Below are positions 1 through 64,000 of a stretch of DNA of 64,000 nucleotides, in pieces. This DNA comes from Akkermansia muciniphila (lineage in GTDB: Bacteria; Verrucomicrobiota; Verrucomicrobiia; Limisphaerales; SIAT01). Location of the stretch: positions 5,296 through 69,295 of the forward strand of contig CAMDJP010000008.1 of assembly GCA_945900775.1 (NCBI GenBank), in the 5' to 3' direction. Position numbers and translations under genes: made by a program. Positions within the stretch are counted from its first letter, which is position 1, and the number at the start of each line of letters is the position of its first letter. The notes beneath the pieces are model-generated. The model had not been told where the DNA came from. It saw nothing but the letters and a program-made list of their open reading frames with translations, and did no database searches.

Positions 1-1591
1 GCTTCAGGACATCGAGCGAGTGGAGGTGGTGCGCGGCGGCAGTTCGACAATCTACGGCGAGGGCGCCATCGGCGGCGTGGTGAACATCATCACAAAAAGC
101 GCCACGCGGCCCTTCGGCGGCGGGGCATCGTTGGCGGGCGGTAATTTGGGCTACTATGCCGCCCATGCTGAGGCGAGCGGCGTCACGAACCAATACAGTT
201 ACCGTCTCAGTCTCGACCGGAAGGAATGGGGCGGTTGGCGTGAAGGGACGGCTTTCCGGGAATGGAAGCTCGCCTTCAAACCATCGGTCGAGACACGCGC
301 TGGCAAGCTCACATTGAACTACTGGTACAGCGAGGCGTACAGCGAGACGCCCGGCACACTCAACCAAGCGCAGTACAACCAGAACCCCCAGCAACTGGAC
401 GCCTCCAAGCTCACGATGTATGAGCACACTCGCCACCACGCATCGCTCGACTTCACAAAGGAATTTAGCCCGCAGCTGTCGTTCCTCGCGCGGGTTCACG
501 GGCAGGATTATAGCTCGAAGAGCACAAGCCCCGGCTACAGCTACACAGCCAACAACAAGATGCCTGGCTTCGGCGGACTGGCGCAGTTGACGTACCGCGG
601 GGAGGTATGGGGCCGGGCCAACACCTTGGTCGTTGGCGGTGAAGCGGGTTTGCAAGACTACCATCAAACGAACAGCGGGACAGGTTCGCCACAGCGGGTG
701 GATTACTGGCAGGCTGGGCTATTTGTTCAGGACAATCTCGCGTTGACCGACCGCATCAAGCTTGGCGCGGGCGTTCGCTATGATCATCGTGATTATGCCA
801 TCAATACATTCAGTTATCCGCCACCGAATTTTAACGCCACGCCGGTTGCACTCGATCGCACGGCGAATGTCTGGAGCCCCAAGGCAACGCTCACTTATCA
901 GTTCACGCCGAGTTCGGAGTCGTGGGTCTCGTTCTCGCGGGCTTACCGGCTGCCGACCGGTGATGATCTACTGTCGGGGCATGCCGCGTTTTTTCCAAAT
1001 CCACACCTTGCCCCTACTGACGCCAAAACCATCGAGCTGGGATGGCGCTTCCGTGAAGCGGCTGGATGGAACGGAAGCCTGTCGGGCTACTATAGCCGCG
1101 TGAAGGACGATCTCTCGTTCGATAATCTGACTTTTCAAAACATCAACCTCGACACCATCAAGTCGGGAGTCGAGCTGTCTCTCGACACGCGCCCGACCGA
1201 GTGGCTCGGCTTGTTTCTCAATGGTGCCTACACGAGCGCCCTCATTGACGGTGGAACTTATAACAGTAAACGACTGCCGTGGGTGGCTGAGTGGCAAGCG
1301 ACCGTTGCTGCGGAAATCTACTTCACACGCAACTGGACGTGGCGCACGGAGCTGGAATACGTCGCGAACCAAGTCCCGTTGAACGATCTCAATAACGTGC
1401 TCGGCGGAAATTACTATACCGTGGTGAACACGAAGTTGCGTTACCGCTTGGAAAATCTCTCAGCATTTGTCTCGCTGGCGAATCTGGCGGACACCCGCTA
1501 CGAGCAGGCTGCCACATCCAACGGGGCAACACGGTCGTTTTATCCGGCTCCCGGACGAAGTGTCGTCGCCGGCTTAGAATACAACTTCTAG
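1..1591 (+). CDS. TonB-dependent outer-membrane receptor (5' end lies upstream of the window)
   Basis: The ORF is open to the window edge. The translation carries the plug-region motif EVVRGGSSTIYGEGAIGGVVNIITK, then a long beta-rich region ending in the terminal aromatic ...VAGLEYNF typical of TonB-dependent receptor barrels. Confidence 0.85.
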   Translation, partial: LQDIERVEVVRGGSSTIYGEGAIGGVVNIITKSATRPFGGGASLAGGNLGYYAAHAEASGVTNQYSYRLSLDRKEWGGWREGTAFREWKLAFKPSVETRAGKLTLNYWYSEAYSETPGTLNQAQYNQNPQQLDASKLTMYEHTRHHASLDFTKEFSPQLSFLARVHGQDYSSKSTSPGYSYTANNKMPGFGGLAQLTYRGEVWGRANTLVVGGEAGLQDYHQTNSGTGSPQRVDYWQAGLFVQDNLALTDRIKLGAGVRYDHRDYAINTFSYPPPNFNATPVALDRTANVWSPKATLTYQFTPSSESWVSFSRAYRLPTGDDLLSGHAAFFPNPHLAPTDAKTIELGWRFREAAGWNGSLSGYYSRVKDDLSFDNLTFQNINLDTIKSGVELSLDTRPTEWLGLFLNGAYTSALIDGGTYNSKRLPWVAEWQATVAAEIYFTRNWTWRTELEYVANQVPLNDLNNVLGGNYYTVVNTKLRYRLENLSAFVSLANLADTRYEQAATSNGATRSFYPAPGRSVVAGLEYNF

Positions 1592-1602
1592 CCGCCGACT
1601 CG

Positions 1603-2991
1603 TTACGCGCCAACTTGGCGCTTGATGGCGTCGCAGATTTGGGACGACCACTTTTCGAGCACCGCCGCGTCGCGGCCTTCGATGAGCAGACGGGCCTTCG
1701 GCTCAGTGCCGGAGTAGCGCAGCAACACGCGTCCGCCGGAGGGCTTCACCGCCGCCTCGGCCTGTGCGACGAGCGCCAGCACGCCGTCGAGTTGCTCGAA
1801 CGGCCGCTTCTCGCGTACGCGTACGTTGGTGACGAGTTGCGGATAGCGTGTCCAGCAACGAGCCAATTGCGAGAGCGGCTGCCCCTTCGCCTTCATAATG
1901 CGCAGCATCTGAAGCGCGCTCACGAGACCGTCGCCGGTGGTCGAGTGGTCGAGGAAAATCATGTGGCCGCTCTGTTCCCCGCCAAGGTTGAAGCCGCCGC
2001 GCACCATTGCATCGATCACGTTCTTGTCGCCCACGGCAGTGCGGATGATTCGGCCGCCAGCGGCGGTGACGGCAACGTCTAGCCCCGCGTTGCTCATCAC
2101 GGTGGAGACGAGCGTGTTGTTCGCGAGCGTGCCGTTCGCGAGCATGTCGAGCGCGGCGATGGCCATAATGTCGTCACCGTCAATGAGCGCGCCGGTCTCG
2201 TCGCAGAGGATGAGGCGGTCGGCATCGCCGTCGTGAGCGATGCCGAGGTGAGCGTGGTGTTCACGGACCTTGGCGCACATCAGCTCCGGGTGCATCGAGC
2301 CGCAATCGAGGTTGATGTTCGTTCCGTTGGGCTGGTTGCCGTACACGAAGACCTCGGCGCCGAGTTCGCGTAGGACGCAGGGGCTAGCCTTGTAGGCCGC
2401 GCCGTTGCCGCAATCCACGACGATACGCAGACCGTCGAGCGTGAGACCGCGGGGAAAGCTATTCTTGGCGTATTCGATGTAACGGCCGAGGGCGTCGTCA
2501 ATACGGACAGCCTGGCCGATGGACCCAGCGGTGGGGCGGATGTTCTCGATTTCGCCGCTGAAGACCAGCCCCTCGATGCGTTCTTCGATGGCGTCGGCGA
2601 GCTTGTAGCCGTCCGGCCCGAAGAATTTGATGCCATTGTCGGGGTAGGGATTGTGCGAGGCGGTGATGACGATGCCGGCGTCGGCACGCAGGCTGCGGGT
2701 GACGTAGGCGACGCCGGGCGTGGGAAGCGGGCCGATGAACAGAACCTTCACGCCCATCGAGAGAATACCGGCGGAAAGGGCGTTCTCGAGCATGTAGCCG
2801 GAGAGTCGCGTGTCCTTGCCGATGACGATCTCGTGATGGCTACGGCTGTGATTGTGGTTGGCGAGTGTCTTGAAGACATGCGCCGCCGCACGGCCGAGCT
2901 TGAGAGCGGTCTCGGCGGTTACCGGCTCGATGTTGGCGGTGCCGCGGACACCATCGGTACCGAAGATTCTCGGCGTCTTGTCGCTGCTCAT
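1603..2991 (-). CDS. glmM: Phosphoglucosamine mutase
   Basis: 462 aa. N-terminal FGTDGVRGTAN and the phosphoserine loop ITASHNPYPDNGIKFFG are present, and length is typical for GlmM. The ATG overlaps the stop of the upstream micro-ORF (ATGA). Confidence 0.95.
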   Translation of the reverse strand: MSSDKTPRIFGTDGVRGTANIEPVTAETALKLGRAAAHVFKTLANHNHSRSHHEIVIGKDTRLSGYMLENALSAGILSMGVKVLFIGPLPTPGVAYVTRSLRADAGIVITASHNPYPDNGIKFFGPDGYKLADAIEERIEGLVFSGEIENIRPTAGSIGQAVRIDDALGRYIEYAKNSFPRGLTLDGLRIVVDCGNGAAYKASPCVLRELGAEVFVYGNQPNGTNINLDCGSMHPELMCAKVREHHAHLGIAHDGDADRLILCDETGALIDGDDIMAIAALDMLANGTLANNTLVSTVMSNAGLDVAVTAAGGRIIRTAVGDKNVIDAMVRGGFNLGGEQSGHMIFLDHSTTGDGLVSALQMLRIMKAKGQPLSQLARCWTRYPQLVTNVRVREKRPFEQLDGVLALVAQAEAAVKPSGGRVLLRYSGTEPKARLLIEGRDAAVLEKWSSQICDAIKRQVGA

Positions 2992-3167
2992 TTGGGTTTA
3001 ACGGGGGGGTTGTTGGTGGTTTTCTCCGGCACGGGTTCGCCCCGCTGCTCCTTCTGCAGGGAGACCTTCTGCAGAGGGATATAGATGGTGAACCACAGCA
3101 AAGTAGCCAGCCCCAGCGAGAGGAGCTTGAGCCAGAAATTATGGAAGAGCCAGCTGGGGTGAATCAT
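2988..3167 (-). CDS. 59-codon single-TM micro-protein at the CdaR (YbbR) position of the cdaA-glmM operon
   Basis: Hand-translated: MIHPSWLFHNFWLKLLSLGLATLLWFTIYIPLQKVSLQKEQRGEPVPEKTTNNPPVKPK. The ATG (3167-3165) directly abuts the cdaA stop (TAG 3170-3168) and the TGA overlaps the glmM ATG. It has one hydrophobic helix. It is absent from the supplied ORF track because it is below 60 aa. Confidence 0.5.
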   Translation of the reverse strand: MIHPSWLFHNFWLKLLSLGLATLLWFTIYIPLQKVSLQKEQRGEPVPEKTTNNPPVKPK

Positions 3168-4025
3168 CTATTTGTTCCCAAGTTTATCGTGAAGGGTGTC
3201 GGAAACGCTGTGGGCGGAGCCTTTGAGCTTCAGTAGTAACTGCGCGAGCAGGCCTTGCGGTTTCTCCGGACGGATAAGGAGCGACGAGAGGACCGCGCGC
3301 AGTTCCTCAATGGTCACGCCTTGCTTCAACTCGCCTTTGTGCGCGTACGAAATCGTGCCAGTCTCTTCGGAGACAGCGACCACAATGGCGTCCGACTCTT
3401 CGCTCAGGCCGATAGCCGCGCGGTGGCGGGTGCCAAGCGACTTGCTAAGGTCCTGCCGTGGCGTGAGGGGAAAGATGCAGGCAGCATGAGTGATGCGATC
3501 GCCTTTGAGGATTACCCCGCCATCGTGAATGGCGTTATTCGGAAAAAAGATTGTCTCGAGCATCTCGGGCGTGGCCTCGCAATCGACTGGGATGCCCGAC
3601 TCGACCAACTGCGGCAACGCGACCGTTTGCTCAATCGCGATCAGCGCGCCGATGCGCACCTCGGCCAAGCGCTCAGCGGTTTGCACCACCACCTCGATGT
3701 TTTCGCGCTGTTCCTGCGCGGTGACAAAAATCGGCAGGTTACCCAGTTCAGCCAGCAACCGGCGTAGTTCCGGTTGGAAGATGACGAGGGCGGCCACCGC
3801 GGAGAACGCGAAGAAGGCCTGCAGAAGCCAACTCAGAACCGGCAGTTCCAGCAGCTCGGTGAGGAGCGTGAGCGCGATCAACACAAGGAAGCCGACTACC
3901 ACCGGCCATCCGCGCGTGCGCTGGAGAAACGTGAAGGCGTAGTAGATAGCGACCGCGAGGACGAGGATCTCGACCACGGGCCGCCACAGCTTATAGATTA
4001 GATCTAGACCGTGCGCCCAGTTCAT
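3168..4025 (-). CDS. cdaA: Diadenylate cyclase (c-di-AMP synthase), membrane-anchored CdaA type
   Basis: 285 aa. Three N-terminal hydrophobic helices are followed by a DAC domain with HDGGVILKGDRITHAACIFPLT and GTRHRAAIGLSEESDAIVVAVSEETGTISYA. The ATG overlaps the folP stop (ATGA, 4022-4025). Confidence 0.9.
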   Translation of the reverse strand: MNWAHGLDLIYKLWRPVVEILVLAVAIYYAFTFLQRTRGWPVVVGFLVLIALTLLTELLELPVLSWLLQAFFAFSAVAALVIFQPELRRLLAELGNLPIFVTAQEQRENIEVVVQTAERLAEVRIGALIAIEQTVALPQLVESGIPVDCEATPEMLETIFFPNNAIHDGGVILKGDRITHAACIFPLTPRQDLSKSLGTRHRAAIGLSEESDAIVVAVSEETGTISYAHKGELKQGVTIEELRAVLSSLLIRPEKPQGLLAQLLLKLKGSAHSVSDTLHDKLGNK

Positions 4026-4864
4026 TGGTCGTGTTGTTTCAAAATTGCCTCCGTCATCCGTAGCGCCTGCACCGTCTCGGCCACGTCATGAGTCCGGATG
4101 ATATTCACACCCTCCTCCACCGCCCAGCAGGCGCAGGCCAAACCCGCCGGCATGCGTTGAGCCGTCTCCACTCCGAGCAGTTTTCCGATGAACGACTTGC
4201 GGGAAACGCCGAGCACCAACGGGCATTGCAACTTTGTAAAGCGGCGTAACGAAGCGAGCAACTGCAAATTGTGCTCGGGCGTCTTTCCGAAACCGATGCC
4301 GACATCGAACGCGACCTGCTCGGGCGCTACACCCGCACTTCGGAGCCGCTCTAGCCGCTCCACGAAGAACGCCTCGACCTCGGCGGTGACGTCGGCATAG
4401 CTCGGCGCGGTCTGCATCGTCTGCGGCCCGCCTTGCATGTGCATCGCGACGTAGCCGGCGCCAGTCTGCGCGAGCACACGCCACATCAGGTCGTCAGTGC
4501 GGTTGGCGGCGATGTCGTTCACGATGCTCGCACCGGCGTCGAGCGCAGCGCGGGCCACGGCAGGTTTCTGTGTGTCAATCGAGAGAGGAATCTTTGATTG
4601 AGATACCAAGCGTTTAATGACCGGCAGCACGCGGCGCAGTTCTTCCTCCTCGGGCACGTGGGCTGCGCCAGGCCGAGTGGATTCACCACCAATATCGAGA
4701 ATCTCCGCCCCTTCAGCCAACAACCGCAGTGCGTGTTCCACCGCCGTGTCGGCATCGATGAATCTCCCACCATCGGAGAAAGAATCGGGCGTCACGTTGA
4801 CAATCCCCATGACCACCGCGGGCCGGGGGAAGGTGAACTCGAACTGGCGCGCGCGCCAAAGCAT
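4022..4864 (-). CDS. folP: Dihydropteroate synthase
   Basis: 280 aa. Pterin-binding motifs GIVNVTPDSFSDGG and DIGGESTRPGA are present, with a typical C-terminal IIRTHDV. Confidence 0.93.
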   Translation of the reverse strand: MLWRARQFEFTFPRPAVVMGIVNVTPDSFSDGGRFIDADTAVEHALRLLAEGAEILDIGGESTRPGAAHVPEEEELRRVLPVIKRLVSQSKIPLSIDTQKPAVARAALDAGASIVNDIAANRTDDLMWRVLAQTGAGYVAMHMQGGPQTMQTAPSYADVTAEVEAFFVERLERLRSAGVAPEQVAFDVGIGFGKTPEHNLQLLASLRRFTKLQCPLVLGVSRKSFIGKLLGVETAQRMPAGLACACWAVEEGVNIIRTHDVAETVQALRMTEAILKQHDQ

Positions 4865-4870
4865 ACGGCA

Positions 4871-5278
4871 TCAGTAGCCGGCGGCGCCGGCGTGCTTTGC
4901 CGGCTGGATCAGTTCGATCTCGTAGCCCTCGGGCGCATCGATGAAAGCGAAGCCCCCGCCGCTCTCTCGCATCGTCGGGCCGTCGGAGTATTTCAGGTCG
5001 TGCGCGGCGAGGTGTTTACCGAAATCCTCGAGGCTGTCCACTTCGAAGGCCAGATGCGTCAGATCAGACTGTACCTGCACAGGGCCGCTGGCGGGGAAGG
5101 AGCAGATCTCAATCAGCTCCTCGCTCTGCGGCGTCTTGAGGAAGGCCAACTCGGAACCACGCGGCGACTTGTGCCGGCGCACCTCCGTTAGCCCAAGGAT
5201 TTCGCGGTAGAATTTCACCGTGCGCTCGAGGTCGTTGACGCGATAACGGGTGTGGAGGAGTTTCTTGGCCAGACTCAT
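4871..5278 (-). CDS. VOC-family glyoxalase I-like protein (lactoylglutathione lyase-like)
   Basis: I chose the start MSLAKKLLHTRYRVNDLERTVKFYREILGL (ATG at 5278) rather than the track's 5314. The pattern LHTxxRVxDLxRxxxFY ... GYxIELIQ matches glyoxalase I-type VOC proteins. Confidence 0.7.
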   Translation of the reverse strand: MSLAKKLLHTRYRVNDLERTVKFYREILGLTEVRRHKSPRGSELAFLKTPQSEELIEICSFPASGPVQVQSDLTHLAFEVDSLEDFGKHLAAHDLKYSDGPTMRESGGGFAFIDAPEGYEIELIQPAKHAGAAGY

Positions 5279-5383
5279 GAATGCAGGATAGCGGCGCGGC
5301 GCGGCGCAAGGCAACCGTGCAAATCGCTTGCCCGCGCGCGCTGATTCAGCGATAGAGCGGGAGCGATTTTCGGTTGCACAACT

Positions 5384-7300
5384 ATGAAGTCATTGTTCAC
5401 CTTATTTCTCACCGCGTTCACGGTGAACGCCGCGGTGCCGGCCAATCTCGTGGTGGAAGGCGTGCCGCCGATTCCCGACACGCTGCGCAGCAACGTGGCG
5501 CGATACCTCGCGTTTCGTCCGACGACCTTCACCGGCTGGCATCCGCTCCGGCGGGAGATGCTGGTCACCACGCGAACGAACGGCGTGGCGCAGCTTTGCC
5601 TCGTTGCCGAACCTGGTGCGGTACCGCGCCCATTGACGCACGGAACCGAGCCGGTGGCTGGCGGGGCGTTCCAGCCGACGCGCGGTGACTACGCGGTGTT
5701 CCTGCGCGACAAAGGCGGCAACGAGTTTTACCAGCTTTACCGGCTCGATCTCGCCGACGGGAAAGAGACGTTGCTGACCGACGGCAAGTCGCGCAACACC
5801 GGCGCGCGTTGGTCAAATGGCGGCAGGTGGCTGGCCTACATGTCCACGCGCCGTAACGGCAAGGACACCGACCTTTACGTGATTGATCCGCGCGATCCGA
5901 AGAGTGACCGGCGCGTGGTAGAGTTGAAAGGCGGCGGCTGGTTCGTCGAAGACTGGGCACCGGACGACTCGGCGATTCTGCTGAAGGAATACGTTTCTGC
6001 GAACGAGAGCCATCTGCACGGAGTTTCCGTCGATCGCGGTGCAATGGTCCGGCTCACCCCTAAGTCGGACGAGAAGGTGGCTTATGGTCCGTCGCGTTAT
6101 TCCCGGGATGGCAAAGGAATCTTCACCACCAGCGACGAGGACGCGGAGTTCCAGCAACTCATCCGCATCGACTTGAATTCCCTCCGCCGCACACAACTGC
6201 TCCGCGGCGTGAAGTGGGATGTCGAGGAACTCGCGCCTTCGCCGGATGGCAAGCGACTCGCGTATCTCACGAACGAGGACGCCGTGAGCGTCCTTCACCT
6301 GCTCGATTTGCGCGATGGCGCGCGGCTAGCGAACCCACAACTGCCGGCGATGGGAGTCATCTCCGGTCTCCGCTGGCACGCGGGCGGAACGGAGTTGGCG
6401 TTTAATCTCAGCTCGGCACGTTCCCCGCAGGACGCCTTCTCGTTGGAGGTGCAGACGAATAAAAGCGAGCGGTGGACACAGGCAGGTAAAGGTGAGCCCG
6501 ACGCGGGTCGATTCGTGCAGCCGTCGCTGGAGAAGCCGATGAGCTTCGACGGTCAAGCCATCTCTGCCATCGTGTACCGGCCTGACGAGAAAAAGTTTTC
6601 CGGCCCACGACCGGTGTTGATGATTATCCACGGCGGGCCGGAGGGCCAGTCGCGCCCCGGGTTTCTAGGCCGCTACAACTATTTCCTCAATGAACTTGGC
6701 ATCGCGTTGGTGTTCCCGAACGTGCGCGGCTCAGCCGGTTACGGGAAGAAGTTCCTCGCGCTCGACAACGGCATGAAACGGCTCGACGCGGTACATGACT
6801 TGGCGACAATCATGAACGGCATCCGCAACGATCCCAGCCTCGACGGCGGGCGCGTCGGGGTGATGGGCGGTAGCTATGGAGGTTATATGACGCTGGCGGC
6901 GATGGTCGAGTTCAACAGCTTTCTGCGCTGTGGTGTAGACATCGTGGGCATCTCGAACTTCGTCACCTTCCTCCAGAACACGCAGGATTATCGGCGCGAC
7001 CTCCGCCGTGTTGAGTATGGCGACGAGCGCGACCCGCAGATGCGCGCCTTCCTCGAGAAAATCTCACCGCTCAACAACGTGAAGAAGATCTCTCGTCCGC
7101 TCTTCATCGTGCAGGGTGCGAATGACCCGCGTGTGCCTCTCTCTGAAGCGGAACAGATGCTGCGGGCGCTGAAGGAAAACAAAGTGCCGGCGTGGTATCT
7201 GATGGCGAAGGACGAGGGCCACGGCTTCGCTAAGCAGGCGAACGCGGACTACCAGTTCCTCGCCACCGTCCTCTTCCTGCAGGAGCACCTGCTCAAGTAG
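5384..7300 (+). CDS. Secreted S9-family serine peptidase (beta-propeller + alpha/beta hydrolase)
   Basis: 638 aa with an N-terminal signal-like MKSLFTLFLTAFTVNAAV and a TolB/DPP-like propeller region. The C-terminal hydrolase carries the nucleophile elbow GGSYGGYM, then GANDPRVP and DEGHGF (Ser-Asp-His order of S9 peptidases). Confidence 0.85.
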   Translation: MKSLFTLFLTAFTVNAAVPANLVVEGVPPIPDTLRSNVARYLAFRPTTFTGWHPLRREMLVTTRTNGVAQLCLVAEPGAVPRPLTHGTEPVAGGAFQPTRGDYAVFLRDKGGNEFYQLYRLDLADGKETLLTDGKSRNTGARWSNGGRWLAYMSTRRNGKDTDLYVIDPRDPKSDRRVVELKGGGWFVEDWAPDDSAILLKEYVSANESHLHGVSVDRGAMVRLTPKSDEKVAYGPSRYSRDGKGIFTTSDEDAEFQQLIRIDLNSLRRTQLLRGVKWDVEELAPSPDGKRLAYLTNEDAVSVLHLLDLRDGARLANPQLPAMGVISGLRWHAGGTELAFNLSSARSPQDAFSLEVQTNKSERWTQAGKGEPDAGRFVQPSLEKPMSFDGQAISAIVYRPDEKKFSGPRPVLMIIHGGPEGQSRPGFLGRYNYFLNELGIALVFPNVRGSAGYGKKFLALDNGMKRLDAVHDLATIMNGIRNDPSLDGGRVGVMGGSYGGYMTLAAMVEFNSFLRCGVDIVGISNFVTFLQNTQDYRRDLRRVEYGDERDPQMRAFLEKISPLNNVKKISRPLFIVQGANDPRVPLSEAEQMLRALKENKVPAWYLMAKDEGHGFAKQANADYQFLATVLFLQEHLLK

Positions 7301-7383
7301 CGGCGGTCAACCTCGACTTTTTGACTCGCCAAACGAGTTCGCTGGAGGAGAATCCTGGTGGCCTTTCAGCCAGTCCGTCGGCT

Positions 7384-8496
7384 ATGAAATTGAAAGAGAA
7401 ACTCACGCTACCATCGCGTCACTTTGCCAGCGACAACTACGCCGGCATTTGCCCGGAGGCATGGGATGCCTTGGCCGAGGCGAACCGCAACCATGCGCCC
7501 GGTTACGGCGATGATAAATGGACGACTCAGGCCGCCGATCTGATCCGTGATTTATTCGAAACGAAGTGCGAGGTCTTCTTCGTTTTCAACGGCACGGCCG
7601 CTAATTCTCTCTCGCTCGCCTCCACCTGCCAGAGTTACCATAGCATTCTTTGTCATCGGCTCGCGCATGTGGAGAACGACGAGTGCGGCGCCCCGGAATT
7701 CTTCTCGAACGGCACCAAGGTGCTCCTGCTCGACGGACCGGATGGCAAGCTGACACCCGAGGAAATTACCCGCGCGGTGCGCCGCCGTACGGACATTCAT
7801 TTTCCAAAGGCCCGCTCCGTCTCCGTCACACAGGCTACCGAGTGCGGCACGGTGTACGCGCCGGACGAATTGGCGGCCATCGGTCGTGCTACGCGGCGGC
7901 TCGGGCTGAAGCTGCACATGGATGGCGCGCGCTTCGCCAACGCCATCGCGCATCTCAACGTGAAGCCTAAGGAAGTCACGTGGAAAGCGGGCGTTGACGT
8001 GCTCTGCTTCGGCGCGACCAAGAACGGCTCGTCCCTCGGCGAGGCGGTGGTGTTCTTCAACCGTGCGATGGCGCAGGAGTTCGATTATCGGTGCAAACAG
8101 GCCGGTCAGCTCGCGAGCAAGATGCGCTTCCTGTCCGCGCCATGGGTCGGGATGCTACACGGTGGCGCGTGGCTGCGGCACGCTGCGCACGCGAACCGCA
8201 TGGCCGCCTTGTTGCATGAGAAGCTGCGGGCACTGCCACCGGTGAAGATTCTTTTTCCGCGGCAAGCCAACGCTGTTTTTGCCGAACTGCCGCAGGAAGT
8301 TATCGCCGGGCTGCGTGCGCGCGGTTGGAAGTTCTACACCTTCATCGGCGAGAGTGGTTGCCGATTCATGTGCTCGTGGGACACTACGGCTTCGGATGTA
8401 GATGGGTTCGCTGCGGACATCGCTGCGTTGCTGGCAGGCACGATGAAGAGTCCTCGCACGAAGCTGCGGCGTGTATCCAGCCGGCAGTCAAATTGA
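7384..8496 (+). CDS. PLP-dependent threonine aldolase / beta-eliminating lyase family protein
   Basis: The ATG at 7384 (MKLKEKLTLPSRHFASDNYAG...) is preferred over the track's TTG at 7321. The pattern FASDNYAGxxPE ... NGTAANSL ... AHVENDECGAPE ... GATKNG is typical of low-specificity threonine aldolases. Confidence 0.75.
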   Translation: MKLKEKLTLPSRHFASDNYAGICPEAWDALAEANRNHAPGYGDDKWTTQAADLIRDLFETKCEVFFVFNGTAANSLSLASTCQSYHSILCHRLAHVENDECGAPEFFSNGTKVLLLDGPDGKLTPEEITRAVRRRTDIHFPKARSVSVTQATECGTVYAPDELAAIGRATRRLGLKLHMDGARFANAIAHLNVKPKEVTWKAGVDVLCFGATKNGSSLGEAVVFFNRAMAQEFDYRCKQAGQLASKMRFLSAPWVGMLHGGAWLRHAAHANRMAALLHEKLRALPPVKILFPRQANAVFAELPQEVIAGLRARGWKFYTFIGESGCRFMCSWDTTASDVDGFAADIAALLAGTMKSPRTKLRRVSSRQSN

Positions 8497-8642
8497 GCCT
8501 ACGCTCGACCTTCCACGGTAAACGCAAGGCGCTCATTTTTCAACGCCGATCTGTGCGCCTCAAGTGGGATACAGGGTGCGCCGAGGGAAAAAGTCGCGAA
8601 GCGAACTGAAGCTAAGCGCGCGTAGCGCACCATCACCAGCGC

Positions 8643-11600
8643 CTACTGACGCGGCACGCGCGGCACGGGCTCGGTGGAGACGATTTGGTTGAGCTCGCTG
8701 TACCGCACTTCGGGCAGGGGCTTGAGGCGCGCCATGGCTTGCTCGACGTTGACGGTGGGCGGCAGTTGGACGTGCAAGATGGTGTTGTTGAACATGCCTT
8801 GGAGCACGGTGAGACCGGGCAGGGCGGCGGTCAGCGCCTTCTCGCCGTCGGCCTTGGCCAAACCTTCCTGCATGCCGATGAGCAATTGGCCGGGCGCATA
8901 GCTCCCAGTGGGATGTTGCAGGGCAAAAGTCTTGCTGACCGGCGGATGCTGCGCCTGCGGCTTGCCCGGCGCAGGCTGACCTTCGGTTTGCAATTGTTTG
9001 AGGCGCGCCTGGAGCTCGGCCAGTTCCGCATTGATCTTCGCCAAGCCCTCTTGCGTGAACCGGGCAACCTTCTTCAGATTCTCAATCTCTAAAATGCGTT
9101 TTTGAATGCGCTCAATCTCCGCCTGCTTGTCCTCGGGTTTAACACCCGGTTTGCCATCGGGTTTCACGCCGGGCTTTACATCAGGCTGGTTGGCTTTGCC
9201 GCGGTTGGGGTCTTTGGCATCCGCCGCCATGTTTTTGCTGATCCAGCCGGCCAACGTGCTGCTGCCCATGCCGTAGCCGCCGGGTAGTGGGCGGAGATCT
9301 TTGGTCTGGATGGCGGGCGGCGCGCCCCAGTGCGCCGGGAACGGTTTGCGACCGCCAGCCCGTGGGGCAATGGGATTGGCAGGTTTCGGCTGCGTTTGTC
9401 CGTATAGCATTTTGTAAACTGCCTCGGGAGTGCGGTTCTCGCCCGTTCGCTCATTAAACCACGGTGAACCCCCGATGAAGACGCGCCCGGCAGGAATCTT
9501 TTTGCCGTCTTTCATCCATTCCTCAAACGTGGGAACGGCGCCGACAGGCTTCGATACCGGCGGGGCGGGGTTACCAGCGGCATCTTTGTCGAGGTTTTGC
9601 TGTATCCAACGCCCAAGCGAGCTGCTGCCTTGCCCATAACCACCGGGCAACGGGCCGAAGTCCTGGGTTTGAATGGGCGGTGGTGGGCCCCAGTGCGCCG
9701 GGAATGCCTTGCGTTTGGAAGGTTTGACTCCGTCAGGCGGTGCGGCCTCATCGGGGGCATTCACCGGGGCAGATTTCAAACGGTTGAGTTCATTAGCCAC
9801 CATCGCAAACGCCATCACAGCATCGAGTTTGTCACCAGGGTGGGCTTGGGGCAGCGAACCGCCCGCGGGCAGCGTGAGGACACTTTGGCGGTTCCCCACC
9901 GTGAGCGTGACCACGTGCGGGTTGGCGCCGGCAAATTTGCCGATGCGTTCAGGCAACTGCTCCATCTGCGCCGCAGCGAGCACGGCGTTGAGCGATTTGA
10001 CCTGGTCCACGCTCAAGCTTCCCTGATGGGAGATTTCGCGCAGTTGTTGGTTGAAAACCTGCCGGCGATTCCAAGTGCCATCGGGGTTGATGGTAGTAAG
10101 CCAGCCGGTAAAGCCGGCAAAGCCGCCCTGCAAATCGCGCAAGGTGATGGTTTTCTTCAAGGCGCCGGGCTGAGCGGCGGCCGAGAGGCTGGCCTTAACC
10201 GTAGTGACTGCCGCTGCGGCAGGTGCGAGGGCGACTTGGCCGAGCTCACGGTCGTTCTCGACAAAGCGCACATGAGTGATACCCGCGCGAGGCATCGAGA
10301 CAATCAACGGACTGGCGAACGTCGCCGTGTCGCTGGGCTGGCCCGCCGCACGGATGTTCAGCGTCAGCACGCCTCTGACCAAATCCGTCGGGGCGATCAG
10401 CTTGTATTCGTAGGGTGTGTTGCCACGATGGATGAGCGCAGCCACCACGCTGTTGTTGAAGGCAGCCTCGTTCACATAGTCCAGTTGCTTGCCTCCTCGG
10501 CCCAATCCAAAAGCCGCTGTGCCAAAGGCGGTCTTGAAGTCGGCCAAAGTATTAAACAACGCCAGCGTCAACGCATCATCCGGCTTGTATTGGTTGGAGA
10601 CGAAATGGCCGGAGTGGACTTTGACAGCCACAGCCGCCGGCGCAGGCTCGGGCGCATCTGCAGAGATTGCGACTGCGGTCGCCTGCAAGGTTGCGGGCGC
10701 ACCTGTGGGCGGTGCGCCTTCGGTTTTCTTCACGACGCTGAGCTTGATGGCGCCCAACGAAAGGCCCTCTTTTGGCCCATCATCAGCGATGCGGGTATCG
10801 ATGATGAAGCAAGAGGTTAACAGGCCATTCGCATCCGTAAGCAGATAGCGGCGTTGGTGCGGCAGCAGCGCTTTGGCGGCGATGGCTGGCACGGCTTGAT
10901 AGAGTTCATCGAGCGTCTTAGCGGGCGCGCCTTTTTTGTCTTTGCCCACCGCCTCGCCTTTCTCAGTGTAACCGTTGGGCGGCGCGCCGGGTAGGGGCGG
11001 TCTGTTGCGGTCGAATTCTTCGTAGCGGCGTTCCACCACTTTGTTGTCGCGCACGACAATCACGGTGGTGTGGCCAAACCCGAACGCGCTGCTGAAAGCG
11101 ACGGTGTACTCGTAGTTGCCCGCGCAGGCGGTTTTGCTTTTGGCCCAAGTTTCTAGCGCGACCTTTACTTTGGCGATGTCGTCCAAGTTCACCTTGGGCG
11201 CCCCGGGATCTAGGGGCACAGGCCGAGGTTGGAGTAGAGGTGGTGGCTCGACGCCTTTGTCCAAGTTTTCCTGAATCCAACGGGCCAACGTGCTGCTGCC
11301 CATGCCGTAACCGCCGGGTAGTGGACGGAGATCTTTGGTCTGGATGGCGGGCGGCGCGCCCCAGTGCGCCGGGAACGGTTTGCGACCGCCAGCCGGTGGG
11401 GCAATGGGATTGGCAGGTTTCGGCTGCGTTTGTCCGTATAGCATTTTGTAAACTGCCTCGGGGGTGCGGTTCTCGCCCGTTCGCTCATTAAACCACGGTG
11501 AACCCCCGATGAAGACGCGGCCGGCAGGAATCTTTTTGCCGCCTTTAATCCATTCCTCAAACGTGGGAACGGCGCCGACAGGCTTCGGTACCGGCGGGGC

Positions 11601-12230
11601 GGGGTTACCAGCGGCATCTTTGTCGAGGTTTTGCTGTATCCAACGCCCGAGCGTGCCGCTGCCTTGCCCATAACCACCGGGCAACGGACCCAGATCGCGC
11701 GTCTGGATGCGCGGCGGTTCGCCCCAGTGTGCCAGGAACGCTTTCCCGTTGGGTCCCTTGTGCACGACGGGTGCAGGTTTCGGCGCGGGTTGCTTGGCGT
11801 CTTTGTCCAAGTTCTCTTGGATCCAACGCACGAGCGTGCCGCTGCCCGAGCCGTAATCGCCAGGCAACGGGCGCAAGTCGCGGGTTTGAGCCAGAGGCGG
11901 CGCGCCCCAGTGTGCCGGGAACGCTTTGCCGTTGGGCGCACGGTGGACAAGGGCATCGGATTTTTCGCCCTCTTTTTTCTCAAGCTTCTTTGCTGGATCG
12001 GACGGCTTTTCGTCAGCCTTCAACTCGGCGCGGCAAGCTTCGCATTGGTCGAGCTTGGTCGAGCATTTCTTGCAGAGCTTGAATGCGCCGCTGGCCGTGA
12101 AGCCGCCGCATTCCTTGCATTCGCCGACGCTGGCGATGAAGGCCGAACCCTTGTGTTTGGGGCAGAGTTCGGCGCGCGCGGAGGGCAGAAGCGCGAGGGC
12201 GAGGGCGATGAGGAGCAATGGATGTTTCAT
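8643..12230 (-). CDS. 1195-aa secreted multi-repeat protein of unknown function
   Basis: Signal peptide MKHPLLLIALALALLPSARA. Cys-rich segment C-x19-CxxC-x11-CxxC-x7-CxxC. Five copies of a ~45-aa motif (FPAHWGxPPxIQTxDLxPLPGGYGxGSxTLxRWIQxNLDKD) and two copies of a ~120-aa super-module. A coiled-coil stretch (AEIERIQKRILEIENLKK...LAELQARLKQLQ) and a C-terminal ~94-aa subtilase-prodomain-like module. No family was recognised for the whole protein. Confidence 0.85.
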   Translation of the reverse strand: MKHPLLLIALALALLPSARAELCPKHKGSAFIASVGECKECGGFTASGAFKLCKKCSTKLDQCEACRAELKADEKPSDPAKKLEKKEGEKSDALVHRAPNGKAFPAHWGAPPLAQTRDLRPLPGDYGSGSGTLVRWIQENLDKDAKQPAPKPAPVVHKGPNGKAFLAHWGEPPRIQTRDLGPLPGGYGQGSGTLGRWIQQNLDKDAAGNPAPPVPKPVGAVPTFEEWIKGGKKIPAGRVFIGGSPWFNERTGENRTPEAVYKMLYGQTQPKPANPIAPPAGGRKPFPAHWGAPPAIQTKDLRPLPGGYGMGSSTLARWIQENLDKGVEPPPLLQPRPVPLDPGAPKVNLDDIAKVKVALETWAKSKTACAGNYEYTVAFSSAFGFGHTTVIVVRDNKVVERRYEEFDRNRPPLPGAPPNGYTEKGEAVGKDKKGAPAKTLDELYQAVPAIAAKALLPHQRRYLLTDANGLLTSCFIIDTRIADDGPKEGLSLGAIKLSVVKKTEGAPPTGAPATLQATAVAISADAPEPAPAAVAVKVHSGHFVSNQYKPDDALTLALFNTLADFKTAFGTAAFGLGRGGKQLDYVNEAAFNNSVVAALIHRGNTPYEYKLIAPTDLVRGVLTLNIRAAGQPSDTATFASPLIVSMPRAGITHVRFVENDRELGQVALAPAAAAVTTVKASLSAAAQPGALKKTITLRDLQGGFAGFTGWLTTINPDGTWNRRQVFNQQLREISHQGSLSVDQVKSLNAVLAAAQMEQLPERIGKFAGANPHVVTLTVGNRQSVLTLPAGGSLPQAHPGDKLDAVMAFAMVANELNRLKSAPVNAPDEAAPPDGVKPSKRKAFPAHWGPPPPIQTQDFGPLPGGYGQGSSSLGRWIQQNLDKDAAGNPAPPVSKPVGAVPTFEEWMKDGKKIPAGRVFIGGSPWFNERTGENRTPEAVYKMLYGQTQPKPANPIAPRAGGRKPFPAHWGAPPAIQTKDLRPLPGGYGMGSSTLAGWISKNMAADAKDPNRGKANQPDVKPGVKPDGKPGVKPEDKQAEIERIQKRILEIENLKKVARFTQEGLAKINAELAELQARLKQLQTEGQPAPGKPQAQHPPVSKTFALQHPTGSYAPGQLLIGMQEGLAKADGEKALTAALPGLTVLQGMFNNTILHVQLPPTVNVEQAMARLKPLPEVRYSELNQIVSTEPVPRVPRQ
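9250..9653. repeat. Intragenic direct repeat, copy A (pairs with 11284-11687)
   Basis: Aligned by eye with 11284-11687. Both copies are 404 bp and I counted 11 mismatches. The offset is 2034 bp, which is 678 codons and therefore in frame. Confidence 0.85.
11284..11687. repeat. Intragenic direct repeat, copy B (pairs with 9250-9653)
   Basis: Same alignment as copy A. The supplied track also shows near-identical shadow ORFs at 9430-9639 and 11464-11673. Confidence 0.85.
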
Positions 12231-12261
12231 AGGCTAGCGGGGATGGTTAGTTTCGACGGCA

Positions 12262-14586
12262 TCACTCGTAAATCTCATAGGTCGCCTCGTCGAGGACGAA
12301 CTGGAGATTAGTGCCGAGGGTGAGCCATGCGCGCGCGGGCCCATTCTTGGCGGCGAGGTCAAAATATTCCTTCGAGCCGAACTGGACGCGCACTTTCTTC
12401 GCGTCATCGCGCTGCTTCTGCACGGCACCATCAATCCATTGCGCGCCGTTCTGGTAGAAGTTTTTGCCGCCAGCGAATCGCGAGGTCTGCGTGTACGTCT
12501 TCGCCGCCTCAGGCATCGGACGGGTGAAAACAATCTTGCCACCGGTCGCGGCGAGCGCCGGTGCGCCAGCCGCCTCGGATTGGCCGAGGTAAATGCCGTC
12601 GGCCGCGTTTCGTGCATCCTTCAAAGCCGATCCAGCCCGCGCGCCAGCGACGGCTTTCTTCCCGTCTTTGTCCTGCGTGAAAGCGCGGTACTCCACCTCG
12701 GCGCGGTTGCGTTGCTCGCGGTCACGCTGTAGGTGTGAGAGTGTCTGGCGCTCGGCAGGCACGTTGCGGCGGGCCTCATCCTCGACGATGAGATAAGCGG
12801 TGTAAGGGGTGACGATGCCGTATTGGCGCGCGAGGTCGGCGACCTCCTCCTTCAATTCTTTGCTCTCGCCGCGCAGGCGGATTTCATCGAGCAGATAACC
12901 GACACGGCGTGTAGCCCAGAGGCGCGGGATGAAGTCGTTGTCCGCATCCTTTTCAGGAAACTTCACGGCGTACTCCTGCTGCTGCTGCTTGCTGTTCACG
13001 GTTCCTTCCAGCAGCAGATGACCTCCAGAACTGCCGGTGTAGCGGCCGACGAGGATCAGTTCCTCTCCCTTGAACAGGTCAGGCAGCGGCTCGGGATACA
13101 CCTTGGTCACGCGCACGCCCTCGGGGAATTTGAGCCGCGGGTTGGCGAGCACCGGCTCTTTGATCTTCGTGTAGAAGTTCGAGACCTTCACCTCGATGTC
13201 CTCCTCGGGCAGCACGTACTGGCTGAAAGCGCGCGTGGTTTCGGCGATTTTGTCGAGCAGATGCGTGTTCACGTCGTGTCCGATGCCGAAGCAGAAGAGG
13301 CGTGTCTGACCGGCGGCCTTCTTCACGTTCGTGTGGATCATTTCCTCGCTGGTTTCGCCCACCGTGGGCCGGCCGTCGGTTAGGAAAACGATGACGCCGG
13401 GGCGCGTCTTGCTCTCCTCGCGGCGGTTGATGAGATCGAGCGCCTTGCGAAGCGCATCGTCAATCGCCGTGCCGCCGATGGGTTTGGTTTCCTTGATGAA
13501 GGCTTGTGCTCGTTCGCGATTCGCTTTGTTCGCATCCTTGAAACCGCTGAAGAGTAAATCCACGTCTGTGGCGAAACGGAGAATCTCGAAGCGATCGCCG
13601 TCGTTGAGGTTCTCGACGCAGAAGGCGATCGCCTTCTTCGCCTGCTCGAGCTTGGCGCCGGCCATCGAGCCGGAGGTGTCGAGCACGAAGGCGATGTCCT
13701 TCTGCACGACGGTCTTCTCCTTCGCATCAACGCCGGGCGCGGCAAGCAGGAGGAAGAAGCCCTCGTTCTCGCCGGTCTTGTGCGCGAGCAGGCTGACACC
13801 GACGGCGGATTTGTCGGCCGTGTGATAAAGATGGAAGTTCGCCTCGGGCAGGACGTTCTTCGCCTCGAAGCCGACGATTGCGCGGTGCGCGCCGTCGCGT
13901 TTGACCTCCACGGTGTGGCTCGGCGAATAAATCGCCTTGAGGGGCGCCTTCGACTCGATCTCCACCCGCACGCTGACGCTTGGGATGGCCTTAGCCGAGT
14001 ACTTGCCTGTGCCGAGCGGATAGCTGTAGCCCACGAGGCCGTTGTCGCCCTTCAAGATCTGCGTGTAGCTGAGGGTGATGCGCTTGCGGCTGTTCGCCTC
14101 GATCGGGAAGATGCGGAGTTTGAAGACGTCTTGCCCGGCGAATTCGAGTAGCGCGGGGTCCTTCATCCGACGCACGATATCTTCGTAAATGCCCCGCGCC
14201 TTATCGGCGGGAAGAAGCTCGGCCTCGACCGGCTTTCCGCCGATTTCCATCGTGAACTTGCTGATAGCCGCGCCCTTCGGTGCCGGGAAAAGGAACGTGC
14301 CTTCCATGGGACGTGAGTTCGGGTTGAAGAACTCCTGCTCGACCTTGGTCATGGCGACTTGGTCCTTGATGCGCGTGTCTACCTTGAGGAACGAGACTTC
14401 CAGCGGCGCAAAGACGTACGGCTGCGGGCGCGGCCACGGCGGCATCGGCGGATAAGGAGGGTGCGGCGGGCGTGGTATGATGATGATTGGCGGGCGTGGG
14501 CCGTCATCAATCACGATTACGACCGCGGACGAAAACTGAGGCCAGAGCGCAAGGAGCAGGCTGGCGAGGGCGAAGAGATGTTTCAT
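12262..14586 (-). CDS. Secreted VIT + von Willebrand factor A domain protein
   Basis: 774 aa with signal peptide MKHLFALASLLLALWPQFSSA and a Pro-rich linker. The VIT-like region reads VDTRIKDQVAMTKVEQEFFNPNSRPMEGTFLFPAPKGAAISKFTMEIGGKPVEAELL. The vWA domain has an intact MIDAS FVLDTSGSMAG. The stop is 31 nt upstream of the 1195-aa gene start. Confidence 0.9.
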   Translation of the reverse strand: MKHLFALASLLLALWPQFSSAVVIVIDDGPRPPIIIIPRPPHPPYPPMPPWPRPQPYVFAPLEVSFLKVDTRIKDQVAMTKVEQEFFNPNSRPMEGTFLFPAPKGAAISKFTMEIGGKPVEAELLPADKARGIYEDIVRRMKDPALLEFAGQDVFKLRIFPIEANSRKRITLSYTQILKGDNGLVGYSYPLGTGKYSAKAIPSVSVRVEIESKAPLKAIYSPSHTVEVKRDGAHRAIVGFEAKNVLPEANFHLYHTADKSAVGVSLLAHKTGENEGFFLLLAAPGVDAKEKTVVQKDIAFVLDTSGSMAGAKLEQAKKAIAFCVENLNDGDRFEILRFATDVDLLFSGFKDANKANRERAQAFIKETKPIGGTAIDDALRKALDLINRREESKTRPGVIVFLTDGRPTVGETSEEMIHTNVKKAAGQTRLFCFGIGHDVNTHLLDKIAETTRAFSQYVLPEEDIEVKVSNFYTKIKEPVLANPRLKFPEGVRVTKVYPEPLPDLFKGEELILVGRYTGSSGGHLLLEGTVNSKQQQQEYAVKFPEKDADNDFIPRLWATRRVGYLLDEIRLRGESKELKEEVADLARQYGIVTPYTAYLIVEDEARRNVPAERQTLSHLQRDREQRNRAEVEYRAFTQDKDGKKAVAGARAGSALKDARNAADGIYLGQSEAAGAPALAATGGKIVFTRPMPEAAKTYTQTSRFAGGKNFYQNGAQWIDGAVQKQRDDAKKVRVQFGSKEYFDLAAKNGPARAWLTLGTNLQFVLDEATYEIYE

Positions 14587-14894
14587 AGCTCAAGGATAAG
14601 ACGGGGCGAGAAAGAAAATGCTCCACACCATATGCCGAGCGTGAATCCGATCGCAACCGCGGCATCAATGGCATTGCCGCTGGATTTGAGGACGTTGAGG
14701 CCGGCTTCCGTCGCGAGCGGATGCGCAGAGGAAACGATGCCGTTCGTGAATGACTCAGCCGCACGAACGAATCCTCCGCTAACACAAAGTGCCAGCAGCA
14801 GAATGTAAACGCCAAGATAAGGAGGCGAACGAATTAGACTATCGCGTGAATCCACCTCCTCACATCGGCGGCTACAGAACGAGCAGGGTTTCAT
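14583..14894 (-). pseudogene. ggt: Truncated gamma-glutamyltranspeptidase remnant (N-terminal ~95 residues only)
   Basis: The translation contains NGIVSSAHPLATEAGLNVLKSSGNAIDAAVAIGFTLGI, matching the conserved N-terminal region of GGT (compare MVASxHPLAsxxGxxxLkxGGNAxDAAVA). Homology ends after ~95 aa, against ~550 aa for an intact GGT, so the catalytic Thr region is absent. ATGA overlaps occur at both ends, with the gltS stop and the VIT-vWA start. Confidence 0.7.
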
Positions 14895-16171
14895 TGTTTC
14901 AACAAGTTCAGAAAGATTGTGATATTGGTGGCGTTGACGAAATCAATCAGGAACGCGCCGACGATTGGCACGACCAGAAACGCGCGAGGCGCCGCGCCGA
15001 ACTTTTCCACGAGCACTTTCATATTGGCGACGGCGTTGGGCGTTGCGCCCAGCCCGAAGCCGCAGTGTCCACCGGCCATGACGGCCGCGTCAAAGTCGCG
15101 ACCCATGAGCCGGAAAGTGACAAACCAGGCGAACAGAGCCATGACGGTGACTTGCACCGCGAGAATCACGAGCATCGGAACGGCGGCACTGGCGAGTTCG
15201 ATGAGGTTCAAACTCATCATCGCGATGGCGAGAAAGAGTCCGAGCGTCACGGAAGCCAACGTATCAATGATTTCGGTCTTCATCCATTTGACACCGGCCA
15301 GTTCCAGCGCATTTCGCAAGCAGACACCGAGCAGCATCGCCCCCATATAGACTGGAAAAGTAATGCCCGTCTTTTGAATCGCCCAACTCATCCACGCGCC
15401 GAGTTTCACGCAAACCAGCAGCAACACGAGATTCAAGAGAAACAATTTACCGAACCCGACCAGCGCACTGAGGTCGGGGAGTATTCCGGACGCAGAGGAT
15501 TCGCCGGATTCAAGATGCGTGGCGAGTGTAGCGGTGGACTTGAGTTTGAACCGACGAATCAACCCGCCGCCGACCGAGCCTCCAATCAATCCGCCGGCAA
15601 CTAAGCCAAAGGTAGCCGCCGCCACACCGACCACTCCCGCAGCAGGTAAACCGGCCTTTTCCAACTCCGCCGCAAAACCCAGTGCCGTGCCATGACCGCC
15701 GGTCATGGTCACGCTACCGCAGACCAACCCCAGCAAAGGCGATTGACCCATCGCCTTGGCCAACGCGACGCCGAGGCAGTTCTGGATGATCGCGAGCACA
15801 CCTGCAAGCGCAAGGAAGATCAGCGCCTGCACGCTGCCCTTCTTGACCAATGACCAACTCGCGTTCAGTCCGATGCAGGTGAAGAACATGACGAGGAACG
15901 GCAGATTGGTGTTCTTGGCTGGCGCGTTGACCCACTCAGGTTCGATGGACACGAGCCAGGTCCACCATTGTGAGTCAATCTTGGTGTCAAATTTCGCAGG
16001 CCAGACTTGCGAGAGGTTACCCAGCAGCACCAACAACGACAGTAGCAAGCCGCCAACGACCGGCGCGGGGATGTTAAAACGCGACAGCACTTTGATTCGG
16101 CGGACGAGAAATTCACCCAGCAGCAGAACCGGAATCGCCAACGCGATGGTGAACCAGGCTGAAATGGTCAT
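14891..16171 (-). CDS. gltS: Sodium/glutamate symporter
   Basis: 426 aa polytopic membrane protein. The N-terminus MTISAWFTIALAIPVLLLGEFLVRRIKVLSRFNIPAPVVGGLL and the overall length and hydrophobicity match the GltS (ESS) family. Confidence 0.88.
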   Translation of the reverse strand: MTISAWFTIALAIPVLLLGEFLVRRIKVLSRFNIPAPVVGGLLLSLLVLLGNLSQVWPAKFDTKIDSQWWTWLVSIEPEWVNAPAKNTNLPFLVMFFTCIGLNASWSLVKKGSVQALIFLALAGVLAIIQNCLGVALAKAMGQSPLLGLVCGSVTMTGGHGTALGFAAELEKAGLPAAGVVGVAAATFGLVAGGLIGGSVGGGLIRRFKLKSTATLATHLESGESSASGILPDLSALVGFGKLFLLNLVLLLVCVKLGAWMSWAIQKTGITFPVYMGAMLLGVCLRNALELAGVKWMKTEIIDTLASVTLGLFLAIAMMSLNLIELASAAVPMLVILAVQVTVMALFAWFVTFRLMGRDFDAAVMAGGHCGFGLGATPNAVANMKVLVEKFGAAPRAFLVVPIVGAFLIDFVNATNITIFLNLLKQ

Positions 16172-16213
16172 AGGTTTAAAAACACTCCCGCCCCCACCCG
16201 AAGCAGGACCGGT

Positions 16214-16588
16214 TCACGGCACAACGAACACTCGATAAAATCGCATCGTATCGCCATTCGTCACATCGGTCAAAGTGAGCGAACCGTTCGGGACGACATT
16301 GGCACTCACATTAATCCAGTCAGGCGCGCTCAGGTCGGTCGTATATTGCAACACGCAGGTACGGTTCGTCTGCTGTGATTTTGCGCCTGCACGGACCGTT
16401 GGCAAGTTCGTTATCGTGGCTTTTGCAATCTCGCGTCGGTTTTGCCGAACGGCTGCTGGGCAGAGCAACGAAATGGTCGAAAACTCGGCTTTGGTAGCCG
16501 CTCCAGGGTACACTCCACCGGCGCTCGTTGTCGGCGACGACGGCAAAGTGCCCGGGGTTCCCAACCTCACAGGCGATTGACGTTCCAC
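16214..16588 (-). pseudogene. Possible orphan C-terminal domain fragment of a large surface protein (...LQYTTDLSAPDWINV...RFYRV)
   Basis: Only the last ~55 aa (VLQYTTDLSAPDWINVSANVVPNGSLTLTDVTNGDTMRFYRVFVVP) resemble the C-terminal beta-sandwich tail I associate with giant PVC surface proteins. There is no signal peptide or upstream domains, and only 270 bp separate it from moxR. Confidence 0.3.
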
Positions 16589-16753
16589 TCCGCGGCACCG
16601 TCATCCGCTGCTCATGCCCCGATGGCCACATCTATTACCTCCGCCACGCTTCCGATCCCAAGACCAAACCCATCGTCCTGCTCCGTTGCCCGGTCTTTTA
16701 ATGAGTCTCCTTTTGAAAAACACATGACCCCAAAAAATTTCCCCATTTTCCGA

Positions 16754-16827
16754 TTGAATCTTGGTCAAAAGCTTGAATACATTCAGACTCTGCAAGTCTG
16801 ACAATCGCGATCACAAATTAACATAGT
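16754..16827 (+). promoter_or_regulatory. Candidate promoter/operator region upstream of moxR
   Basis: An AT-richer patch in a GC-rich genome. It contains two TTGAAT hexamers (16754-16759, 16773-16778), a 6-bp inverted repeat TCAGAC-N7-GTCTGA (16783-16801), and cTGACA (16798-16803) followed 18 nt later by CATAGT (16822-16827). The moxR ATG is at 16859. Hexamer assignments are tentative. Confidence 0.25.
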
Positions 16828-16858
16828 CACCTTAACCACCAGCCAACGAAATAGAAAT

Positions 16859-17950
16859 ATGTCTCAGGAATCCAAAAGCAACTCAGGAGTGAAAGATGCC
16901 GCTTGGCAGCCAGAACTCAGCGACGTCGAAGCGGTCAAAAAACTGAAGCAGGCCCGAGAGAGCATCACCTTGGAGTTGCGGAAAGCGATTGTCGGGATGG
17001 ACCAGGTCATTGACGAGCTCCTTATCGCAATCTTTTCCCGCGGTCATGCTTTGCTCGAAGGTGTGCCTGGATTGGCCAAGACGTTGCTGGTGAGTTCCAT
17101 CGCCAAGACGCTTTCGCTCACCTTCAAGCGCATCCAATTCACTCCCGACCTCATGCCGTCCGACATCACGGGCAGCGAGTTGCTGCAGGACGACCCGGTC
17201 ACCGGTGCCCGCCGTTTCATGTTCAGCAAGGGACCGATCTTCGCGAACATCGTGCTGGCCGACGAAATCAACCGAACCCCGCCCAAGACGCAGGCCGCAC
17301 TGCTGGAGGCCATGCAGGAGAAGATAGTTTCCGCGGGCGGCGAAGACTTTGAACTCGATCTGCCATTCTTCGTGCTCGCCACGCAGAACCCTCTCGAACA
17401 GGAGGGCACCTACGCACTTCCTGAGGCGCAGCTTGACCGCTTCATGTTCAAGATCCATGTCGGCTATCCGAGCCGCAAGGAGGAGATCAGCATCATGCGC
17501 AGTGTAACCGGCGGCAAGCGTTCGCCGCTCTCCCAGGTGCTCAGCAAAGCGGACATCCTCGCACTCCAGGATCTGGTTTCTCGCGTGCCGGTGGCCGATC
17601 ACATCTTCGAGTACGTGGCCACCTTGGTGCGGGCGACCCGCCCGTCGGAGGAGCAGTCCCCGGGGTTCATCAGGGACTTCGTCTCGTGGGGCTGCGGGCC
17701 GCGTGCCTGCCTGAATCTGATTACCGGTGCGAAAGCGCGCGCCATCCTGCACGGCCGTTTCAACGTGTCGGTGGAGGACGTCCAGGCTCTCGCTGTCCCT
17801 GTCCTGCGTCACCGCATGGGGCTCAACTTCGCCGCCCAGTCCGAAGGGGTGGATGCCGAGCACGTGGCTAACCGCCTGCTTAAGGAAATCCCCAGCGACG
17901 AATCGCTCTACAAGTGGAACCCGAACACTCCGGCAGCGGTTCGCGCCTGA
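16859..17950 (+). CDS. moxR: MoxR-family AAA+ ATPase
   Basis: 363 aa. Walker A-like LLEGVPGLAKT, Walker B VLADEINR, then FFVLATQNPLEQEGTYALPEAQLDRF, the hallmark MoxR/AAA_3 stretch. Confidence 0.93.
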   Translation: MSQESKSNSGVKDAAWQPELSDVEAVKKLKQARESITLELRKAIVGMDQVIDELLIAIFSRGHALLEGVPGLAKTLLVSSIAKTLSLTFKRIQFTPDLMPSDITGSELLQDDPVTGARRFMFSKGPIFANIVLADEINRTPPKTQAALLEAMQEKIVSAGGEDFELDLPFFVLATQNPLEQEGTYALPEAQLDRFMFKIHVGYPSRKEEISIMRSVTGGKRSPLSQVLSKADILALQDLVSRVPVADHIFEYVATLVRATRPSEEQSPGFIRDFVSWGCGPRACLNLITGAKARAILHGRFNVSVEDVQALAVPVLRHRMGLNFAAQSEGVDAEHVANRLLKEIPSDESLYKWNPNTPAAVRA

Positions 17951-18085
17951 GTGAAACCGAGTAATTCGCATGACAGCGTGGTGTTGACGCTACCGTTCTA
18001 CACCAAGCCCAGCGGACACTTTGCGTTCCGCGGCACATCGTCTGTCTCCGAATCCGCTCCGCTGCGATGCCTGACTCATTGAATC

Positions 18086-19057
18086 ATGGATTCTAAAACC
18101 GCTCCAGCCTCCGCCACTTCCGGCTCTTCGCGGACCGTTGTGGACCCGTCTAACCCACGGTCCAAGGCCCAGTACCTCGATCCGGCGATTCTCAGCCGCA
18201 TCGGTTCGCTCGAAGTGGTGGCTCGACAGGTGGTCGAGGGTTTTCGCATCGGCCATCACAAGAGCCCGGCGCGCGGTGTGAGCAGTGAATTCAACGCCTA
18301 TCGCCAGTACACGCAGGGCGACGAAACGCGCCACATTGACTGGAAGGCTTACGCGCGCTCCGACCGCTATTACGTAAAGCTCTTCGACGCGGAGACGAAC
18401 TTCGTCTGCAACTCCCTTATCGATGCCAGCAAGTCGATGACTTACTCGTCCGGGAAAATCTCGAAGATCGAGTATGCCAAGTATCTGGCTGCCAGCCTGT
18501 CGTATCTGGTGGTGGATCAGGGCGACTCCGCCGGGATGGCGATCTTCGACGGCAAGCTGCAGAAATACATCGAGCCGAAGGGCAGCAAGCGGGTGCTGCA
18601 GGACATGTCGAACGAGTTGGAGAAGGTCGTGCCGCAACCGCGCACGAACGTGGGAGCGATCCTCCACGACTTCGCCCACCGCATGAAGCGGCGCGGATTC
18701 GTGATGATCTTCTCGGACCTGTTCGACAACACCGACGAATTCATCGCCGGCCTCAACCATCTTCGCTTCGGCGGGCACAACGTGGTGCTTTTCCACATCC
18801 TCGATCCCTACGAGATCGAGTTCCCGCTCGCCGGCATGTGGAAATTCCTCGGACTTGAGGGTGAGGGCGAGGTCATCACCCAGCCGTCCCGCGTCCGCGC
18901 CAACTACCTCAAGGAACTCGAAGAGTTCGTCGGCAAAATCCGCAAGGCCTGCGGCAAGGCGCAGGTGGATTACGTGCTGGTCAACACGGCTCAGCCCGTC
19001 GAGCAGACCATCTCCAGCTATCTCCTCCAGCGCACCGCGCTGGCGAACGCCCGCTGA
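18086..19057 (+). CDS. DUF58 protein (vWA-like MoxR partner)
   Basis: 323 aa. The DUF58 signature reads EFNAYRQYTQGDETRHIDWKAYARSDRYYVKLF, followed by a vWA-like LIDASKSMTY. This is the position and size typical for the gene following moxR. Confidence 0.9.
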   Translation: MDSKTAPASATSGSSRTVVDPSNPRSKAQYLDPAILSRIGSLEVVARQVVEGFRIGHHKSPARGVSSEFNAYRQYTQGDETRHIDWKAYARSDRYYVKLFDAETNFVCNSLIDASKSMTYSSGKISKIEYAKYLAASLSYLVVDQGDSAGMAIFDGKLQKYIEPKGSKRVLQDMSNELEKVVPQPRTNVGAILHDFAHRMKRRGFVMIFSDLFDNTDEFIAGLNHLRFGGHNVVLFHILDPYEIEFPLAGMWKFLGLEGEGEVITQPSRVRANYLKELEEFVGKIRKACGKAQVDYVLVNTAQPVEQTISSYLLQRTALANAR

Positions 19058-20919
19058 TGATTTTCCGCCCGAACAAACCGGCTCTCGCCCTGGCTCTCGC
19101 CGCTCTCGCGTTGGGACTGCCGGTGCGGGCTGCGGACGAGGTGAGTTCGGCCAATCATCCGGTCTTGAAGCGCGCCCTCGCGGAGCATCCCACGGCGGAC
19201 GCCGATGCCAATGGCACCCTCTCGCTGGCGGAATACGGCATCTTGCAAAAGAAGCCGCTGGTGCAGCCGCCCGCCGAGAAAGACAAGCCGCCGGTCGCAC
19301 CCTTGCTGCCTCTCCTGCCCGTCCTGTCGAACGGCGAAGTGGTCGTGTCCGAGTTTGAAGAACCCAACTCGTACAAAGCGGCGGGCTGGATCAACGAAGG
19401 CACCGCCTTTCAGGGCGACCTCGCCCAAGGCACCCGCCTGATGAGACGCCGGGTCGGGCCTTTTCATGGAGCGGTTTTTCTTACCACTCACGGCAAATCC
19501 GAGTCTGAGATTGGTCGCCTTGTCTCGCCCCCTTTCCGGCTCGAACTCGATTTTATCGTCGTCACCATGAGCGGCGGCAGGATTCCCCAGCGGGTCGGCG
19601 TGAACCTGTGGATCGGCGACGAGATAGTCCGCAGCGCCACGGGAAACAACGACGACAACTTCGAAACGGTCGCCCTGGACGTGCGCGAATTTCGCGGGCG
19701 CATGGCCCGAGTGGAACTCCTCGACCAGCACCGCGGCATCTGGGGGCACCTCAACGTGGATCGCATTGTCCTCACCACCAACTCCGGCGAGGCCCGCCGC
19801 ATCGACTCGCGCCCGCCTCCTCCGGCGACGCTCCCCGGACTTGCCCTCACCACGACCGGGCGACAGGCCGGCCCTCTCGCGGTCACTGGCGGGCAACTCA
19901 CCTCAGCCAAGACGCCGCTCGTGGCCGGGACCATTCTGCTGGCTCTCAACGCGCAGGAATCCTCGGCTGAGCCGGCACCCAACACCCCGCCACCCAGCGC
20001 CGTGCAGTTGATCAGCGGAGAAATCTGGCATGCACAGATTGTGGGCTTGGAGGGAAAAGCCCTGCTCATCAATAGCCCGCTCATCGGCCCGCGCAAGCTG
20101 CCCTTCGAAAGTCTCGCCAGCATCGAATTTCAATACGCCGATCCCTACGCTCCGCGCGAACCCGGCCATCTCTACCGCACCGGCGCCGAACCGATTCCCG
20201 GCACGCTAGTCTGGGTGCGCGACAAAGACATCGCCGTGAACTGCCCGCTTGGCGTGATTCCCGTGGACCGCCTGGCTGTCGAACGTTACGTCCTCGCCAC
20301 GCCCAAACCGGCGGAACCCTCTGGCGCGGATGTTGTCGGGCTTGTGGGTGGCGGACTGCTGCGGGGAAAGACGGCCTTTGCCGGAAACCAGATCGTTGTG
20401 ACCCACGCCATTCTCGGCGAACTGAAACTGGACTGGCAAACTGTCGCCTACCTGCGCCGCGCCGCACCCGGTGTGGACTGGCTGGAGGACCTAGCGATGA
20501 CGGTGGAGGAACGCCCCGCGCTCTCCTTGCCGCCACCGATGCCGCAATGGATCGAGGGCGACGTTGACAGCCACCTGCGCGCGCTCCGCATCATGCCAGA
20601 GAGCGTGGTCCGCTTTGCCCTGAAAACCAAAGCCGGAGGCAAAGGCCGGGTGCGTGCGGAAATCACCACCGTGCGGGGCTGCCGGGCCGCGATGAAAGTC
20701 ACCATTCTAGCGGGCGATACCGCCATCTGGAACCAGACCATCCCCGCGGGTGGCGCGCCGGTTCCGCTTTCCCTCGAACTCTCCGCCGCCACGCAACTCA
20801 CCATCAAGGTAGAGTTCGCCGGTCCTCTCTCTTTTCCCAGCGGAATCGAACTGCGCGATCCGTTGGTGATGAACCTCACGCAACTCGCAACCCAGACGCA
20901 ACCCACCCAACCGGACTGA
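19057..20919 (+). CDS. Secreted protein with canonical EF-hand loop, lectin/jelly-roll-like module and beta-rich C-terminal region
   Basis: 620 aa with signal peptide MIFRPNKPALALALAALALGLPVRA. The 12-residue loop DADANGTLSLAE (19198-19233) fits the EF-hand consensus. The segment ...GWINEGTAFQGD...LDFIVVTMSGG...VNLWIGDEIVRSATGNNDDNFETVALDVREFRGRMARVELLDQHRGIWGHLNVDRIVL looks like a concanavalin/LamG-type module. The start overlaps the DUF58 stop by 1 nt (TGATG). Confidence 0.7.
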   Translation: MIFRPNKPALALALAALALGLPVRAADEVSSANHPVLKRALAEHPTADADANGTLSLAEYGILQKKPLVQPPAEKDKPPVAPLLPLLPVLSNGEVVVSEFEEPNSYKAAGWINEGTAFQGDLAQGTRLMRRRVGPFHGAVFLTTHGKSESEIGRLVSPPFRLELDFIVVTMSGGRIPQRVGVNLWIGDEIVRSATGNNDDNFETVALDVREFRGRMARVELLDQHRGIWGHLNVDRIVLTTNSGEARRIDSRPPPPATLPGLALTTTGRQAGPLAVTGGQLTSAKTPLVAGTILLALNAQESSAEPAPNTPPPSAVQLISGEIWHAQIVGLEGKALLINSPLIGPRKLPFESLASIEFQYADPYAPREPGHLYRTGAEPIPGTLVWVRDKDIAVNCPLGVIPVDRLAVERYVLATPKPAEPSGADVVGLVGGGLLRGKTAFAGNQIVVTHAILGELKLDWQTVAYLRRAAPGVDWLEDLAMTVEERPALSLPPPMPQWIEGDVDSHLRALRIMPESVVRFALKTKAGGKGRVRAEITTVRGCRAAMKVTILAGDTAIWNQTIPAGGAPVPLSLELSAATQLTIKVEFAGPLSFPSGIELRDPLVMNLTQLATQTQPTQPD

Positions 20920-20923
20920 ACTG

Positions 20924-23131
20924 ATGGGCTCACTGAATTCATTTGCCCTTTGGGGCGCACTTGGCCTGGCCGGAGTCGCCGTCCCAATCATCATCCACCT
21001 GCTTTATCGGAAGCACCGCAAGGAAACCGACTGGGCCGCCATGGAGCTGCTGCGTCGCGCGCTGGTCATTCGTTCCGGGCAGGTGAAGCTCGAGGATTAC
21101 CTGATTCTCTTTCTACGCTGCCTCGCGCTCGCCCTTCTGGCGTTCGCTCTCCTGCGGCCCATCATGAATGCGGCGGCGGACAGTTTGCTTGGTGAAAAGA
21201 AGGTCGGGATGATCATCGGCATCGACGCCTCGCTCAGCATGGGGCACGGCGAGAACTCGCGGTTCGAGCGTGCCCTCGAAAAGGCCGGCCAGATCGTCAA
21301 GACCGCGCGGGAAGGCAATCCCATCACCATCGTCCTGATGAGCGACCGTCCCAAGGTGCTGGTGCGCGGCGCAGGCTACGTCCCCGCGCAGGTCGCGGAA
21401 CTTCTCAAGTCCAAGGCCGCCGTCACACCCTACGGCCTCGGCCTCGAACGCAATCTCGAACTGCTCAACGAACTGGTCGGGGAAATTAAAACGCCCGGCA
21501 AGGAAGTCTTTCTCGTGAGCGACTCGCAGGAACTCGATTGGATGAATCTTTCCTCAACCGCCCGCGCCTCCTTCGAGCGGCTCACCAAGAGCGCCAGCGT
21601 GTATGCGATTCCGAGCGGCTTGGACGGCGAGGAAAACTTCACTCTGGAACGCCTCTCCTATTCGTCCGGATCACTGCGCCAAGCGGGCGTCGCGCGTTTT
21701 ACGGCCGAGGTGCGCAATACCGGGCGCCGCGCGGCCGATGCCGGTTCGGTGGAGTTCTTTGTCGGCAACGAACTCAGCAAACGCCTCGCCGTCGGATCGC
21801 TGCAACCCGGCGAGGTCCGTGGCCTTTCCTTCTTCGCGACGTTCGACAAACCCGGTGACATCTCACTCAAGGCCCAGCTCACCTCAGACGATCTCGCGGC
21901 CGACAACGTCCGGCACGCCGTCGCCCGCATCAGTTCGGGCGTTCGCGTTCTCTGCGTCGAGGGCGCCTCGAGTGGCCTGAACAAGGCCGACCGCACCGGC
22001 GGCTACTACGCCGTCCGCGCTCTGCGCCTCAAAGGCCGTGGGGACGACAGCCCGATTAAGGTCAACCAAATCGAAGCTCCTGATCTCGCCATCGAACAGC
22101 TTGGTGACTACGACGTGATCGTGCTCGCCAACGTCCCCGATCCTTCTGCGGAAACGGTGGGTCGCCTCCGGAAATTCGTGCAGCGCGGCGGTGGCCTGAT
22201 CGTCTTTGCCGGCGACCGCGTAGATGCTGATCAATACAACGATCGCTTCGGCAAGGGTGCCGACGCACTACTGCCGGCCACCATCGGCAAAGTCGCGAGC
22301 TACAGCGGCGAAGCGACCGGCTGGGGCATCGGGCCTGTAAAATCTGATCACCTCTTGGGCGGAGTGGTCTCTCGTCTGCCCCAGAAGCTGCTAGACAGCG
22401 CGCGCTTCACCAAGCTCATCGCCGTCGAACCGGTGTCGGGCAGCGAAACGATTCTCTCGGTTGCGGAGACCAATGCCCCCCTCCTACTAGCTCGCGACTT
22501 CGGCTCGGGAACGGTGCTCCTTTTCACCACCTCTGCGGACCGAACCTGGAGCGAACTTCCAGTCCACCCGCTTTACACCATGCTCTTGCAGCAGGCCGTC
22601 ACCCAGCTGACCAGCCGGCCTGACGCCGCGCAGTTCATCGTGGGCGGAGACGCCCCGCTTCCCGTGGTCGGCCGTCAATTGGGCGAAAACGTCGCGTTGA
22701 CCAAGCCCGGCGGCGAAGCCTCCACCATTCGCGTCACGCAGAACCGCGACCAACCGGTGGCGGCGGTCGAGTTCAATCAACCCGGCATCTACCAGATCGC
22801 GGCGGATGGGCAAAAGCCCGGCGTGGTGGTGGCTGCCAACGTGGACGCGCGGGAATCCGACGTGAAGGTACTCGGCGCCGGCGCTCTCGAGAATCTCCTC
22901 GGCTCAATCGGCGTCACCGTGCTCGGCAAGGACGGCGACCTCGCAGCCATCATCGAGAAGAACCGGCGCGGCAGCGAAATCACGCAACTCCTGCTCTGGC
23001 TCGCCATCGGAGTCTTCCTCCTCCAAAGCATTCTGGCCCGATACTTCACCAACAAAATCTCGCGCGACGAGGTCCCGGACCTCAGCGCCGCCCTGCAAAG
23101 CAGCAGGGTCGCCGCGGCTCGACGGTCCTGA
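20924..23131 (+). CDS. BatA_N (aerotolerance-regulator N-terminal) membrane protein with vWA-like and GATase1-like domains
   Basis: 735 aa. The N-terminus FALWGALGLAGVAVPIIIHLLYRK matches the BatA_N pattern. MIDAS-like IIGIDASLSMG is present. A ThuA/GATase1-like segment reads VRVLCVEG...YDVIVLANVP...GGGLIVFAGD. There is a C-terminal TM helix. Confidence 0.85.
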   Translation: MGSLNSFALWGALGLAGVAVPIIIHLLYRKHRKETDWAAMELLRRALVIRSGQVKLEDYLILFLRCLALALLAFALLRPIMNAAADSLLGEKKVGMIIGIDASLSMGHGENSRFERALEKAGQIVKTAREGNPITIVLMSDRPKVLVRGAGYVPAQVAELLKSKAAVTPYGLGLERNLELLNELVGEIKTPGKEVFLVSDSQELDWMNLSSTARASFERLTKSASVYAIPSGLDGEENFTLERLSYSSGSLRQAGVARFTAEVRNTGRRAADAGSVEFFVGNELSKRLAVGSLQPGEVRGLSFFATFDKPGDISLKAQLTSDDLAADNVRHAVARISSGVRVLCVEGASSGLNKADRTGGYYAVRALRLKGRGDDSPIKVNQIEAPDLAIEQLGDYDVIVLANVPDPSAETVGRLRKFVQRGGGLIVFAGDRVDADQYNDRFGKGADALLPATIGKVASYSGEATGWGIGPVKSDHLLGGVVSRLPQKLLDSARFTKLIAVEPVSGSETILSVAETNAPLLLARDFGSGTVLLFTTSADRTWSELPVHPLYTMLLQQAVTQLTSRPDAAQFIVGGDAPLPVVGRQLGENVALTKPGGEASTIRVTQNRDQPVAAVEFNQPGIYQIAADGQKPGVVVAANVDARESDVKVLGAGALENLLGSIGVTVLGKDGDLAAIIEKNRRGSEITQLLLWLAIGVFLLQSILARYFTNKISRDEVPDLSAALQSSRVAAARRS

Positions 23132-23150
23132 GTCACAACCACCGAATTCC

Positions 23151-25529
23151 ATGCTCAAGAAATTACTGGCTCTTGATCCCTCGCAGGAGGTTGATCGAAT
23201 TGATATCGCCTTCCGCGGTGGACTCCTCTTAGCCCTAACGCTGATCGTGGTTGCCACCGTCTTCGCGATTTACCTTTACCGCTCCGAACGGCACCTGACT
23301 AAAGGCCGCCGCATGGTGATGATGGTCTGCCAGGTCGCGGCCCTCATCGGTCTCATCATCATTCTCCTCCAGCCTTACGCGCTGATCCGCATGACCAAGG
23401 AATTTCAGCGGACGTTCGTGGTGTTGCTGGATAGCTCGCGCAGCATGGCTTTCAAAGATCCGCGCAGCACCCCGGCGCACTTCGAGGAAGCGGCCAAGGC
23501 CCTCAATAAGGTGCCGCTCGGCGAGGCCATAACGAAGGAAAAGGCCGACAGCCTTCTACAAAGCCTGAGTGGCAGCAACCGGATGGACCTGGCCCGGGGT
23601 GTCCTGAGTCATCCCGAGATGAAGCTCGTCGAGCAGCTTCGCAAGAATTTCGACGTGCGCTTCTTCAGCTTCGACAGCCAGGTGCGCCCCGAGGAAGGCC
23701 CCGACGCCCAAGCCGCGGACAAATCCATCCTCAAGCGCGCGGCCGACGGCAATTCCTCACAGCTCGGTACGGCGATGGAGGATGCGCTGGGCCGTTTCTC
23801 CGGCCAGCCCGTGGCCGGTGCGATGGTGCTCAGCGATTTCGGATGGATGGAGGGCAAGGATCCCCTCCGCGTGGCCCGCGAACTCAAAGCGCGCGCCATC
23901 CCGGTTTATACAGTGCCCATCGGCCTGCCCGCGCCGCCGGACATCAAGCTCAGCGGAGTCGTGGCTCCGGAAGTGGTCTTCAAGGGCGACCGAGTGCCGC
24001 TGCGCGTGAAGGTCGAGTCCCGCGGCTACGAGGGGCGCACCGTGGATTTGCAAATGACGGTCGATGGCGAGCAAGGCGCCGTGCAGCAGGTCCAGCTCAA
24101 GGGCGGCGTGCAGTATGAGGAGATGACCTTCATCCCGCAGCGCGAGTCGGGCAGCATCGTTCTGAAATTCCAGATCGCCGCCGTGGCCGGTGAAGCCACT
24201 GAACTGAACAACAACGCCAGTCACGAAGTGCGCATCCTCAATGAGAAGATCAAGGTGCTCTACGTCGAGGGCCTGCCGCGCTGGGAATTCCGCTACCTGC
24301 GCTGGGTGCTGCTGCGCGACCCACGGCTCGACGTGAAGTTTCTCATGACACAGGGCGACCCCGCCCTCGCCGGCTCCTCCCCGCGTCACCTCGCGCGGTT
24401 CCCGCAAGATCCGGCGGAAGCCCTCAAATACGACCTCATCATTCTTGGCGACGTGCCCGCCTCCACTTTCAACTCCGCTCAGACCGAGCTGATCCAGAAG
24501 CTCGTCAAGGAGCGCGGCGGATCGCTGCTCATGATCGCCGGCCCCATGGCCGCGCCGGCCACCTATCGCGGAACTCCGATCGGCGAAATTCTGCCGGTCA
24601 ACATCGGCAGCAGCGGTTTTCACAGCGTCTCTCCCACCGACTCGCCGGAAGTGACGACCGCCGGGCGCGAGAGCCTCGCCACTTCGCTCGCCGTCTCCCC
24701 GGAGGTCAGCGCGCGTGTTTGGTCCAATATCAAGCCCATGTATACCTTGCCTCAGCTCGAAGGAGCGAAGGCCGGCGCCACCGTCCTGCTCCGCCTCCCG
24801 AAAGCGAGCGAGGCAATGCAGGACTATCCGCTCGTGGCCTGGCACCGCTACGGCAACGGCAAGGCGATGTTTGTCGCCACCGAAGATCTATGGCGCATGA
24901 GGTTGGAAGTGGGCGACCGCTATCACGCCCGATTCTGGGGCCAGACCATCCAGTTCCTCACCCTCTCGAGGTTGCTCGGGCTGAACAAACAAATTGCCAT
25001 CGAAACCGACCGCGGTTCCTACAGCTCCGGCGAGCAGGTTCGCATCTTTGCGAATGTCCTGACCCAATCCTTCGAACCCGTGACGCAACCGTCCTACGAA
25101 GTGACTTTGGAGACCAAGGGTGAGACGGACACCGCCACCACTATCGAGCTGAGCCCCGTTCCCGGAACGCCCGGCCTTTTTTCTGGCACCCACTTGGCGG
25201 GCAAGGATGGCAGCTACCTGATTCGCACGCGCCCGGCCGACGCCGAAATCTCGAACGAGAGCGGTTTCAAGATCGCCACCGTGGCCATCGAGGACCGCGA
25301 AACTGCGATGCAACCGGAAGTGGCGCGGCAGATCGCGGAGCTTTCCGGCGGCCGGCAGTTGGCCCTTGCCAGCCTAGGCACATTCCCGGCCAGCCTAGGC
25401 GAAGAAAAGAAACTCACCAACGTGGTTCGTCTCGAGAAAGATCTCTGGGACGCGCCCATCTGGTTCCTCATCGTGGTTGCTTTTGCCGGTTTGGAATGGT
25501 ATCTCAGACGTAAGCACAATCTCGTATAA
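23151..25529 (+). CDS. Membrane protein with vWA-like and GATase1-like domains (Bat operon type)
   Basis: 792 aa with two N-terminal TM helices. Motifs include VVLLDSSRSMAF (DxSxS), KVLYVEGLPRWEFRYLRWVL...YDLIILGDVP...GGSLLMIAG, and a C-terminal TM (IWFLIVVAFAGLEWYL). Confidence 0.8.
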   Translation: MLKKLLALDPSQEVDRIDIAFRGGLLLALTLIVVATVFAIYLYRSERHLTKGRRMVMMVCQVAALIGLIIILLQPYALIRMTKEFQRTFVVLLDSSRSMAFKDPRSTPAHFEEAAKALNKVPLGEAITKEKADSLLQSLSGSNRMDLARGVLSHPEMKLVEQLRKNFDVRFFSFDSQVRPEEGPDAQAADKSILKRAADGNSSQLGTAMEDALGRFSGQPVAGAMVLSDFGWMEGKDPLRVARELKARAIPVYTVPIGLPAPPDIKLSGVVAPEVVFKGDRVPLRVKVESRGYEGRTVDLQMTVDGEQGAVQQVQLKGGVQYEEMTFIPQRESGSIVLKFQIAAVAGEATELNNNASHEVRILNEKIKVLYVEGLPRWEFRYLRWVLLRDPRLDVKFLMTQGDPALAGSSPRHLARFPQDPAEALKYDLIILGDVPASTFNSAQTELIQKLVKERGGSLLMIAGPMAAPATYRGTPIGEILPVNIGSSGFHSVSPTDSPEVTTAGRESLATSLAVSPEVSARVWSNIKPMYTLPQLEGAKAGATVLLRLPKASEAMQDYPLVAWHRYGNGKAMFVATEDLWRMRLEVGDRYHARFWGQTIQFLTLSRLLGLNKQIAIETDRGSYSSGEQVRIFANVLTQSFEPVTQPSYEVTLETKGETDTATTIELSPVPGTPGLFSGTHLAGKDGSYLIRTRPADAEISNESGFKIATVAIEDRETAMQPEVARQIAELSGGRQLALASLGTFPASLGEEKKLTNVVRLEKDLWDAPIWFLIVVAFAGLEWYLRRKHNLV

Positions 25530-25538
25530 CACTGACTG

Positions 25539-27191
25539 ATGGACGCAAACCAACAAATCTCCATCGAGAGCAAGCTCCAATGGGCTTGGCGCCAGGAGCG
25601 CCGCTTCATCAACATCCGCGGCGCGTTCCGCGTTTTGATTTGGCTCATCGGCCTGCTCGCGATCAGCTTCATCATTGATTGGGGTCTCTTCGTCAAAGCC
25701 GGCCTGCGCGCCAATTTGGGCATCGTGCTGCTCGTCGTCAACGGTGGCATTATTGCTTGGGCCGTTTGGTACGAGTGGCGGCGCCACCTCAAGCCTTTTG
25801 ACGCCGTCGACGTTTCGTTGGCGGTCGAGAGACGTCACAGTGGTCTTAACTCCCTCTTCGTTTCCTATGCGCAGTTGGATCCGTCCAAGGCGGATAAGAC
25901 CACGGTCTCCACGGAATTAATCGGGGCGATGCGCGATGAGGCCGTCGTGCAAGCGCGTTCGCTCGACTTTCGCGAGATCGTGGATTTCGGCCAGATCAAG
26001 AAGCTCATCCTCGTCGGCGCGGGCGTGTTTCTCCTGTTCTCCGCCCTCTCCTTCATCTGGAGTGATCACGTCGGCGTCTTTTTCAAGCGTCTGGCCGGTT
26101 CCGATGTCCGCTACCCGACGCAGACGCAGCTCAAGAGCGTTTCAGGCGACCTGACCGTGCGCGTCGGTGACATCGCCATCATTAAAGCCGAGGCCGGCGG
26201 TGCCCTGCCACCGGAAGGGCGCCTTTTCACACGGCCAGTCGGCAGCAAAGTTTCCTGGAAAGAACTACCGATGAAGTCGGACGAAGACCCGGCGAGCTTC
26301 TCGCGCGAGGTGAAGGGCCTGGTCGGCAATCTCAACTATTATGTGCGCGTCGGGGATGACTGCAGCGAGGAATTTGTCATTCGTGTCATCACCGCCCCGC
26401 AGATCGTGGCCACCAAGGTCACCATCGAATACCCCGGCTACATGAACAAGCCCGCCAACGCCAGCGACCAGCTCAACCTCGAAGTCCCGGAGGGGGCCAA
26501 AGTGCGCTGGAACCTGACCTGCAATCCGGCGGTGAAACGCTGCGAGGTCACCATCGGTGAGCGCACTTTCGACGCCAAACTTGACGCGAGCGGAACCAAG
26601 CTCGAATTCGAACACACCGCTAAGGAAGGCTTCAAATACACCTTCCGCTGGACCGAGCGGGAAAAGGAATTCAATTATGACGATGTGCAATATGCAGTCC
26701 GAGTCGTTCCGGACGGAATTCCGGAAGTGGAACTTCTCCGCCCCACCGCCAACGGGCTCGCCACCGTGAACAAGACCCTCAAGATCACCGCCCGTGCCAG
26801 TGACGACCACGGCCTCGCCAAGGCCTGGCTGCTCTACTCCATCAATGCGGGCAGGGAAGAACGCGTCGAGATTAAGGACTTCCAAGGTGCGCCCGGCCAG
26901 GAGTTCACTCACGATTGGAAGCTGAACAAAGCTATTCCCGAGCTGAAATCCCCGGCCCAGATTGCCATCGCGATCGAAGTCGCCGACCTTCATCCGGACA
27001 GCGCCACTCGCAAGCGCCGCTCCTCGACGCGAGTCCTGACTATTGTCGAACCCGAGGCCTATCTGGAGTGGTACCGCGCGGAACTGGCGGCCCAGGCCGA
27101 GGAGTTGAAACGCTCGCGCGACTCTGAAATAGCCTCCTCCACGCAGGTCAAAGCAATCAAAAACCAGGAAACCGACCCTAAACAAAAGTGA
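25539..27191 (+). CDS. Two-TM membrane protein, beta-rich periplasmic region (tentatively the N-terminal half of a DUF4175-like architecture)
   Basis: 550 aa with hydrophobic helices at VLIWLIGLLAISFIIDWGLF and LGIVLLVVNGGIIAWAVWY. The rest is beta-rich. The stop overlaps the next start (GTGA). The family assignment is from memory only. Confidence 0.65.
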   Translation: MDANQQISIESKLQWAWRQERRFINIRGAFRVLIWLIGLLAISFIIDWGLFVKAGLRANLGIVLLVVNGGIIAWAVWYEWRRHLKPFDAVDVSLAVERRHSGLNSLFVSYAQLDPSKADKTTVSTELIGAMRDEAVVQARSLDFREIVDFGQIKKLILVGAGVFLLFSALSFIWSDHVGVFFKRLAGSDVRYPTQTQLKSVSGDLTVRVGDIAIIKAEAGGALPPEGRLFTRPVGSKVSWKELPMKSDEDPASFSREVKGLVGNLNYYVRVGDDCSEEFVIRVITAPQIVATKVTIEYPGYMNKPANASDQLNLEVPEGAKVRWNLTCNPAVKRCEVTIGERTFDAKLDASGTKLEFEHTAKEGFKYTFRWTEREKEFNYDDVQYAVRVVPDGIPEVELLRPTANGLATVNKTLKITARASDDHGLAKAWLLYSINAGREERVEIKDFQGAPGQEFTHDWKLNKAIPELKSPAQIAIAIEVADLHPDSATRKRRSSTRVLTIVEPEAYLEWYRAELAAQAEELKRSRDSEIASSTQVKAIKNQETDPKQK

Positions 27192-28918
27192 GAACCTCTA
27201 TGAGACATTTCAATAGCCATGTCCGGTTCCTAATTATGGCGCTGGCCATGTCCGTCTTGCTGGTCGAGACGGTCCGTGCTCAGAAGGAAGCCGCGCCCGC
27301 TGCACCTGTCGCCGTTGCACCTGCTGAGGTCAAAGGCGTGGACGACATCCTGCTCACCGGCGAACGCCTGTTCAATGAAGAGCGACGCCAAATGGATGTC
27401 TCGCGCCGACTGACGGGCGTCTATCGCCGTTTCGCCTTGCTGCTGGACGATCTGCAATCCAACGAACTCAGCGAAGAAGGCGGAGCCGTGACGCTCGTCA
27501 AGACCGCGAAAGGCGTTGAAACCCTGCGCACCGGACGGTTGCCCGTGGCCACCGACCATTTGCGCAAGGCGCGCGGCGACCTCGGAAAAGCCCTGCCGCA
27601 CGTTGATGGCGCCGACAAGGAAATCGTGGCCATCGTCGCGGACCTCAACAAGATCATCGAGGGAGCCAACTCCATTCTGGCCGACGACCGCCTGCTCAAG
27701 GAAATCCGCGAGATCATCAAGACCGAGGAATTCCTGCGCCGCCAGACGGCCGAGTGGGGCAAAAAACTCATCCTGAAACCCGAAGCCGGCACCCTCGACC
27801 AGGGCCGAGTTTCGCGCGCCCAGCAAGGCGTCATTGAGCGTTACGTCCAGTTTTTCGAGATGCTGACCACGGCGCGCAAGCAGGCGGTTGATCAGGAACT
27901 GGGCGCCCGTTTGGGCAAGACCGAGCAGGTTCTGGTCGAAGGTAAGCCGGACGCCAGACTGGCCGCGGCCATTGACCAAGTCACTCAGAACAAGGCGATT
28001 GGTGCGGTGGGTGCGCAGGATCAAGCCCTCGTCATCCTGCGGAAAGCGGAGAAAATTCTCTCGGAAGAAGTCACGTCCGACCTCGTGAGCGAACTGGCCC
28101 GCATCTTGGCCGCCGAAAAGGATCTCTACCAGGACACCAAGCAGGCGGAGCCTGCGGTGTTTCAGACCGAGAAATCGCAATTCGAAGCGCGCCAGATCGG
28201 GGTCGGCACGATGCTCGAAAACGCCATCAAGAATTTCGTCCCCAGCCTGGCCGAAAAGCTATTCCCACCCGCCACGCCGCCGGCAACTCCCACTCCGCTG
28301 ACGACTTTCACGGTGCAGCCCGTTTCCACCGAACTCGCCACATCGCTCACCGACGCGACCAAAGCCGTGGCTGTCGCTGTCACCGAATTGAATGCCGGCA
28401 AACATGCTCCGGCAGTGGCTGCGGAACTTGCCGTCATCACAGCCCTCGAAAAAGCCCTCGCCCTAGCGAAAGTGGAACTTGGAACCGAAGTGCCCCCCGT
28501 CGAGATTGGTGAAATCACCCTGGCGAATGCTGGCGAAGGTGCTGGCGAAGGTGCTGGCGAAGGTGCTGGCGAAGGTACAGGCGAAGGTACAGGCGAAGGT
28601 ACAGGCGAAGGACAAGGACAGGGACAAGGACAGGGACAAGGACAAGGACAAGGACAGGGACAAGGCAAAGGGAAAGGCGCAGCCAGAGGCAAGGGAATCC
28701 CGCCCAAGTTCGCGGGCGACCCGCCGGATCTCGCAGAAAGTTACGCCGATGGGAAAACGGAAATTGACGGACGAGGCGGGGATGTGAATCGCAAAGGTCA
28801 CATGCTCGACTCGCTCTCGCGCCGCAATCGTTCGGCGGCCATCCAAAACTACATCCAGCAACTGCCTCCCGAATTCCGGCAACAAGTCGCTGAATACTTC
28901 GAAACACTCGCCGAATGA
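27188..28918 (+). CDS. Secreted alpha-helical protein with G/E/Q low-complexity tract (tentatively the C-terminal half of a DUF4175-like architecture)
   Basis: 576 aa from the GTG at 27188 (alternative ATG at 27200). Signal-like FLIMALAMSVLLVETVRAQ. Long helical regions are followed by the tract GEGAGEGAGEGAGEGTGEGTGEGTGEGQGQGQGQGQGQGQGQGKGKG. The C-terminus reads ...YIQQLPPEFRQQVAEYFETLAE. Confidence 0.65.
   Translation: MRTSMRHFNSHVRFLIMALAMSVLLVETVRAQKEAAPAAPVAVAPAEVKGVDDILLTGERLFNEERRQMDVSRRLTGVYRRFALLLDDLQSNELSEEGGAVTLVKTAKGVETLRTGRLPVATDHLRKARGDLGKALPHVDGADKEIVAIVADLNKIIEGANSILADDRLLKEIREIIKTEEFLRRQTAEWGKKLILKPEAGTLDQGRVSRAQQGVIERYVQFFEMLTTARKQAVDQELGARLGKTEQVLVEGKPDARLAAAIDQVTQNKAIGAVGAQDQALVILRKAEKILSEEVTSDLVSELARILAAEKDLYQDTKQAEPAVFQTEKSQFEARQIGVGTMLENAIKNFVPSLAEKLFPPATPPATPTPLTTFTVQPVSTELATSLTDATKAVAVAVTELNAGKHAPAVAAELAVITALEKALALAKVELGTEVPPVEIGEITLANAGEGAGEGAGEGAGEGTGEGTGEGTGEGQGQGQGQGQGQGQGQGQGKGKGAARGKGIPPKFAGDPPDLAESYADGKTEIDGRGGDVNRKGHMLDSLSRRNRSAAIQNYIQQLPPEFRQQVAEYFETLAE
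28522..28676. repeat. In-frame tandem repeats (12-bp and 6-bp units) inside the 27188-28918 CDS
   Basis: GGCGAAGGTGCT about 3-4 times, GGCGAAGGTACA 3 times, then about ten GGACAA/GGACAG hexamers. These encode the GEGA/GEGT/GQ repeats. Confidence 0.9.
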
Positions 28919-29973
28919 AACAGTATCCACTCACCAAAATCCTCGTCGCAATCTTGGCGGCTGTGGTTTTCATCGCCGCCCCCGTCCAGTCGGTCCGGGC
29001 GCAGAGCCAAGAAGCCGGCGAGCAAATCGTGGGCGTGGCGCGCCTAACCCCGGAAGTCCGTGCCGCGATTACCAAGGGCTTGGATTATCTCGCCAAGGAG
29101 GGTGTGCAGAAAGCCGATGGGAGCTGGGGCAGTGGACAGAATGACGTGGCGGAGACGTCGCTCGGTCTCATGGCTTTTATGCTGAAAGGCTATGTTCCGG
29201 GCCGCGGTGGTCGTTACGGCGTAGTCATGGAAAACGCCGTCACCTATCTCATCAACAAAGGCAAGAGCCAGCGGGGATTCTTGGGGACTCCCAATAATCA
29301 CGCCGGCATGTATGAGCACGGTTTGGCTGTCCTTGCCCTGTCCGAAGCGTGGGGCCAAAGTAAGAATCCGGCCGTGGGTGTCGCCCTGCGCGCCGGCGTG
29401 GACATCATTCTCCGAGCCCAAAGCACCCTCGGTGGCTGGCGCTACTCGCCCGAGCCGTCGGACGCGGATCTTTCGATGACTGTCATGCAATTGGTGGCGC
29501 TCAATTCCGCACATGAGTCCGGTATCCAAGTTCCTACCGCCACCATTGAAAAGGCGGTCAAATACGTGATCTCCTGCCAGGAAGAGGGCAGTGGTGGGTT
29601 CCGCTATATGCCAGGGAGCGGCGAGGTTGGTTTCGCGCGCACCGCCGCCGGGGTGATGTCCCTCATTATGACGGGTCAACGCAACCACAAGTCTACCCAG
29701 CGCGGACTGGCTTTCCTGAAAGCCTACCCGAACAAGAAGTTTGAGAAAGGCTACCCTCGATTCCACTACGCTCACTACTATGCCATTCAGGCGATTTATC
29801 AGTCGGGCGAAACGGACTTTCAAAATTGGTATCCTAAAATCGCCACCACCGTTGTCTCCATGCAAGAGCAGGACGGGAGCTGGAGTGGGGAAGGCGGCAA
29901 AGCCTATGCCACAGGGGCCTCAATCCTCATTATCGGCGTGCCCTACCGCTTCCTGCCTATCTACCAGCGTTAG
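28915..29973 (+). CDS. Secreted prenyltransferase/squalene-cyclase-repeat (alpha/alpha-toroid) protein
   Basis: 352 aa with signal peptide ILVAILAAVVFIAAPVQSVRAQ. Terpenoid-cyclase-type repeats recur: DGSWGSG, LGGWRYSP, SGGFRYMP, DGSWSGEGG. It is too short for a true squalene-hopene cyclase and has no DxDD motif. The ATGA overlaps the upstream stop. Confidence 0.8.
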   Translation: MKQYPLTKILVAILAAVVFIAAPVQSVRAQSQEAGEQIVGVARLTPEVRAAITKGLDYLAKEGVQKADGSWGSGQNDVAETSLGLMAFMLKGYVPGRGGRYGVVMENAVTYLINKGKSQRGFLGTPNNHAGMYEHGLAVLALSEAWGQSKNPAVGVALRAGVDIILRAQSTLGGWRYSPEPSDADLSMTVMQLVALNSAHESGIQVPTATIEKAVKYVISCQEEGSGGFRYMPGSGEVGFARTAAGVMSLIMTGQRNHKSTQRGLAFLKAYPNKKFEKGYPRFHYAHYYAIQAIYQSGETDFQNWYPKIATTVVSMQEQDGSWSGEGGKAYATGASILIIGVPYRFLPIYQR

Positions 29974-30099
29974 CGTTGCGCGCCAGGCGATTGCCTGTAG
30001 CACCGAATACGTACTAATGACCATCCCATTTACCATTCGATGTCTGTCAAAGCGCAAGTCCTAGCCAGCGGATCATTTCTGTTGCGGCACAATTTCCTG

Positions 30100-32037
30100 A
30101 TGTTTCCTCGGCTCAAGCTGTTTCTGCTCGCCGCCTTGCTGGCTGGCTGCACCCTTTCCTCCGCTGCATCTGCGCCTGCTCCCCTAGGAACCGGGCGCAT
30201 GCTCCAGCAACTCGAATCCGACGATTGGATTCTTCAGGCCGAGGCCCTGCATTACTTTGCGAAATACCGCGTCATGGACGGTGCCCGCGCCACCCGCGCC
30301 CTGCTGGCCAATGAAAAGGCCAGCCCGTGGATCCGCGGACGCGCCCTCGTGACCTTGTCCGCGCTCGAAAACAAAGTGGTCCCCGCCGAGTTCCAAAAAT
30401 GGATGGAGCACGCCCGGCCAGAACTCCGGGCCGCCGCCGCCGAAGTGCTGGAAGTCGGGGGCGGCGACCAGGCCGCCGCATGGCTACAAACTCTCCTCAA
30501 GGACAAGGACGACAGCGTTCGTTATCAGGCTGCCGCGGCGCTCGCCCGGCGCTCGAAGGAAGCCGCCTGGGCGATGGTGGATTCGCTCACCGCCGAGGGG
30601 ACTACCGGTCCGGCCCGCCTCGCCGCCCGCACGCTTGCGTGGACCGGCACCGATGCGGCCCTCCAGCGCCTCGGCGCACTCATGGCCAAGCCCGATCAGC
30701 TTTCGAAATGCCTCCAGGGCATTCGCGACATTCCATCCTCCAAACTCGTCCCACTCATTCTCACGGCCTCCACTCGCCTCCCGGAGGGTGAGGAGCGGTT
30801 ACACGGCCTGATTCTGACCGACCTCCAGAATCGCGACAAAAAAGATCTGGTCACCGGGCTGGGCAAATTCATCGAGGCGGGCGGCGACCAGAACATTCGC
30901 ACGGCGGCGCGGATCATCACTCTGCTCGTGCCGGCACCCGAATTGGGCGTGCTGCTGCGCACCGCCCTCACGAAGGCCACGGACACCAGAACCATCGAGG
31001 CGGGAATGATCGCCCTCGGAATTCCCGCCATCGAGCCGGTGCGGCACGTCGAGTATTTCACCCAGCAACTCGGGCACGCCGATCCGGCCATCCGCGCACT
31101 GGCCATCCGCTGCCTCGCGCACTGCGAGGGCTTGAATCTTTTCGAAATCCTCAAGCCCAAGATGGCCGATGAGAATGTCCCGGTGGTCAGTGCGGCGCTG
31201 GGCGCCCTTTTGCGCAGCCCGCCGGCGAACGCTCCCCGCGGGACGCTCGTCACCTACCTCAAGGCACCGCTCAGCAGCACTGACAACACCGTCCGCACCC
31301 TCGCGAACGACGTGCTCGCCCATGCTGGGAGTTCCGAGGACTACAAGCCGGCCCTGGCCACTCTCGCCAGCCTGCTCCGCGGAAGAGACGATGATCTACG
31401 CGCCTCCGCTGCCAAGGCCTTGGGACAACTGGCCCCGTCCGGGGAGATCGGGGACCTGGTCTCGATGCAGGGCTACCTGCCCAAATGGACAATCATTGGC
31501 ACCTTCCTCAACGACGATAAGAACAGCGGATTTAAAGAGGTTTTTCCGCCGGAAAAGGCCATTGATTTCGACGCAAAATATCAATCCAAGTTCGTGTGGG
31601 CTGGCGTGCAGGGCGGAGTGGAGGGAAGCGACAGCAAGCCTATCGAGCGGGAGATTGCGTGGTCTAAAGTGAACGTGGATCAGGCCGATGGCCGCCTGCT
31701 CATGGCCGCGAATCTTCCTCCGCCCGGCTCGCTGTCCATCGGCTATGCGGTCTCCGATGTGACCGTGGACAAGGCGCGCGAGGTCATGCTCACCATCGAT
31801 GGCGACGACGGTTTCCGGGTCTGGGTCAACGGCGCGGTGATCGGCGAACAAATGGCCGTGCCCGATCCCAAGACCCGGCGCACCGTAGCCACCATGCCCG
31901 GCGTGAAGGTGCAGCTCAAGCAGGGCTCCAACCGTTTCTTCGTCAAATCCTCCAACATCACCGGCCCATGGTGGGTGCGCATCCGGGTCGCGGATGCCGA
32001 AGGGAACCCCGTGGATTTTCGCGCCCCCAAGCCATGA
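30100..32037 (+). CDS. HEAT-repeat lipoprotein with C-terminal jelly-roll (galactose-binding-like) domain
   Basis: The ATG at 30100 gives MFPRLKLFLLAALLAGC with lipobox LAGC (the track start at 30040 is less likely). Multiple HEAT-like repeats are present (...RGRALVTLSAL..., ...VRYQAAAALARR..., ...PAIRALAIRCLAH...). The C-terminal segment reads WTIIGTF...DDGFRVWVNGAVIGE...GSNRFFVKSSN...WWVRIRV. Confidence 0.75.
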   Translation: MFPRLKLFLLAALLAGCTLSSAASAPAPLGTGRMLQQLESDDWILQAEALHYFAKYRVMDGARATRALLANEKASPWIRGRALVTLSALENKVVPAEFQKWMEHARPELRAAAAEVLEVGGGDQAAAWLQTLLKDKDDSVRYQAAAALARRSKEAAWAMVDSLTAEGTTGPARLAARTLAWTGTDAALQRLGALMAKPDQLSKCLQGIRDIPSSKLVPLILTASTRLPEGEERLHGLILTDLQNRDKKDLVTGLGKFIEAGGDQNIRTAARIITLLVPAPELGVLLRTALTKATDTRTIEAGMIALGIPAIEPVRHVEYFTQQLGHADPAIRALAIRCLAHCEGLNLFEILKPKMADENVPVVSAALGALLRSPPANAPRGTLVTYLKAPLSSTDNTVRTLANDVLAHAGSSEDYKPALATLASLLRGRDDDLRASAAKALGQLAPSGEIGDLVSMQGYLPKWTIIGTFLNDDKNSGFKEVFPPEKAIDFDAKYQSKFVWAGVQGGVEGSDSKPIEREIAWSKVNVDQADGRLLMAANLPPPGSLSIGYAVSDVTVDKAREVMLTIDGDDGFRVWVNGAVIGEQMAVPDPKTRRTVATMPGVKVQLKQGSNRFFVKSSNITGPWWVRIRVADAEGNPVDFRAPKP

Positions 32038-35000
32038 GCGCGCGGGGTCATCTACTCGTTCTCCTCTCGGTTTTGTCAGGGACGCTCGCCGCCCTGGCGG
32101 AGCCGCCCCCCAAGGACCCGCGGTGGGAGCAGGCGCAGAAGGCTTACAACGAAGGTTTCTCCGACGAAGGGCACCGGCTTCTCAAAGCCCTCATCGCCGA
32201 CCACCCCGGCGATGTCGATCTGGCCGCGGCCTGCTACGAGAAGATTTTTGACCAGGAATATCGGATCCTCCCAAAACATGTGCCGATCAAAACTCAGGGC
32301 CAGCCCATGCACAGTCACTGGCATGCCACCGCCCACTACACGGGGGTCAACTCCAATATGCAGATTCCGCCCGCTGTGGAACGCATCCTGGCGCTCGAGC
32401 GGCTCGGCGCGCTTTCAGCCCATACGGCTTTCCTCCGCACGGTCGGCGGCGCCTGCCTCGAGGGCGGCCTCAACCGGCGCGCCTATCTGGAACTGGGCCA
32501 GATGCTCACCCGCCTGAGAAGCGAAAACCCTCGCGACCCATTCTGGCTGATAATGGAAGCGCACGCGCTCAGCATCATGATGCGCCCCGAAGCCGGGAAG
32601 CTCCTCAATGAACTCCGGAAGCGTATCGATCTCGATCATACCGACGATGGCCTTCGCAGCGACTGGATGGTGGCCGACGCTCTTCTCTCACACGGCATGG
32701 CACAACCCGTCATGGCAAAGCCTGCCGTGCCGGAGGGAAGTCCGCTCCCTGCGCTGGCGCCTGTCAATCCCGACGATCCGGAGGATCCCTGGCGCAAGGT
32801 GTTGGATCGCTCCCCGAAAGATATTCCCGGCGAGGTGGACCGACTCATCGCGCTCGCCACGGCTTCCCGGGATTTATTGATGTGGGTGAATACGGATGGC
32901 GGCGGACTGCTTCCCACCCGCGCGCTTGATCTCCACCTGCTCAGCAAACCCTCCGCCGAACTCGAAGCGCTGCGCAAGCTGCAGGAAACACTCGTTTCCC
33001 CCGAAGCGCAGGCCGCCGCCCGCACCGAGGCGGACATCCTCAAATTGACCCGCCGCTACCCCTGGGCGCGCTCCGGTCAGGTGCTCCTGCTGAAAATCGC
33101 CAACGAGGCCCTCTGGAACGCGCGCTTCGAGTCTGCATGGCGCAGCTTTCACGAAGTGCTCCTCCACACCTCCGACCCCGCGCTCCGCGAAGCCGCGCAA
33201 GTCGGCACCTGGACCGCCCAAGGCCTTTCCGGCGGAGCGGCGGAAGTGCTCGCGCAACCCACCGCCTTTGAGCCCGCCAAGACCTACCCGTGGATGGGAC
33301 GCCCGACCAAGGGTTCGGAAATTCGCGCCGCCCTGCAGGCCATGGTCCCGCCCGTGCCGACGGTCGTCGCTCCCGCGCTCAAGGATGTCCGCCCGCATGT
33401 CGTGCATCTCCCGCCGGTGTCTCCGTGGGTGATCAACGCCCACGCTGAGGGGGGCTATTCCATCGATCTCCAGGTGGCCGGCAAGACACTGCTCGCCACC
33501 GGGCGCAACCTCATCGCCGCCTACGATGCCGCCAAGCCCGGCACCCCGCTCTGGACTCACGCGCAGCAGTTCCCCAGTGAGAAGAATAATCGCTCACCTT
33601 TCCCCGGCTATTACCGCGGTCTCATCAAGGACGGGGCCATGATTACCCGCTTGGGCCAGCACGAGCTGCCGAACGGTCTGGCCGCTTTCAGCCTCGCCAC
33701 CGGCGATCCATTGTGGACGTCGCTCAATGCCGTCGCGAACGGCTTCAGCGGGGAATATCTCAACCATGCCCACCCCATCCCGCTCGGCGATCCGGTCCAG
33801 GCCGACGGCAGACTGTTTTACCTGCAAACGACCGTAACCAGCGGACGGGCTGACGGTCGCCCCGTGTTCAGCCTCGTCTGCTTCGACCCCGCTACCGCAC
33901 AGCCCAGTTGGGCGACCCCGATCATCGACTCCAAAGTGGACGTGGGGAACCTCCAGCACAACTCCTCATTCACCTACGGCAACGCCGTCACCGTCCATCG
34001 TGGCGCGGTTTACAGTTGCTCAAACGTCGGGCACATCGCCCGATCCGACGTGCGCGACGGTCGCGTCGAATGGGCTCACAAGTATGCATACCGCGGCGGC
34101 GACAATGGTGGGCGTGTCGGCAGCAGCCCCGTCATCGCCGGCAGTAATGTCATCTTCCTGCCCCGCAACGCGGAACGCCTCATCGCCCTCGACCAGCGCA
34201 CCGGCGCTCTCGCATGGGAAAATGTCATGTTTCGCGCCTTCGAAGTGCTCGGCCTCTGGCAGGACACCCTCGTCGTGCGCGGGCCCAACCATCTCGCGGG
34301 GCTCGATGTCGCCACCGGGAACGCCCGCTGGCATCGGAGCCTGACCCAGCGCGCCTTCAACCGCGGCCAGCTCATCGCCGATTCCGTTTACCTCGGGCAG
34401 CCCGACGCCCTGCAGCGGCTCGACGCCCGCACCGGCGAGCTGATCGAAAGCCGGCCCTGGGCGCTCCAGCCCGAGCGCGCCCTCAGTTTTACCATCTCCG
34501 GCCAGGACCTCTACATCGCCACGGACCAGCCCCGCGAAGACCCCCGCCAAAAAGTGGGCCAGCCTCCCGGCCCGGAAGTGGCCTCGTCCGCGCAACCGCT
34601 CAAGCTGCCCCTCAAGCGTGCCTGGTCGCTCATGCGCCCGGGTGCCTCCCTCCTGCTCCCGCCCGCCGGAGTCAACCCCGGCACGGCCGTTCTCCTTGGC
34701 GACGGCATGATCGAGTGCCTCGAAGTCAACGAACGTGGTGGCACCCGCTGGCGTCGCTTCCTTGATCTCAAGACCAACCAGCTCCTCGTCCGCTTCATTG
34801 GCAAGAACGGAGAGATACTCATGCTCATGGAACAGGGCGAGTCCCCTGACAATCCCCCGCGTGCCCTCGGCATCGACACCAAGACCGGCGCGACCCTCTG
34901 GCAGACGACCGTCCCTCCCTGGCGCGACCCACCACCCTCCTTTTGTGGCACCGTGATGATCTTCGCCAGCCACGCCCACCACTTGGGCGGCGGGGCAATG

Positions 35001-35807
35001 GCCATCGACCTCACCACGGGAAAACAACTTTGGCGGCGCTACCTTCGCAGCTCCTCCCCTCCGGTAGCCAAAGGGGACGAATCTCGTTTGCTGCTTCTCG
35101 GCAACCTTTGGACGCCGAAACCCTCCCGTGTGACCCTCAACGCGCAGACCGGCCAGACCATCGCGGATTCCCCGGAAAAATCCGCATTACTACCCATGCT
35201 TTTCACCGTCCACGGCAACAGGGCCCCCGGCGTTTATCTCCTCCCTCCGGTGGGAGACCCAACGGTCTTCCAGCCACAGGCCGTCATTGCGGACCATGTC
35301 GGCGGGACTGGCGCTCCCTACTACCTCATCCGGCCCCGCGACGGCACTGACAAGACCCCCGAGGGCGTCTATCGCGCCGACGACCCATCCTACTTCTACA
35401 GAATCCCGAGCGCTGACGTCCTGTTCGATGGCGACTACGCCATCACCATGCAGGGCAAACTCGCGGTCACCGACCTCAAAGCCAAACGCCTCTTGCCGCT
35501 CCCTGCGACGGACGAAAAGGCGGCCATCAACCAACCGGGACTTCTCTGCCGCATCGGCCCCGATCGTTTGCTCAAAATCATCGGCAGAGGCGACGGGAAG
35601 AATCTCGTCTTCACCATTGATCTCCCGGGCGGGACAGTGACCGAGGGGGTCCTCGAAAATCCCGGTCAGGTCGAGGCATTCGCCAATGCGCACTACTTCA
35701 ACCCCGACGCCAACCCCCATCATGTCCGGCCGTTTCTTCCGACTTTCGACCGCGTTTTCCTGACCTACGACAACACCACCGTCACCGCCTGGGTCGCGGC
35801 TCCCTAG
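32034..35807 (+). CDS. Exported 1257-aa helical-solenoid + PQQ-like beta-propeller protein (paralog 1)
   Basis: The ATG at 32034 overlaps the HEAT gene stop (ATGA) and gives the signal-like MSARGHLLVLLSVLSGTLAALA. About 450 aa of helical/TPR-like sequence is followed by repeated BamB/PQQ-like blades (e.g. LIALDQRTGALAWEN, LAGLDVATGNARWHRSL, LQRLDARTGELIESRPW). A conserved C-terminal domain ends ...TAWVAAP. Confidence 0.8.
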   Translation: MSARGHLLVLLSVLSGTLAALAEPPPKDPRWEQAQKAYNEGFSDEGHRLLKALIADHPGDVDLAAACYEKIFDQEYRILPKHVPIKTQGQPMHSHWHATAHYTGVNSNMQIPPAVERILALERLGALSAHTAFLRTVGGACLEGGLNRRAYLELGQMLTRLRSENPRDPFWLIMEAHALSIMMRPEAGKLLNELRKRIDLDHTDDGLRSDWMVADALLSHGMAQPVMAKPAVPEGSPLPALAPVNPDDPEDPWRKVLDRSPKDIPGEVDRLIALATASRDLLMWVNTDGGGLLPTRALDLHLLSKPSAELEALRKLQETLVSPEAQAAARTEADILKLTRRYPWARSGQVLLLKIANEALWNARFESAWRSFHEVLLHTSDPALREAAQVGTWTAQGLSGGAAEVLAQPTAFEPAKTYPWMGRPTKGSEIRAALQAMVPPVPTVVAPALKDVRPHVVHLPPVSPWVINAHAEGGYSIDLQVAGKTLLATGRNLIAAYDAAKPGTPLWTHAQQFPSEKNNRSPFPGYYRGLIKDGAMITRLGQHELPNGLAAFSLATGDPLWTSLNAVANGFSGEYLNHAHPIPLGDPVQADGRLFYLQTTVTSGRADGRPVFSLVCFDPATAQPSWATPIIDSKVDVGNLQHNSSFTYGNAVTVHRGAVYSCSNVGHIARSDVRDGRVEWAHKYAYRGGDNGGRVGSSPVIAGSNVIFLPRNAERLIALDQRTGALAWENVMFRAFEVLGLWQDTLVVRGPNHLAGLDVATGNARWHRSLTQRAFNRGQLIADSVYLGQPDALQRLDARTGELIESRPWALQPERALSFTISGQDLYIATDQPREDPRQKVGQPPGPEVASSAQPLKLPLKRAWSLMRPGASLLLPPAGVNPGTAVLLGDGMIECLEVNERGGTRWRRFLDLKTNQLLVRFIGKNGEILMLMEQGESPDNPPRALGIDTKTGATLWQTTVPPWRDPPPSFCGTVMIFASHAHHLGGGAMAIDLTTGKQLWRRYLRSSSPPVAKGDESRLLLLGNLWTPKPSRVTLNAQTGQTIADSPEKSALLPMLFTVHGNRAPGVYLLPPVGDPTVFQPQAVIADHVGGTGAPYYLIRPRDGTDKTPEGVYRADDPSYFYRIPSADVLFDGDYAITMQGKLAVTDLKAKRLLPLPATDEKAAINQPGLLCRIGPDRLLKIIGRGDGKNLVFTIDLPGGTVTEGVLENPGQVEAFANAHYFNPDANPHHVRPFLPTFDRVFLTYDNTTVTAWVAAP

Positions 35808-35811
35808 CAGC

Positions 35812-38800
35812 ATGAAACGTCCGATCCTGATTCTCACCGCCCTTTTCCTCGGAGCGCTCGTTGCGTCTGCGGCCCCGCCCGCCGACGACCCCCGCTGGGC
35901 AGCCGCGCTCGAGGCTTACGCGAAGGGCCAGCGTGAAGTGGGGCACCGTCTCCTCTCCGCCCTTGCCGCGCAGCATCCCGGCGATCTCGACCTGGCCGCG
36001 GCGTGCTACGAGAAAATTCTCAAGAACGTAAATCTCCCCTCCCCGAAAGCTCCAACGACCACCGACAACCCCTGGATTACCTTCGCCACGGAACGCCTGC
36101 TCGCCCTCGAACGCCTCGGCGCCCACTCTGCGAACACAGATCTCATCCGTTCCGCCGCCTCCGTCGAGAGTCGGCTCGCTGTCGCCAGGAGTCGTTTCCT
36201 TGATGCGTTCGAGACAATCTCCCGGCTGCGCGCCGAAAATGACCATGACCTTTTCTGGCGCATGACGGAGGTCATCATCCTCCGCAGTATGGGGCTGCCC
36301 GAAGCCGACGCACTAATCGCCGAACTCAAGCAGGACTACGATCCCGACCATTCCGACCCCGACAAGCGCGCCCAGTGGGAATGGATCGCCGCGGAAATCA
36401 CCACGCCTCACAGTCCTCCACTAGTCGCCCGTCCGGCGTGGACTCGGCAGCTCGTGCGCCTGCCCGTCGCCAAACCTGCTCCTCCCGAAGGCAGTCCGAT
36501 CAGCCTGCTTTCACCCGACGATCCTGATGACCGCTGGCGCGTCGTCACCGATCCCTCTCCAAGAGGAGGTGCCGGCGCCGTGGATCGCTTCCTCGGCTAC
36601 ACCTACGCCCTCGCCGAGGGCGTGCCGTGGCGTGCCGGTCCCGGTTTGCTCGATTCCAACCGGGCGCTCAACCTGCACCTGCTCAGCAAACCTGCCGCCG
36701 AACTCGAAGCCCTGCGCCAAGAGCAGGAAGCGCAATTCGTCCGTGAAGCACAGACCGCAGCCCGCACCGAGACGGGCGTCCTAAAAGTAACCCGGCGCTA
36801 CCCGTGGTCGCGATCGGCCCAGACGCTCCTGCTGAAGTTCGCCAGCGAGGCACTCTGGGACGGCCGCTTCGAATCCGCCTGGCGCAGCTTTCACGATGTG
36901 CTCCTCTACGCCTCTGATCCCGCGCTCCGCGAGGCCGCCCAGATCGGCATTTGGACTGCCCGCGCCCTCTCCGGCGGAGCGGCGGAAGTGCTCGCGCAAC
37001 CCGCCGCCTTCGAGCCCGGCAAGACCTACCCGTGGATGGGGCGGCCGACCAAAGGCGCAGAAATTCGCGCCGCGCTCCAGGCCACACTTCGGTCCGTGCC
37101 GCCGGTCGCAGCGCCGTCGCTCAGCGCTGTTCGCCCGCATGTCCTGAACCTTCCGCCGGTGGCTCCGTGGCCGTCGGGTGAGTCTTCGGCGGGCTTTGGC
37201 GTCGATCTCCAAGTGGCCGGCAACAGAGTCGTGGCCAGCGCGCGCAATGTTATCGCCGCCTACGACGTCGCCAAACCCGGCGCCCCGTTGTGGGTCCATT
37301 TACGGCACCGCGCCGCCGCCAACCCCCAGAACTACTGGTCAGGCTACTACCGCTGCCTCATCGAGGACGGCACGCTTTTCTCACGCTGGAGCGTGACCGA
37401 ACTGCCCAGCGGTCTGGCCGCCTTTGATCTCGCCAGCGGCGATCCGCTTTGGACTGCTCTAAGTGAAAACCCGTGGAACGATCGTCGCGGAGTGCAGACT
37501 CCGGGTTCCAACGCTCGAAAAAGGCAGCCGCTGCGTTTCTCGGTGCCCATGGGCGACCCGGTTCGAGCGGATGGCCTTCTCTTTTACCTGCAATGGGATT
37601 CCGCGCATGATCTCCACGCCAAACAAGGCACACACCTGAACCTCGTTTGTTTCGACCCGGGCACCGGTCAACCTCGCTGGACGACCTCGCTCACCGATCA
37701 CCGATTTGCGGGAGATTTCCGCGGGCCCACCACCGCCATCTACGGCAACTCCGTCACGGTCCATCGCGGAGCGGTTTACAGTTGCAACAACTCCGGCCAG
37801 ATCTTCCGCTCCGACGTGCGTGACGGCCGCATCGAATGGGCCCATAACTATCGCCGCCACCCCACGAGCGCGGAGTTTCTCGGCAGCGCCCCCATCGTCG
37901 CCGGCAGCAGTGTCATCTTTCTGCCCCGCGATTCGGGAGTCGCCGTCGCGCTTGATCAGCGCACCGGCTTTCTCGTCTGGGAAAATCCCTTGATCCGCGG
38001 CGCCGAGGCCCTCGGCATTTGGCAGAACACCCTCGTGGTACGCGGTGTCGCCATTCTCGCTGGGCTTGATCTCGCGACGGGCAAGACTCGCTGGTCCCGG
38101 AATCTGACGGGGCGCACCCTCGACCGCTCCCAGCTCATCGCGGACTCCATCTACCTCGGCGGAGGCGATGCCCTCGTGCGGTTCGACGCCCGCACCGGCG
38201 AACTGCTCGAAAGCCGCCCTTGGGCGCTCCAATCGGAACGGGCCCTCACTTTCACTTTCTCCGGTCAGGATCTTTACATCGTAACGGACCGGCCCGCCGA
38301 CGACCCTCGCCAAAAAGTGGGCCAGCCCCTCGGACCAGAACTGGCCTCGGCTGCAGCCCCGCTCAAGCTGCCCATGCAGCGTGCGTGGTCGCTCTCGCGT
38401 CCCGACGCCACTTTCGCGCTGCCGCCCGCGGGCGTCAGCGCTGGCAGCGCCTACGTCTTCAGCGACGGTCTCATCGAGTGCCTCGATGTGAACCAGCGCG
38501 GCACCATCCGCTGGCGCCGCTTCCTCAATCTCACCAGCCCCACTTTGTTCTTCGCCGGCGACACGCTCATCCTGCGCGAAAGAGAAGTCCAACATCTCCC
38601 GTCCGCCCGCGTGCTCGCCCTCGATTCCAAGACCGGAGTGACGCTCTGGGAAGCGCCCGTGCCCATCAACCACCAGCACGCTTTCCACTTCGGCAGCCGC
38701 ATACTTTTCCACGACGGACGCGAAAAATTCGTCGCCCTCGACCTCGCCAGCGGTCAGCGGGCCTGGCAAACCACGCTGGTCACGGCGAATACCCAGAATC

Positions 38801-40038
38801 CGCACTGGGACGGCACGCGCCTGCATCTTTTCCGCGCTCCCGCCACGGGCAATCTCGAGCACTTTACCCTCGACCCTGCCACGGGCGACACGGTCGCGCA
38901 TCGAGAGGTTGACGCGAAGCCGCCAGGTGAACCTGCCACAGCCATTCGCCAGCTTGAAGACGGCACCTACGAAATCCGTTTCGCACCCACCTCGGCCCGG
39001 CATTTTCGCGTGACCACGCTCTCCAGCTCCGGCGGTGTGGGTGACTATGCTTCTGCTGCGGAGTTTTATCTGCTCGGCCCAGATGGTCAGCGCCTGCCGC
39101 GCGACCGGTGGATCGCGACCGGCGATCACGAACCCAACGCCGGCAACAGAGCGCAGCCCCGAAATGCTATTGATGGAAATCCGAATTCATGGTGGCACTC
39201 CCAGTGGATGAGTGGCCAGACGCCGCACCCGCACTACTTCATCATCGACCTCGGCGTCGCCCAGACCATTAGCGGTTTTCAATACCTGCCGGCGAAGATT
39301 ATCAACAACAACGGGCTGATCGCCGATTACGAACTCCACGTGAGCCAGAACAACAAGGCATGGGGCGCGCCGGTATCGAAGGGATGTTTTTCCGAGAACG
39401 TCAGGGTCAGGACTTCCGAGATTGCGACTTCCGTCCCCGCCTTCTTCGAGGTGCGCCGCCAGTTGCGAGGGGGACTCCAGTCCATCTATCGCTACGACCT
39501 CGCGGGCAAGGGCAGCCTCGTGAACGAAATCGGCAGCATCCTGCGCGTAGCCGAGCCTTACAGTCTCATTGGCGGCCGCCAAAAAATCGACAGCCCGGAT
39601 ATGCTGACCTTCCGTCGCGCCGACGACCCTTCCTACGTTTTCCCGTTCCCGCTCCCGAACGACCGGGTAGGCCACCTCCAATTCGACGGCGACTACGCCA
39701 TTACCCAGCAGGGCAAACTCGAAATCATCGACTTGAAATCGAAACGCCAACTGCCACTCCCCACCGACGAAAAAGCGCTCATCCACCAGGCGGGATTCCT
39801 TTGTCGCATCGGCCCCGATCGTTTACTCAAAATCGTCAACCGCGACGGGAAGCATTTCGCCGTCACCATCGACCTCAAGAGCGGGACAGTCACCGAGGGC
39901 ATTCTCGAGAATCAGGGCGAGCCAATCACCATGAGCCGCTTTCTCCAGCCCGGCGGCAAATCCCGCTATCTCACCTTCGACCGCACCTTCCTCTCCTACG
40001 ACAACACCACGCTCACCGCTTGGGTCACCGCGCCATAG
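35812..40038 (+). CDS. Exported 1408-aa helical-solenoid + PQQ-like beta-propeller protein with inserted F5/8 type C (discoidin) domain (paralog 2)
   Basis: Signal-like MKRPILILTALFLGALVASAA. It is collinear with paralog 1, with long stretches of high amino-acid identity. The extra segment ...YEIRFAPTSARHFRVTTLSS...AIDGNPNSWWHSQW...PHYFIIDLGVAQTISGFQYLP...IADYELHVSQNNKAWG is a discoidin-type domain. The protein ends ...TAWVTAP. Confidence 0.85.
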   Translation: MKRPILILTALFLGALVASAAPPADDPRWAAALEAYAKGQREVGHRLLSALAAQHPGDLDLAAACYEKILKNVNLPSPKAPTTTDNPWITFATERLLALERLGAHSANTDLIRSAASVESRLAVARSRFLDAFETISRLRAENDHDLFWRMTEVIILRSMGLPEADALIAELKQDYDPDHSDPDKRAQWEWIAAEITTPHSPPLVARPAWTRQLVRLPVAKPAPPEGSPISLLSPDDPDDRWRVVTDPSPRGGAGAVDRFLGYTYALAEGVPWRAGPGLLDSNRALNLHLLSKPAAELEALRQEQEAQFVREAQTAARTETGVLKVTRRYPWSRSAQTLLLKFASEALWDGRFESAWRSFHDVLLYASDPALREAAQIGIWTARALSGGAAEVLAQPAAFEPGKTYPWMGRPTKGAEIRAALQATLRSVPPVAAPSLSAVRPHVLNLPPVAPWPSGESSAGFGVDLQVAGNRVVASARNVIAAYDVAKPGAPLWVHLRHRAAANPQNYWSGYYRCLIEDGTLFSRWSVTELPSGLAAFDLASGDPLWTALSENPWNDRRGVQTPGSNARKRQPLRFSVPMGDPVRADGLLFYLQWDSAHDLHAKQGTHLNLVCFDPGTGQPRWTTSLTDHRFAGDFRGPTTAIYGNSVTVHRGAVYSCNNSGQIFRSDVRDGRIEWAHNYRRHPTSAEFLGSAPIVAGSSVIFLPRDSGVAVALDQRTGFLVWENPLIRGAEALGIWQNTLVVRGVAILAGLDLATGKTRWSRNLTGRTLDRSQLIADSIYLGGGDALVRFDARTGELLESRPWALQSERALTFTFSGQDLYIVTDRPADDPRQKVGQPLGPELASAAAPLKLPMQRAWSLSRPDATFALPPAGVSAGSAYVFSDGLIECLDVNQRGTIRWRRFLNLTSPTLFFAGDTLILREREVQHLPSARVLALDSKTGVTLWEAPVPINHQHAFHFGSRILFHDGREKFVALDLASGQRAWQTTLVTANTQNPHWDGTRLHLFRAPATGNLEHFTLDPATGDTVAHREVDAKPPGEPATAIRQLEDGTYEIRFAPTSARHFRVTTLSSSGGVGDYASAAEFYLLGPDGQRLPRDRWIATGDHEPNAGNRAQPRNAIDGNPNSWWHSQWMSGQTPHPHYFIIDLGVAQTISGFQYLPAKIINNNGLIADYELHVSQNNKAWGAPVSKGCFSENVRVRTSEIATSVPAFFEVRRQLRGGLQSIYRYDLAGKGSLVNEIGSILRVAEPYSLIGGRQKIDSPDMLTFRRADDPSYVFPFPLPNDRVGHLQFDGDYAITQQGKLEIIDLKSKRQLPLPTDEKALIHQAGFLCRIGPDRLLKIVNRDGKHFAVTIDLKSGTVTEGILENQGEPITMSRFLQPGGKSRYLTFDRTFLSYDNTTLTAWVTAP

Positions 40039-40053
40039 AGTTGGAGAGAAACA

Positions 40054-40073
40054 CAACAATTGGAAAATTGTTG
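40054..40073 (+). terminator. Candidate hairpin after the last gene of the 23-kb operon
   Basis: CAACAATT-GGAA-AATTGTTG is a perfect 8-bp stem with a 4-nt loop, lying 16 nt after the stop at 40038. The stem is AT-rich with no clear U-tract, so this is only a weak terminator candidate. Confidence 0.3.
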
Positions 40074-40347
40074 AACCCGGTAATGAATCCGCTCTAGGGG
40101 CGTCCCCGCCAGCGCGCCCGACGGCACGGCTCGCAAGACCGCCCTAGCGGAGTTGGCCGCGATGCAGCCACGACCCTCGCAGGCGAGCCAAGTCGAGCAG
40201 GTACCCGAGAAGAGTCTCGCCTACAAATTGGCTAAGAAATGGTTCTTCCGCGACTTCGGCCCGTACGACCGGCTGAAGAACTGATAGGAATTTGCTTTCT
40301 GGACGCTCTGCGGCTTAGACGCGGGATTGCGGCGCAAGCCGTCCGGT

Positions 40348-40647
40348 TCAGGGTCTCTTCGCATCGAGAACGGTCTGCTTGATCTCCGCGATCTTCCGCA
40401 CCGACAACCAGCCGCGCAACAGGTAGCCGCTGCTCTTCAGGTTCTCATCGGTTAGGGCGGACGCTGGTGTCCTCCCCTGGACGGTACCCGCCAAGCAATG
40501 GCTTGGCAGCGTCTGACAGTCGCTCCTCGAAATTTAGCGGCAATTGGCCTTCAACTGGTTCGTGATGGCTGCTCGCTCATGCGCAACTGTTGCATTTTTG
40601 GAAAGAACAATCGTACCAATAAAGCCGTAAGTATTTAATTTAGACAT
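40348..40647 (-). pseudogene. Degraded ~100-codon ORF with in-frame TAA, unknown family
   Basis: Hand translation gives MSKLNTYGFIGTIVLSKNATVAHERAAITNQLKANCR, then a stop (TAA, 40536-40534), then ISRSDCQTLPSHCLAGTVQGRTPASALTDENLKSSGYLLRGWLSVRKIAEIKQTVLDAKRP and a final stop. Both halves are in the same frame. It lies in the only long, lower-GC non-coding gap of the window. Confidence 0.2.
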
Positions 40648-40877
40648 GAATACAGCTGTCGAGATTTGAGCCGACGACCGACGGTTTACAAACCAATCGC
40701 GCTGCATTTTTTATAAGACCCACCTGCGAAGTGTGAGCTCGTTCCTTGCAGTCAACCCAGGCCCATTTTCGATGTCCTCAAAACGTCCATTTCTAGCTCT
40801 GGCGAAGACCTTTCCCCTTGCATCAGGGCGTCATCCCGCTTGACCGCCTCGCGCTGGATTGCGAAGGTTTAAGGATC

Positions 40878-42137
40878 ATGAAAGCTATTCTGTTGCTCGT
40901 CGCCCTCGTCTTTACATTCGCTGCCCAAGCCCAGACCGCTCACTCGTGGAAGAAACTCCAGCTCAGTACCGAATTCTGGAGCGAAGGCGCGCACATCGGC
41001 GACTTCAACAAAGACGGCAAGATGGACGTGGCCAGCGGCCCGTACTGGTACGCTGGGCCGGACTTCAAGGCGAAGTACGAGATTTACCCCGCGACGAAAC
41101 GCTCCAAGAGCACCAAGAACGGCCAGCCCGTGGAGTTCGCCGGTTTCAAGGGCGCGCTCGGCAGCGAGAACGATTACTCCGACAACTTCATCTCCTACAC
41201 GCACGACTTCAACAACGACGGCTGGACCGACTACCTCGTCAACAGTTTCCCGGGCAAGGAGACTTTCTGGTACGAGAACCCGCAGAACAAGACCGGCCAC
41301 TGGAAACGTCACGTCGCCGCCGATGTCACCGACAACGAATCGCCCATGTTCGCCGACATCACCGGTGACGGAAAGCCCGAGCTCATCTTCCACACCGGCG
41401 GGCACCTCGGCTACGCCACGCCTGACCCGAAGGCCCCGACTGCTAAATGGACCTTCCACAAAATCTCTGCCAAAGGCCCCTGGCAACGGTTCACCCACGG
41501 CATCGGCATCGGCGATGTGAACGGTGACGGCAAGTCCGATTTCCTGATGAAAGAAGGTTGGTGGGAACAGCCCGCCTCCCTCACCGACACGCTCGAGTGG
41601 ATTTTCCATCCCACACCCTTTGGCGCCGGTGGCGCGCAGATGTACACGTACGACGTCAACGCCGACGGTCGCCCCGACGTCATCACCAGCCTCGTCGCCC
41701 ACGGCTACGGCCTCGCATGGTTTGAGCAACTCGCCGAGAAAGATGAAAAAGGGCATCCCAAGTTCAAACAGCACACCATCACGGGCAGCAAGCCCGAGGA
41801 GAACAAGTACGGTGTTAAATTCTCACAAATCCACGCCATCGACCTCGTGGACATGGACGGCGACGGTCTCAAAGACATCGTCACTGGCAAACGTTTCTGG
41901 GCCCACGGCCCCACCGGCGATGCCGAGCCCAACGCGGCCGCCGTCGTCTATTGGTTTCGCCTCACCCGCACCGCCGGCAAAGGCGTGGACTGGGTCCCGC
42001 AACGGATTGATGATGACTCCGGCATCGGCACCCAAGTGCTCGCCGCTGACGTCAACGGCGACAAACTTCCCGACGTCATCGTCGGCAACAAGAAGGGCAC
42101 CTTCGTCCACATCCACGTCCTCGGCAAAGCCGACTAA
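40878..42137 (+). CDS. Secreted FG-GAP/VCBS repeat (seven-bladed propeller) protein
   Basis: The ATG at 40878 is preceded by AAGGA and gives the signal peptide MKAILLLVALVFTFAAQAQ. Seven Ca-binding-type FG-GAP loops are present: DFNKDGKMDV, DFNNDGWTDY, DITGDGKPEL, DVNGDGKSDF, DVNADGRPDV, DMDGDGLKDI, DVNGDKLPDV. Confidence 0.85.
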   Translation: MKAILLLVALVFTFAAQAQTAHSWKKLQLSTEFWSEGAHIGDFNKDGKMDVASGPYWYAGPDFKAKYEIYPATKRSKSTKNGQPVEFAGFKGALGSENDYSDNFISYTHDFNNDGWTDYLVNSFPGKETFWYENPQNKTGHWKRHVAADVTDNESPMFADITGDGKPELIFHTGGHLGYATPDPKAPTAKWTFHKISAKGPWQRFTHGIGIGDVNGDGKSDFLMKEGWWEQPASLTDTLEWIFHPTPFGAGGAQMYTYDVNADGRPDVITSLVAHGYGLAWFEQLAEKDEKGHPKFKQHTITGSKPEENKYGVKFSQIHAIDLVDMDGDGLKDIVTGKRFWAHGPTGDAEPNAAAVVYWFRLTRTAGKGVDWVPQRIDDDSGIGTQVLAADVNGDKLPDVIVGNKKGTFVHIHVLGKAD

Positions 42138-42249
42138 GCCTTGCGGTGGGCGTTCTTGGCTCAGCGCAGTTGAGCTTGCTGTGCAGTCGCTGTGGAAGTG
42201 GGGCACGTCTGTGATTCACCACTTGACCCCGTAACGGTGAACCCGCCAA

Positions 42250-42594
42250 ATGCTGCGGATGTCGGTGTTGCACGTATTCAGATTTGTCGGGTTGCTTTTG
42301 GTGTCCCTAACGACTCTAGCGGTTACGGCTGCCGAGGCATCTAAGGAGTTTCTGCCCGTTGGTCCGGCTCTATCTCGCCAGTACCTGACTGCGGCCGAGC
42401 GCACGCCCATCGTGAAAGCGCTTCTTGCACACGCCGAGGACGCCGCCGACCACAACTTGCGGCTGATGTATTGGTTCGCTGCTGAACCCATCGTTGCCGC
42501 TGCGCCGGCCAAAGTTCCGTTGCTGTTGGCCAAAACGAAAATCCCACTCCTGCGCGAATACATCACCCGCGGCATGACCGCCGGCATGAAATGA
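42250..42594 (+). CDS. Small secreted protein resembling the segment that precedes the HEAT region in PVC-type heme-binding proteins
   Basis: 114 aa with signal-like VFRFVGLLLVSLTTLAVTAAEA. The motif DHNLRLMYWFAAEPIV...KIPLLREYITRG recalls the xNLPLMxWYxxEP segment of that family (from memory). The stop overlaps the next ATG (ATGA, 42591-42594). Confidence 0.5.
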   Translation: MLRMSVLHVFRFVGLLLVSLTTLAVTAAEASKEFLPVGPALSRQYLTAAERTPIVKALLAHAEDAADHNLRLMYWFAAEPIVAAAPAKVPLLLAKTKIPLLREYITRGMTAGMK

Positions 42595-43790
42595 AACGTT
42601 GTTGCCTGACCCTCCTTTTGCTCCTGCTCGCTGCAAGCGCGATGCTCCCGTGCGTTGCCGAGGAACCGGACACGCTGGCCCCGCTGGTGCAGCTGCTCGC
42701 GGCATCTGATGACGTGCAGCTCCACCTCGACGTCCTCAAGGGAATGAGTGAGGGGCTGAAAGGTCGGCGTGGTGTGAAGCCGCCGGGAGGTTGGGAGGTG
42801 CTCGCCGCCAAGCTCGCCAAAAGTCCGCACGCGCAGGTGCGCGAATTGGCGCAGCAGCTTTCGGTGACGTTCGGCAGCCAGACGGCGCTCGCTGCGCAAC
42901 GCACGCAACTAGCGAACGCGAAGGCACCGGTGGCCGAGCGGTTGGCGGCATTGGAATCCCTTGTCGCAGCGAAGGACACGGGCCTGGCGCCGTTGTTGCC
43001 GGGATTATTGAACGACACGGCGCTGCGCGGCGTCGCGTTGAGGGCGATGGCGTCGTTCGATGACGTGAAGTTCCCACCGGCCATCCTCGCCGCTTATCCG
43101 AAACTGAACGCGGCCGAACGTAAGGATGGCCTGGCTACGCTGGTGGCGCGGCCGTCCAGTGCGAAGGAACTCCTCACGGCAATCGCCGCGGGCAAGGTGC
43201 AGGTGAAGGACCTTTCGGCTGACCTCGTGCGGTCGCTGCGCGCATTGAAGCAACCGGAGTTGGTCAAGCAGGTGGAGCAGTTCTTCGGCGTATCGCGCGT
43301 GAGCGACGCCGATAAGCAGAAGGAGATTGCGCAGTTCAAGGAGATGCTGGCGGTATTGCCGAAACGAGCTGATAACCTGTCGAATGGCCGCGTGCTTTAC
43401 ACCAAGACGTGCGGCCAGTGTCACGTGCTTTTTGGCGAGGGCGGCAAGGTGGGACCGGACATCACCGGCTCGAACCGCGCGGACTTGGATTATCTGCTCC
43501 TGAACATCCTCGATCCAAACGCGGAGATTGCGGCGGATTACCGGCCGTGGGAGCTGGAGACGAAGGACGACCGCAGCATCCTCGGTCTGCTAGTGCGGCA
43601 GGACGCGCAGGTGGTGATGCTCCAGACGCCGACGGAAATCGTAACGGTGACGCGTGCGGAGATTAAATCGCTGCGCCAATCGCAGCTCTCGATGATGCCT
43701 GAAGGATTAATCGCCGCGTTGAGCCCTGTGGAGGTGCGCGACCTGATCGCCTACCTCCGCAGTCCTAAGCAGGTGCCGCTGTCGAAGTGA
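42591..43790 (+). CDS. HEAT-repeat protein with C-terminal c-type heme-binding domain (Pirellula/Verrucomicrobium-type)
   Basis: 399 aa with signal-like MKRCCLTLLLLLLAASAMLPCVA and HEAT-like repeats. The C-terminal segment is GRVLYTKTCGQCHVLFGEGGKVGPDITGSNRADLDYLLLNILDPNAEI...SMMPEGL, with a CxxCH heme-attachment site. Confidence 0.85.
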   Translation: MKRCCLTLLLLLLAASAMLPCVAEEPDTLAPLVQLLAASDDVQLHLDVLKGMSEGLKGRRGVKPPGGWEVLAAKLAKSPHAQVRELAQQLSVTFGSQTALAAQRTQLANAKAPVAERLAALESLVAAKDTGLAPLLPGLLNDTALRGVALRAMASFDDVKFPPAILAAYPKLNAAERKDGLATLVARPSSAKELLTAIAAGKVQVKDLSADLVRSLRALKQPELVKQVEQFFGVSRVSDADKQKEIAQFKEMLAVLPKRADNLSNGRVLYTKTCGQCHVLFGEGGKVGPDITGSNRADLDYLLLNILDPNAEIAADYRPWELETKDDRSILGLLVRQDAQVVMLQTPTEIVTVTRAEIKSLRQSQLSMMPEGLIAALSPVEVRDLIAYLRSPKQVPLSK

Positions 43791-43794
43791 CCAA

Positions 43795-44757
43795 CTAGGC
43801 GAGCTTGGTAGCGAGCCACTGCTCCAGTTTAATGGAGTCAGCGGTGAAAAGGCGGATGCCCTCGGCAAGTTTCTCTGTGGCCATCGCGTCCTCGTTGTGC
43901 AGCCAGCGGAACGCTTTTTCGTCTAGGCTGATTTTCTCCAGCGTGGCGACCGCGGCAGCGGCAGGGCTGAGCTTGCGCGGGACATGGCCGGTGTTCTTCT
44001 GTAAATCCTCGAGTAGTTGCGGGCTGATGGTGAGCAGGTCACAACCGGCGAGTTCGGCGATCTCGCCCGTGTTGCGGAAGCTTGCGCCCATCACCTCGGT
44101 CGCGTGGCCGAACTTCTTGTAGTAGTTGTAAATCTTCGTGACGGAGAGCACGCCGAGATCCTCGGCTGGAGCGAACTCAGCCTTGCCAGTGCTCTTCTTG
44201 TGCCAGTCGAGGATGCGGCCGACGAAAGGTGAGATGAGCTGCACACCAGCCTCGGCACAGGCGACAGCCTGGGCGAAGGAAAAGAGAAGCGTGAGGTTGC
44301 AACGGATGTTATCTTTCTTCAGTTGCTCGGCAGCGCGCACACCTTCCCACGTGGCGGCGAGCTTGATGAGGATGCGCTCTCGCAAAATACCAGTGGCTTC
44401 GTAGCGGGCGATGAGGGACTTGGCCTTAACGACGGAGGCGACGGTGTCGAAGGAGAGGCGGGCGTCTACCTCGGTGGATACACGGTTGGGGACAATCTTC
44501 AGAATCTCGAGGCCGAAGGCGACGCTGAGTTTATCCATCGCTACAGCGATGGTTTGGCCAGAGGACTTGGACTCCTGTTGAGCGTCGGCCAGCGTCTTCT
44601 CGACCAGCGCGGTGTACTCGGGCATCTGCGCGGCCTTCAACAGCAGGCTGGGATTTGTGGTGGCGTCGCGCGGTTGGTATTTGCGGATACTCGCGAAATC
44701 ACCAGTGTCGGCGACGATGACGGAGTGCTGCTTAAGCTGATCGAGGAGCGAATTCAT
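43795..44757 (-). CDS. tal: Transaldolase
   Basis: 320 aa. The N-terminus [40 protein letters not shown] and ...[18 protein letters not shown]... are classic TalB-type motifs. Confidence 0.95.
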
Positions 44758-44885
44758 AAGAGGACCTTCAATTTAATTTGGGAATCATGATTTGACCAGA
44801 TTGCGAAAGAGCAGACAAGCCTTCGCGATGCGAATCTTTTCATGACAAACCGTTGGAGCTTTGCCGCGGTCGAGTTAAGTTCTCG

Positions 44886-45575
44886 ATGGCCGGCGCACGC
44901 CGGCTAACCATGATCCGTCAGCAAGTCTTTACGACGGCGGGGGAACTATGCCCGCCCGAGCCGCCTCACGCCTCACAGCTTGCGGTGCTGCACAGCATCT
45001 ATCCGCTCGCGGCGGCGCTCGCAGCGGTCGGCATGCCGCGGCTGTCGTGTCGGGCGAACGCTGCTCTTTTCCTGGAACGCTACGCTGAGCGCGTCTGCCC
45101 AGTAGAGCTTGCGGTAGTTCAGCAGGCATTCACGCACGCGGCGAGCGGCCATTCGCGTGAGTTGATCGCGCTCGACCAATCGTTGCCGAAGCTGGCGGAA
45201 CTTCGGGAACTGGCTGGGGCGAGCGCGCTGGCTGGGCGGCTGCAAAGCGAGCATCTGCGTCCGCTGCGCGATGAACGTCTAATGCAGCGGTACTGGGAAG
45301 CGGTGGAAGGTGGCGCGGTGAGTGGTCACCATTGGGTCGTGTTTGGCATGACGCTCGCGCTCTACTCGGTGCCGCTGCGGCAGGGGCTGCTCGGATTTGG
45401 ACGCGAGACACTGGCGGGACTATCGATTGCAGCCGGTAAACAGCTTGTGTTGCCGGAAACCGATTTGGCTGAGCCGCTGGCTTCGGCAACGGAGCGACTG
45501 CCGAGCGTGGTCGAGGGAGTCTTGAGTGGTGGCGGTTGGTCGGGCTTAGCGACGAGCCTCAGAACAGGCCGTTGA
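44886..45575 (+). CDS. Hypothetical protein with weak UreF-like resemblance
   Basis: The start is uncertain (ATG at 44886 or 44910; the track uses 44853). The segment GHHWVVFGMTLALYSVPLRQGLLGFGRETLAGLSIAAGK loosely resembles the UreF core (HxxxxFGxxxxxxGxxxxxxxxxYL...). No urease genes are nearby. The 3' end overlaps mlaD convergently by 17 nt. Confidence 0.4.
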   Translation: MAGARRLTMIRQQVFTTAGELCPPEPPHASQLAVLHSIYPLAAALAAVGMPRLSCRANAALFLERYAERVCPVELAVVQQAFTHAASGHSRELIALDQSLPKLAELRELAGASALAGRLQSEHLRPLRDERLMQRYWEAVEGGAVSGHHWVVFGMTLALYSVPLRQGLLGFGRETLAGLSIAAGKQLVLPETDLAEPLASATERLPSVVEGVLSGGGWSGLATSLRTGR

Positions 45576-46629
45576 AGAGGATGCCGATGACGCTGAGCGG
45601 GCCTTGGTCCTCTAGTCCCTCGGTGGCCTTGTCCAGCTTCTGCAAGGTCATCTTCGCGTTCTTGAAGAGGCTGTCGTCGTTGATGAGTTTGCCGATGGAG
45701 CCTTGGCCCTGATTTATTTTCTGGAGAATCTCGCGGAGGTTGGTCATCGCCTGCGTGGTCTCCTTGTAGAGCGCCTCGTCCTTGGTGAGCTTGCCGAGAG
45801 TGCCTTTGCCTTCGTTGATGTCGCTGACAACTTTCTTGACCTCTCCAAGTGTCTCCTTAGCCGTGCCAAGTGTCTCCTTCATCGTGCCGATGGCGCTGCG
45901 GGCGTCGGTGAGCATCGACTTGGCTTCGCTGAAGGTGTTTTTGGTTTCTGGAACGAGGGTGGCCAAGTCCTTCGCGGCCGTCTGAAACTCCTTCGAGCTG
46001 GCGAGCAGGGAATTGTGGAGGGCGTCATCGCCGATGAGCTTGCCGAAGGTGCCTTTGCCATCGACGACGTCCTGCGAGATGCGCTGGAGGTTGGCGAAGA
46101 TGATGGCGAAGCGGGGATTGTTGTGCTTCAAGAAATCGGTCATCGGGCCGAGAACGTTCTGGATGCTGTCGCCGCTGAAGGTCTTGGTGAGGTTCTCGAC
46201 TCCACCGGCGACGCTATCGAGTTTGGAGATGAGAGAGGAGAGGTCGGCTGTCTCGGTGGTCTTGAGCACATCGTCGTGCTTTAAGTGCGTGCGGTCGCCG
46301 CCGAGGGCGAGGGAGACGAAGTTCTGGCCCATCATGCCCGTGAATTTGACTGTTGCGACGCTGTCGGTACGGATTTTGTTCTCACGCGTCAGCCGCATCG
46401 AGACGCGGACCTTGCTCTCGTGGAAGCCGATCTTCTCGACGCGGCCGACCTGCACGCCGGCCATCTTCACGGGATCGCCGACCTTGAGTTCCTGCACATT
46501 GAGGAAGTCGCCGTGCAGCGTGTAGCCGGGCTTGAAGAGGCCGATGCCGGAGAGTTCCAGCACGAGCACGGCTGCGAAGGCCACCAGCACGAAATAGATG
46601 CCGAGGCGGGTCTCGAGGGTATTTTTCAT
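45559..46629 (-). CDS. mlaD: MCE/MlaD-family substrate-binding protein with extended helical C-terminus
   Basis: 356 aa with an N-terminal TM helix. The MCE domain reads GYTLHGDFLNVQELKVGDPVKMAGVQVGRVEKIGF. The long C-terminal region carries repeated GKGT(F/L)GKL(I/T) motifs. Confidence 0.85.
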   Translation of the reverse strand: MKNTLETRLGIYFVLVAFAAVLVLELSGIGLFKPGYTLHGDFLNVQELKVGDPVKMAGVQVGRVEKIGFHESKVRVSMRLTRENKIRTDSVATVKFTGMMGQNFVSLALGGDRTHLKHDDVLKTTETADLSSLISKLDSVAGGVENLTKTFSGDSIQNVLGPMTDFLKHNNPRFAIIFANLQRISQDVVDGKGTFGKLIGDDALHNSLLASSKEFQTAAKDLATLVPETKNTFSEAKSMLTDARSAIGTMKETLGTAKETLGEVKKVVSDINEGKGTLGKLTKDEALYKETTQAMTNLREILQKINQGQGSIGKLINDDSLFKNAKMTLQKLDKATEGLEDQGPLSVIGILFNGLF

Positions 46630-46641
46630 AAAATCACTCCA

Positions 46642-47400
46642 TTAGACGGGTTTGAAGTTCGCGTTCAGGAATTCTTGGATGACCGAGTTCGGGGTCGCGC
46701 GGACCTCGTCGGCCGAACCGACGCAGAGGATGCGGCCGTTGTGGATGATTGCGATACGGTCGGCAATCCCGAAGGCGAGGTCACGATCGTGCGAGACGAC
46801 AATCGAGGTGGCGTGGATGCGTCGGCGCATATTCACAATCTCCTGGCCAATGGTCACGGCCATCAATGGGTCCAGTTCGCTCGTTGGCTCGTCGTACAGG
46901 ATTAGCTCCGGCTCCATCACCAGCGCGCGGGCGATGGAAGCGCGCTTCTTCATGCCACCGGAGAGCTCGTTGGGCATCCGATCCTTCGCCCCTTTGAGGC
47001 CGACGAGGTCGAGCTTCGCTGCGACAATGGCCTCGATTTCCGGTGCCGGTTTCAACCGGTGCTCCGATAAATACAATCCGACATTCTCGCCGACGGTCAA
47101 TGAGTTGAGCAGCGCGCCGGACTGGAAGACCATCGCCATCCGATGCCGGTCCATCAGGCCGGGCGTTGCGATGGGCTCGCCGCCGATGAGGACCTCGCCC
47201 GCGTCGGGGGTCTCCAACCCGATAAGGTGCTTGAGCAGGACGCTCTTGCCGCTGCCGCTTGGGCCCATGATAACGAAGATTTCGCCCGGTTCCACCCGCA
47301 GGTCTACGCCATGGAGGACCTCCTCACCGCTGAAGCTCTTGCGCAACCCACGTACTTCCACGCGGCCGCCGTGGCCGGAGTTGTGGTTCGAGGCGTTCAT
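46642..47400 (-). CDS. mlaF: ABC transporter ATP-binding protein, MlaF type
   Basis: 252 aa. Walker A GPSGSGKS, signature LSGGMKKRASIARAL and Walker B LILYDEPTSELD are present. It lies between mlaE and mlaD. Confidence 0.9.
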   Translation of the reverse strand: MNASNHNSGHGGRVEVRGLRKSFSGEEVLHGVDLRVEPGEIFVIMGPSGSGKSVLLKHLIGLETPDAGEVLIGGEPIATPGLMDRHRMAMVFQSGALLNSLTVGENVGLYLSEHRLKPAPEIEAIVAAKLDLVGLKGAKDRMPNELSGGMKKRASIARALVMEPELILYDEPTSELDPLMAVTIGQEIVNMRRRIHATSIVVSHDRDLAFGIADRIAIIHNGRILCVGSADEVRATPNSVIQEFLNANFKPV

Positions 47401-48140
47401 CAGAGATGAATCATCATCCGAGTGAGAAAGTAGTCGAGGATTAGAATCAGCACGATTGAATTAACGACGGCCTTGGTCACCGACCGGCCGATGCCGCGCG
47501 GGCCGCCGATGGTCTGGAGGCCCTGGTGACACGAGACGATGCCGATGGCCAGGGCGAAGGCGAAGCTCTTGAGCAGGCCGTTGGCGAGGTCGCCTAGTTG
47601 GACGAGACTCTCGAGGTTGCTGAAGTAGGTCTGGTACGGAACGCTGATTAGGTCGTTGTTGGCTGCGACCACCGCGCCGCCGAGCCAACCGATGAGGATG
47701 GCGAAGATTACGAGCGTGGGCAGCGCAATGCAGATGGCCACTATCCGGGGCAGTACGAGATAATTTATCGGGCTGATATTCATCGTGCGCAGCGCATCGA
47801 TTTCCTGATAGACCGTCATCGAGCCGATTTCTGCCGCCATTGCGGAGCCGATGCGCCCCGCGATTAGTATGGCCATCATCACGGGGCCGAGCTCTTTGCA
47901 CATCGAGAGGCCGACCATCCCGCCTAGCACATTGCCGAGACCTCGCTCGACCAGCAACGGGCCGGTCTGCAGCGCCAGCACGCCACCGATGAAGAGTGAT
48001 AAGACACAGGCCATGAAGAGACTGGCGTTGCCAATTTCGAAGAGCTGTTCGAGTACCTTGCGCCGGTGTATCCACAGGAGCGGCAGCGCCTGGAGCGTAC
48101 GCCAGAACAGCAGAATGGCTTGGCCGATGTCGTGGAACAT
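47400..48140 (-). CDS. mlaE: ABC transporter permease, MlaE type
   Basis: 246 aa polytopic protein. The pattern ...GPLLVERGLGNVLGGMVGLSMCKELGPVMMAILIAGRIGSAMAAEIGSMTVYQEIDALRTM... is characteristic of MlaE/TTG2B permeases. The stop overlaps the mlaF start by 1 nt. Confidence 0.9.
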   Translation of the reverse strand: MFHDIGQAILLFWRTLQALPLLWIHRRKVLEQLFEIGNASLFMACVLSLFIGGVLALQTGPLLVERGLGNVLGGMVGLSMCKELGPVMMAILIAGRIGSAMAAEIGSMTVYQEIDALRTMNISPINYLVLPRIVAICIALPTLVIFAILIGWLGGAVVAANNDLISVPYQTYFSNLESLVQLGDLANGLLKSFAFALAIGIVSCHQGLQTIGGPRGIGRSVTKAVVNSIVLILILDYFLTRMMIHL

Positions 48141-48146
48141 ACTGTG

Positions 48147-49598
48147 CTAGGGATTTGCGGGCTTCGTCTCCGCGCCGAACGGGATGAAAAACAGCCGCCA
48201 GCGAGAACTCTCCTTGGTCTGTTGATACTGTAGCAGGCCGAAGAGGAGCGAGCAATTTTTGGATTCCGGCGTTTCGTCCTGCCGGTAGAGATTCCAGAGG
48301 AACGACTGGCTCGTTGCGCCGGTCTTCCCGTTCTTTTCTGTGCGCCAGATGGACCAGAGCGGCGACCAGTTTCGCTCGACGGCCGTGTTACCAAGCAGCA
48401 GCGGTTCGAACGGAGCGATGATCTGCGTGCGCTCGCTGCCGTCCAGCTCGCGGCGATGCGTGAAGAGCGGCCAGAGGGCGTGCCGTTCACGCGTGGCACC
48501 GGTGGCGGTGTTCCGCTCGTGAGTGTCTTGGTAGAGGAAAAGGAGGTAACGGCGATTTTCGCGCTCGAGCGGTGGGGCCTGAACGCTCGAGCTGCGGTAG
48601 AGCGGCCAGAGCAGGAACTCGTTGGTCTGGCTTGCGGTGTGAGTCTTGCCGTAGAACGGCCAGAAGCGTGCGCCGTTCTTGTTCTCGCTACTGGTCGAGA
48701 CGATGAACGGCCACGGTGCACCGTACTCCACGGATTTCTTCTCGTGATCGTTGATGCGGTAGAAGAACGGCCAGAGGACGCTCTGATACTCGCGCAGGGC
48801 GGAGCGTTGTGTGATGAAGAGCGGCAGCAACGCGTGCTGCGTCTGCGCGTTAGTCGTGCCGATGCCGAGACGGTTGTGGTGGTAGAGCGGCCAGAGCGCG
48901 AAGGACTTCTCGTGCCCGCCGATGATCGTCTCGTCACCGAACCCATCTTTACGCGTCGTCACATCTTTCTTCTCGTGGCCGATCAGCGGCCAGAATTGCC
49001 AGCCGTCGAGCTTTTCGCCGTGGCGCAGATGGAAGAAAGGGAAGAGGTAATTCTCGGTCACGACGTCCCGCTTGCGGGTCTTCCCGTAGAGCGGGAAGAG
49101 GAGGAACTCGATTTCATCCCGGAGCAGGCGGTTCTTAATCTGGCCGTAGATGGGGAAGAAGGCCGTGTAATTCTCCTCTGGGTTCGGCGAGCGCTGCCTC
49201 CAGTAGAAGGGGAAAATCGTGACGCGATCGGCAGTAGTGCCGTCCTGCCGGCCACTGCCGCCAAAGCTGATGAGCTGGAAAAGTTGCCAGCGCGATTCCT
49301 TACCGGTGCGGTTGTAGGAGAGCAGCGGGTAGAGGAAGTCGTACTCCTCGAAGTCTGTGTCGTACTCGGTGTGCCACGAGAGCAGCGGCGGGATGGCCCA
49401 CTGCGCGTGCGTGCCACTTCGTTCGCTGCCCCAGAACGGTCCGAGCGCCTCGGTGCGTTCGCCCTCGCGTAACGTGAGCCGGTACTCGTGATAGAGCGGA
49501 CCGGAGGCAGCCGCGCTTGCCATCAGTGTGGCGGATAGCGCGAAAACGATTATGGCAATGCGTGATAACATCCTTAAAACAGTGGAACGACTCGGCAC
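48147..49598 (-). CDS. Exported 483-aa aromatic-proline hairpin-repeat protein, unknown family
   Basis: Signal-like RIAIIVFALSATLMASAAASG. There are about 16-20 irregular ~22-aa repeats with a hydrophobic-aromatic-Pro-hydrophobic-aromatic core followed by polar or basic residues. Examples: LYPLLSYNR, IFPFYWRQR, FFPIYGQIK, LFPLYGKTR, LFPFFHLRH, FWPLIGHEK, LWPLYHHNR, LWPFFYRIN, FWPFYGKTH, LWPLYRSSS, LWPLFTHRR. It lies 6 nt upstream of mlaE and 25 nt downstream of the MMPL gene. Confidence 0.75.
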   Translation of the reverse strand: MPSRSTVLRMLSRIAIIVFALSATLMASAAASGPLYHEYRLTLREGERTEALGPFWGSERSGTHAQWAIPPLLSWHTEYDTDFEEYDFLYPLLSYNRTGKESRWQLFQLISFGGSGRQDGTTADRVTIFPFYWRQRSPNPEENYTAFFPIYGQIKNRLLRDEIEFLLFPLYGKTRKRDVVTENYLFPFFHLRHGEKLDGWQFWPLIGHEKKDVTTRKDGFGDETIIGGHEKSFALWPLYHHNRLGIGTTNAQTQHALLPLFITQRSALREYQSVLWPFFYRINDHEKKSVEYGAPWPFIVSTSSENKNGARFWPFYGKTHTASQTNEFLLWPLYRSSSVQAPPLERENRRYLLFLYQDTHERNTATGATRERHALWPLFTHRRELDGSERTQIIAPFEPLLLGNTAVERNWSPLWSIWRTEKNGKTGATSQSFLWNLYRQDETPESKNCSLLFGLLQYQQTKESSRWRLFFIPFGAETKPANP

Positions 49599-49623
49599 AA
49601 GTTACACCATGCCCGCGGTGCGG

Positions 49624-52356
49624 CTAGTCGGGCAGAACAACTTGGCTGCCGATACCTTTAACCCTCCAACCCGACTGCGTCAATAAAGTCAGCACAGCTG
49701 GCAGGAAGGTGAGGCCTGCCAGCATGCAGGTCGCCGTGCCCACGGCCATGATGAAGCCGAGGCTGGCGATGCCCTGATGCTGCGCCAGCATCAGGCTGCC
49801 GAAGCCGGTCGCCGTGGTCAGCGCCGAGACGAGCACCGCTTTGCCGGTGCTCTTGGCGAGAATGCCCGGATTCTGCTCCTCCGTGAAACGGTTGAGGATG
49901 TGGATACCGTTCGTCACGCCGACGCCGATCACCAGTGGCAGCGTCATGATGTTCGCCGGGTTGAACATCACTCCGCATGCGCCCATCACACCAATCATCC
50001 ACGCTGTACCGAGTACCACCGGCAGTAGCGATAGGATTACGCACGAGATGTTTCGAAAATGGATGAAGGCGAGCACCGCGATGGCGCCGAGCGCGTACCA
50101 CGCGGCTTTGATGTAACTGGTCTTGAGCAGCTCGGTGTACTCGTAGAGCTGCACCGGCGTACCGGTGGCGTTCGGCGCGACCTTCCGCACCTGCTCCACG
50201 AACTCCTGCTGCGGCCCGCGCTGCCACACGTCGCCTTTCGGATAGACCTGCAGCAGGTGACGGCCCGTGCGGCCGATGAACCGTTCGCGCAGCGCGGCTG
50301 GGAATTCCTCCGGTCGGAGCCCGCCGCGGTCGTGTTGATCACGCAGCGAAGCGAAGGTAGCCTGTATATCTTCCAACAGCGCGCGCTGGAAGTCGGCAAT
50401 CTGCGTCGCGGCCACGCGCCGATTCTCAAGCATCGGGACGCGCAGACGATCGATAGTTCCCGAGAGTGATTCGAGTTCCTTGAGCAGCGCTTTGTCGCCC
50501 GCCTTTTTCACCTCGGAAATCGCCGCGCCCAAGTAGCCCTGAAAGGCGTAGAGCGTCCGGCTCAACTCCTCCACGTCCACAGGCGCGCGGTCCACCGGCG
50601 CGAAGCGGATCGCCCCCGCGGCGGCTTTGATTTCGTGAATCACGCCGAGCTTGCGGCCGGGATTCTCGGCGAGGAATTCCGTGAGCGACTTCACATCCGC
50701 CACCGCTGGTAGCTTATTAAGCTTCTCTTCCAGTAGGAAAGCTTGCTGCGGCGTGTCCGCGACCACGGCGGCGAAGAGCACCGAGTTTGTGGCGGACTGG
50801 ATTAACTGCCGCTCCGTCTGCACCGCCGGGAGATTGGCCGACTGCATATTGAGTAGGTTGTAATCGAAGTGGACCTTCGAGAATTGCGACGCGGACAGGG
50901 CGCAGAGCGCGACTGTGAGGCCTAGGACCGTCCACGGGCGGTCGAGCCAGTAGCGCTCGAGGCGCGCGCGCCCATTTGTGTCCACCGGGGGATGCGGCAT
51001 GGCGTGGTCCAGCGCGTTCTGTCGGCCACGCAGCAGTAGCGCCGGCAACGCGGTCATCATCGGGACGAGACAGATGAGCAGGCCGCCGCCGGTAATGATA
51101 CCCATCTCTTGGATGCCCCGGAAATCGGTCAGCGTCATCGCGAGGAAGGCGCCGGCGGTGGTGAAGCAGCCGGTGAAGATACCCAGCCCTGTATTCGCCA
51201 TCGCCAGTTCCAAGGACTCGCGCTCGCTTTTGCCGTTGCGCAACTCCTCTTCATAGCGCGTTACGAGGTGGACACCGAAATCAATCGCTAGCCCGATGAG
51301 GATCGGCGCGAAGGTGATGGTGAGTAGATTCAAATGGCCAACGACCAGTGTCGTGAAGCCCATCGTGTAGGCGAGACCGAGGATGAGGCTGAACACAGCC
51401 TTCAACGGGCGGCCGGTCTCGTGATAGCCATAGATAAAAATGAGCGCGGTGAGCAGGAGCGAGACGACGGTGGCAAGGGCGGTGTCCACCTGCACCTGCG
51501 CCATCTCGTCCATCTCCAGCACGGGCTCGCCCGTCACGCCCACGCTCACGCCCGGCACCTCGTGCTTCGTGATCGCGACGAGTTCGCGCAGTCGTCGGAC
51601 AGCCGCTTCGTTGAGCTCCGGTTTCGTTGCCAACGCGGCTACCAGATAGATTCGTCCGCTCGCGAAGGTTATGTGCAGCTCCTGTTCCGCTTCGGGATTG
51701 CCAATCAGCGCGGCGAAGCCCGGCGGCGGCGGTGGTCCGGTCCGTTCGATGGCGTCCGCTGCTTGGCCGATGATTTTCTGCAGCGCAGGCAGGGCTTTGA
51801 CAAGCTGGTGGTTTTGCTCATCGGTGTTCTTTCCGGCGGTGCGAAACTGCGAGTTCACCTGCTGCAGCAGCGAGTTCAGGTTCGTGACCGAGGCGAAAGT
51901 CTCGATGAACGGTGCGTAGTCGCGCAACGCCGCGCGCAACTCGCGAAGCTCCTCGAGCGGCGCGAAGAGTAGCGTCTTGTTTCCCAGCACGCGCAGGTCG
52001 CGCTTGTAGAAGATGCCGGTGAAGAGGTTCGTTTCCGCCTCCAGCCGCACGCCGAGCCGTTCCACGAACTGGCGGTTTTTCTCGGGCGTTTCGCTCTCGA
52101 CCACCACCACGAGATTGTCCTGCTGCGGGAATTCCTCGCGGAACTCGAGGAAGATTTTGTGGTACCGCTTCTCTGCGCCGACGAGGTCGTTGCGATCGGT
52201 ATGAAACTCTAGCTTCTGGACGGTGTAAACGACACAGACCGCCGCCAGCACCACCTGCGGCCAGAGGAACCAGCCGGGCCGGCGGAAAACCGCACCGGTG
52301 AGCGACGTCAACAGTCGTTCGGCCCAAGAAAGTTTGCGTGTCGAATGGTCGCTCAC
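49624..52356 (-). CDS. MMPL/RND-superfamily transporter, HpnN-like
   Basis: 910 aa with two 6-TM bundles, each followed or preceded by large periplasmic loops. The N-terminal pattern FRRPGWFLWPQVVLAAVCVVYTV...FPQQDNLVVVVESETPEKNRQFVERL...LLFAPLEELRELRAAL resembles hopanoid-transporter-like (HpnN) RND proteins (from memory). Confidence 0.8.
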   Translation of the reverse strand: MSDHSTRKLSWAERLLTSLTGAVFRRPGWFLWPQVVLAAVCVVYTVQKLEFHTDRNDLVGAEKRYHKIFLEFREEFPQQDNLVVVVESETPEKNRQFVERLGVRLEAETNLFTGIFYKRDLRVLGNKTLLFAPLEELRELRAALRDYAPFIETFASVTNLNSLLQQVNSQFRTAGKNTDEQNHQLVKALPALQKIIGQAADAIERTGPPPPPGFAALIGNPEAEQELHITFASGRIYLVAALATKPELNEAAVRRLRELVAITKHEVPGVSVGVTGEPVLEMDEMAQVQVDTALATVVSLLLTALIFIYGYHETGRPLKAVFSLILGLAYTMGFTTLVVGHLNLLTITFAPILIGLAIDFGVHLVTRYEEELRNGKSERESLELAMANTGLGIFTGCFTTAGAFLAMTLTDFRGIQEMGIITGGGLLICLVPMMTALPALLLRGRQNALDHAMPHPPVDTNGRARLERYWLDRPWTVLGLTVALCALSASQFSKVHFDYNLLNMQSANLPAVQTERQLIQSATNSVLFAAVVADTPQQAFLLEEKLNKLPAVADVKSLTEFLAENPGRKLGVIHEIKAAAGAIRFAPVDRAPVDVEELSRTLYAFQGYLGAAISEVKKAGDKALLKELESLSGTIDRLRVPMLENRRVAATQIADFQRALLEDIQATFASLRDQHDRGGLRPEEFPAALRERFIGRTGRHLLQVYPKGDVWQRGPQQEFVEQVRKVAPNATGTPVQLYEYTELLKTSYIKAAWYALGAIAVLAFIHFRNISCVILSLLPVVLGTAWMIGVMGACGVMFNPANIMTLPLVIGVGVTNGIHILNRFTEEQNPGILAKSTGKAVLVSALTTATGFGSLMLAQHQGIASLGFIMAVGTATCMLAGLTFLPAVLTLLTQSGWRVKGIGSQVVLPD

Positions 52357-52451
52357 CCTTGATTACTCACCGGAACTCCTTCGCGGTCAGCGGATGCAGT
52401 GAAGCACGAACCCGCGCGTCCGCCAACGAACTTTTCACCGCAGTCGAGCCG

Positions 52452-53723
52452 TCAGAGCGTCTTTGCCATCGCTTGACCAAGCCGTGCAATGCCCGAGCGC
52501 AGGTTCGCTTCGCTTGCTGCACCAAAGGAGAGGCGCAGTTCGGAATCGGGCTTGCGCCGAGTCGCATCATCGCAGTAGCAGAGCGCGCCGGGTACGTAGA
52601 CCACGTCGTTCGCCAGCGCTGACTGAAAGAGCTTTGATTTCAGACCGCTTCGCCTGCCGCGTGGCAGCCGCGCCCAGAAATAAAGCCCGCCATCGGGCAT
52701 CTCCCACTCGGCGTGCTTGAAAAGATGTTCCTGCATCGCCTCGGCCATCACCTTCGTCTTCGCGACGTAACGCCGGTGCAACGTGATGAGGTGGCGATCG
52801 TATTCGCCGGTGGCTAGCGCTCGCGCAAGCAACCGCTGCAGCAGGTGAGCCGTGCCGAAGTCGTGGTTGCCCTTGATGCGCGTCACAGCCATCAGCAACG
52901 GCTCTGGCAATACGCCGTAGCCAACGCGTACCCCGGTGGCGAATGGCTTGCTGAACGTGCTCGTGTAGATTACGCGATCCACCGCGCCGCGCACGGTGAG
53001 TGCGGAAGGAATATCCTCGCCTCTGAAGCGCAACTCGCGGTACGCGGCATCCTCGAGCAGATAGATTGGATGTCCCGCTGCGCGCTCGTACTTCCGCAAA
53101 AGCGCGAGCGCGGCCTTCTTCTTCGCGAAACTTGTCGTCACGCCGGTCGGGTTCTGGAAATAGCTCACCAGATAGAGCATCTTCACGCGGCGCAGTTCGC
53201 CACGCTTTTTCAGCGATTCCAGCACTTGCTCCAGATGTGCCAAGTCCACGCCATCCGGCTCAATTCGCACACTACGGCAACGCAATCCGCGGCTCTGGGT
53301 GATGCCGAGATAGACGAAGTAGGTCGGGTCCTCGACCAGCACGATGTCCCCCTCATCGCACAAAGCCTCGGTGACCATGTAGAGCAGTTGCTGCGAGCCG
53401 TGCGTGAGGATGAGGCGGTCGGGAGAGTAGGTTGCCACCCCAGTTTGCGCCCCATCCTGCCGTGCCAGATGCGCTGCCGTGAGTTGGCGCAACTCGGGGT
53501 CGCCGGCAGTCGCGCCGTACTGGAGCGCGGGTTGGCCGGTCTCCGCTGAGGCGAGTAGATTATTCAAAAGTCGCCGAGTCGCACGCAACGGCAGCGACGG
53601 ATTGTCGGTGAAGCCGGCCGCGAGTGAGATGAGCTTTGGCCGGGCCAGTGCCATCTGCATCAGCCACGAGATTGGTGGCTGCGCAGTGCGGCGAGCGAGG
53701 ACCGAGAGAGCGGTGCGTTTCAT
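52452..53723 (-). CDS. PLP-dependent aminotransferase, class I/II (2-aminoadipate/MocR-type catalytic domain, no HTH)
   Basis: The ATG at 53723 gives MKRTALSVLARRTAQPPISWLMQMA...LISLAAGFTD. The PLP-lysine motif is YTSTFSKPFATGVRVGY. The track's upstream start at 53786 is less likely. Confidence 0.85.
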   Translation of the reverse strand: MKRTALSVLARRTAQPPISWLMQMALARPKLISLAAGFTDNPSLPLRATRRLLNNLLASAETGQPALQYGATAGDPELRQLTAAHLARQDGAQTGVATYSPDRLILTHGSQQLLYMVTEALCDEGDIVLVEDPTYFVYLGITQSRGLRCRSVRIEPDGVDLAHLEQVLESLKKRGELRRVKMLYLVSYFQNPTGVTTSFAKKKAALALLRKYERAAGHPIYLLEDAAYRELRFRGEDIPSALTVRGAVDRVIYTSTFSKPFATGVRVGYGVLPEPLLMAVTRIKGNHDFGTAHLLQRLLARALATGEYDRHLITLHRRYVAKTKVMAEAMQEHLFKHAEWEMPDGGLYFWARLPRGRRSGLKSKLFQSALANDVVYVPGALCYCDDATRRKPDSELRLSFGAASEANLRSGIARLGQAMAKTL

Positions 53724-53757
53724 TTTTGGGATGATGGTTGTGGAATATGACGAGTCG

Positions 53758-55029
53758 TCAGCGGAACGATGGCAAATTGCCCGCACTGTCGAAGGTCATC
53801 TCTGTTGGCGTGCTCATCACACTGAGTTCAGAGCGGCCAGTCAGTTCAGGCAGATACGCCTCTGAAACCTCGACGTGCGAGAGCGAGAGAGTGTCGGTGA
53901 TGCGGATGACTTTCGCGCGGGCGGGTTCGCCAGTCGCGAGCGTTTCGAGGAGGCGCACGATGGCCTCTCGATCAGTCTCGAAGCAGGGGGGGATTTTAGC
54001 GCATTGCGGCGTGAGAGAGGTGAGCGCGTTGATGTAGGTGACATTCTTATCCATCTCGGCGACAAGCCTTGTGGTCGTCGCGTCTGCTATCCCAACACCG
54101 ATGGCGTTGCCGTGCGTCTCGGGTGTGAGATCGCGTACGAAGATGCGCCGCACGACGGGCGCCTGTTGCAGCAGGGCGAGGTCGGACGTGTAGCCCTGCA
54201 CGCCGCGGAGGATGACGTTTGGGTCCATGCCCGCGCCGCTGATGTTCTTGCCGATGCGGTCCACGATGAGCAGGTCCACCGCGTCGAAGGGCAGTCGCGG
54301 CATCAGCCGTTTCGCCTCCTGGAACAACCCCGCCTCTTGCGTCTCCATTTTATTCGTGGGCAGGAAAGCGATGCGAGCGGTTTGGTGATGCGGGTCCTCG
54401 ACGATGCCAAGCCCACCGAGTACCGGCGCGGTCTTCACGATGACGCGTGCGATGGAACGGAGCATCCGCTCGTGACCGAGTCGGCTCGCAGCAATATGAA
54501 ATGCAGCGGCACCGGCGCGTTTACCGAGGCCGATCACGAGCATCTTTAATGGCCCGCTGCCGAGCGTGTCGCTGCTGAAATCGGTGTGCGGCTTGACGCG
54601 GTTGATCAAGAGGATGCCATCCGAGCGCCGCGCTTCGACACTGACGAACACCGGCGCGCCTTCCTCCGTCACACCGACCTGTTCCACCTCCATGGTTGCG
54701 TGGATTGGCGAGCCCATTGCCGTCTCGGTGATGCCATACTCGGCAAGTAGCTCGCGCTGGCCATCGGGCGTGGCGCCGCCGTGGCTGCCCATCGCGGGGA
54801 GGATGAACGGTTCAGCACCCGCGCTGCGGAGGGTTTCGAGTGCAACGCGGACGATGGCGGCAAGGTTCGTGATTCCGCGGCTCCCAACGCCCACGGCGAT
54901 TTTTGCTCCGGGCCGGAGTTGTGCGATCAACGGAGCCAATTCGCACTGTACGGTTGCGGCAACATCGATCGGAGGCGTGGGCGGAAAGTCCTGTCGCAGC
55001 GCGAACATTTTTGGGAACGGCTGACTCAT
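53758..55029 (-). CDS. LarA-N/DUF2088-like (lactate-racemase-domain) protein
   Basis: The ATG at 55029 gives MSQPFPKMFALRQDFP.... The segment KIAVGVGSRGITNLAAIVRVALETLRSAGAEPFILPAMGSHGGATPDGQRELLAEYGIT resembles the LarA N-terminal/DUF2088 family (from memory). The longer track start at 55143 would overlap the thiG start region. Confidence 0.45.
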   Translation of the reverse strand: MSQPFPKMFALRQDFPPTPPIDVAATVQCELAPLIAQLRPGAKIAVGVGSRGITNLAAIVRVALETLRSAGAEPFILPAMGSHGGATPDGQRELLAEYGITETAMGSPIHATMEVEQVGVTEEGAPVFVSVEARRSDGILLINRVKPHTDFSSDTLGSGPLKMLVIGLGKRAGAAAFHIAASRLGHERMLRSIARVIVKTAPVLGGLGIVEDPHHQTARIAFLPTNKMETQEAGLFQEAKRLMPRLPFDAVDLLIVDRIGKNISGAGMDPNVILRGVQGYTSDLALLQQAPVVRRIFVRDLTPETHGNAIGVGIADATTTRLVAEMDKNVTYINALTSLTPQCAKIPPCFETDREAIVRLLETLATGEPARAKVIRITDTLSLSHVEVSEAYLPELTGRSELSVMSTPTEMTFDSAGNLPSFR

Positions 55030-55128
55030 CGCCCCGAGCCTAAACCGTTTCGAGAGCGGTTGCGATCTTGAACCAAGCCCGTCACTCGCCTCTCGACTCG
55101 CGCAGCGGCTCATCGTAGGCTCCGCACG

Positions 55129-55917
55129 ATGTCGCTCGACCATCGTCCGCTGACCATCGCCGGCCGCACGTTCCGTTCCCGTCTCTTCCTCGGGACCGGC
55201 AAGTTTTCGGCGCCGGAGGCGATGCGTGATGCGCTTGCGGCCAGCGGAACTGAGGTCGTCACCGTCGCGTTACGCCGGGCCGATTTGAGTGGGAAGAAAG
55301 ATCCGTTCGCGAACATCCTCGAGTTCATCGATCCCCAGAAATACCTCCTCCTGCCGAATACCTCGGGCGCGATGAACGCCGAGGAAGCGGTGCGCCTCGC
55401 GCGCCTCGCCGTCGCCGCTGGCTTGCCCAAGTGGGTGAAGCTCGAGATTCATCCCGACCCGCGTTACCTGCTGCCTGACCCCATCGAGACGCTCAAGGCC
55501 GCCGAAATCTTGGTGAAGGAAGGCTTCACTGTGCTGCCGTACATCAACGCTGACCCGGTGCTCGCAAAGCGACTGCAAGATATCGGCACCGCCACGGTGA
55601 TGCCGCTCGGTTCGCCCATCGGCTCCAACCGCGGCATCCAGACGCGCGACCAGATTCGCATCATCATTGAGCAGGCGACCGTGCCGGTGGTGGTGGATGC
55701 GGGCATCGGCGCGCCGAGTCACGCCGCCGAAGCGATGGAGTTGGGCGCTGACGCTGTGCTGGTGAACACCGCCATCGCCGTCGCCTTCGATCCCTGCCGG
55801 ATGGCTGTGGCGTTCAAGATGGCCGTGGAGGCCGGCCGCGCGGCCTACGAGATTGGCCTCGCGGATCAGCAGATGACCGCCAGCGCAACAAGCCCGTTGA
55901 CGGGATTCTTGAACTGA
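55129..55917 (+). CDS. thiG: Thiazole synthase
   Basis: 262 aa. Motifs [35 protein letters not shown] and [14 protein letters not shown] are classic ThiG. Confidence 0.93.
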
Positions 55918-55918
55918 G

Positions 55919-56929
55919 ATGAAAAACCTATCATCCAAGCGTGTCCGTGAACTTCTCGCCGCAGCCGCGAAGGCGCGCGTGCTTGTCGTCGGCGACGTGA
56001 TGCTCGACCAGTTTATCTGGGGCCGCGTCTCTCGCATCTCGCCCGAGGCACCGGTGCCGGTGGTCGAATTCGAGCGCGAAAGTTTCATGCCCGGCGGCGC
56101 AGCGAATGTCGCCCGCAATCTCAGCGCGTTGGGTGCGCATACGGAATTGTTTGGTGCGGTCGGGCGCGACGGCGCGGCTAGCCAGTTGAAGGCGCTGCTC
56201 GCTGAGGACCGTGTGGACTGCGCCGGTCTTTTGCCGGTGCGCGGCCGGCTAACGACGAAGAAGACGCGGGTCATCGCCCATCGCCAACAGGTCGCGCGCG
56301 TGGACCGCGAGACGCGTGGCGAACTCGACATCAAATCCACGCGTCGGCTGCTCTCGCAGATTCAGCAAGAGTTGGCGCAGGCCGATGCCGTCATCGTCGG
56401 CGACTACGGCAAAGGCACCGTCACCGAGGCGTTGCTGCACGAGATCAAGCATCTCTGCCGGGTCCGCGGGGTCTGGCTCAGCGTGGATCCGAAGCCGGTG
56501 CACCAACTCGATCTCTCGGGACTTTCGCTCATCACGCCGAACCGCAAAGAGGCCTTCGAACTAGCCGGAGTGGCCGACACGATGCGCGTTACCGATCCGC
56601 TGGCGGACATCGGTCTGCAACGCGTTGTAGAGAAACTCCTGCGCGAACTGTCTCCGGCACTCCTGCTCATCACGCTCGGCGAACAGGGAATGCTCCTCTG
56701 CCAGCGCGGCCAGCGGTCCTTCCACATCCCGACCGCCGCGCGCGAAGTGTTCGATGTCTCCGGCGCGGGCGACACGGTGATTGCCAGCTTCACCCTCGCC
56801 ATCGCGGCAGGCGCGTCGCCGGTGGAGGCGGCCATCCTCTCGAATCATGCCGCGGGAACCGTCGTGGGCAAGCTCGGCACCGCCATCGTCACGCCCGCAG
56901 AGCTGCTCGCGAGTTTCGGTGGGAAATGA
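55919..56929 (+). CDS. hldA: D-glycero-beta-D-manno-heptose-7-phosphate kinase (RfaE/HldE domain I only)
   Basis: 336 aa PfkB-type kinase with VLVVGDVMLDQFIWGRVSRISPEAPVPVV and DVSGAGDTVIASFTLAIAAG. No fused adenylyltransferase domain is present. Confidence 0.85.
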   Translation: MKNLSSKRVRELLAAAAKARVLVVGDVMLDQFIWGRVSRISPEAPVPVVEFERESFMPGGAANVARNLSALGAHTELFGAVGRDGAASQLKALLAEDRVDCAGLLPVRGRLTTKKTRVIAHRQQVARVDRETRGELDIKSTRRLLSQIQQELAQADAVIVGDYGKGTVTEALLHEIKHLCRVRGVWLSVDPKPVHQLDLSGLSLITPNRKEAFELAGVADTMRVTDPLADIGLQRVVEKLLRELSPALLLITLGEQGMLLCQRGQRSFHIPTAAREVFDVSGAGDTVIASFTLAIAAGASPVEAAILSNHAAGTVVGKLGTAIVTPAELLASFGGK

Positions 56930-56951
56930 TAGGTGCGATGAGGCGGCAGCC

Positions 56952-57503
56952 ATGAAACGCGCAGTCTTTCTTGATCGCGACGGCACGCTGAACGTCGAAG
57001 CGGTTTACCTAAGCGATCCGGCGAAGCTGGTGCTCTTCCCCGGCGCGGGCGCTGCACTACGGCGACTGATGGACGCGGGGTATTTGCTCATCATCGTCAC
57101 CAACCAATCAGGCATCGGGCGGGGCTATTACACCGAAGCCGACATGCATGCGGTGAATACCCGGCTGGCCGCCGAACTCGCTCCGGCTGGCGTGCGTTTC
57201 GAGGAAATCTATTTCGCGTCCGAGGCACCTGAGAAACCGAGCCGCGGACGCAAGCCGAGTCCGCAGTTCCTCTTCGACGCCCGCGACCGGTTCGGCATCG
57301 ACCTCGCGCAGAGCTTCATGGTCGGCGACAAGCTCCTCGACCTCGAGTGCGGCTGGAACGCGGGCGTGAAGGCGAGCCTTCTCGTTCGCACCGGCTACGG
57401 CTCGGAAGTTGAGAAGAAAGAGGCGACGAAGGTCGCCCGTGCGGTCGTGGCGGATAATCTGACGGCGGCGGCGGAGTGGATTCTGAATTCGGATCGCGGA
57501 TAA
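56952..57503 (+). CDS. gmhB: D,D-heptose 1,7-bisphosphate phosphatase
   Basis: The ATG at 56952 gives MKRAVFLDRDGTLN (HAD motif I), then IVTNQSGIGRGY, KPSPQF and VGDKLLDLECGWNAG. The track's 56781 start would overlap hldA and adds non-homologous sequence. Confidence 0.85.
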   Translation: MKRAVFLDRDGTLNVEAVYLSDPAKLVLFPGAGAALRRLMDAGYLLIIVTNQSGIGRGYYTEADMHAVNTRLAAELAPAGVRFEEIYFASEAPEKPSRGRKPSPQFLFDARDRFGIDLAQSFMVGDKLLDLECGWNAGVKASLLVRTGYGSEVEKKEATKVARAVVADNLTAAAEWILNSDRG

Positions 57504-57566
57504 ACGCGGATTGAATCCGCTCGCGAATCGGTGTTTCATCCGAGTGCATCTGTGGCTGATCAATCC

Positions 57567-58304
57567 ATGAACCTCCTCGGCATTATCCCTGCGCGTTACG
57601 GCTCGACTCGGTTTCCGGGCAAGCCGCTGCATCCCATCGCCGGGCGGCCGCTGATTCAGCACGTCGTCGAGCGTTGCCGGCTGGCGAAGTCGCTGCGCGA
57701 GGTGATTGTGGCCACGGATGACGAGCGAATCGCTTCCGTGGCGCGCGCTTTCTGCCGTGTGGAGATGACGCGGGGTGACCACCCGAGCGGCTCCGACCGC
57801 ATCGCCGAGGTTGTCGCGCGCTCCGCCTGCGACGGCGTGGTCAACATTCAGGGCGACGAACCACTCATGGATCCGGCGGTGATTGACGCCGTCGCCCATG
57901 CGTTGGCGGACGCGGAGATGAGCACCGCTGCCACGCCGATTGTTGAGTTGGCCGAGTACGACAATCCGAATGTCGTGAAAGTCGTTGTCAACGCCGCCGG
58001 TCGAGCCCTATATTTTTCCCGGCGCACAATCCCGTATCTGCGGGAAGCCCCCACCGAACCGGTCACCGGACAGTTGGCGGCGTTTCCGTTTTTGAAGCAC
58101 TTGGGCATCTACGGCTACCGGCGCGAGACGCTGCTGCGGTTGGTGAAGTTCCCGGTATCGCCTCTCGAGGCGGCGGAGAAGCTCGAGCAACTGCGCGCGC
58201 TGGAGAATGGAATCGGCATCGCCGTCGTGCGGGTGCGGCACGACAGCGTGGGCGTGGATACGCCCGAGGATGTGGTGCGGGTGGAGAAATTGTTGAAGCG
58301 ATGA
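57567..58304 (+). CDS. kdsB: 3-deoxy-manno-octulosonate cytidylyltransferase (CMP-KDO synthetase)
   Basis: The ATG at 57567 gives [21 protein letters not shown], then VATDDERI and VNIQGDEPL. The stop overlaps the pyrG start (ATGA). Confidence 0.9.
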
Positions 58305-59914
58305 AATACATTTTTGTCACTGGCGGCGTGGTCAGTTCACTGGGCAAGGGCCTCACAGCCGCGTCGCTCGGCACGCTGCTGGAGAACCGCGGGCTCAAGG
58401 TCGCGCTGCAGAAGTTCGACCCGTACCTCAACGTGGACCCAGGCACGATGAGCCCCTACCAGCACGGCGAGGTGTACGTGCTGGACGACGGCGCGGAGAC
58501 CGATCTCGACCTCGGCCACTACGAGCGGTTCACCAACACGAAGCTCTCACGACTCAATAACCTTACTAGCGGCCAAGTATACCAGACAGTGCTGAACAAC
58601 GAGCGCGAGGGGAAATATCTCGGCAAGACCGTGCAGGTCATCCCGCACGTGACCGACGAAATCCAGAATCGCATTCGCCGGATTTCCGAGCAGTCGAAGG
58701 CCGACGTGCTCATCACCGAGATCGGCGGTACCACGGGCGACATCGAGGGGCTGCCCTTCCTCGAGGCCATCCGCGAGTTCGCACTCGACGTTGGGCCCGA
58801 GAACGCCCTGTTCATCCACCTCACCTACGTCCCCTTCATTAAGGCCGCCGGCGAGCTGAAGACCAAGCCGACCCAGCAGTCCGTCGCCAAGCTGCGCGAA
58901 ATCGGCATCGCGCCGCAGATCCTCGTCTGTCGCTGCGAGTATCCGCTCGACAAGGAGCTGCGCCAGAAAATCTCCATGTTCTGCAACGTCTCCTACGAGG
59001 CCGTCATTGAGGAGAAGGACGTGGACCATTCCATCTACGAAGTGCCGCTGATGCTCCAACGCGAGCGACTCGACGACCTCGTCTGCCGCCTCCTCCGTCT
59101 CGAGACACCGGCGGCTAACATGTCCCACTGGCAGGAAATCATTCGCAAGCTCATCGCCCCGCGCCACCGTGTCCGCGTCGGCGTCGTCGGCAAGTACATC
59201 GAGCTGCAGGACGCCTACAAAAGCGTGTATGAAGCCATCATCCACGGCGGCGTCGCCAACGACTGCGGCGTGGAGATCGTGAAGATTGACGCCGAGGAGA
59301 TCGAGCAGCAGGGGGCCGAGAAGATTCTGAAGGGCCTCGGCGGCGTACTCGTCCCCGGCGGCTTCGGCGAGCGCGGCATCGAGGGTAAAATCCAGGCTGC
59401 GAAGTACGCCCGCGAGCACAAGCTCCCCTATCTCGGCCTCTGCCTCGGCATGCAAATCGCCACCATCGAGTTCGGCCGCAACGTCCTCAAGCTCGACAAG
59501 GCTCACTCGACTGAATTCGACCCCGCCACCGCCCACCCCGTCATCGCCATGCTCGATGCCCAGCGCAACATCACGCAAAAGGGTGGCACCATGCGGCTCG
59601 GTTCCCAGCCATGCGAACTCAAGCCCGGCAGTCGGGCCGCGCAGACTTACGGTGCCACGAACGTGAGCGAACGCCATCGCCACCGCTACGAGTTCAACAA
59701 CGCCTACCGCGCTCAGTATGAGGCCGCTGGCTTCACCTTCAGCGGCACTTCGGCCGGTGGAAAACTGGTCGAGATGATTGAGGTGGAGAACCACCCCTTC
59801 TTCCTCGCCACGCAGGCTCACCCCGAGTTCCAGAGCAAGCCGCACCAACCCCACCCACTCTTCCGCGGCTTCATCGCCGCCGCCCACGCCCACATTCATA
59901 AGCGGCCTCTGTAG
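58301..59914 (+). CDS. pyrG: CTP synthase
   Basis: 537 aa. N-terminal [17 protein letters not shown] and the GATase domain motif YLGLCLGMQ are present, followed by HRHRYEFN. Confidence 0.97.
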
Positions 59915-59931
59915 CCGGCTTCCGTTGCCTG

Positions 59932-61200
59932 ATGCACTATTCAGGAGCCATCCATTTCCTCTTCGACCTCCAGAAGTTCGGCGCAAATCTCGGTCTGGAA
60001 AACCCACGCCGACTCGCCATGCTTGTGGATAATCCACAGACGCAACTTCGTTTCATTCACGTCGCCGGCTCGAATGGTAAAGGCTCCACCTGCGCGATGC
60101 TCGAGAGCATCTACCGCGCGGCGGGCTTGCGCGTCGGACTCTTCACCTCGCCGCACCTCGTCTCATTCCGCGAACGGATTCAAGTCAATCGCCAGTCGAT
60201 TGCTGCGGACGACGTCGCTCGAATCGTCGGTGAATTGAAGCCGCTGCTCGCGCAATTCCCATCCAACGCTGGCCCCACATTTTTTGAGGTCGTCACGGTG
60301 TTGGCGCTGCGCTATTTCGCGGAGCAACGCTGTGATTTGGTGATTTGGGAAACCGGCCTCGGCGGGCGACTCGATGCAACAAACATCGTGACGCCGCTCG
60401 CCAGCATCATCACGAACATTGCGTTGGAACACCAACAATGGCTCGGCGACACACTGACAAAGATCGCCGCCGAGAAGGCTGGCATCATCAAGCCCGGCGT
60501 GCCGGTCATCACCGCTGCCACAGAGCCTGAAGCTTTGGGTGTGATTGAAGAAACGGCTGTGCGACTCGATTCGCCGATTACGAAAATAGACTCCACCTCG
60601 GCTGGTGCGAAAATTCCGTTCACGCTGGCATTGCTGGGGGAACATCAGCAGGTCAATGCCGCCCTAGCTGTCGCTGCGGTCCGTGTGTTGCAGGCGAAGA
60701 TTCCGGTGAGCGACGACGACATTCGTCGGGGGTTGGAGACGGTCTCGTGGCCGGGACGGTTGCAGGTGGTAAAGCAACTGGACGGTCGAACATTCCTACT
60801 CGACGGCGCGCACAACGCCGCCGGCGTCGATTCGCTTCGGGCGGCGATGGCACGGTATTTTCCCGACGTGCGACCGGCGTTAGTACTCGGAATGCTGGCG
60901 GACAAAGATTGGCCAGCAATGGCGCGTGCACTCGCGCCACTGGCTGCGCGTATCGTCGCGGTTCCAGTGGAAAGCACGCGCACGGTGAACCCTGTCGAGT
61001 TGGCTGCAGTTTGCCGCGAGTCCAATCGCGCAGTGGAAGCGGCCGATTCGTTGAACGAAGCCTTGCGTCGGACGCAAAACGACCGTTTCATCCTTGTCAC
61101 TGGCTCGCTCTATTTGCTTGGCGAGGCTTTAGAACTGCTCGGGCTGCTGCCTTCGGATGGCGCCGAGCGTCGATTGAATGAATGGAAAACAAACAAGTGA
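59932..61200 (+). CDS. folC: Folylpolyglutamate synthase / dihydrofolate synthase
   Basis: 422 aa Mur-ligase fold with P-loop HVAGSNGKGST, VIWETGLGGRLDATN and ITNIALEHQQWLG. Confidence 0.9.
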   Translation: MHYSGAIHFLFDLQKFGANLGLENPRRLAMLVDNPQTQLRFIHVAGSNGKGSTCAMLESIYRAAGLRVGLFTSPHLVSFRERIQVNRQSIAADDVARIVGELKPLLAQFPSNAGPTFFEVVTVLALRYFAEQRCDLVIWETGLGGRLDATNIVTPLASIITNIALEHQQWLGDTLTKIAAEKAGIIKPGVPVITAATEPEALGVIEETAVRLDSPITKIDSTSAGAKIPFTLALLGEHQQVNAALAVAAVRVLQAKIPVSDDDIRRGLETVSWPGRLQVVKQLDGRTFLLDGAHNAAGVDSLRAAMARYFPDVRPALVLGMLADKDWPAMARALAPLAARIVAVPVESTRTVNPVELAAVCRESNRAVEAADSLNEALRRTQNDRFILVTGSLYLLGEALELLGLLPSDGAERRLNEWKTNK

Positions 61201-63370
61201 ACCGCGTCTGCGGCGGGTCGCACGGTTGGTGATGTTTGCCGCTGGTGCGATGTTGATGGCTGGCTGCGTGCAGCCGCGCGTCGGGTTGGATCCCAGCGCG
61301 CGCCTAGTCTATCCAATCACGGCCAAAGTTGAGCAGGTGGACGAGTTGCACGGCGTGAAAGTCGCCGACCCGTACCGCTGGCTGGAGGATGATCAATCGC
61401 CGCGCACGCGCGAGTGGGTCGCGGCGCAGAACCGGGTGACCTTCGATTACCTCGGGGCGATTCCGGAGCGCGAGGCAATCCAGCGGCGGTTGCGCGAATT
61501 GTGGAACTACGAGCGCTACGGCGTGCCGTTCCAGCGTGGCGGTCGTTATTTCTTCACGAAGAACGACGGATTGCAGAACCAGAGCGTGTTGTATGTGGCT
61601 GAATCGCTGGAGGCGAAACCGCGCACACTGCTTGATCCGAACAAACTGTCCAGTGACGGAACGGTAGCGCTCGCGGGCTACACGGCAAGCGAGGACGGCG
61701 CGCTGCTGGCGTACGGCGTCTCGACCGCCGGCTCCGACTGGCAGGAGTGGCGGGTGCGCGACGTGCGCACGGGACTCGACCTCGCCGACCGGCTGCGTTG
61801 GGTGAAGTTTTCCAGTGCATCGTGGACAAAGGACGGCAAAGGATTCTTCTACTCGCGCTACGACGAGCCGAAGGCGGGCGAGCAGTTGAAGGGGCAGAAC
61901 TTTTTCCAGAAACTTTACTTCCATCGCATCGGCACCCCGCAGTCGGCAGATGAGTTGGTCTATCAGCGCTCGGATCAGAAGATGTGGGGCTTCGGCGGTG
62001 AAGTGACCGAGGACGGCCGCTATCTCATCATCAGCGTCTGGCAGGGAACAGATCGCCGTAACCGCGTCTTTTACCGCGACCTCACGGTGGTCGGGGCGCC
62101 GGTGGTAGAGCTGTTGAACGACTTCGATGCTGCCTATGATTTCCTCGGCAACGACGGCGCCACATTCTGGTTTCGTACGGATTTGAACGCGCCGCGCGGT
62201 CGCGTGATCGGGGTGACTCTCGCGAAGCCCGCACGCGCGGAGTGGAAGGAGCTGATCCCGCAATCGACCGAGACGCTCCGGCAGGTGACGGTGGTGAACG
62301 ACCAGTTCATCGGCATCTACTTGCGCCACGCACGGAGCGAAGTGCGCGTGTTTGGCCTCGATGGCAAGGCAGTACGCACGGTGGCATTGCCAGGTATCGG
62401 AACGGTGGGCGGCTTTGGCGGGCGCCGCAGCGACACGGAAACGTTCTTCGCGTTCACCAGCTTCACCGTGCCGGGGGCGATTTACCGGCACGACCTACGC
62501 ACCGGCGCGAGCCGCGTGTTTCGCCAACCAAAGCTGCCGTTCAATGAGGACGGGTTCGTGGTGCGGCAGGTTCTCTACACGAGTCGCGATGGTCACCGCC
62601 TGCCGATGTTCATCGCGCACAAGAAAGATCTCGTGCTCGATGGCCGTAACCCGACTTATCTTTACGGCTATGGCGGATTCAATATCAGCCTCACGCCGAC
62701 CTTCTCGGTAGCGAACCTCGTCTGGATGGAGATGGGCGGCGTATTCGCGATGCCGAACCTGCGCGGCGGCGGCGAGTATGGCGAGGAGTGGCACAAGGCG
62801 GGGATGAAGGCGAAGAAACAAAATGTGTTCGACGACTTCACCGCGGCGGCGGAATGGCTGCAGGCGAACCTCTACACGCGGCCGGAGAAACTCGCCATCG
62901 GCGGCGGGAGCAACGGCGGCTTGCTGGTCGGCGCATGTATGACACAGCGACCGGAGCTCTTCGGGGCGGCGCTGCCGGCCGTTGGCGTGATGGACATGCT
63001 GCGCTTCCATAAGTTCACCATCGGCTGGGCCTGGCAGTCCGAGTACGGCTCGCCGGATAAGCCGGACGACTTCCGCGTGCTACGCGCCTACTCGCCGTTG
63101 CACAACCTACGCACCGGTACGCGTTATCCCGCCACGCTCGTCACGACCGGCGACCATGACGATCGCGTGGTTCCCGCCCACAGCTTCAAGTTCGCCGCCG
63201 CGCTGCAGGCTGCGCAGGCGGGCGAAGCACCTACCCTCATCCGTATCGAGACCAAGGCCGGCCATGGCGCAGGCAAGCCGACGGCGAAGCTCATCGAGGA
63301 AGCCGCTGACAAATGGGCCTTCCTCGTGCGTGCGCTGGAGATGCGCCCAGTCCTGCCGCCGGCGAAATAG
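61178..63370 (+). CDS. Prolyl endopeptidase (S9A), probable lipoprotein
   Basis: 730 aa. The signal reads RLRRVARLVMFAAGAMLMAGC with lipobox MAGC (alternative ATG at 61232). The N-terminal segment is HGVKVADPYRWLEDDQSPRTREWVAAQN. The catalytic Ser lies in GGSNGGLL, with Asp/His in TTGDHDDRV and KAGHGAG. Confidence 0.9.
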   Translation: MNGKQTSEPRLRRVARLVMFAAGAMLMAGCVQPRVGLDPSARLVYPITAKVEQVDELHGVKVADPYRWLEDDQSPRTREWVAAQNRVTFDYLGAIPEREAIQRRLRELWNYERYGVPFQRGGRYFFTKNDGLQNQSVLYVAESLEAKPRTLLDPNKLSSDGTVALAGYTASEDGALLAYGVSTAGSDWQEWRVRDVRTGLDLADRLRWVKFSSASWTKDGKGFFYSRYDEPKAGEQLKGQNFFQKLYFHRIGTPQSADELVYQRSDQKMWGFGGEVTEDGRYLIISVWQGTDRRNRVFYRDLTVVGAPVVELLNDFDAAYDFLGNDGATFWFRTDLNAPRGRVIGVTLAKPARAEWKELIPQSTETLRQVTVVNDQFIGIYLRHARSEVRVFGLDGKAVRTVALPGIGTVGGFGGRRSDTETFFAFTSFTVPGAIYRHDLRTGASRVFRQPKLPFNEDGFVVRQVLYTSRDGHRLPMFIAHKKDLVLDGRNPTYLYGYGGFNISLTPTFSVANLVWMEMGGVFAMPNLRGGGEYGEEWHKAGMKAKKQNVFDDFTAAAEWLQANLYTRPEKLAIGGGSNGGLLVGACMTQRPELFGAALPAVGVMDMLRFHKFTIGWAWQSEYGSPDKPDDFRVLRAYSPLHNLRTGTRYPATLVTTGDHDDRVVPAHSFKFAAALQAAQAGEAPTLIRIETKAGHGAGKPTAKLIEEAADKWAFLVRALEMRPVLPPAK

Positions 63371-63374
63371 TCTC

Positions 63375-64000
63375 GTGATTGAGCTCGCTGGCATCCAGGC
63401 CATCACCTTCGACGTGGGCGGCACGCTAATCGAGCCGTGGCCATCGGTCGGTCATATCTACGCTGAGGTGGCCGCCCACTACGATGTGAAGGACCTTGCG
63501 CCTGAGACATTGAACCGCAACTTCGCTGCGGCGTGGCGCGCAAAGAAGAACTTCAACCACACGCGCGACGGCTGGGCCGCGCTGGTGGACGAGACGTTCA
63601 CTAATCTCGTGGTCGAGCCGCCTAGCCGCACGTTCTTCCCCGCACTTTACGAGCGCTTCGCTGACGCAGCTGCATGGCGCGTATTCGACGACGTGCGACC
63701 GACACTGGATCGATTGCGCGCGCGTGGTGTGCGGATGGCGGTTCTTTCGAACTGGGACGAACGGCTGCACCCGTTGCTGCGCGAGCTGGAGTTGGACGAC
63801 TACTTCGAGACGCTCGTGGTCTCGTGCGACGTCGGCTTCGCGAAGCCGTCGCCCGTGATCTTCGAGCACACGGCACGCAAACTCGGTCTGCCGCCGTCGG
63901 CCATCCTGCACGTGGGTGACAGCGAGTGCGAGGATGGCGTCGGGTCGCGTGAGGCTGGTTTCCGCGGTGCACTCATCGCGCGCGGCAAGAAATCTTCGAA
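63375..64000 (+). CDS. HAD-superfamily hydrolase (3' end beyond the window)
   Basis: Not in the supplied track because the ORF is open at the window end. The GTG at 63375 gives VIELAGIQAITFDVGGTLIEP (motif I variant), then AVLSNWDER (motif II), KPSPVIF and HVGDSECEDGVG (motifs III/IV). Confidence 0.7.
   Translation, partial: MIELAGIQAITFDVGGTLIEPWPSVGHIYAEVAAHYDVKDLAPETLNRNFAAAWRAKKNFNHTRDGWAALVDETFTNLVVEPPSRTFFPALYERFADAAAWRVFDDVRPTLDRLRARGVRMAVLSNWDERLHPLLRELELDDYFETLVVSCDVGFAKPSPVIFEHTARKLGLPPSAILHVGDSECEDGVGSREAGFRGALIARGKKSS

Follow-up and report, generated by a model that had tools for sequence, protein, structure and literature searches.

A MoxR/DUF58/vWA gene cluster kept in Verrucomicrobia, Planctomycetes and their relatives as a candidate periplasmic assembly of the Bat or RL3499–RL3502 operon type

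The genes RL3499–RL3502 of Rhizobium leguminosarum (Vanderlinde et al. 2011) reportedly form a 'broadly conserved operon' encoding MoxR, a DUF58 protein and two membrane proteins, like g1, g2, g4 and g5 of the locus described here (the likeness to g4 and g5 being one of description). As described in papers citing that study, this operon opens with an MRP-subfamily MoxR and has links to the integrity of the membrane and the morphology of the cell (PMC3893208), and RL3499 and RL3500 mutants are impaired in growth on complex medium (PMC5118466). MoxR-subfamily operons of this kind elsewhere have envelope, morphology or stress phenotypes (PMC3893208; PMC3557215). The Bat (Bacteroides aerotolerance) loci, found in Bacteroides and spirochaetes and made up of moxR, DUF58 and batA–batE, for which a periplasmic complex of unknown function has been proposed (PMC3557215, PMC5700661), likewise share with our locus an AAA_3-type MoxR and DUF58, a BatA_N double-transmembrane (TM) anchor with a MIDAS-vWA domain, and a second vWA membrane protein. 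In the RavA–ViaA, CoxD–CoxE and NorQ–NorD pairs, an AAA+ MoxR and a vWA/MIDAS cofactor mature or remodel a dedicated target complex (PMC3893208), the targets being cytoplasmic or membrane enzymes on the ATPase's side. A three-gene MoxR–vWA–YebA operon with membrane-proximal MoxR and vWA, also present in the Lentisphaerae–Verrucomicrobia–Planctomycetes clade, was described by Zhang and Aravind (2012, PMC3495828). In addition, large PVC proteins reported in 2010 (PMC2799638), one of which was localized to the Gemmata paryphoplasm, combine a beta-propeller with helical repeats as g10 and g11 may do, a likeness in described architecture.

The window, meaning the whole 64,000-nt stretch of DNA analyzed, contains eleven + strand ORFs (g1–g11) that span 16859–40038, or ~23 kb (Table 1). 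All eleven had been listed in an earlier note on this DNA, and every junction given there was recovered. Specifically, g2 and g3 meet at TGATG (19055–19059), gaps of 4 nt (20920–20923), 19 nt, 9 nt and 4 nt (35808–35811) separate g3/g4, g4/g5, g5/g6 and g10/g11, and overlaps join g6 to g7 (GTGA, 27188–27191), g7 to g8 (ATGA, 28915–28918) and g9 to g10 (ATGA, 32034–32037). The larger gaps are 135 nt downstream of moxR and 126 nt upstream of g9. Besides the moxR-proximal promoter match, a single further + strand promoter-like match falls in 16000–35900, in a weak scan that gave 5 matches against 3.2 expected and for which PVC promoters may differ from the sigma-70-like consensus. The hairpin noted earlier past the last stop is also present; it has no T run, is not called as a terminator and has a folding z-score of −1.6. 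The left border was fixed at moxR because the genes upstream of it vary among genomes.

Table 1. Features of the cluster, with positions in the window
Feature	Position	Strand	Description
Promoter match	16798..16827	+	sigma-70-like, CTGACA-18-CATAGT, 9/12; ends 32 nt upstream of moxR start
g1	16859-17950	+	MoxR-family AAA+ ATPase, 363 aa
g2	18086-19057	+	DUF58 protein, 323 aa
g3	19057-20919	+	exported protein, 620 aa, no Pfam family
g4	20924-23131	+	inner-membrane BatA_N/TIGR02226 + MIDAS-vWA + CARDB protein
g5	23151-25529	+	inner-membrane MIDAS-vWA + GATase1_like (DUF1355) protein
g6	25539-27191	+	membrane protein, match to N-terminal part of DUF4175
g7	27188-28918	+	exported long helical protein, DUF4175 C-terminal part
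Tandem 12-nt + 6-nt repeats in g7	28520..28678	+	encode (GEGA)n(GEGT)n(GQ)n(GK)n
g8	28915-29973	+	exported (alpha/alpha)6 toroid, 352 aa
g9	30100-32037	+	HEAT lipoprotein; ORF opens at 30040
g10	32034-35807	+	exported PQQ_2 propeller protein, 1257 aa; ORF opens at 31968
g11	35812-40038	+	exported PQQ_2 propeller + F5/8 type C protein, 1408 aa
Hairpin	40054-40073	+	CAACAATT-GGAA-AATTGTTG; perfect 8-bp AT-rich stem, 16 nt past g11 stop

With respect to conservation, forward synteny was followed in 82 loci anchored on g8 and reverse synteny in 80 loci anchored on g5, with denominators that vary per gene (for example, 71 loci for g9, 50 for the propeller and 32 for g4–g6). Downstream of g8 and on the same strand, g9 was found in 67/71 loci, at ≤700 nt in 64, and a giant propeller in 44/50, with an opposite-strand propeller a few kb away in 3 more. 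Upstream of g8, all 32 loci contained g4, g5 and g6, and 31/32 contained g3, as did 31/32 for g7. From the g5 anchor, MoxR, DUF58 and g4 each lay upstream in 25/26 loci and g6 downstream in 51/54. Five labels at phylum or class level occur among the carriers, namely Verrucomicrobiales, Opitutia, Kiritimatiellia, Lentisphaerae and Planctomycetota, and conservation in ~160 loci of other organisms places the arrangement beyond chance. From locus to locus, the identities of g8, g9, g11, g5 and g4 rise and fall together (Spearman 0.8–0.95), and in other lineages the median g8–g9 gap is ~10 nt and the median g9–g11 spacing an overlap (longest ORFs taken). Judged by gene order, the cluster is kept as a unit in Verrucomicrobia, Planctomycetes and relatives. 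Whether the block 28915–40038 travels with moxR had been raised in the earlier note; both g8- and g5-anchored synteny answer that it does, and because this distal block is syntenic with MoxR/DUF58/vWA well beyond the present genome, the earlier reading survives on this point.

The single fused block envisaged there is thus widely syntenic, but it is layered. By gene content, g1, g2 and g4–g8 make up an older and wider core, and g3, g9 and the propeller were seen only in closer loci, where the labelled PVC genomes fall. Distant clusters lack g3 (0/11) as well as g9 and the propeller (0/11) and have other proteins in the distal place, one of these clusters carrying a PA14 protein there and a glycoside hydrolase upstream. 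In one lineage (L087, L089 and L092) only g1–g6 are present, followed by unrelated genes; in Kiritimatiellia the propeller precedes g9; and in locus L001 an opposite-strand Y1 transposase fragment stands between g8 and g9, with g9 and g11 retained. On this gene-order evidence, the distal genes are not obligatory neighbours of the core.

Such breaks are what would be expected if two separate modules lay side by side: a MoxR/DUF58/vWA/DUF4175/toroid system (g1–g8) and an independent periplasmic or outer-membrane set (g9–g11), such as a BamB-like scaffold bearing a lectin domain, whose nearness would reflect vertical inheritance or shared regulation rather than contact. The 126-nt spacing before g9, the largest internal gap bar the one after moxR, fits this alternative, as do the L001 fragment, the Kiritimatiellia order, the opposite-strand propellers and the distant clusters with g1–g8-like genes only. 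We nonetheless consider it unlikely, if by no means negligible, given that g9 remains within 700 nt of g8 in 64/71 loci spread over the five labels, that the median gap elsewhere is so short, that the identities of g9 and g11 track those of g8 and g5 (rho 0.83–0.95), and that the promoter scan gave no promoter-like match in the g8–g9 gap. Moreover, g9 and the propeller always stood beside g8 in the fetched loci, a figure biased by the anchoring of these loci on g8 or g5.

Turning to the proteins themselves, g1 and g2 have no hydrophobic N-terminus, lipobox or TM segments and are predicted to be cytoplasmic, and g3–g11 each carry such a feature, exactly as had been claimed. In profile searches, g1 matched AAA_3 (MoxR; E = 5e-60, 201.6 bits) and AAA_lid_2, and contains Walker A (GVPGLAKT) and Walker B (LADEINR) motifs. 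The vWA-like g2 matched DUF58 (E = 4e-41) and, weakly, VWA_2, and carries a DASKS (DxSxS) motif. Since g1 also matches Pfam bpMoxR (E = 1.8e-12), and MoxR, vWA and beta-propeller proteins occur together here, a MoxR–vWA–beta-propeller conflict (defence) system was considered. We give this idea almost no credence: the bpMoxR score is 47.2 bits against 201.6 for AAA_3, no VMAP, iSTAND or effector domains were found, the propellers are exported and of BamB/PQQ type, PADLOC gives nothing relevant, and the conservation is vertical and single-copy in style, with a composition that matches the flanks.

The membrane protein g4 begins with a double-TM anchor of BatA_N/TIGR02226 type whose basic loop is conserved, followed by MIDAS-vWA, CARDB Ig-like and DUF4350/DUF7408 (GATase1-like) domains, a C-terminal TM and a basic tail. 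The basic TM1–TM2 loop is its most conserved stretch, and loop residues W37–D58 as well as D101, S103 and S105 are invariant across phyla in the alignment; a weak structural match to the BatB structure 3ibs was also obtained. A similar order is found in g5, which combines a double-TM anchor, MIDAS-vWA (DSSRS), GATase1_like (DUF1355) and an MG2-like Ig domain with a C-terminal TM and an RRKHNLV tail. Here D94, S96 and S98 are invariant and blocks 364–406 and 559–613 nearly so, the orthologue alignment contains no invariant cysteine in the GATase1_like domain, and structure matches were 3ibs (BatB, to the vWA region), 4rck, 2gk3, 3soz and 3rht. The DxSxS motif found in g2 is therefore present in g4 and g5 as well, where it is invariant, and the length of these two proteins (~730–790 aa) is due to their extra Ig-like and GATase1-like domains. 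For g6, DUF4175 was matched with 37.1 bits (cut-off 27.3) over profile positions 205–329 of 825. Its layout comprises a conserved N-terminus, a TM hairpin, a ~75-aa predicted cytoplasmic segment, a third TM and, in the periplasm, an Ig-like region. Residues K12, L13, A16, R22, G28, W80, L94, E97, S124, A135, F144 and E146 are invariant, and the predicted cytoplasmic parts contain invariant residues. All topologies given here derive from hydrophobicity and the positive-inside rule only, and they place conserved short segments of g4, g5 and g6 in the cytoplasm. An inner-membrane topology with a periplasmic vWA domain has been established by experiment for the related BB0173 (PMC5700661).

A MoxR, DUF58 and BatA_N/vWA core common to bat loci could also indicate a periplasmic redox or aerotolerance system, as first proposed for the Bacteroides Bat operon and summarized in PMC3557215, and cytochrome c genes do lie downstream of the cluster in the window and in L001. 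These genes are not conserved neighbours, however, and thioredoxin, cytochrome, flavin and other redox domains are lacking in the eleven proteins, and no BatD was found. With aerobic aquatic lineages among the carriers and a Leptospira bat deletion that gave no oxidative-stress phenotype (PMC3557215), this role appears very improbable.

Six of 14 g7 orthologues match DUF4175 (best E = 6.2e-18), which, together with the g6 match, bears out the DUF4175-like pair proposed earlier, although the window copy of g7 itself gave no DUF4175 match. Towards its C-terminus g7 runs into a Gly-X repeat linker, and its conserved tail, ...RRNRSAAIQNYIQQLPPEFRQQVAEYFETLAE, is similar to the tail of a DUF4175 protein. 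As a separate observation, a contig start falls <600 nt upstream of g8 in 31/82 related loci, and most such starts that were read open inside a g7 tract of (GA)n/(GQ)n type.

Behind its signal peptide, the exported g3 carries a single EF-hand loop (DADANGTLSLAE), after which several beta-sandwich domains resembling carbohydrate-binding modules follow one another. The profile search matched no Pfam family in g3; one orthologue matches NPCBM and one EF-hand, and g3 shares 35% identity with an additional domain carried by Streptomyces GH32 proteins. Its AF2 model (pLDDT 75.8) is all-beta, with Foldseek matches to reelin repeats, CBM51, BcsB and CBM6, in keeping with the EF-hand/lectin-like assignment of the earlier note. 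The single-domain g8 matches SQHop_cyclase/Prenyltrans profiles and ranks next after MoxR and DUF58 in conservation (49–89% identity across phyla, mean column identity 62%), with 11/12 residues invariant in its C-terminal GVPYR(F/Y)LPIYQR; its family comprises 4,420 clusters at E ≤ 1e-30. The g8 AF2 model (pLDDT 88.7) found no close solved relative among PDB structure matches, the best TM-scores being only ~0.6, to squalene-hopene-type cyclases (single-domain), GH76, epimerases, RabGGT-beta and TEP1 TED.

Lipoprotein g9 has a lipobox signal peptide, MFPRLKLFLLAALLAGC (lipobox LLAGC), that starts at 30100; the protein matches HEAT_2 and ends in ~170 residues without a family match that are beta-rich by eye. 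Both g10 and g11 have an N-terminal region largely without family, TPR-like in few orthologues, followed by a PQQ_2 (BamB-type) propeller; g11 alone adds an F5/8 type C domain of CBM32 type, and it ends in a C-terminal domain. Among 12 g11 orthologues, PQQ_2 was matched in all, F5/8C in 5 and TPR, weakly, in ≤3; further g11 matches were BamB and the CBM32 of sialidase and galactose oxidase. The two proteins are 50% identical over ~1075 aa, g10 being without the discoidin insert, and a second propeller copy occurs only in L004, L006, L007, L009 and L085. By sequence comparison, g10 stems from a recent tandem duplication of g11 and is confined to the closest relatives, which leaves ten genes for the ancestral unit where the earlier note counted eleven. 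The earlier domain calls (MoxR, DUF58, BatA_N/vWA, toroid, HEAT and propeller) all stand by profile matches.

These modules could alternatively serve polysaccharide capture, uptake or processing in an enlarged PVC periplasm, with the lectin-type modules and the toroid, whether enzyme or binder, engaging an imported glycan and MoxR responsible for maturing or gating the membrane platform. The CBM-like jelly rolls and GH32-associated domain of g3, the discoidin domain of g11, the likeness of g8 to GH76 mannanases and sugar epimerases, the distant cluster with PA14 and glycoside hydrolase genes, and the periplasmic glycan accumulation reported for Verrucomicrobiota (PMC13174399) are consistent with this. 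We regard it as rather improbable, however, as transporters, TonB-dependent receptors, sulfatases and recognised glycoside hydrolases are all missing from the conserved block, no catalytic residues are assignable in g8, and the locus looks single, housekeeping-type and vertical across varied lifestyles, unlike substrate-specific utilisation loci.

Taken together, gene order, co-divergence, domain content and MIDAS motifs invariant across phyla suggest, with what we judge to be about an even chance, that the products of the block form a single conserved periplasmic assembly, serviced by MoxR, with its anchor in the inner membrane and rich in glycan-binding-type modules. A cytoplasmic MoxR hexamer and its vWA-like partner DUF58 would work together on small conserved cytoplasmic parts of the membrane proteins, namely, in g4 and g5, the basic loops of the BatA_N double-TM anchors together with the C-terminal tails and, in g6, the N-terminus and the ~75-residue loop. 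The large parts of g4, g5 and g6 would form a periplasmic platform, with MIDAS-vWA and non-catalytic GATase1-like domains from g4 and g5 and Ig-like domains from all three, that may bind exported g3 (EF-hand plus carbohydrate-binding-module-type jelly rolls), g7, g8, the HEAT lipoprotein g9, the propeller/CBM32 protein g11 and its copy g10. By analogy with TolA and TonB, g7 with its flexible Gly-X spacer may be a periplasm-spanning tether. ATP hydrolysis might serve to assemble or remodel the platform, perhaps through switching or loading of the MIDAS sites. Any coupling of energy across the membrane is conjectural, because no more than a few dozen cytoplasmic residues of the membrane proteins lie within reach of MoxR/DUF58. 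The many lectin-type modules (in g3, g11 and possibly g8) point to a glycan polymer as the putative ligand, be it the cell wall or a polysaccharide that is exported or imported, and the expected role would be envelope organisation and integrity. Counting against a single assembly are the L087/L089/L092 loci, the distant clusters and the L001 transposase fragment, which break adjacency, and the lack of phenotype of a Leptospira bat gene deletion (PMC3557215). No outer-membrane barrel is encoded among the cluster's proteins. The earlier note's interpretation as a whole is thus partly supported; its view that this composition has no characterised counterpart agrees with our literature searches, which gave no paper describing the cluster or its role.

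In terms of known systems, the Bat-type label fits the MoxR, DUF58 and BatA_N/vWA genes, but only approximately: no BatD was found in the cluster, its TPR content is marginal, and g4 and g5 are enlarged. Neither PMC5700661 nor PMC3557215 reports a DUF4175 pair, toroid, EF-hand/CBM protein, HEAT lipoprotein or giant propeller for Bat loci. RL3499–RL3502 comprises four genes only, and toroid, HEAT and propeller genes are unreported for it in the citing papers. Unlike in the MoxR–vWA chaperone pairs, the g4/g5 MIDAS-vWA domains are predicted to be periplasmic, only DUF58 shares MoxR's compartment, and no metalloenzyme client is evident. The hallmark of the MoxR–vWA–YebA operon, an eight-TM membrane protein with a cytoplasmic transglutaminase-like peptidase domain, is missing from the cluster. 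In the PVC proteins of PMC2799638 an N-terminal propeller precedes a C-terminal solenoid, whereas in g10/g11 the weak TPR region (≤3 orthologues) is N-terminal to the propeller and the lectin domain follows it. BamB (YfgL), an outer-membrane protein assembly lipoprotein, is the best family and PDB match of the g10/g11 propellers; it has ~390 aa, whereas g10 and g11 have 1257–1408 aa with large extra domains and score ~50 bits against a BamB equivalog cut-off of 285 bits. The best reading of these comparisons is a cluster of the Bat or RL3499–RL3502 operon type.

Overall, the gene layout that an earlier note had described for this stretch was borne out on sequence reading: all eleven plus-strand open reading frames between 16859 and 40038 of the window (g1 to g11, running from moxR to a giant propeller gene) are present, and every junction agrees. 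Four junctions are overlaps, four are short gaps of 4, 19, 9 and 4 nt, and larger gaps of 135 and 126 nt lie after moxR and before the HEAT lipoprotein gene (g9), respectively. Gene starts are approximate; the 126-nt figure assumes the g9 ATG at 30100, the start of the lipoprotein signal peptide, in a frame that opens at 30040, and the start of g10 was taken as 32034 in a frame that opens at 31968. The G+C content of the block (0.58-0.65) is the same as that of its flanks. Envelope signals had been claimed for every product except MoxR and DUF58, and a hydrophobicity scan indeed found N-terminal signal-like or transmembrane (TM) segments in g3 to g11 and none in g1 or g2.

Genes, junctions and neighbouring features of the block, in window coordinates
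Feature	Coordinates (strand)	Description	Detail
g1	(+)	MoxR AAA+	AAA_3 201.6 bits (Pfam cut-off 27), AAA_lid_2 59.6
g2	(+)	DUF58, 141 bits	DASKS motif
g3	(+)	Exported	No family match
g4	(+)	BatA_N/TIGR02226 double-TM anchor, vWA, CARDB, DUF4350/DUF7408-type domain, C-terminal TM	BatA 47.3 bits (cut-off 25.9), TIGR02226 59.4 (cut-off 23.05)
g5	(+)	Membrane layout as g4, GATase1_like domain	vWA missed by Pfam
g6	(+)	Membrane protein	DUF4175 (PF13779) 37.1 bits (cut-off 27.3), profile positions 205-329 of 825
g7	(+)	Exported helical protein	Orthologues match DUF4175
g7 repeat tract	28520-28678	Tandem 12-nt and 6-nt repeats encoding Gly-X dipeptides	Followed by conserved C-terminal tail
g8	(+)	Exported (alpha/alpha)6 toroid	Signal peptide
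g9	30100-32037 (+)	HEAT-repeat lipoprotein	C-terminal ~170 residues without family match, beta-rich by eye
g10	32034-35807 (+)	Exported giant	BamB-type PQQ_2 propeller
g11	35812-40038 (+)	Exported giant	BamB-type PQQ_2 propeller
Overlap	19055-19059	TGATG	
Overlap	27188-27191	GTGA	
Overlap	28915-28918	ATGA	
Overlap	32034-32037	ATGA	
Promoter-like match	16798-16827 (+)	Weak consensus scan	Stops 32 nt 5' of moxR start codon
moxR-DUF58 spacer	17951-18085	135 nt	Not conserved
Hairpin	40054-40073	After last stop	AT-rich, no T run
Antisense ORFs	16883-17971, 17990-19300, 37459-39129 (-)	362-556 aa	Overlap cluster genes
Upstream neighbour	12262-14586 (-)	VIT + vWA protein	Beyond sodium/glutamate symporter gene
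Upstream neighbour	8643-12230 (-)	1195-aa protein, fervidolysin-prodomain-like end	Also beyond symporter gene
Downstream neighbours	40818-43790 (+)	FG-GAP repeat protein and cytochrome c protein	After 780-nt gap

With respect to transcription signals, a weak consensus scan of the plus strand from 16000 to 35900 gave two promoter-like matches, both upstream of moxR, and none in either of the two larger internal gaps. The hairpin reported after the last stop codon is present; its role as a terminator is unsupported, as terminator calling does not call it. A structured RNA or attenuator in the moxR-DUF58 gap was likewise set aside, since the gap has no Rfam match and is of variable length among relatives: in some the two genes overlap, in others up to about 200 nt separate them, and in two loci more than 600 nt. 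The long antisense frames over the cluster look like the usual by-product of high G+C rather than genes.

The earlier note had joined the distal block (28915 onward) to the moxR core, and synteny analysis from both sides supports this: the distal genes travel with moxR-type genes. In the forward direction, a one-genome-per-species scan returned 294 loci with a relative of the toroid g8, of which the 80 top-ranked, each with 10 kb of flanking DNA to either side, were searched by tblastn with the eleven window proteins (82 loci in the g8-anchored set). The reverse set comprised 80 metagenome loci, out of at least 568, centred on the vWA protein g5, with a Phycisphaerales sequence as lead. Both sets are thus ranked subsets, each biased toward its lead sequence. 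Of the 71 g8-anchored loci long enough to judge, 67 have g9 downstream of g8 and in the same orientation, at a distance of no more than 700 nt in 64; a g11-type propeller gene follows in the orientation of g8 in 44 of 50 loci, and inverted in 3. Upstream of g8, g4, g5 and g6 were found in 32/32 loci, and g3 and g7 in 31/32 each. Junctions are tight in other lineages as well, and the identity levels of the cluster genes co-vary across loci (Spearman 0.80-0.95), as expected for a jointly inherited unit.

These loci carry labels of Verrucomicrobiales/Roseibacillus/Akkermansiaceae, Opitutia/Puniceicoccaceae, Kiritimatiellia, Lentisphaerae and Planctomycetota (including Phycisphaerae, Tepidisphaerales and Brocadiia), all derived from metagenome-assembled genomes (MAGs), and since some are plainly wrong, only the broad taxonomic spread is trustworthy. 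Odd labels on individual cluster records (loci L007, L068 and L082; proteins P0030 and P0105) include Akkermansia muciniphila, Akkermansia sp., Anaerolineales, Euryarchaeota and Alphaproteobacteria; these fit poorly with gene content and the identity gradient, and the contigs are therefore probably mis-binned or mis-labelled.

The g5-anchored loci reveal how the cluster is layered. MoxR, DUF58 and g4 each lie upstream of g5 in 25/26 of these loci, and g6 lies downstream in 51/54. Loci whose g5 shares at least 35% identity with the window copy contain g3 in 14/15 cases, g8 in 9/12, g9 in 7/11 and the propeller in 6/11; most of the misses trace to a single lineage (L087, L089, L092), in which unrelated genes follow g6, the first of them on the opposite strand. 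At a g5 identity of only about 30%, the count for g3 falls to 0/11, with g2 abutting g4; g9 and the propeller are also found in 0/11, and a g8-like toroid is present in 5/12. Two such distant clusters run in the order MoxR, DUF58, g4, g5, a DUF4175 piece, a family-less protein of 900-1113 aa, a toroid and other proteins, with either a second toroid-like protein or a PA14 protein after the toroid. This evidence gives an older core of g1, g2, g4, g5, g6, g7 and g8, to which g3, g9 and one propeller gene were added in a PVC-type form (Verrucomicrobia, Planctomycetes and relatives) seen only in closer loci. The main rival reading, in which g9 to g11 form a separate module merely kept nearby, is consistent with the absence of g9 and the propeller from distant loci; the close same-strand linkage of g9 to g8 and the co-varying identities point the other way, and we consider it somewhat improbable. 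To the reading of the block as a single envelope module, which we prefer, we give about an even chance.

At its borders, the block begins at moxR, as the upstream neighbours differ between genomes; the VIT + vWA protein is a further vWA protein nearby, yet not a conserved neighbour. Neighbours on the right-hand side are variable, and in the relative locus L001 a ThuA/DUF7133/cytochrome c protein (19597-21719) stands 110 nt after g11. That locus also carries an 81-aa Y1 transposase fragment (12771-13016, minus strand) between g8 and g9 and opposite to them, which widens the gap to about 430 nt; g9 and g11 are kept. A Kiritimatiellia locus (L050, 7684-10785) has the order g8, propeller, g9, followed by extra g3-like and g7-like genes that may be a partial second set. 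A second propeller copy occurs only in the closest relatives of the window (L004, L006, L007, L009 and L085), and L001/L008, a relative with 69-84% identity, has a single propeller gene, as does every more distant locus; g10 is a recent tandem duplicate of g11, with which it is 50% identical.

Turning to the membrane core, g1 has intact Walker A (GVPGLAKT) and Walker B (LADEINR) motifs and belongs with the MoxR AAA+ ATPases (AAA_3, MRP-type). The MIDAS triad of g4 (D101, S103, S105) is invariant, as is the DxSxS motif of g5, whose vWA domain is supported by an invariant DSSRS and by a profile match to the BatB structure 3ibs (E = 6.5e-5). The GATase1_like domain of g5 is probably non-catalytic, because it has no invariant cysteine. 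Both g4 and g5 have a strongly basic loop between TM1 and TM2 and a basic tail after the C-terminal TM, features that would put the long central region of 600-700 residues on the periplasmic side; experiments on BB0173, a related protein of Borrelia, demonstrated this topology there (PMC5700661). The TM1-TM2 loop is the most conserved stretch of g4 across phyla (invariant W37, A39, M40, L42, L43, R44, A46, R50, E57 and D58), g5 retains Y43, R53, R54 and its C-terminal tail, and in g6, which covers the N-terminal third of DUF4175, conserved residues fall at the N-terminus and in a segment of about 75 residues between TM2 and TM3. Judging from this sequence-based topology, these short elements would be the only parts of g4, g5 and g6 within reach of MoxR and DUF58.

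Among the exported products, g7 completes what had been proposed as a DUF4175-like pair. The g6 match exceeds the gathering score, and g7, which has no match of its own in the window, is tied to the family through 6/14 orthologues (best E = 6.2e-18), so that g6 and g7 together look like a split DUF4175. The Gly-X tract of g7 is of the (GA)n/(GQ)n/(GE..)n type, and the protein has an acidic C-terminus (...ETLAE). In 31/82 g8-anchored loci, fewer than 600 nt lie between the start of the contig and g8, and most of the contig ends read (L011-L048 and others, first 100-500 nt) begin straight in a (GA)n/(GQ)n-type tract. The repeat is thus a systematic breakpoint of short-read assemblies, which often splits the cluster in MAGs and leaves g7 under-represented in protein databases; this accounts for the mere 13 relatives returned by the protein search. 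Accordingly, g7 is not a narrow lineage-specific protein: its orthologues occur in all lineages, diverge fast and are truncated by assemblies.

The description of g3 as an EF-hand/lectin-like secreted protein held up in its AF2 model (built with database homologues; pLDDT 75.8), in which a single helix-loop-helix holds a canonical EF-hand loop and several beta-sandwiches come after it. Foldseek matched these to tandem carbohydrate-binding-type modules (reelin repeats, CBM51, BcsB, CBM6), and the first sandwich shares 35% identity with an additional domain found in Streptomyces GH32 proteins. The toroid g8 is 49-89% identical across phyla, has an invariant C-terminus (...PIYQR) and was modelled confidently (pLDDT 88.7). 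Its best PDB neighbours reach a TM score of only about 0.6 and have unrelated functions: single-domain squalene-hopene-type cyclases, GH76 mannanases, sugar epimerases, the RabGGT beta subunit and the TEP1 thioester domain. The fold would fit a class II terpene cyclase or prenyltransferase beta subunit, but the cyclase matches are partial and at repeat level (TIGR01787 28.8 vs 322.7; hopene cyclase 18.2 vs 431) and the catalytic DxDD motif is absent from g8, its nearest counterpart being SDADLS; we therefore rejected this assignment. The cluster holds only one orthologous subgroup of a wide family (4,420 clusters at E <= 1e-30, mostly 330-390 aa), and some close toroids of the family are embedded in giant proteins of 1100-2279 aa (P0165, P0176, P0177, P0184, P0190 and P0247). 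In g10 and g11 the propeller begins at about residue 450-535, behind a largely family-less N-terminal region with weak TPR_14 or TPR_16 matches in at most 3/12 propeller-protein orthologues. The propeller of g11 is followed by a CBM32-type F5/8 type C domain, an insert that g10 does not have, and by a further domain without family.

From these gene-level facts we infer a complex, its coupling and its ligand. In the single-module reading, the targets of MoxR and DUF58 would be the conserved cytoplasmic elements of g4, g5 and g6. Acting there, the two proteins would build or switch a platform in the periplasm, which would bind g3, g7, g8, g9 and g11 through its MIDAS sites and scaffold domains, with a glycan polymer as the likely ligand. 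A polysaccharide-handling role is a functional variant of the same reading; the carbohydrate-binding-type folds of g3 and the F5/8 type C domain of g11 would suit it. We regard it as decidedly doubtful. More speculative still, and quite improbable, is a signature periplasmic machine of the PVC bacteria, whose giant scaffold, organising their unusual envelope, would be controlled through the inner membrane by an AAA+ motor in the cytoplasm. The scaffold would consist of the HEAT lipoprotein, the TPR-propeller-lectin protein, the toroid and the DUF4175 tether, and its tasks would be membrane invaginations, inner-to-outer membrane spacing or macromolecule uptake into the enlarged periplasm. If true, such a machine would be an ATP-driven counterpart of the Tol/Ton-type envelope systems driven by proton-motive force.

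In terms of known systems, the relatives to be considered are Bat loci (the Bacteroides aerotolerance locus type), the RL3499-RL3502 operon, MoxR-vWA chaperone pairs, the MoxR-vWA-transglutaminase operon and ternary conflict systems. The assignment to a Bat-type operon stands for the core: a DUF58 gene adjoins moxR, g4 has the BatA_N double-TM anchor followed by a MIDAS-vWA, and g5 is a second, BatB-like vWA membrane protein. It fails for the remainder, as none of the eleven products matches the BatD family and no clear counterpart of the Bat TPR proteins (BatC, BatE) was found. Phenotypes reported for Bat/MoxR operons elsewhere are aerotolerance, envelope integrity or none (PMC3893208, PMC3557215); the first of these would suit a redox reading of the block and the second its envelope reading, and we consider the redox reading unlikely. 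A defence role is also unlikely. Ternary conflict systems are defined by a MoxR of the bpMoxR clade, a VMAP/iSTAND third component and effector domains on the vWA protein (PMC7159879); the MoxR-vWA-beta-propeller combination recalls them, and g1 scores 47 bits for bpMoxR vs 202 for AAA_3, the cluster products contain no VMAP or effector domains, and PADLOC gave no match. The membrane-coat-like proteins of PVC bacteria have an N-terminal beta-propeller followed by a C-terminal alpha-solenoid (PMC2799638), an order that appears reversed in g10 and g11 as judged by sequence matches. The MoxR-vWA-YebA/TGL operon is defined by a membrane protein with a transglutaminase-like peptidase domain (PMC3495828). 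No transglutaminase-like domain was found in any cluster product. The Akkermansia MUL1 locus (Amuc_0543-0550), which may contain MoxR/Bat-like genes, was considered as well. MUL1 is described as Sus-like and as lacking synteny in aquatic Akkermansiaceae (PMC13174399), the cluster is present in MAGs labelled aquatic Akkermansiaceae or Roseibacillus, and no link between the two was established. The conserved PVC module of Kamneva et al. 2012 is DUF1501/PSCyt, not this cluster.

Consistent with the earlier view that no characterised system has this composition, literature searches with MoxR, DUF58, BatA, PVC-taxon and membrane-coat terms found no description of the cluster. For PVC biology, it offers a conserved locus of about 20 kb and ten genes to test, absent from the literature searched, common to Verrucomicrobiota, Kiritimatiellia, Lentisphaerae and Planctomycetota, and containing two novel families (g3 and the g8 subgroup). 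The function of MoxR/DUF58/BatA-type operons has been unresolved since the Bacteroides bat locus was described (PMC3893208, PMC3557215). For these operons the cluster supplies defined, evolutionarily stable candidate periplasmic partners, which turns the question of the MoxR target into concrete pairwise tests, and it narrows the sites where the ATPase could make contact to small conserved loops predicted to be cytoplasmic. Taken together, the cluster is best filed as an extended form of this known operon type, rather than as a categorically new system.

Follow-up and report, generated by a model that had tools for sequence, protein, structure and literature searches.

BamB (YfgL), a PQQ-like propeller lipoprotein with eight blades, works in the BAM complex as a non-catalytic protein–protein scaffold, and eukaryotic tandem-propeller proteins of the EMC1, Utp21 and IFT-A type are non-enzymatic assembly platforms. 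Operons that combine MoxR, DUF58 and BatA genes (Bat operons) occur in Bacteroides, Leptospira, Borrelia, Francisella and Riemerella, and their function is poorly understood in the literature. In the mxa methanol-dehydrogenase cluster, insertion of Ca2+ into MxaF depends on MxaR, which belongs to the MoxR class, and on the VWA proteins MxaS/C/L (PMC12276312). Membrane-coat (MC) proteins are defined by an N-terminal propeller and a C-terminal alpha-solenoid, 'strictly in this particular order' (PMC2799638).

Results and Discussion

In the window, the whole stretch of 64,000 nucleotides that was analysed, two large propeller genes named par1 and par2 terminate a tightly packed 11-gene MoxR/DUF58/BatA-VWA envelope operon (Table 1). 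This context was absent from the first-pass annotation and is the strongest functional clue to both proteins. Promoter-like sites lie upstream of moxR, the genes from 18086 to 40038 are packed with 4-nt overlaps or gaps, and the start of par1 overlaps the stop of the HEAT gene in an ATGA. The Walker motifs of MoxR and the MIDAS motifs of the DUF58 and BatA-VWA proteins are intact, and by topology two of the products are cytoplasmic, three are membrane proteins and six are exported. The HEAT lipoprotein described earlier next to the pair does possess HEAT repeats and a lipobox, but its C-terminal domain of ~190 aa gave no family match and is not supported as a propeller.

Table 1: Positions of the operon genes and of the features of par1 and par2 in the window.
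Feature	Position	Strand	Details
MoxR AAA+ ATPase	16859..17950	+	opens the operon; AAA_3 202 bits; intact Walker A and B
DUF58 protein, VWA-like, cytoplasmic	18086..19057	+	MIDAS DASKS
620-aa exported protein	19057..20919	+	without family match
BatA N-terminal double-TM + VWA + CARDB + DUF7408 protein	20924..23131	+	MIDAS DASLS
Two-TM GATase1-like (DUF1355-type) membrane protein	23151..25529	+	
DUF4175 multi-pass membrane protein	25539..27191	+	
576-aa exported helical protein (g576)	27188..28918	+	GEG/GQ low-complexity tract; synteny
Exported alpha/alpha-toroid (prenyltransferase/squalene-cyclase-like) protein	28915..29973	+	Pfam
HEAT-repeat lipoprotein	30040..32037	+	lipobox LLAGC; directly upstream of propeller gene
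par1	32034..35807	+	1257 aa; ORF and translation; PQQ_2 E = 8e-23; AF2 models
par1 signal peptide	32034..32099	+	MSARGHLLVLLSVLSGTLAALA; hydrophobic segment aa 7–25; inferred cleavage site
par1 TPR-like helical-repeat arm	32100..33353	+	aa 23 to ~440; AF2 pLDDT 79.7, ~21 helices
par1 conserved block domain	32922..33434	+	aa ~297–467; directly before propeller 1; top paralogue identity
Exact 33-nt run	33228..33260	+	second copy 36970–37002; contains the 32-mer at 33229/36971
par1 propeller 1	33465..34523	+	aa ~478–830; ~32 strands, about 8 blades; AF2 DSSP strands, blade motifs
par1 propeller 2	34611..35804	+	aa ~860–1257; ~31 strands; holds the 'C-terminal domain' described earlier; AF2, blade-like motifs in alignment A3
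par2	35812..40038	+	1408 aa; par1 plan plus discoidin insertion; PQQ_2 E = 3e-32
par2 conserved block domain	36664..37176	+	aa ~285–455
par2 discoidin (F5/8 type C) lectin module	38959..39411	+	aa ~1050–1200; within propeller 2; PF00754 E = 7e-14

Both reading frames could be confirmed, and their lengths were reproduced by independent gene calls on contigs of the same population (L078 for par1). The two are adjacent, collinear tandem paralogues, as had been noted: BLASTP aligns them at 50% identity over 1075 aa (E = 0) and at 54% in the final 169 aa (E = 6e-44). Windowed amino acid identity is highest (0.78–0.85) at par1 aa ~346–425, within the patch of ~120 aa already singled out as highly conserved, and peaks again at the N-terminus (0.72), at aa 773–852 (0.72–0.80) and at aa 1129–1190 (0.72–0.79). 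The N-terminal motif previously given for both proteins holds, except that its 'A.KAY' reads 'ALEAY' in par2. Export of both proteins is likewise corroborated by N-terminal hydrophobic signal sequences, and a lipobox looked for in the N-terminal sequences is absent from both. The difference in length is due to the discoidin module, which is found in par2 and not in par1.

The proposed order of alpha followed by beta holds true. The N-terminus of par1 is helical in the AF2 model, and its sole Foldseek matches in the PDB are TPR superhelices, all of them weak (best E = 2e-3, TM 0.23–0.36); a comparison of the arm with Pfam and PDB sequences gave no match. The remainder (aa 461–1257) has only beta structure in its model and matches tandem double propellers, to which it aligns over 800–1000 columns with E about 1e-14, as well as BamB (TMt 0.64–0.68, rmsd 6–8 Å), the best single-propeller match (0.68). 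The multiple PQQ/BamB-like blades claimed for both proteins are borne out by their PQQ_2 matches, and the two BamB-like propellers are probably 8-bladed each, as counted from DSSP strands and not from coordinates. The shared C-terminal region is real, but it represents the last blades of propeller 2 and no separate domain. Judged from the alignments, the conserved patch sits at the core of a domain of ~170 aa, as yet unnamed, in front of the propeller. This domain (consensus LFRRYPWA...AQVGLWLA...PWMG, alignment A4) has the same position ahead of the propeller in at least 130 protein clusters. In most of the 130 distant representatives no other region is matched, and PQQ_2 comes next in all of them. 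par1 and par2 are each predicted to be Sec-exported, non-lipidated, periplasmic proteins composed of the arm, the ~170-aa domain and two propellers.

The Pfam match of the par2 discoidin module spans profile positions 11–90 only. After artificial re-ordering of the module the match covered 11–127 of 127 positions and scored 70 instead of 59 bits, and on this evidence the lectin is circularly permuted. All homologues P0009–P0035 contain a discoidin module, and one distant family member has a Laminin_G_3 lectin module. Propeller 1 carries a strongly conserved polar motif (SDVRDGRxxW, YGNxVTVHRGAVYS). An enzyme-family signature was not found: against the PQQ alcohol dehydrogenase model (PQQ_enz_alc_DH) par1 and par2 reach 21 and 18 bits versus a cut-off of 480, and none of the top 50 fold matches is a PQQ dehydrogenase. 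Against the BamB equivalog TIGR03300 they score 48 and 51 bits versus a cut-off of 285.

The order GATase1-like, DUF4175, g576, toroid, HEAT, propeller is kept in genomes of Verrucomicrobiota and Planctomycetota and also in metagenome loci whose propeller protein is only 24–29% identical, and the HEAT gene lies directly upstream of the propeller gene in 19 of the 22 metagenome loci. The trio of toroid, HEAT and propeller genes, of which the toroid protein is the most conserved member (52–74% identity in distant loci; 889 homologues), is found in Opitutae and Lentisphaerae too, and in a full DUF58-to-propeller operon; in one Lentisphaerae locus it is separated from the MoxR genes. Across PVC phyla the trio normally has one discoidin-bearing propeller gene, and the duplicate is confined to close relatives of the window (L003/L007, L004, L005), with a single copy in other lineages. 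By sequence comparison, par1 and par2 arose when the gene that closes a conserved operon was duplicated in tandem within this lineage. Of the two, the par2 type is the ancestral, widespread form that relatives have as a single copy and par1 has lost the discoidin module. Both are under purifying selection with dN/dS values of 0.36–0.58 for par1 and 0.26–0.30 for par2.

We cautiously favour par1 and par2, the duplicated last genes of a Bat-like PVC envelope operon, as periplasmic scaffold and glycan-binding subunits in an envelope complex of Bat/MoxR type. Of the scaffold or coat suggested at first, the scaffold is still the most plausible role, and the coat fails as the domain order is reversed. 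Domain content and gene order suggest complex formation, localisation and glycan binding as follows. The propeller protein, the HEAT lipoprotein and the alpha/alpha-toroid protein would form a periplasmic module that docks on the VWA, GATase1-like and DUF4175 proteins of the inner membrane, and the cytoplasmic MoxR ATPase might assemble or remodel the complex via contacts to the DUF58/VWA MIDAS sites. Propellers and TPR arm would act as BamB-like protein–protein scaffolds, and the discoidin module could anchor the complex to a glycan of the envelope or outside the cell, with a possible contribution to this attachment from the unassigned C-terminal domains of neighbouring exported proteins. Partner contacts may be retained by what stayed conserved after duplication, namely the block, blades of propeller 1 and the final blades of propeller 2. 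Divergence of the arm and of the initial half of propeller 2, together with a lectin in one copy only, may give each copy a different ligand specificity, so that the two could serve as alternative or co-assembling subunits.

It is rather unlikely, though worth weighing, that the propeller proteins are not scaffolds but substrates of the MoxR/VWA module, subject to metal loading or another maturation as in the mxa cluster; once matured, the propeller might act as a metal-dependent enzyme or binder. One operon here does hold a MoxR AAA+ protein, DUF58/VWA and membrane VWA proteins and a periplasmic PQQ-superfamily propeller, the Ca2+ incorporation into MxaF offers a precedent, and the polar motif of propeller 1 speaks for it as well. 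Against this stand the low dehydrogenase scores and fold matches given above and the further exported, structural-looking proteins of the operon (HEAT, toroid, coiled-coil), none of which is present in the mxa cluster. Moreover, Roseibacillus MAGs possess extra paralogues outside the operon, and the protein can therefore work without adjacent operon genes. This also weighs against the favoured scaffold reading, as does the detached trio of the one Lentisphaerae locus.

These outlying paralogues, located near oxidoreductase and esterase genes, would also fit free-standing accessory proteins for glycan binding or polysaccharide utilisation in carbohydrate foraging, with a merely historical position in the operon. 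The lectin modules of the family (discoidin in par2, Laminin_G_3 in the distant member) and the discoidin-bearing sulfatase, or pectate-lyase-like and GH genes, downstream in some loci point the same way. We nevertheless consider this improbable. Across phyla the HEAT gene stays next to the propeller gene and the complete gene order of the operon is maintained at identities as low as 24–29%, a pattern difficult to account for unless the genes are functionally coupled, and the downstream neighbours are not conserved between loci.

Patches of identical DNA in the two genes had been taken as a sign of gene conversion. The 32-mer mentioned in this context is indeed present twice, but its second copy starts at 36971 and not at 36970. 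Ongoing conversion, rather than selection, as the cause of the conserved patches appears quite improbable to us. It could account for the exact 33-mer and several 17–21-mers common to both genes and for a nucleotide identity of the block (0.81) near that of orthologues (0.85–0.86), and a relative (L006) with a single gene of par1-like start and par2-like body shows that copies can recombine. However, shuffling the codons of the block yields an identical run of at least 33 nt in 7% of cases (p = 0.07), and such a run is unsurprising at so high a local identity. Furthermore, the par1 and par2 blocks of one genome are no more alike (0.81, 0.82, 0.78) than those of different genomes (0.78–0.84), which gives recent conversion no support; distant homologues with a single copy have conserved the block as well, and its identical-codon frequency (0.71) compares with 0.63–0.71 in other well-aligned regions.

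The suggested kinship with PVC membrane-coat-like (protocoatomer-type) proteins, which would build a coat or lattice on membranes, had to be rejected and we regard it as very improbable: a single PVC protein does join propeller and helical-repeat folds and some fold matches are COPI beta', IFT-A and a nuclear-pore ring subunit, but these are generic tandem-propeller or TPR matches (TM about 0.2–0.35), signal peptides are present, and two propellers of BamB/PQQ type follow the helical part, the reverse of the defining order (PMC2799638). Next to no credence is left for BamB orthologues or PQQ-dependent dehydrogenases, an identity that was also rejected, since despite the JGI name 'outer membrane protein assembly factor BamB' for par1-type proteins, the PQQ_2 match and the BamB-like fold, both proteins stay below the curated family cut-offs, have no lipobox, exceed BamB 3–4-fold in size through a TPR arm and an additional propeller, and are encoded outside any BAM context.

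Conclusion

Compared with MoxR–vWA ternary conflict systems (Kaur et al. 2020, PMC7159879), the operon shares MoxR, vWA and a conserved third component, and its MoxR gives a secondary Pfam match to bpMoxR (47 bits), but it fits the classical AAA_3 far better, and the components are predicted to be membrane or periplasmic proteins instead of cytoplasmic effectors. VMAP, iSTAND or effector domains were not found in the operon, and PADLOC gave no match for MoxR, DUF58, BatA-VWA, par1 and par2. PVC membrane-coat-like proteins such as Gemmata gp4978 also combine a beta-propeller and stacked alpha-helical repeats (SPAH) in one large protein; there the propeller comes first, in contrast to par1 and par2 with their Sec signal peptides. 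As in the mxa cluster (MxaF with MxaR/S/A/C/K/L), a periplasmic PQQ-superfamily propeller is encoded beside MoxR ATPase, DUF58-type and membrane VWA genes, but here it is doubled, fused to TPR and lectin modules and devoid of a PQQ dehydrogenase signature, and homologues of MxaI, MxaJ and MxaG were not recognised among the operon proteins. The long alignment with EMC1, Utp21, other SSU-processome WD proteins and IFT-A subunits comes with a sequence identity of only 9–12% and a TM of 0.2–0.35 and implies no homology.

Structurally closest to the par1 propellers is BamB, which is periplasmic and non-catalytic, as par1 and par2 are predicted to be; they differ from it in the additional propeller, the TPR-like arm, the optional discoidin module and an operon of MoxR/VWA instead of BAM genes. 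With Bat operons the locus shares MoxR (AAA_3), DUF58 and a BatA-type double-TM VWA protein as first components with intact MIDAS motifs. No Pfam BatD or TPR family was matched in the operon proteins scanned, and in their place are the GATase1-like and DUF4175 proteins, two exported proteins without family, the toroid protein, the HEAT lipoprotein and the giant propeller, an extended form of the Bat-like operon that in this analysis is found only in MAGs of the PVC group.

Results and Discussion

The two adjacent genes par1 and par2 close a Bat-like operon, a MoxR/DUF58/BatA-VWA gene run (Table), and their description in the first-pass annotation as two collinear tandem paralogues was borne out by the ORFs, BLASTP and sliding-window identity, with only small slips in coordinates and motifs. 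Both ORFs are co-directional, the ATG of par1 and the TGA of the preceding gene share the sequence ATGA, par2 starts 4 nt past the par1 stop, and gene calls made independently on same-population contigs gave the same lengths. BLASTP aligns 1075 aa of the two proteins at 50% identity and the last 169 aa at 54%. A 40-codon sliding window gave an uneven profile, with amino-acid identities of 0.72 at par1 aa ~41-80, 0.78-0.85 at aa ~346-425, 0.72-0.80 at aa 773-852 and 0.72-0.79 at aa 1129-1190, and of 0.27-0.42 at aa 121-226 and 0.28-0.43 at aa 913-1043. Both N-termini (par1 MSARGHLLVLLSVLSGTLAALAEPP, par2 MKRPILILTALFLGALVASAAPP) carry a hydrophobic signal sequence, which argues for periplasmic export (predicted), and no lipobox Cys was found, as neither N-terminus contains a Cys.

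AlphaFold2 models agree with the alpha-then-beta order proposed before, being helical from aa 23 to ~440 and forming propellers at aa ~478-1257. The model of par1 aa 23-470 (36-sequence alignment; pLDDT 79.7, pTM 0.50) is built of ~21 helices, with just two small hairpins, and all its PDB matches in Foldseek are TPR superhelices (consensus TPR, OGT, APC/C and NatA). As these matches are all weak (best E = 2e-3, TM 0.23-0.36), the model points to a TPR-like helical repeat arm without a specific relative; Pfam found no TPR match in par1 or par2 and a PDB sequence search with the N-terminus returned nothing. The model of par1 aa 461-1257 is all-beta (pLDDT 73.3, pTM 0.74), with ~32 strands, a proline-rich linker at aa ~831-859 and then ~31 strands. 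This whole chain aligns over 800-1000 columns to tandem double-propeller proteins, namely EMC1, Utp21 and subunits of the SSU-processome and IFT-A (Foldseek). Single propellers align to BamB (TMt 0.64-0.68, rmsd 6-8 Å), and they are predicted to have the 8-bladed fold of BamB, with the blades counted from DSSP only. PQQ_2 (PF13360) scores 81.7 bits in par1 and 112.6 bits in par2 (gathering threshold 27.6), and apart from it and F5/8 type C in par2 no other Pfam family was found in the pair. The C-terminal region previously taken for a shared domain does exist, it shows blade-like motifs in the alignment A3, and it is located within propeller 2; it is not a separate domain and represents the last ~3 blades of this propeller. 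A PDB sequence search with the profile of A3 returned nothing, and the only PDB sequence matches, to PQQ-repeat proteins, reached E about 0.006.

The proposed kinship with PVC membrane-coat-like proteins could not be upheld. Their architecture is defined by an N-terminal beta-propeller followed in fixed order by a C-terminal stacked alpha-helical (SPAH) domain (PMC2799638), and par1 and par2 fall outside it because their domain order is reversed, with the helices first; their signal peptides moreover argue for the periplasm. They are also not BamB, as the equivalog TIGR03300 scores 47.7 bits in par1 and 51.1 bits in par2 at a curated cut-off of 285.2, and unlike the BamB lipoprotein their signal sequences lack a lipobox Cys. 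A match to PQQ-dependent dehydrogenases, which the first-pass annotation had named as evidence against its reading, was not found: TIGR03075 (PQQ alcohol/methanol dehydrogenase), for which at least 480 bits were taken as reflecting an intact PQQ/metal site, gave 21.1 and 18.1 bits, and no PQQ dehydrogenase is present among the top 50 fold matches of the propeller model. The two proteins show no enzyme-family signature in these comparisons. Database names for the family are generic or wrong, and 'BamB' and 'membrane-coat-like' are tempting mis-annotations, now corrected, of a family that counts at least 130 protein clusters.

The highly conserved block in front of propeller 1 is an independent domain, unnamed and ~170 aa long. 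With the N-terminal 448 aa as query, an exhaustive HMMER search against 1.84 billion representatives (E ≤ 1e-3) matched 130 proteins. Of the distant ones, most cover only query residues ~275-445, equivalent to par1 aa ~297-467, and carry this region at about aa 100-500 of 1000-2460-aa proteins. In the sampled proteins a PQQ_2 propeller follows directly, accompanied in one of them by a Laminin_G_3 lectin domain, and most have signal peptides. The consensus reads LFRRYPWA...A.R.F.DVL.H..DP.LR..AQVGLWLA.AQ...PWMG....A..IR.RL...LPP...W, and a protein homologue search with the block profile A4 gave one fragment only. Purifying selection on the block across the whole family explains why the paralogues are most conserved here.

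In par2, F5/8 type C (PF00754) matches aa 1112-1194 with 52.5 bits (threshold 28.2); Pfam found no discoidin match in par1, where a low-confidence loop (aa ~1047-1074) marks the position of the ~200-aa insertion. In its native order the sequence covers no more than profile positions 11-90 of 127 (59 bits). With the upstream segment aa ~1051-1092 moved behind the rest, positions 11-127 are matched (70 bits), and F5_F8_type_C_2 is then matched over its full length as well. Judged from these profile matches, the module is circularly permuted, with its last strands encoded ahead of the rest. The duplication itself is ordinary tandem paralogy with the domain lost from one copy.

Gene conversion had been suggested from shared DNA patches. 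The 32-mer in question exists inside an exact 33-mer common to both genes (33228/36970), but its second position is 36971 and not 36970 (first at 33229). We compared the window with the related genomes L004, L005 and L003+L007, all having both copies, and added L006, a close relative with one copy. The nucleotide identity of the block between par1 and par2 within a genome is 0.81 (window), 0.82 (L004) and 0.78 (L005), and between genomes 0.78-0.84, showing no within-genome excess; identical residues use identical codons at a frequency of 0.71 in the block and 0.63-0.71 in other well-aligned regions, and a 33-nt run was reached in 7% of codon-column shuffles of the block. Thus recent gene conversion is not supported, and we reject it as a recent process on the basis of nucleotide and identical-codon matrices, computed region by region for the four genomes with both paralogues, and of the 33-mer permutation. 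The paralogues have a dS of 0.80-0.95 and the orthologues of 0.24-0.57, with dN/dS of 0.36-0.58 for par1 and 0.26-0.30 for par2 orthologues. Purifying selection keeps both copies, and the constraint is looser on par1.

The single gene of L006 (9896-14143) starts with MSARSH like par1, yet its body resembles par2, discoidin included, and it groups with the par2 of L005 in every region. This pattern suggests a deletion fusing par1 and par2, probably a secondary event by recombination between the tandem copies, which can still recombine. Between the window and L004 the par1 nucleotide identity is mosaic (98% at aa 25-75, 80% at aa 76-295, 91% at aa 901-1040), suggesting homologous recombination between lineages. 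Same-population contigs (at least 99.2% identity, five ENA assemblies; L074, L079-L082) break at window positions 32157, 32226, 32226 and 32484, a further one begins at 35530, and the par1 interior is often unassembled; these breaks may stem from par1 being present in some strains and absent from others, or from its microdiversity.

Table: Genes of the Bat-like operon and the discoidin module, with predicted locations.
Feature	Position	Strand	Properties	Predicted location
MoxR AAA+	16859-17950	+	AAA_3 202 bits, Walker A/B intact	cytoplasm
DUF58	18086-19057	+	141 bits, MIDAS DASKS	cytoplasm
620-aa protein	19057-20919	+	no family match	exported
BatA double-TM + VWA + CARDB + DUF7408	20924-23131	+	MIDAS DASLS	membrane
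Two-TM GATase1-like protein	23151-25529	+		membrane
DUF4175	25539-27191	+		membrane
576-aa helical protein (g576)	27188-28918	+		exported
Prenyltransferase/squalene-cyclase-like alpha/alpha-toroid	28915-29973	+		exported
HEAT lipoprotein	30040-32037	+		exported
par1	32034-35807	+	1257 aa	exported
par2	35812-40038	+	1408 aa	exported
Discoidin module in propeller 2 of par2	38959-39411		aa ~1050-1200; also noted for L032:9842-14068	

Every gene between 16859 and 40038 lies on the plus strand, and from DUF58 on neighbouring genes overlap by as much as 4 nt or lie up to 66 nt apart, with most spacings ≤ 19 nt. The 11 products divide into 2 cytoplasmic, 3 membrane and 6 exported proteins by predicted location. 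MoxR AAA_3, DUF58 and a BatA-type double-TM VWA protein (BatA 47 bits, TIGR02226 59 bits, plus VWA_2) occur together with intact motifs, placing the run among the Bat/MoxR-VWA operons. A PDB sequence search with the C-terminus of the HEAT protein returned nothing and a terminator scan detected no intrinsic terminator 3' of par2; the genes that follow ~800 nt past par2 (40818-43790), one for a cytochrome c protein and one for an exported protein with FG-GAP repeats, are not kept in relatives. Within the exported 576-aa protein, a low-complexity tract of the type (GEGx)n/(GQ)n (~28550-28690) appears to differ in length from assembly to assembly (BLAST pieces overlap at 28520-28611). Another VWA locus, unrelated to the operon, is located upstream on the minus strand (8643-14586); there the gene for a VIT+VWA protein (12262-14586) adjoins one for a protein of 1195 aa that has a fervidolysin-like prodomain (8643-12230).

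The operon shows deep synteny. Homologues of par1 form 35 clusters at 90% identity, eight of them par1-type (72-87% identity, without discoidin), 26 par2-type with discoidin (30-50% identity, Verrucomicrobiales and Pirellulales MAGs) and one a truncated 840-aa sequence without a discoidin match. We ran tblastn with the operon proteins of the window on 49 loci of MAGs from Verrucomicrobiota, Planctomycetota and Kiritimatiellia, and wherever upstream sequence exists the order is BatA-VWA > GATase1-like > DUF4175 > g576 > toroid > HEAT > propeller. The propeller gene of these loci is single and of the par2 type, and the tandem pair is limited to the closest relatives of the window. Metagenome loci, retrieved via the block motif LFRR[YF]PWA (5-sequence alignment A5), keep the operon order even at 24-29% propeller-protein identity, with the HEAT gene directly upstream of the propeller gene in 19 of 22. 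The toroid protein (889 homologues) is by far the best-conserved member, with 52-74% identity in distant loci compared to 24-42% for the propeller protein. The trio of toroid, HEAT and giant PQQ_2 protein is also present in one Opitutae MAG, in one complete operon (DUF58 > ... > propeller) and in a Lentisphaerae MAG, detached there from Bat-like genes, and the toroid protein may be its functional core. One toroid homologue also matches the complement TED family. Some marine Roseibacillus/Akkermansiaceae MAGs have one or two extra divergent discoidin paralogues (26-34% identity) outside the operon (L025, L030, L032, L034-L037, L040, L042-L049), the L032 copy being near genes for DUF7133-HEAT-cytochrome c, a GFO/IDH/MocA oxidoreductase and a GDSL esterase. 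No description of the extended operon was found in the searchable literature (DUF4175, DUF1355, TIGR02226; MoxR + BatA + PVC taxa).

We infer a periplasmic module in which the propeller and toroid proteins would join the HEAT lipoprotein. It would be attached to the VWA, GATase1-like and DUF4175 proteins of the membrane, and the cytoplasmic MoxR/DUF58 pair may assemble or remodel it. The discoidin domain would bind glycan, and so perhaps would the unassigned domains at the C-termini of the HEAT lipoprotein and the 620-aa protein. The duplicates would retain their partner-binding surfaces and differ in the arm, the first half of propeller 2 and the lectin. The main alternative, drawn by analogy, is that the MoxR/VWA module might act on the periplasmic propeller as its substrate, as in the methanol-dehydrogenase cluster, where the MoxR ATPase MxaR and the VWA proteins MxaS/C/L are required for Ca2+ insertion into the periplasmic PQQ propeller (PMC12276312); the analogy in gene content is real, but the PQQ-enzyme signature is absent in par1 and par2. 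[quoted passage not shown] To extend the periplasmic module to an undescribed trans-envelope, ATP-driven PVC machine, in which the cytoplasmic MoxR/DUF58 pair via membrane VWA proteins loads metal into or conformationally switches a periplasmic HEAT-toroid-double-propeller-lectin complex, is in our estimate a long shot. If true, it would extend to a non-PQQ propeller the principle known from MxaRSACKL and methanol dehydrogenase, one machine would have two ligand specificities through its duplicated propeller subunits, and a periplasmic client could be named for the Bat/MoxR-VWA operons, which have long lacked an explanation.

Conclusion

MoxR-DUF58-BatA/VWA operons are widespread and linked to stress tolerance and virulence phenotypes, and to our knowledge there is no agreed mechanism or client for them. 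The extended PVC operon, with its fixed exported partners ending in a giant TPR-like double-propeller-lectin protein, offers concrete candidates for the target of the ATPase/VWA module, and this context makes the long-standing question of that target more testable. Furthermore, an unnamed ~170-aa domain and a circularly permuted discoidin insertion are newly defined. In the Bacteroides Bat operon BatD and TPR-type BatC/BatE components are found; the PVC form differs from it in being extended and without a Pfam match to BatD or TPR families in the operon proteins scanned.

Follow-up and report, generated by a model that had tools for sequence, protein, structure and literature searches.

The locus considered here raises the question of what a protein of an unannotated family does between an HpnN-like pump and an MlaEFD-type transporter. 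Five co-directional ORFs lie on the minus strand at 45559-52356 of the window (the whole 64-kb stretch of DNA analysed), in the order HpnN-like RND, a 483-aa repeat protein for which we use the working name REP, mlaE, mlaF and a long mlaD (Table 1). The initial annotation had described five such genes, and the ORF list agrees with it exactly in order and protein length. Of the spacings it had reported, those calculated from the coordinates are the same for RND-REP (25 nt), for the REP stop to the mlaE start (6 nt) and for mlaE/mlaF (1-nt overlap), whereas the mlaF-mlaD gap is 12 nt and not 11, a trivial miscount. The 25-nt gap assumes the GTG at 49598 as the start of REP; were translation to begin at the in-frame ATG of codon 10, the gap would be 52 nt, and the database entry of REP (P0001, 458 aa) begins only at codon 26, by which the signal peptide would be lost. 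According to profile scans, the immediate flanks of the block hold an aminotransferase, a LarA-like isomerase, a UreF-like ORF and a transaldolase.

Table 1. Positions in the window of the genes of the block and of their parts
Feature	Position	Strand	Basis or remark
HpnN-like RND/MMPL transporter gene, 910 aa	49624..52356	-	MMPL PF03176; HpnN TIGR03480 as best model; lineage-specific upstream neighbour
REP, exported beta-hairpin-repeat protein, 483 aa	48147..49598	-	family without annotation; proposed MlaEFD accessory subunit
REP signal peptide, residues 1-31	49506..49598	-	sequence reading; model helix at residues 4-27
REP repeat body, residues 34-478	48165..49499	-	~23 hairpins; proline spacing and model
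mlaE permease, 246 aa	47400..48140	-	PF02405, TIGR00056
mlaF-type ABC ATPase, 252 aa	46642..47400	-	ABC_tran; Walker A, signature and Walker B
needle-type mlaD/MCE gene, 356 aa	45559..46629	-	PF02470; PDB matches to MlaD and Mce1B
three G-x-G-[TS]-x-GKL motifs, MlaD extension	45685..46059 (46036-46059, 45787-45810, 45685-45708)	-	regular expression on the translation
MlaD C-terminal tail ...EGLEDQGPLSVIGILFNGLF	45562..45624	-	alignment of 78 orthologues; candidate docking or tip element

The Pfam and NCBIfam profile scores uphold the initial family calls for the MMPL/RND protein, MlaE, the ABC ATPase and MlaD. MlaE scores 241 bits against PF02405 and 227 against TIGR00056, above the cutoff of 212.2. 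MlaF matches ABC_tran with 115 bits and carries a Walker A motif (GPSGSGKS), an ABC signature (LSGG) and a Walker B motif (LILYDEP); its score against the MlaF-specific equivalog NF008809 is 174, below the cutoff of 441. MlaD matches PF02470 with 67.5 bits, above the cutoff of 25.1, and TIGR00996 and TIGR04430 below their cutoffs. Judged by these sequences, the three genes encode an MlaFED-type MCE/ABC transporter, with a permease, an adjoining ABC ATPase and an MCE protein anchored in the inner membrane. A scan of the block, its flanks and the window ORFs 1603-40038 with Pfam and NCBIfam profiles found no MlaA, MlaB (STAS) or MlaC, and none was among the matches listed for the ORFs at 40818-43790 and 55129-63911; the scans of the block and its immediate flanks thus agree with the earlier statement that these genes are missing from the block.

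In MlaD, residues 9-29 are a TM anchor and residues 34-108 the MCE domain; a helical extension of ~195 residues (~140-335) and a conserved C-terminal tail follow. Its PDB matches are MlaD proteins and the mycobacterial Mce1B (8FED_B, query 7-264), the latter alignment taking in the helical region, and its orthologues carry the Pfam family PF28544, Helical_needle. The initial annotation had noticed a C-terminal helical extension with GKGTLGKL-type repeats, which is borne out by the Mce1B alignment and by three G-x-G-[TS]-x-GKL motifs at residues 191-198, 274-281 and 308-315, kept in the orthologue alignment. A long helical MlaD is not a special trait of this locus, because long forms make up ~85% of the MlaD homologues (PMC10665443). 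The C-terminus is conserved across phyla as [DE]xGP[IL]xx[LV]Gxxx[GN]xLF in 78 orthologues whose loci are linked to REP, among them those of Geotalea, Opitutaceae and the Dadabacteria type. By analogy with the C-terminal peptides of PqiB and PA3213 (PMC13631591), this tail is a candidate docking or tip element. In PVC bacteria, MlaD lacks a beta-barrel, and partners yet to be identified were postulated (PMC10665443).

REP itself has no match in Pfam, NCBIfam or the PDB in sequence and profile searches, and its homologues number >2000 in one search and form 1837 clusters at 50% identity. The N-terminus reads as a basic n-region, a hydrophobic core and an ASAAAS region, a signal-type N-terminal h-region is present in 111/127 family members, and an internal TM segment in none of the 127. 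About 12 of the 127 are lipoprotein variants with a lipobox Cys, none of them with Asp at +2, and one variant (P0168) has a ~190-residue disordered linker after the signal sequence. On these sequence features REP is an exported protein of an unannotated family, as the initial annotation had held with regard to export.

The REP body is made of ~23 hairpins of 18-20 residues, in each of which an invariant [WF]-P-[LF]-[YF] turn joins a hydrophobic strand to a polar or charged one, the invariant prolines being spaced 17-22 residues apart. The AF2 model (pLDDT 95.3, pTM 0.83) is all-beta with 45-46 short strands, preceded by the signal region as a lone N-terminal helix. Each strand spans 4-8 residues, and every other one is strongly polar or charged; hydrophobic residues gather at the WP-turn edge, and the opposite edge is polar. 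A Foldseek search of the model against the PDB gave no fold match above TM 0.16. Two known folds were considered and rejected. A YD/RHS-repeat beta-shell has a teneurin match in Foldseek that is of a local type (probability 0.92, TM 0.15, rmsd ~31 Å), and REP has no RHS/YD match in Pfam. For a PqiC-like identity, neither the PDB profile search nor Foldseek returned a match, with PqiC and PA3214 both included in the PDB, and Pfam gave none.

An all-beta protein with ~46 strands and a signal peptide could be an integral outer-membrane beta-barrel of the TGD4 or LptD kind, or a split-off C-terminal barrel of a long MlaD, through which lipids pass. The chloroplast MlaEFD homologues TGD1-3 act with the barrel protein TGD4 (as cited in PMC13631591), Veillonella MlaD has an outer-membrane barrel (PMC10665443), and several REP relatives end in hydrophobic or aromatic residues. 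However, transmembrane barrel strands need ~9 or more residues and, on each of them, a hydrophobic alternation that faces the lipid, so that the short and alternately polar or charged strands of REP are incompatible with a lipid-exposed transmembrane barrel. In addition, searches of Pfam, NCBIfam and PDB profiles gave no match to the OMP, LptD and BamA families, and some REP relatives are lipoproteins, and we consider a barrel very unlikely.

The same properties, i.e., export, a soluble look without a TM segment and a continuous hydrophobic stripe on one edge or face, would also suit a periplasmic lipid-binding carrier or reservoir, an analogue of MlaC that shuttles or buffers lipids for MlaFED, all the more so as the locus has no MlaC and REP is tightly co-operonic with mlaE. 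However, the long MlaD needle makes a shuttle needless in characterised systems (PMC10665443), the lipoprotein variants and the long disordered linker of P0168 are easier to reconcile with tethering than with diffusion, and 450 residues are large for a lipid chaperone. A carrier of this kind is unlikely.

The conservation of the neighbourhood was studied across 80 loci from verrucomicrobial genomes of the Limisphaerales/Pedosphaera type. Upstream of REP, the RND gene is present in 59/64 loci of the order, and mlaEFD follows REP in 60/62; the order is thus not unique to one genome. The arrangement recurs in dozens of species-level genomes with a REP identity of 49-57%, and is far beyond chance. 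The median gaps, estimated with start codons extrapolated from the alignments, are 6.5 nt for REP to mlaE, -1 nt for mlaE to mlaF, 4 nt for mlaF to mlaD and 184 nt for RND to REP, and the RND-REP spacing is ~100-250 nt in most relatives and 25 nt in the window and its closest relatives. Where the cluster is broken, REP keeps mlaEFD in four loci (L013, L058, L031 and L070) and the RND gene in two (L063 and L068), with mlaEFD located elsewhere in the latter, so that REP may also be tied to the RND gene. Flanking genes of the cluster include the housekeeping genes YebC, YbjQ and MTHFR.

The RND protein has a full-length RND/MMPL architecture that is nearest to the solved HpnN. It scores 139 bits against Pfam MMPL (PF03176), and its best NCBIfam model is HpnN TIGR03480 with 606.7 bits, below the cutoff of 751.85; a second HpnN model, NF052374, gave 377, below its cutoff of 1100. 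The closest solved relative is HpnN of Burkholderia multivorans (5KHN_B, 202.8 bits, query 16-888 vs. chain 6-859), followed in the PDB by MmpL4 and MmpL5 at <40 bits. The identity as a BstABC sterol transporter was rejected, since the BstA model NF045600 gives 303, below its cutoff of 1400, and the neighbouring genes have no BstB- or BstC-type match. Thus, the protein resembles the HpnN hopanoid transporters, known from B. multivorans and Rhodopseudomonas, in its best model and in its full-length alignment with 5KHN, but neither HpnN model reaches its trusted cutoff and its gene adjoins REP-mlaEFD rather than hopanoid biosynthesis genes, both in the window and in the 80 related loci. Neither shc nor hpn genes turned up in the 64 kb (for the ORFs at 40818-43790 and 55129-63911, among the matches listed) or in the conserved flank families of the 80 loci, and the sole hopanoid-like trace in the window is a weak 30-bit SQHop_cyclase_C match of a 352-aa protein in an unrelated cluster. 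In Limisphaera, which belongs to the same order and has been cultured, hpnF, hpnG and hpnN are present (PMC9543262).

Outside Limisphaerales, REP adjoins MlaE(F)D in 9/9 contig look-ups from Desulfobacterota, Opitutaceae and Dadabacteria-type genomes, including Geotalea daltonii Geob_1540 and one case with the permuted order E-F-D-REP. In metagenomes, REP adjoins MlaE in 69/70 evaluable loci, of which 66 were found by script and three (L105, L109 and L133) were counted as adjacent because their REP and mlaE alignments overlap by a few bases. The REP-Mla adjacency lasts at 25-30% identity in at least three phyla, and the association of the repeat protein with MlaE(F)D put forward initially therefore holds across phyla and independently of gene order. 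The composition of the system varies, since mlaF lies outside the operon in 35/51 Desulfuromonadales-type loci. The linkage of REP to MlaE(F)D across phyla is expected, as far as gene neighbourhoods go, of a dedicated partner that would replace MlaA/MlaC.

The RND gene does not follow this pattern. Among the metagenome loci it was seen in five Verrucomicrobia-type loci only, and it is found within 7-10 kb of REP in none of the nine look-ups and in none of the ~65 metagenome loci outside the Verrucomicrobia-type lineage. This bears on the initial model, in which the RND pump and MlaFED belong, together with REP, to a single route for lipids that is physically coupled, and REP is a shared outer-membrane or bridging part serving the proton-motive-force-driven exporter as well as the ATP-driven MCE transporter. 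The model draws on the order kept in the Limisphaerales-type loci, on the 25-nt gap in the window and its closest relatives, and on the two broken clusters in which REP stays with the RND gene, set beside the four in which it stays with mlaEFD. To our knowledge, HpnN has no outer-membrane partner, which also speaks for it. However, RND occurs in 0 of ~75 REP-Mla loci elsewhere, the estimated median spacer of 184 nt leaves room for a promoter of its own, and the coupling is without known precedent. Thus, the conserved order stands within Limisphaerales-type loci, but with RND confined to them and most RND-REP spacers wide, an RND-MCE coupling is no general trait of the system, and we regard the single pathway as unlikely.

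The whole cluster might instead be conserved by inertia, with REP a periplasmic or structural protein unrelated to lipid transport that shares the mlaEFD promoter. REP has no assigned function and the flanking genes are of the housekeeping kind, which would allow this reading, but inertia would not predict an adjacency that persists at such low identity in several phyla, even permuted, and the gaps fit translational coupling, which makes it highly improbable.

Because the REP-Mla linkage is found without RND outside Limisphaerales, the core of the locus is best taken as the four-gene operon REP-mlaE-mlaF-mlaD, with the RND link being lineage-specific; that REP is a dedicated subunit of a needle-type Mla system, most likely at its outer-membrane end, is the reading we favour with moderate confidence. 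In this arrangement, MlaE and MlaF would form the ABC transporter in the inner membrane, and the 356-aa MlaD would provide an inner-membrane anchor, an MCE ring and a long helical needle that crosses the periplasm. REP is exported via its Sec signal peptide, as a lipoprotein in some lineages, and folds in the model as a compact all-beta array of ~23 hairpins with conserved aromatic-proline turns along one edge and polar or charged residues along the other. At the outer-membrane end it may then receive or cap the conserved MlaD needle tail, playing the part that falls in other MCE systems to MlaA, to PqiC-like lipoproteins or to a barrel at the C-terminus of MlaD. Needle MCE proteins are reported to bind, through their C-terminal peptides, an outer-membrane lipoprotein encoded in the same operon (PMC13631591). 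The data show the gene content, the synteny with its distribution among lineages, the export of REP and the nature of its repeats and fold, and a physical association of REP with MlaD, an outer-membrane-side location of REP, and the substrates and direction of transport are what we infer here. The initial proposal that REP is an outer-membrane or bridging component is thus retained on the outer-membrane side, as a candidate, whereas a bridge is not favoured: the needle is able to span the periplasm itself, so that REP is more likely a terminal adaptor. REP could also act elsewhere in the periplasm, e.g., as a lipid carrier or regulator. The HpnN-like RND would be a second envelope-lipid transporter, plausibly for hopanoids, and its gene has become a stable upstream neighbour in Limisphaerales/Pedosphaerales, probably because this allows the supply of outer-membrane lipids to be co-regulated. 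A bolder version, in which REP is a new structural class of outer-membrane terminus for MCE needles and, in Limisphaerales, also the acceptor of the HpnN-like RND cargo, appears improbable; if true, it would add a third kind of terminus beside MlaA-like/PqiC-like lipoproteins and barrels, and proton-motive-force-driven and ATP-driven lipid transporters would meet at a single hub in the periplasm or outer membrane.

Among known MCE systems, PA3211-PA3214 of P. aeruginosa and Mpc of Brucella share with the locus an MlaE/MlaF-type ABC transporter, one long-needle MCE protein and a fourth exported protein in the operon, and PqiABC of E. coli likewise combines a needle MCE protein with an operon-encoded outer-membrane partner, PqiA replacing the ABC transporter. 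In systems of this type, conserved C-terminal peptides of the MCE protein dock on the outer-membrane partner (PMC13631591, PMC12436622). The long C-terminal helical needle predicted for the MlaD of the locus resembles that of the PqiC-partner systems; however, the locus has no PqiC-like lipoprotein, as REP is a 450-residue all-beta hairpin-repeat protein and in most cases carries an ordinary signal peptide and no lipobox. The ancestral MlaEFD core of the Veillonella parvula type also occurs without MlaA/B/C and has a long MlaD with a helical extension, proposed as an envelope bridge (PMC10665443), but its MlaD ends in its own outer-membrane beta-barrel, whereas that of the locus ends in a short conserved tail and a separate conserved gene, REP, is present.

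The E. coli MlaA-F system has homologous MlaE, MlaF and MlaD MCE domain, and differs in that the locus lacks MlaA/B/C, its MlaD has 356 aa vs. 183 aa, and its MlaF and MlaD score below the equivalog cutoffs. A further comparison is the chloroplast TGD system, which also includes TGD5. Its TGD1/2/3 proteins are homologues of MlaE/D/F and are joined by an extra all-beta outer-envelope protein, TGD4 (as cited in PMC13631591). Compared by description, TGD4 is a membrane beta-barrel, whereas the short charged strands of REP oppose embedding. Taken against these systems, REP is a conserved unannotated family beside MlaEFD in several phyla and, as such, a good candidate for the partner that is missing on the outer-membrane side; from the gene neighbourhoods, the HpnN-like pump is an addition to this core in one verrucomicrobial order.

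The five co-directional minus-strand genes listed by the initial annotation were confirmed by ORF coordinates and by profile searches, which identify four of the five. The spacings from the HpnN-like RND/MMPL transporter gene (RND gene), through the gene of the 483-aa repeat protein (REP), to the MCE/MlaD gene are 25 nt, 6 nt, a 1-nt overlap and 12 nt by ORF coordinates, the first three as annotated initially and the last corrected from 11 nt. Profile searches of the flanks showed an aminotransferase, a LarA-like nickel-pincer isomerase, a UreF-like ORF and a transaldolase, with no Mla component among the flanking genes. A promoter scan of 45000-53000 gave a result no better than that of shuffled sequence, and no convincing internal terminator was seen in the scan of the same interval.

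Genes of the five-gene cluster in the window
Gene	Coordinates	Strand	Length	Remarks
HpnN-like MMPL/RND gene	49624-52356	-	910 aa	best model HpnN
REP gene	48147-49598	-	483 aa	without Pfam or NCBIfam match
mlaE	47400-48140	-	246 aa	TIGR00056, 227 vs cutoff 212.2
ABC ATPase gene (mlaF position)	46642-47400	-	252 aa	Walker A, signature and Walker B intact
MCE/MlaD gene	45559-46629	-	356 aa	profile search

Several neighbouring features of the window were also recorded. The LarA-like isomerase gene (group 22; 468 bits vs. a cutoff of 400) lies upstream of the RND gene on the same strand and overlaps the class I/II aminotransferase gene by 29 nt (window 52452-55143, -); this pair is kept only in the two closest relatives, loci L001 and L002, and YebC is found at that position elsewhere. 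The UreF-like ORF at 44853-45575 (+; Pfam UreF, 45 bits) is convergent with mlaD, the two sharing 17 nt at the mlaD 3′ end; further urease genes, accessory or structural, were not seen in the vicinity, and locus L018 has a copy of 35% identity downstream of its cluster. At 16859-40038 (+), a long run of co-directional genes of the MoxR/Bat "aerotolerance" type encodes a MoxR AAA protein, a DUF58 protein, a BatA-N/CARDB protein, a DUF4175-like protein, a HEAT protein and two giant PQQ_2/BamB-like propeller proteins (1279 aa, and 1408 aa with an F5/8 type C domain); Pfam gave no match for several of the encoded proteins. A 352-aa protein of this cluster carries a weak prenyltransferase/SQHop_cyclase_C-like repeat (30 bits), which is not a real cyclase. 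A VIT-vWA protein (12262-14586) is followed directly downstream by a 1195-aa ORF (8643-12230, -) for which Pfam gave no match.

The recurrence of this gene order was examined through REP. A word-indexed protein search returned more than 2000 homologues, all unnamed, those with organism names being mostly from Pedosphaera-type Verrucomicrobiota, and a scan with one genome per species found a relative in 471 genomes. The best 80 loci, labelled nearly all Verrucomicrobiota, Limisphaerales or Pedosphaera, were surveyed by tblastn with the window proteins. The order recurs beyond this genome: of the 64 loci with sufficient flank, 59 have the RND gene directly upstream of REP, and in 60 of 62 mlaE-mlaF-mlaD is directly downstream, with REP identity among the surveyed verrucomicrobial loci of only 49-57%. 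Estimated median distances are 6.5 nt for REP-mlaE, -1 nt for mlaE-mlaF and 4 nt for mlaF-mlaD, and 184 nt between the RND gene and REP, where the window and its two closest relatives (~25 nt) are the exceptions. Conserved flank families beyond the five genes are housekeeping ones, i.e., YebC (36 loci), YbjQ (31), BBP2 porin (25), MTHFR and an LpxA-like acyltransferase. In those 25 of 80 loci (e.g., L007, 15347-16669, -) the BBP2 (OmpL-like) beta-barrel porin gene is encoded on the strand opposite to mlaD, after MTHFR and 1.5-3 kb downstream; it is absent from the window. Seven MAG records with the verrucomicrobial cluster (L002, L009, L044, L051, L061, L062 and L071) are titled Akkermansia muciniphila, Bifidobacterium/Bifidobacteriaceae, Haliangiales or Candidatus Acidoferrum, which are probably taxonomic mislabels or binning errors.

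The loci departing from this order nest inside the five-gene clade in a neighbour-joining tree of REP. The RND neighbour is lost in the clade of loci L013, L058 and L031 and in L070, and L063 and L068 keep YebC-RND-REP with mlaEFD located elsewhere, showing that REP stays with either partner. At the position of the missing RND gene, directly upstream of REP-mlaEFD, L013 (5721-9858) carries another envelope-trafficking system, a LolCDE-like set of an ABC ATPase and two MacB_PCD/FtsX permeases, together with an unknown 266-aa protein.

Which of the two partners is primary was examined in distant relatives. A search seeded with divergent REP members led to Geotalea daltonii (Geob_1540), Geobacter pelophilus, Desulfuromonas, Thermodesulfobacteriota, Opitutaceae and Candidatus Dadabacteria; in all nine contig look-ups REP is directly beside MlaE-(MlaF)-MlaD, the MlaD having MCE and Helical_needle domains, and in none is an RND gene present within 7-10 kb. 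The locus of a lipoprotein REP variant, L090, has the order E-F-D-REP, and therefore the REP-Mla linkage outlasts a change of gene order. Among 80 further loci from a metagenome scan, REP adjoins mlaE in 69 of the 70 evaluable ones (66 counted by script, plus three in which the REP and mlaE alignments overlap by a few bases), and the RND gene appears only in the five Verrucomicrobia-type loci. Since the Mla adjacency crosses lineages and the RND gene is found only in Verrucomicrobia-type loci, REP-MlaE(F)D is the ancient unit, next to which a single order acquired the RND gene. A total of 35 of the 51 Desulfuromonadales-type metagenome loci lack an mlaF between mlaE and mlaD; these loci (among L091-L170), like L081 and L087, have a Geotalea/Desulfuromonadales-type REP-mlaE-mlaD operon, whose ATPase must be encoded elsewhere. 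Such operons often precede a Caroten_synth (PF04240) gene.

The identity of the RND protein as an HpnN is a separate question. Its TIGR03480 HpnN score of 606.7 bits is below the cutoff of 751.85, and it fails both curated HpnN cutoffs; among solved structures its nearest relative is B. multivorans HpnN, to which it aligns over the full length at 203 bits. No shc/hpn genes were found in the window or in the conserved flanks of the 80 loci. A hopanoid role of the RND gene would be plausible in this genome, because a published comparison lists hpnF, hpnG and hpnN for the cultured Limisphaera ngatamarikiensis of this order (PMC9543262). The order-specific joining of the HpnN-like gene to REP-mlaEFD suggests that members of this order, which is abundant in soil and freshwater, control the supply of hopanoids and phospholipids to their outer membrane in a co-ordinated way.

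REP itself belongs to a family of 1837 clusters at 50% identity (exhaustive profile search). It has no Pfam or NCBIfam match even at E=10, a profile search of all PDB sequences gave zero matches, and scans of REP and more than 50 divergent members against Pfam, NCBIfam and PDB profiles gave no family; the PF03640 "secreted repeat" matches only 2 of 47 members. The literature searched describes neither REP nor an RND-Mla linkage, and as far as these tools show the protein family is undescribed. In members down to ~25% identity, the invariant residues are nearly all prolines, spaced 17-22 residues apart in the motif [WF]-P-[LF]-[YF]. A signal-type N-terminus was seen in all members inspected, a simple test detecting the h-region in 111 of 127, with a later TM-like segment in none of the 127 and a lipobox cysteine, never followed by Asp, in about 12. 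The median pI is 9.0. Longer members contain no informative domain fusions, the extra sequence being low-complexity Pro/Glu/Asp-rich linkers, e.g., an acidic, Pro-rich linker of ~190 residues after the signal sequence of one long member. In the identical public protein, P0001 (458 aa), the start is placed at codon 26, which leaves out the signal peptide (window 49506-49598); because homologues conserve an N-terminal signal sequence, this deposited start is probably wrong, and the GTG at 49598 or the ATG at codon 10 are better candidates.

An AlphaFold2 model of REP built on 26 sequences was poor (pLDDT 72, pTM 0.41) and its Foldseek matches were meaningless, and a later one built on a 127-sequence alignment is confident (pLDDT 95.3, pTM 0.83), showing an N-terminal helix followed by 45-46 short strands. 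Foldseek found no global PDB match (TM at most 0.16), only local likeness to WD40 blades, the teneurin YD shell, the TCP10 single-layer sheet and OspA. A beta-propeller and a YD-shell member were both rejected. Column statistics of the alignment give the pattern "ppHpH - [WF]P[LF] - HpHpp", in which hydrophobic residues crowd at the aromatic-proline-turn edge and polar or charged residues make up the opposite hairpin half. An integral outer-membrane barrel was rejected as well, since the strands are 4-8 residues long and every second one is charged.

The MlaD helical extension with GKL-type repeats that had been noted initially was borne out: three G-x-G-[TS]-x-GKL motifs are present in the window protein, the ~195 residues that follow its MCE domain align to the helical region of Mce1B, and its orthologues carry Pfam Helical_needle. 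An alignment of 78 MlaD proteins from REP-linked loci showed that the extreme C-terminus, [DE]xGP[IL]xx[LV]Gxxx[GN]xLF, is kept from the window (GPLSVIGILFNGLF) to Geotalea, Opitutaceae and Dadabacteria-type loci. The needles of PqiB and PA3213 thread through an outer-membrane lipoprotein encoded in their operon, on which their C-terminal peptides dock (PMC13631591). By analogy, the conserved MlaD tail would be the likeliest site of contact with REP.

The initial annotation had proposed a single lipid-transport pathway of the RND gene, REP and MlaEFD, with REP in place of MlaA/MlaC. The reading with the best support is that REP-MlaE-MlaF-MlaD is a needle-type Mla system of four components, beside which the HpnN-like transporter would have been recruited in Limisphaerales, probably for co-regulation. 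REP is probably a dedicated Mla-associated factor, and it is very unlikely that it also serves the RND pump. As a new exported accessory protein, REP would most likely be placed at the outer-membrane end of the needle, a role that we propose tentatively. MlaEFD is considered the ancestral core, and ~85% of MlaDs are long (Grasekamp et al., PMC10665443). The passage of lipids into or out of the outer membrane, where MCE tunnels have their far end, is a recognised gap, and for Let and Mce1 no outer-membrane component is known (PMC13631591). A large, unannotated and confidently modelled family, whose genes accompany mlaE(F)D in Verrucomicrobiota, Desulfobacterota and Dadabacteria-type lineages, offers a concrete candidate for this missing component, testable in tractable hosts, e.g., through Geotalea daltonii Geob_1540 and the Geobacter orthologues. 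The known outer-membrane partners of MCE systems are barrels, MlaA-like lipoproteins and PqiC-like lipoproteins (JBC 2026, PMC13631591). Most MlaDs in general are long and barrel-less, and PVC bacteria are without MlaA, MlaC and the MlaD barrel (PMC10665443, PMC13631591); for PVC and FCB MlaDs, from which the C-terminal barrel is absent, it has been suggested that unidentified proteins may be required (PMC10665443).
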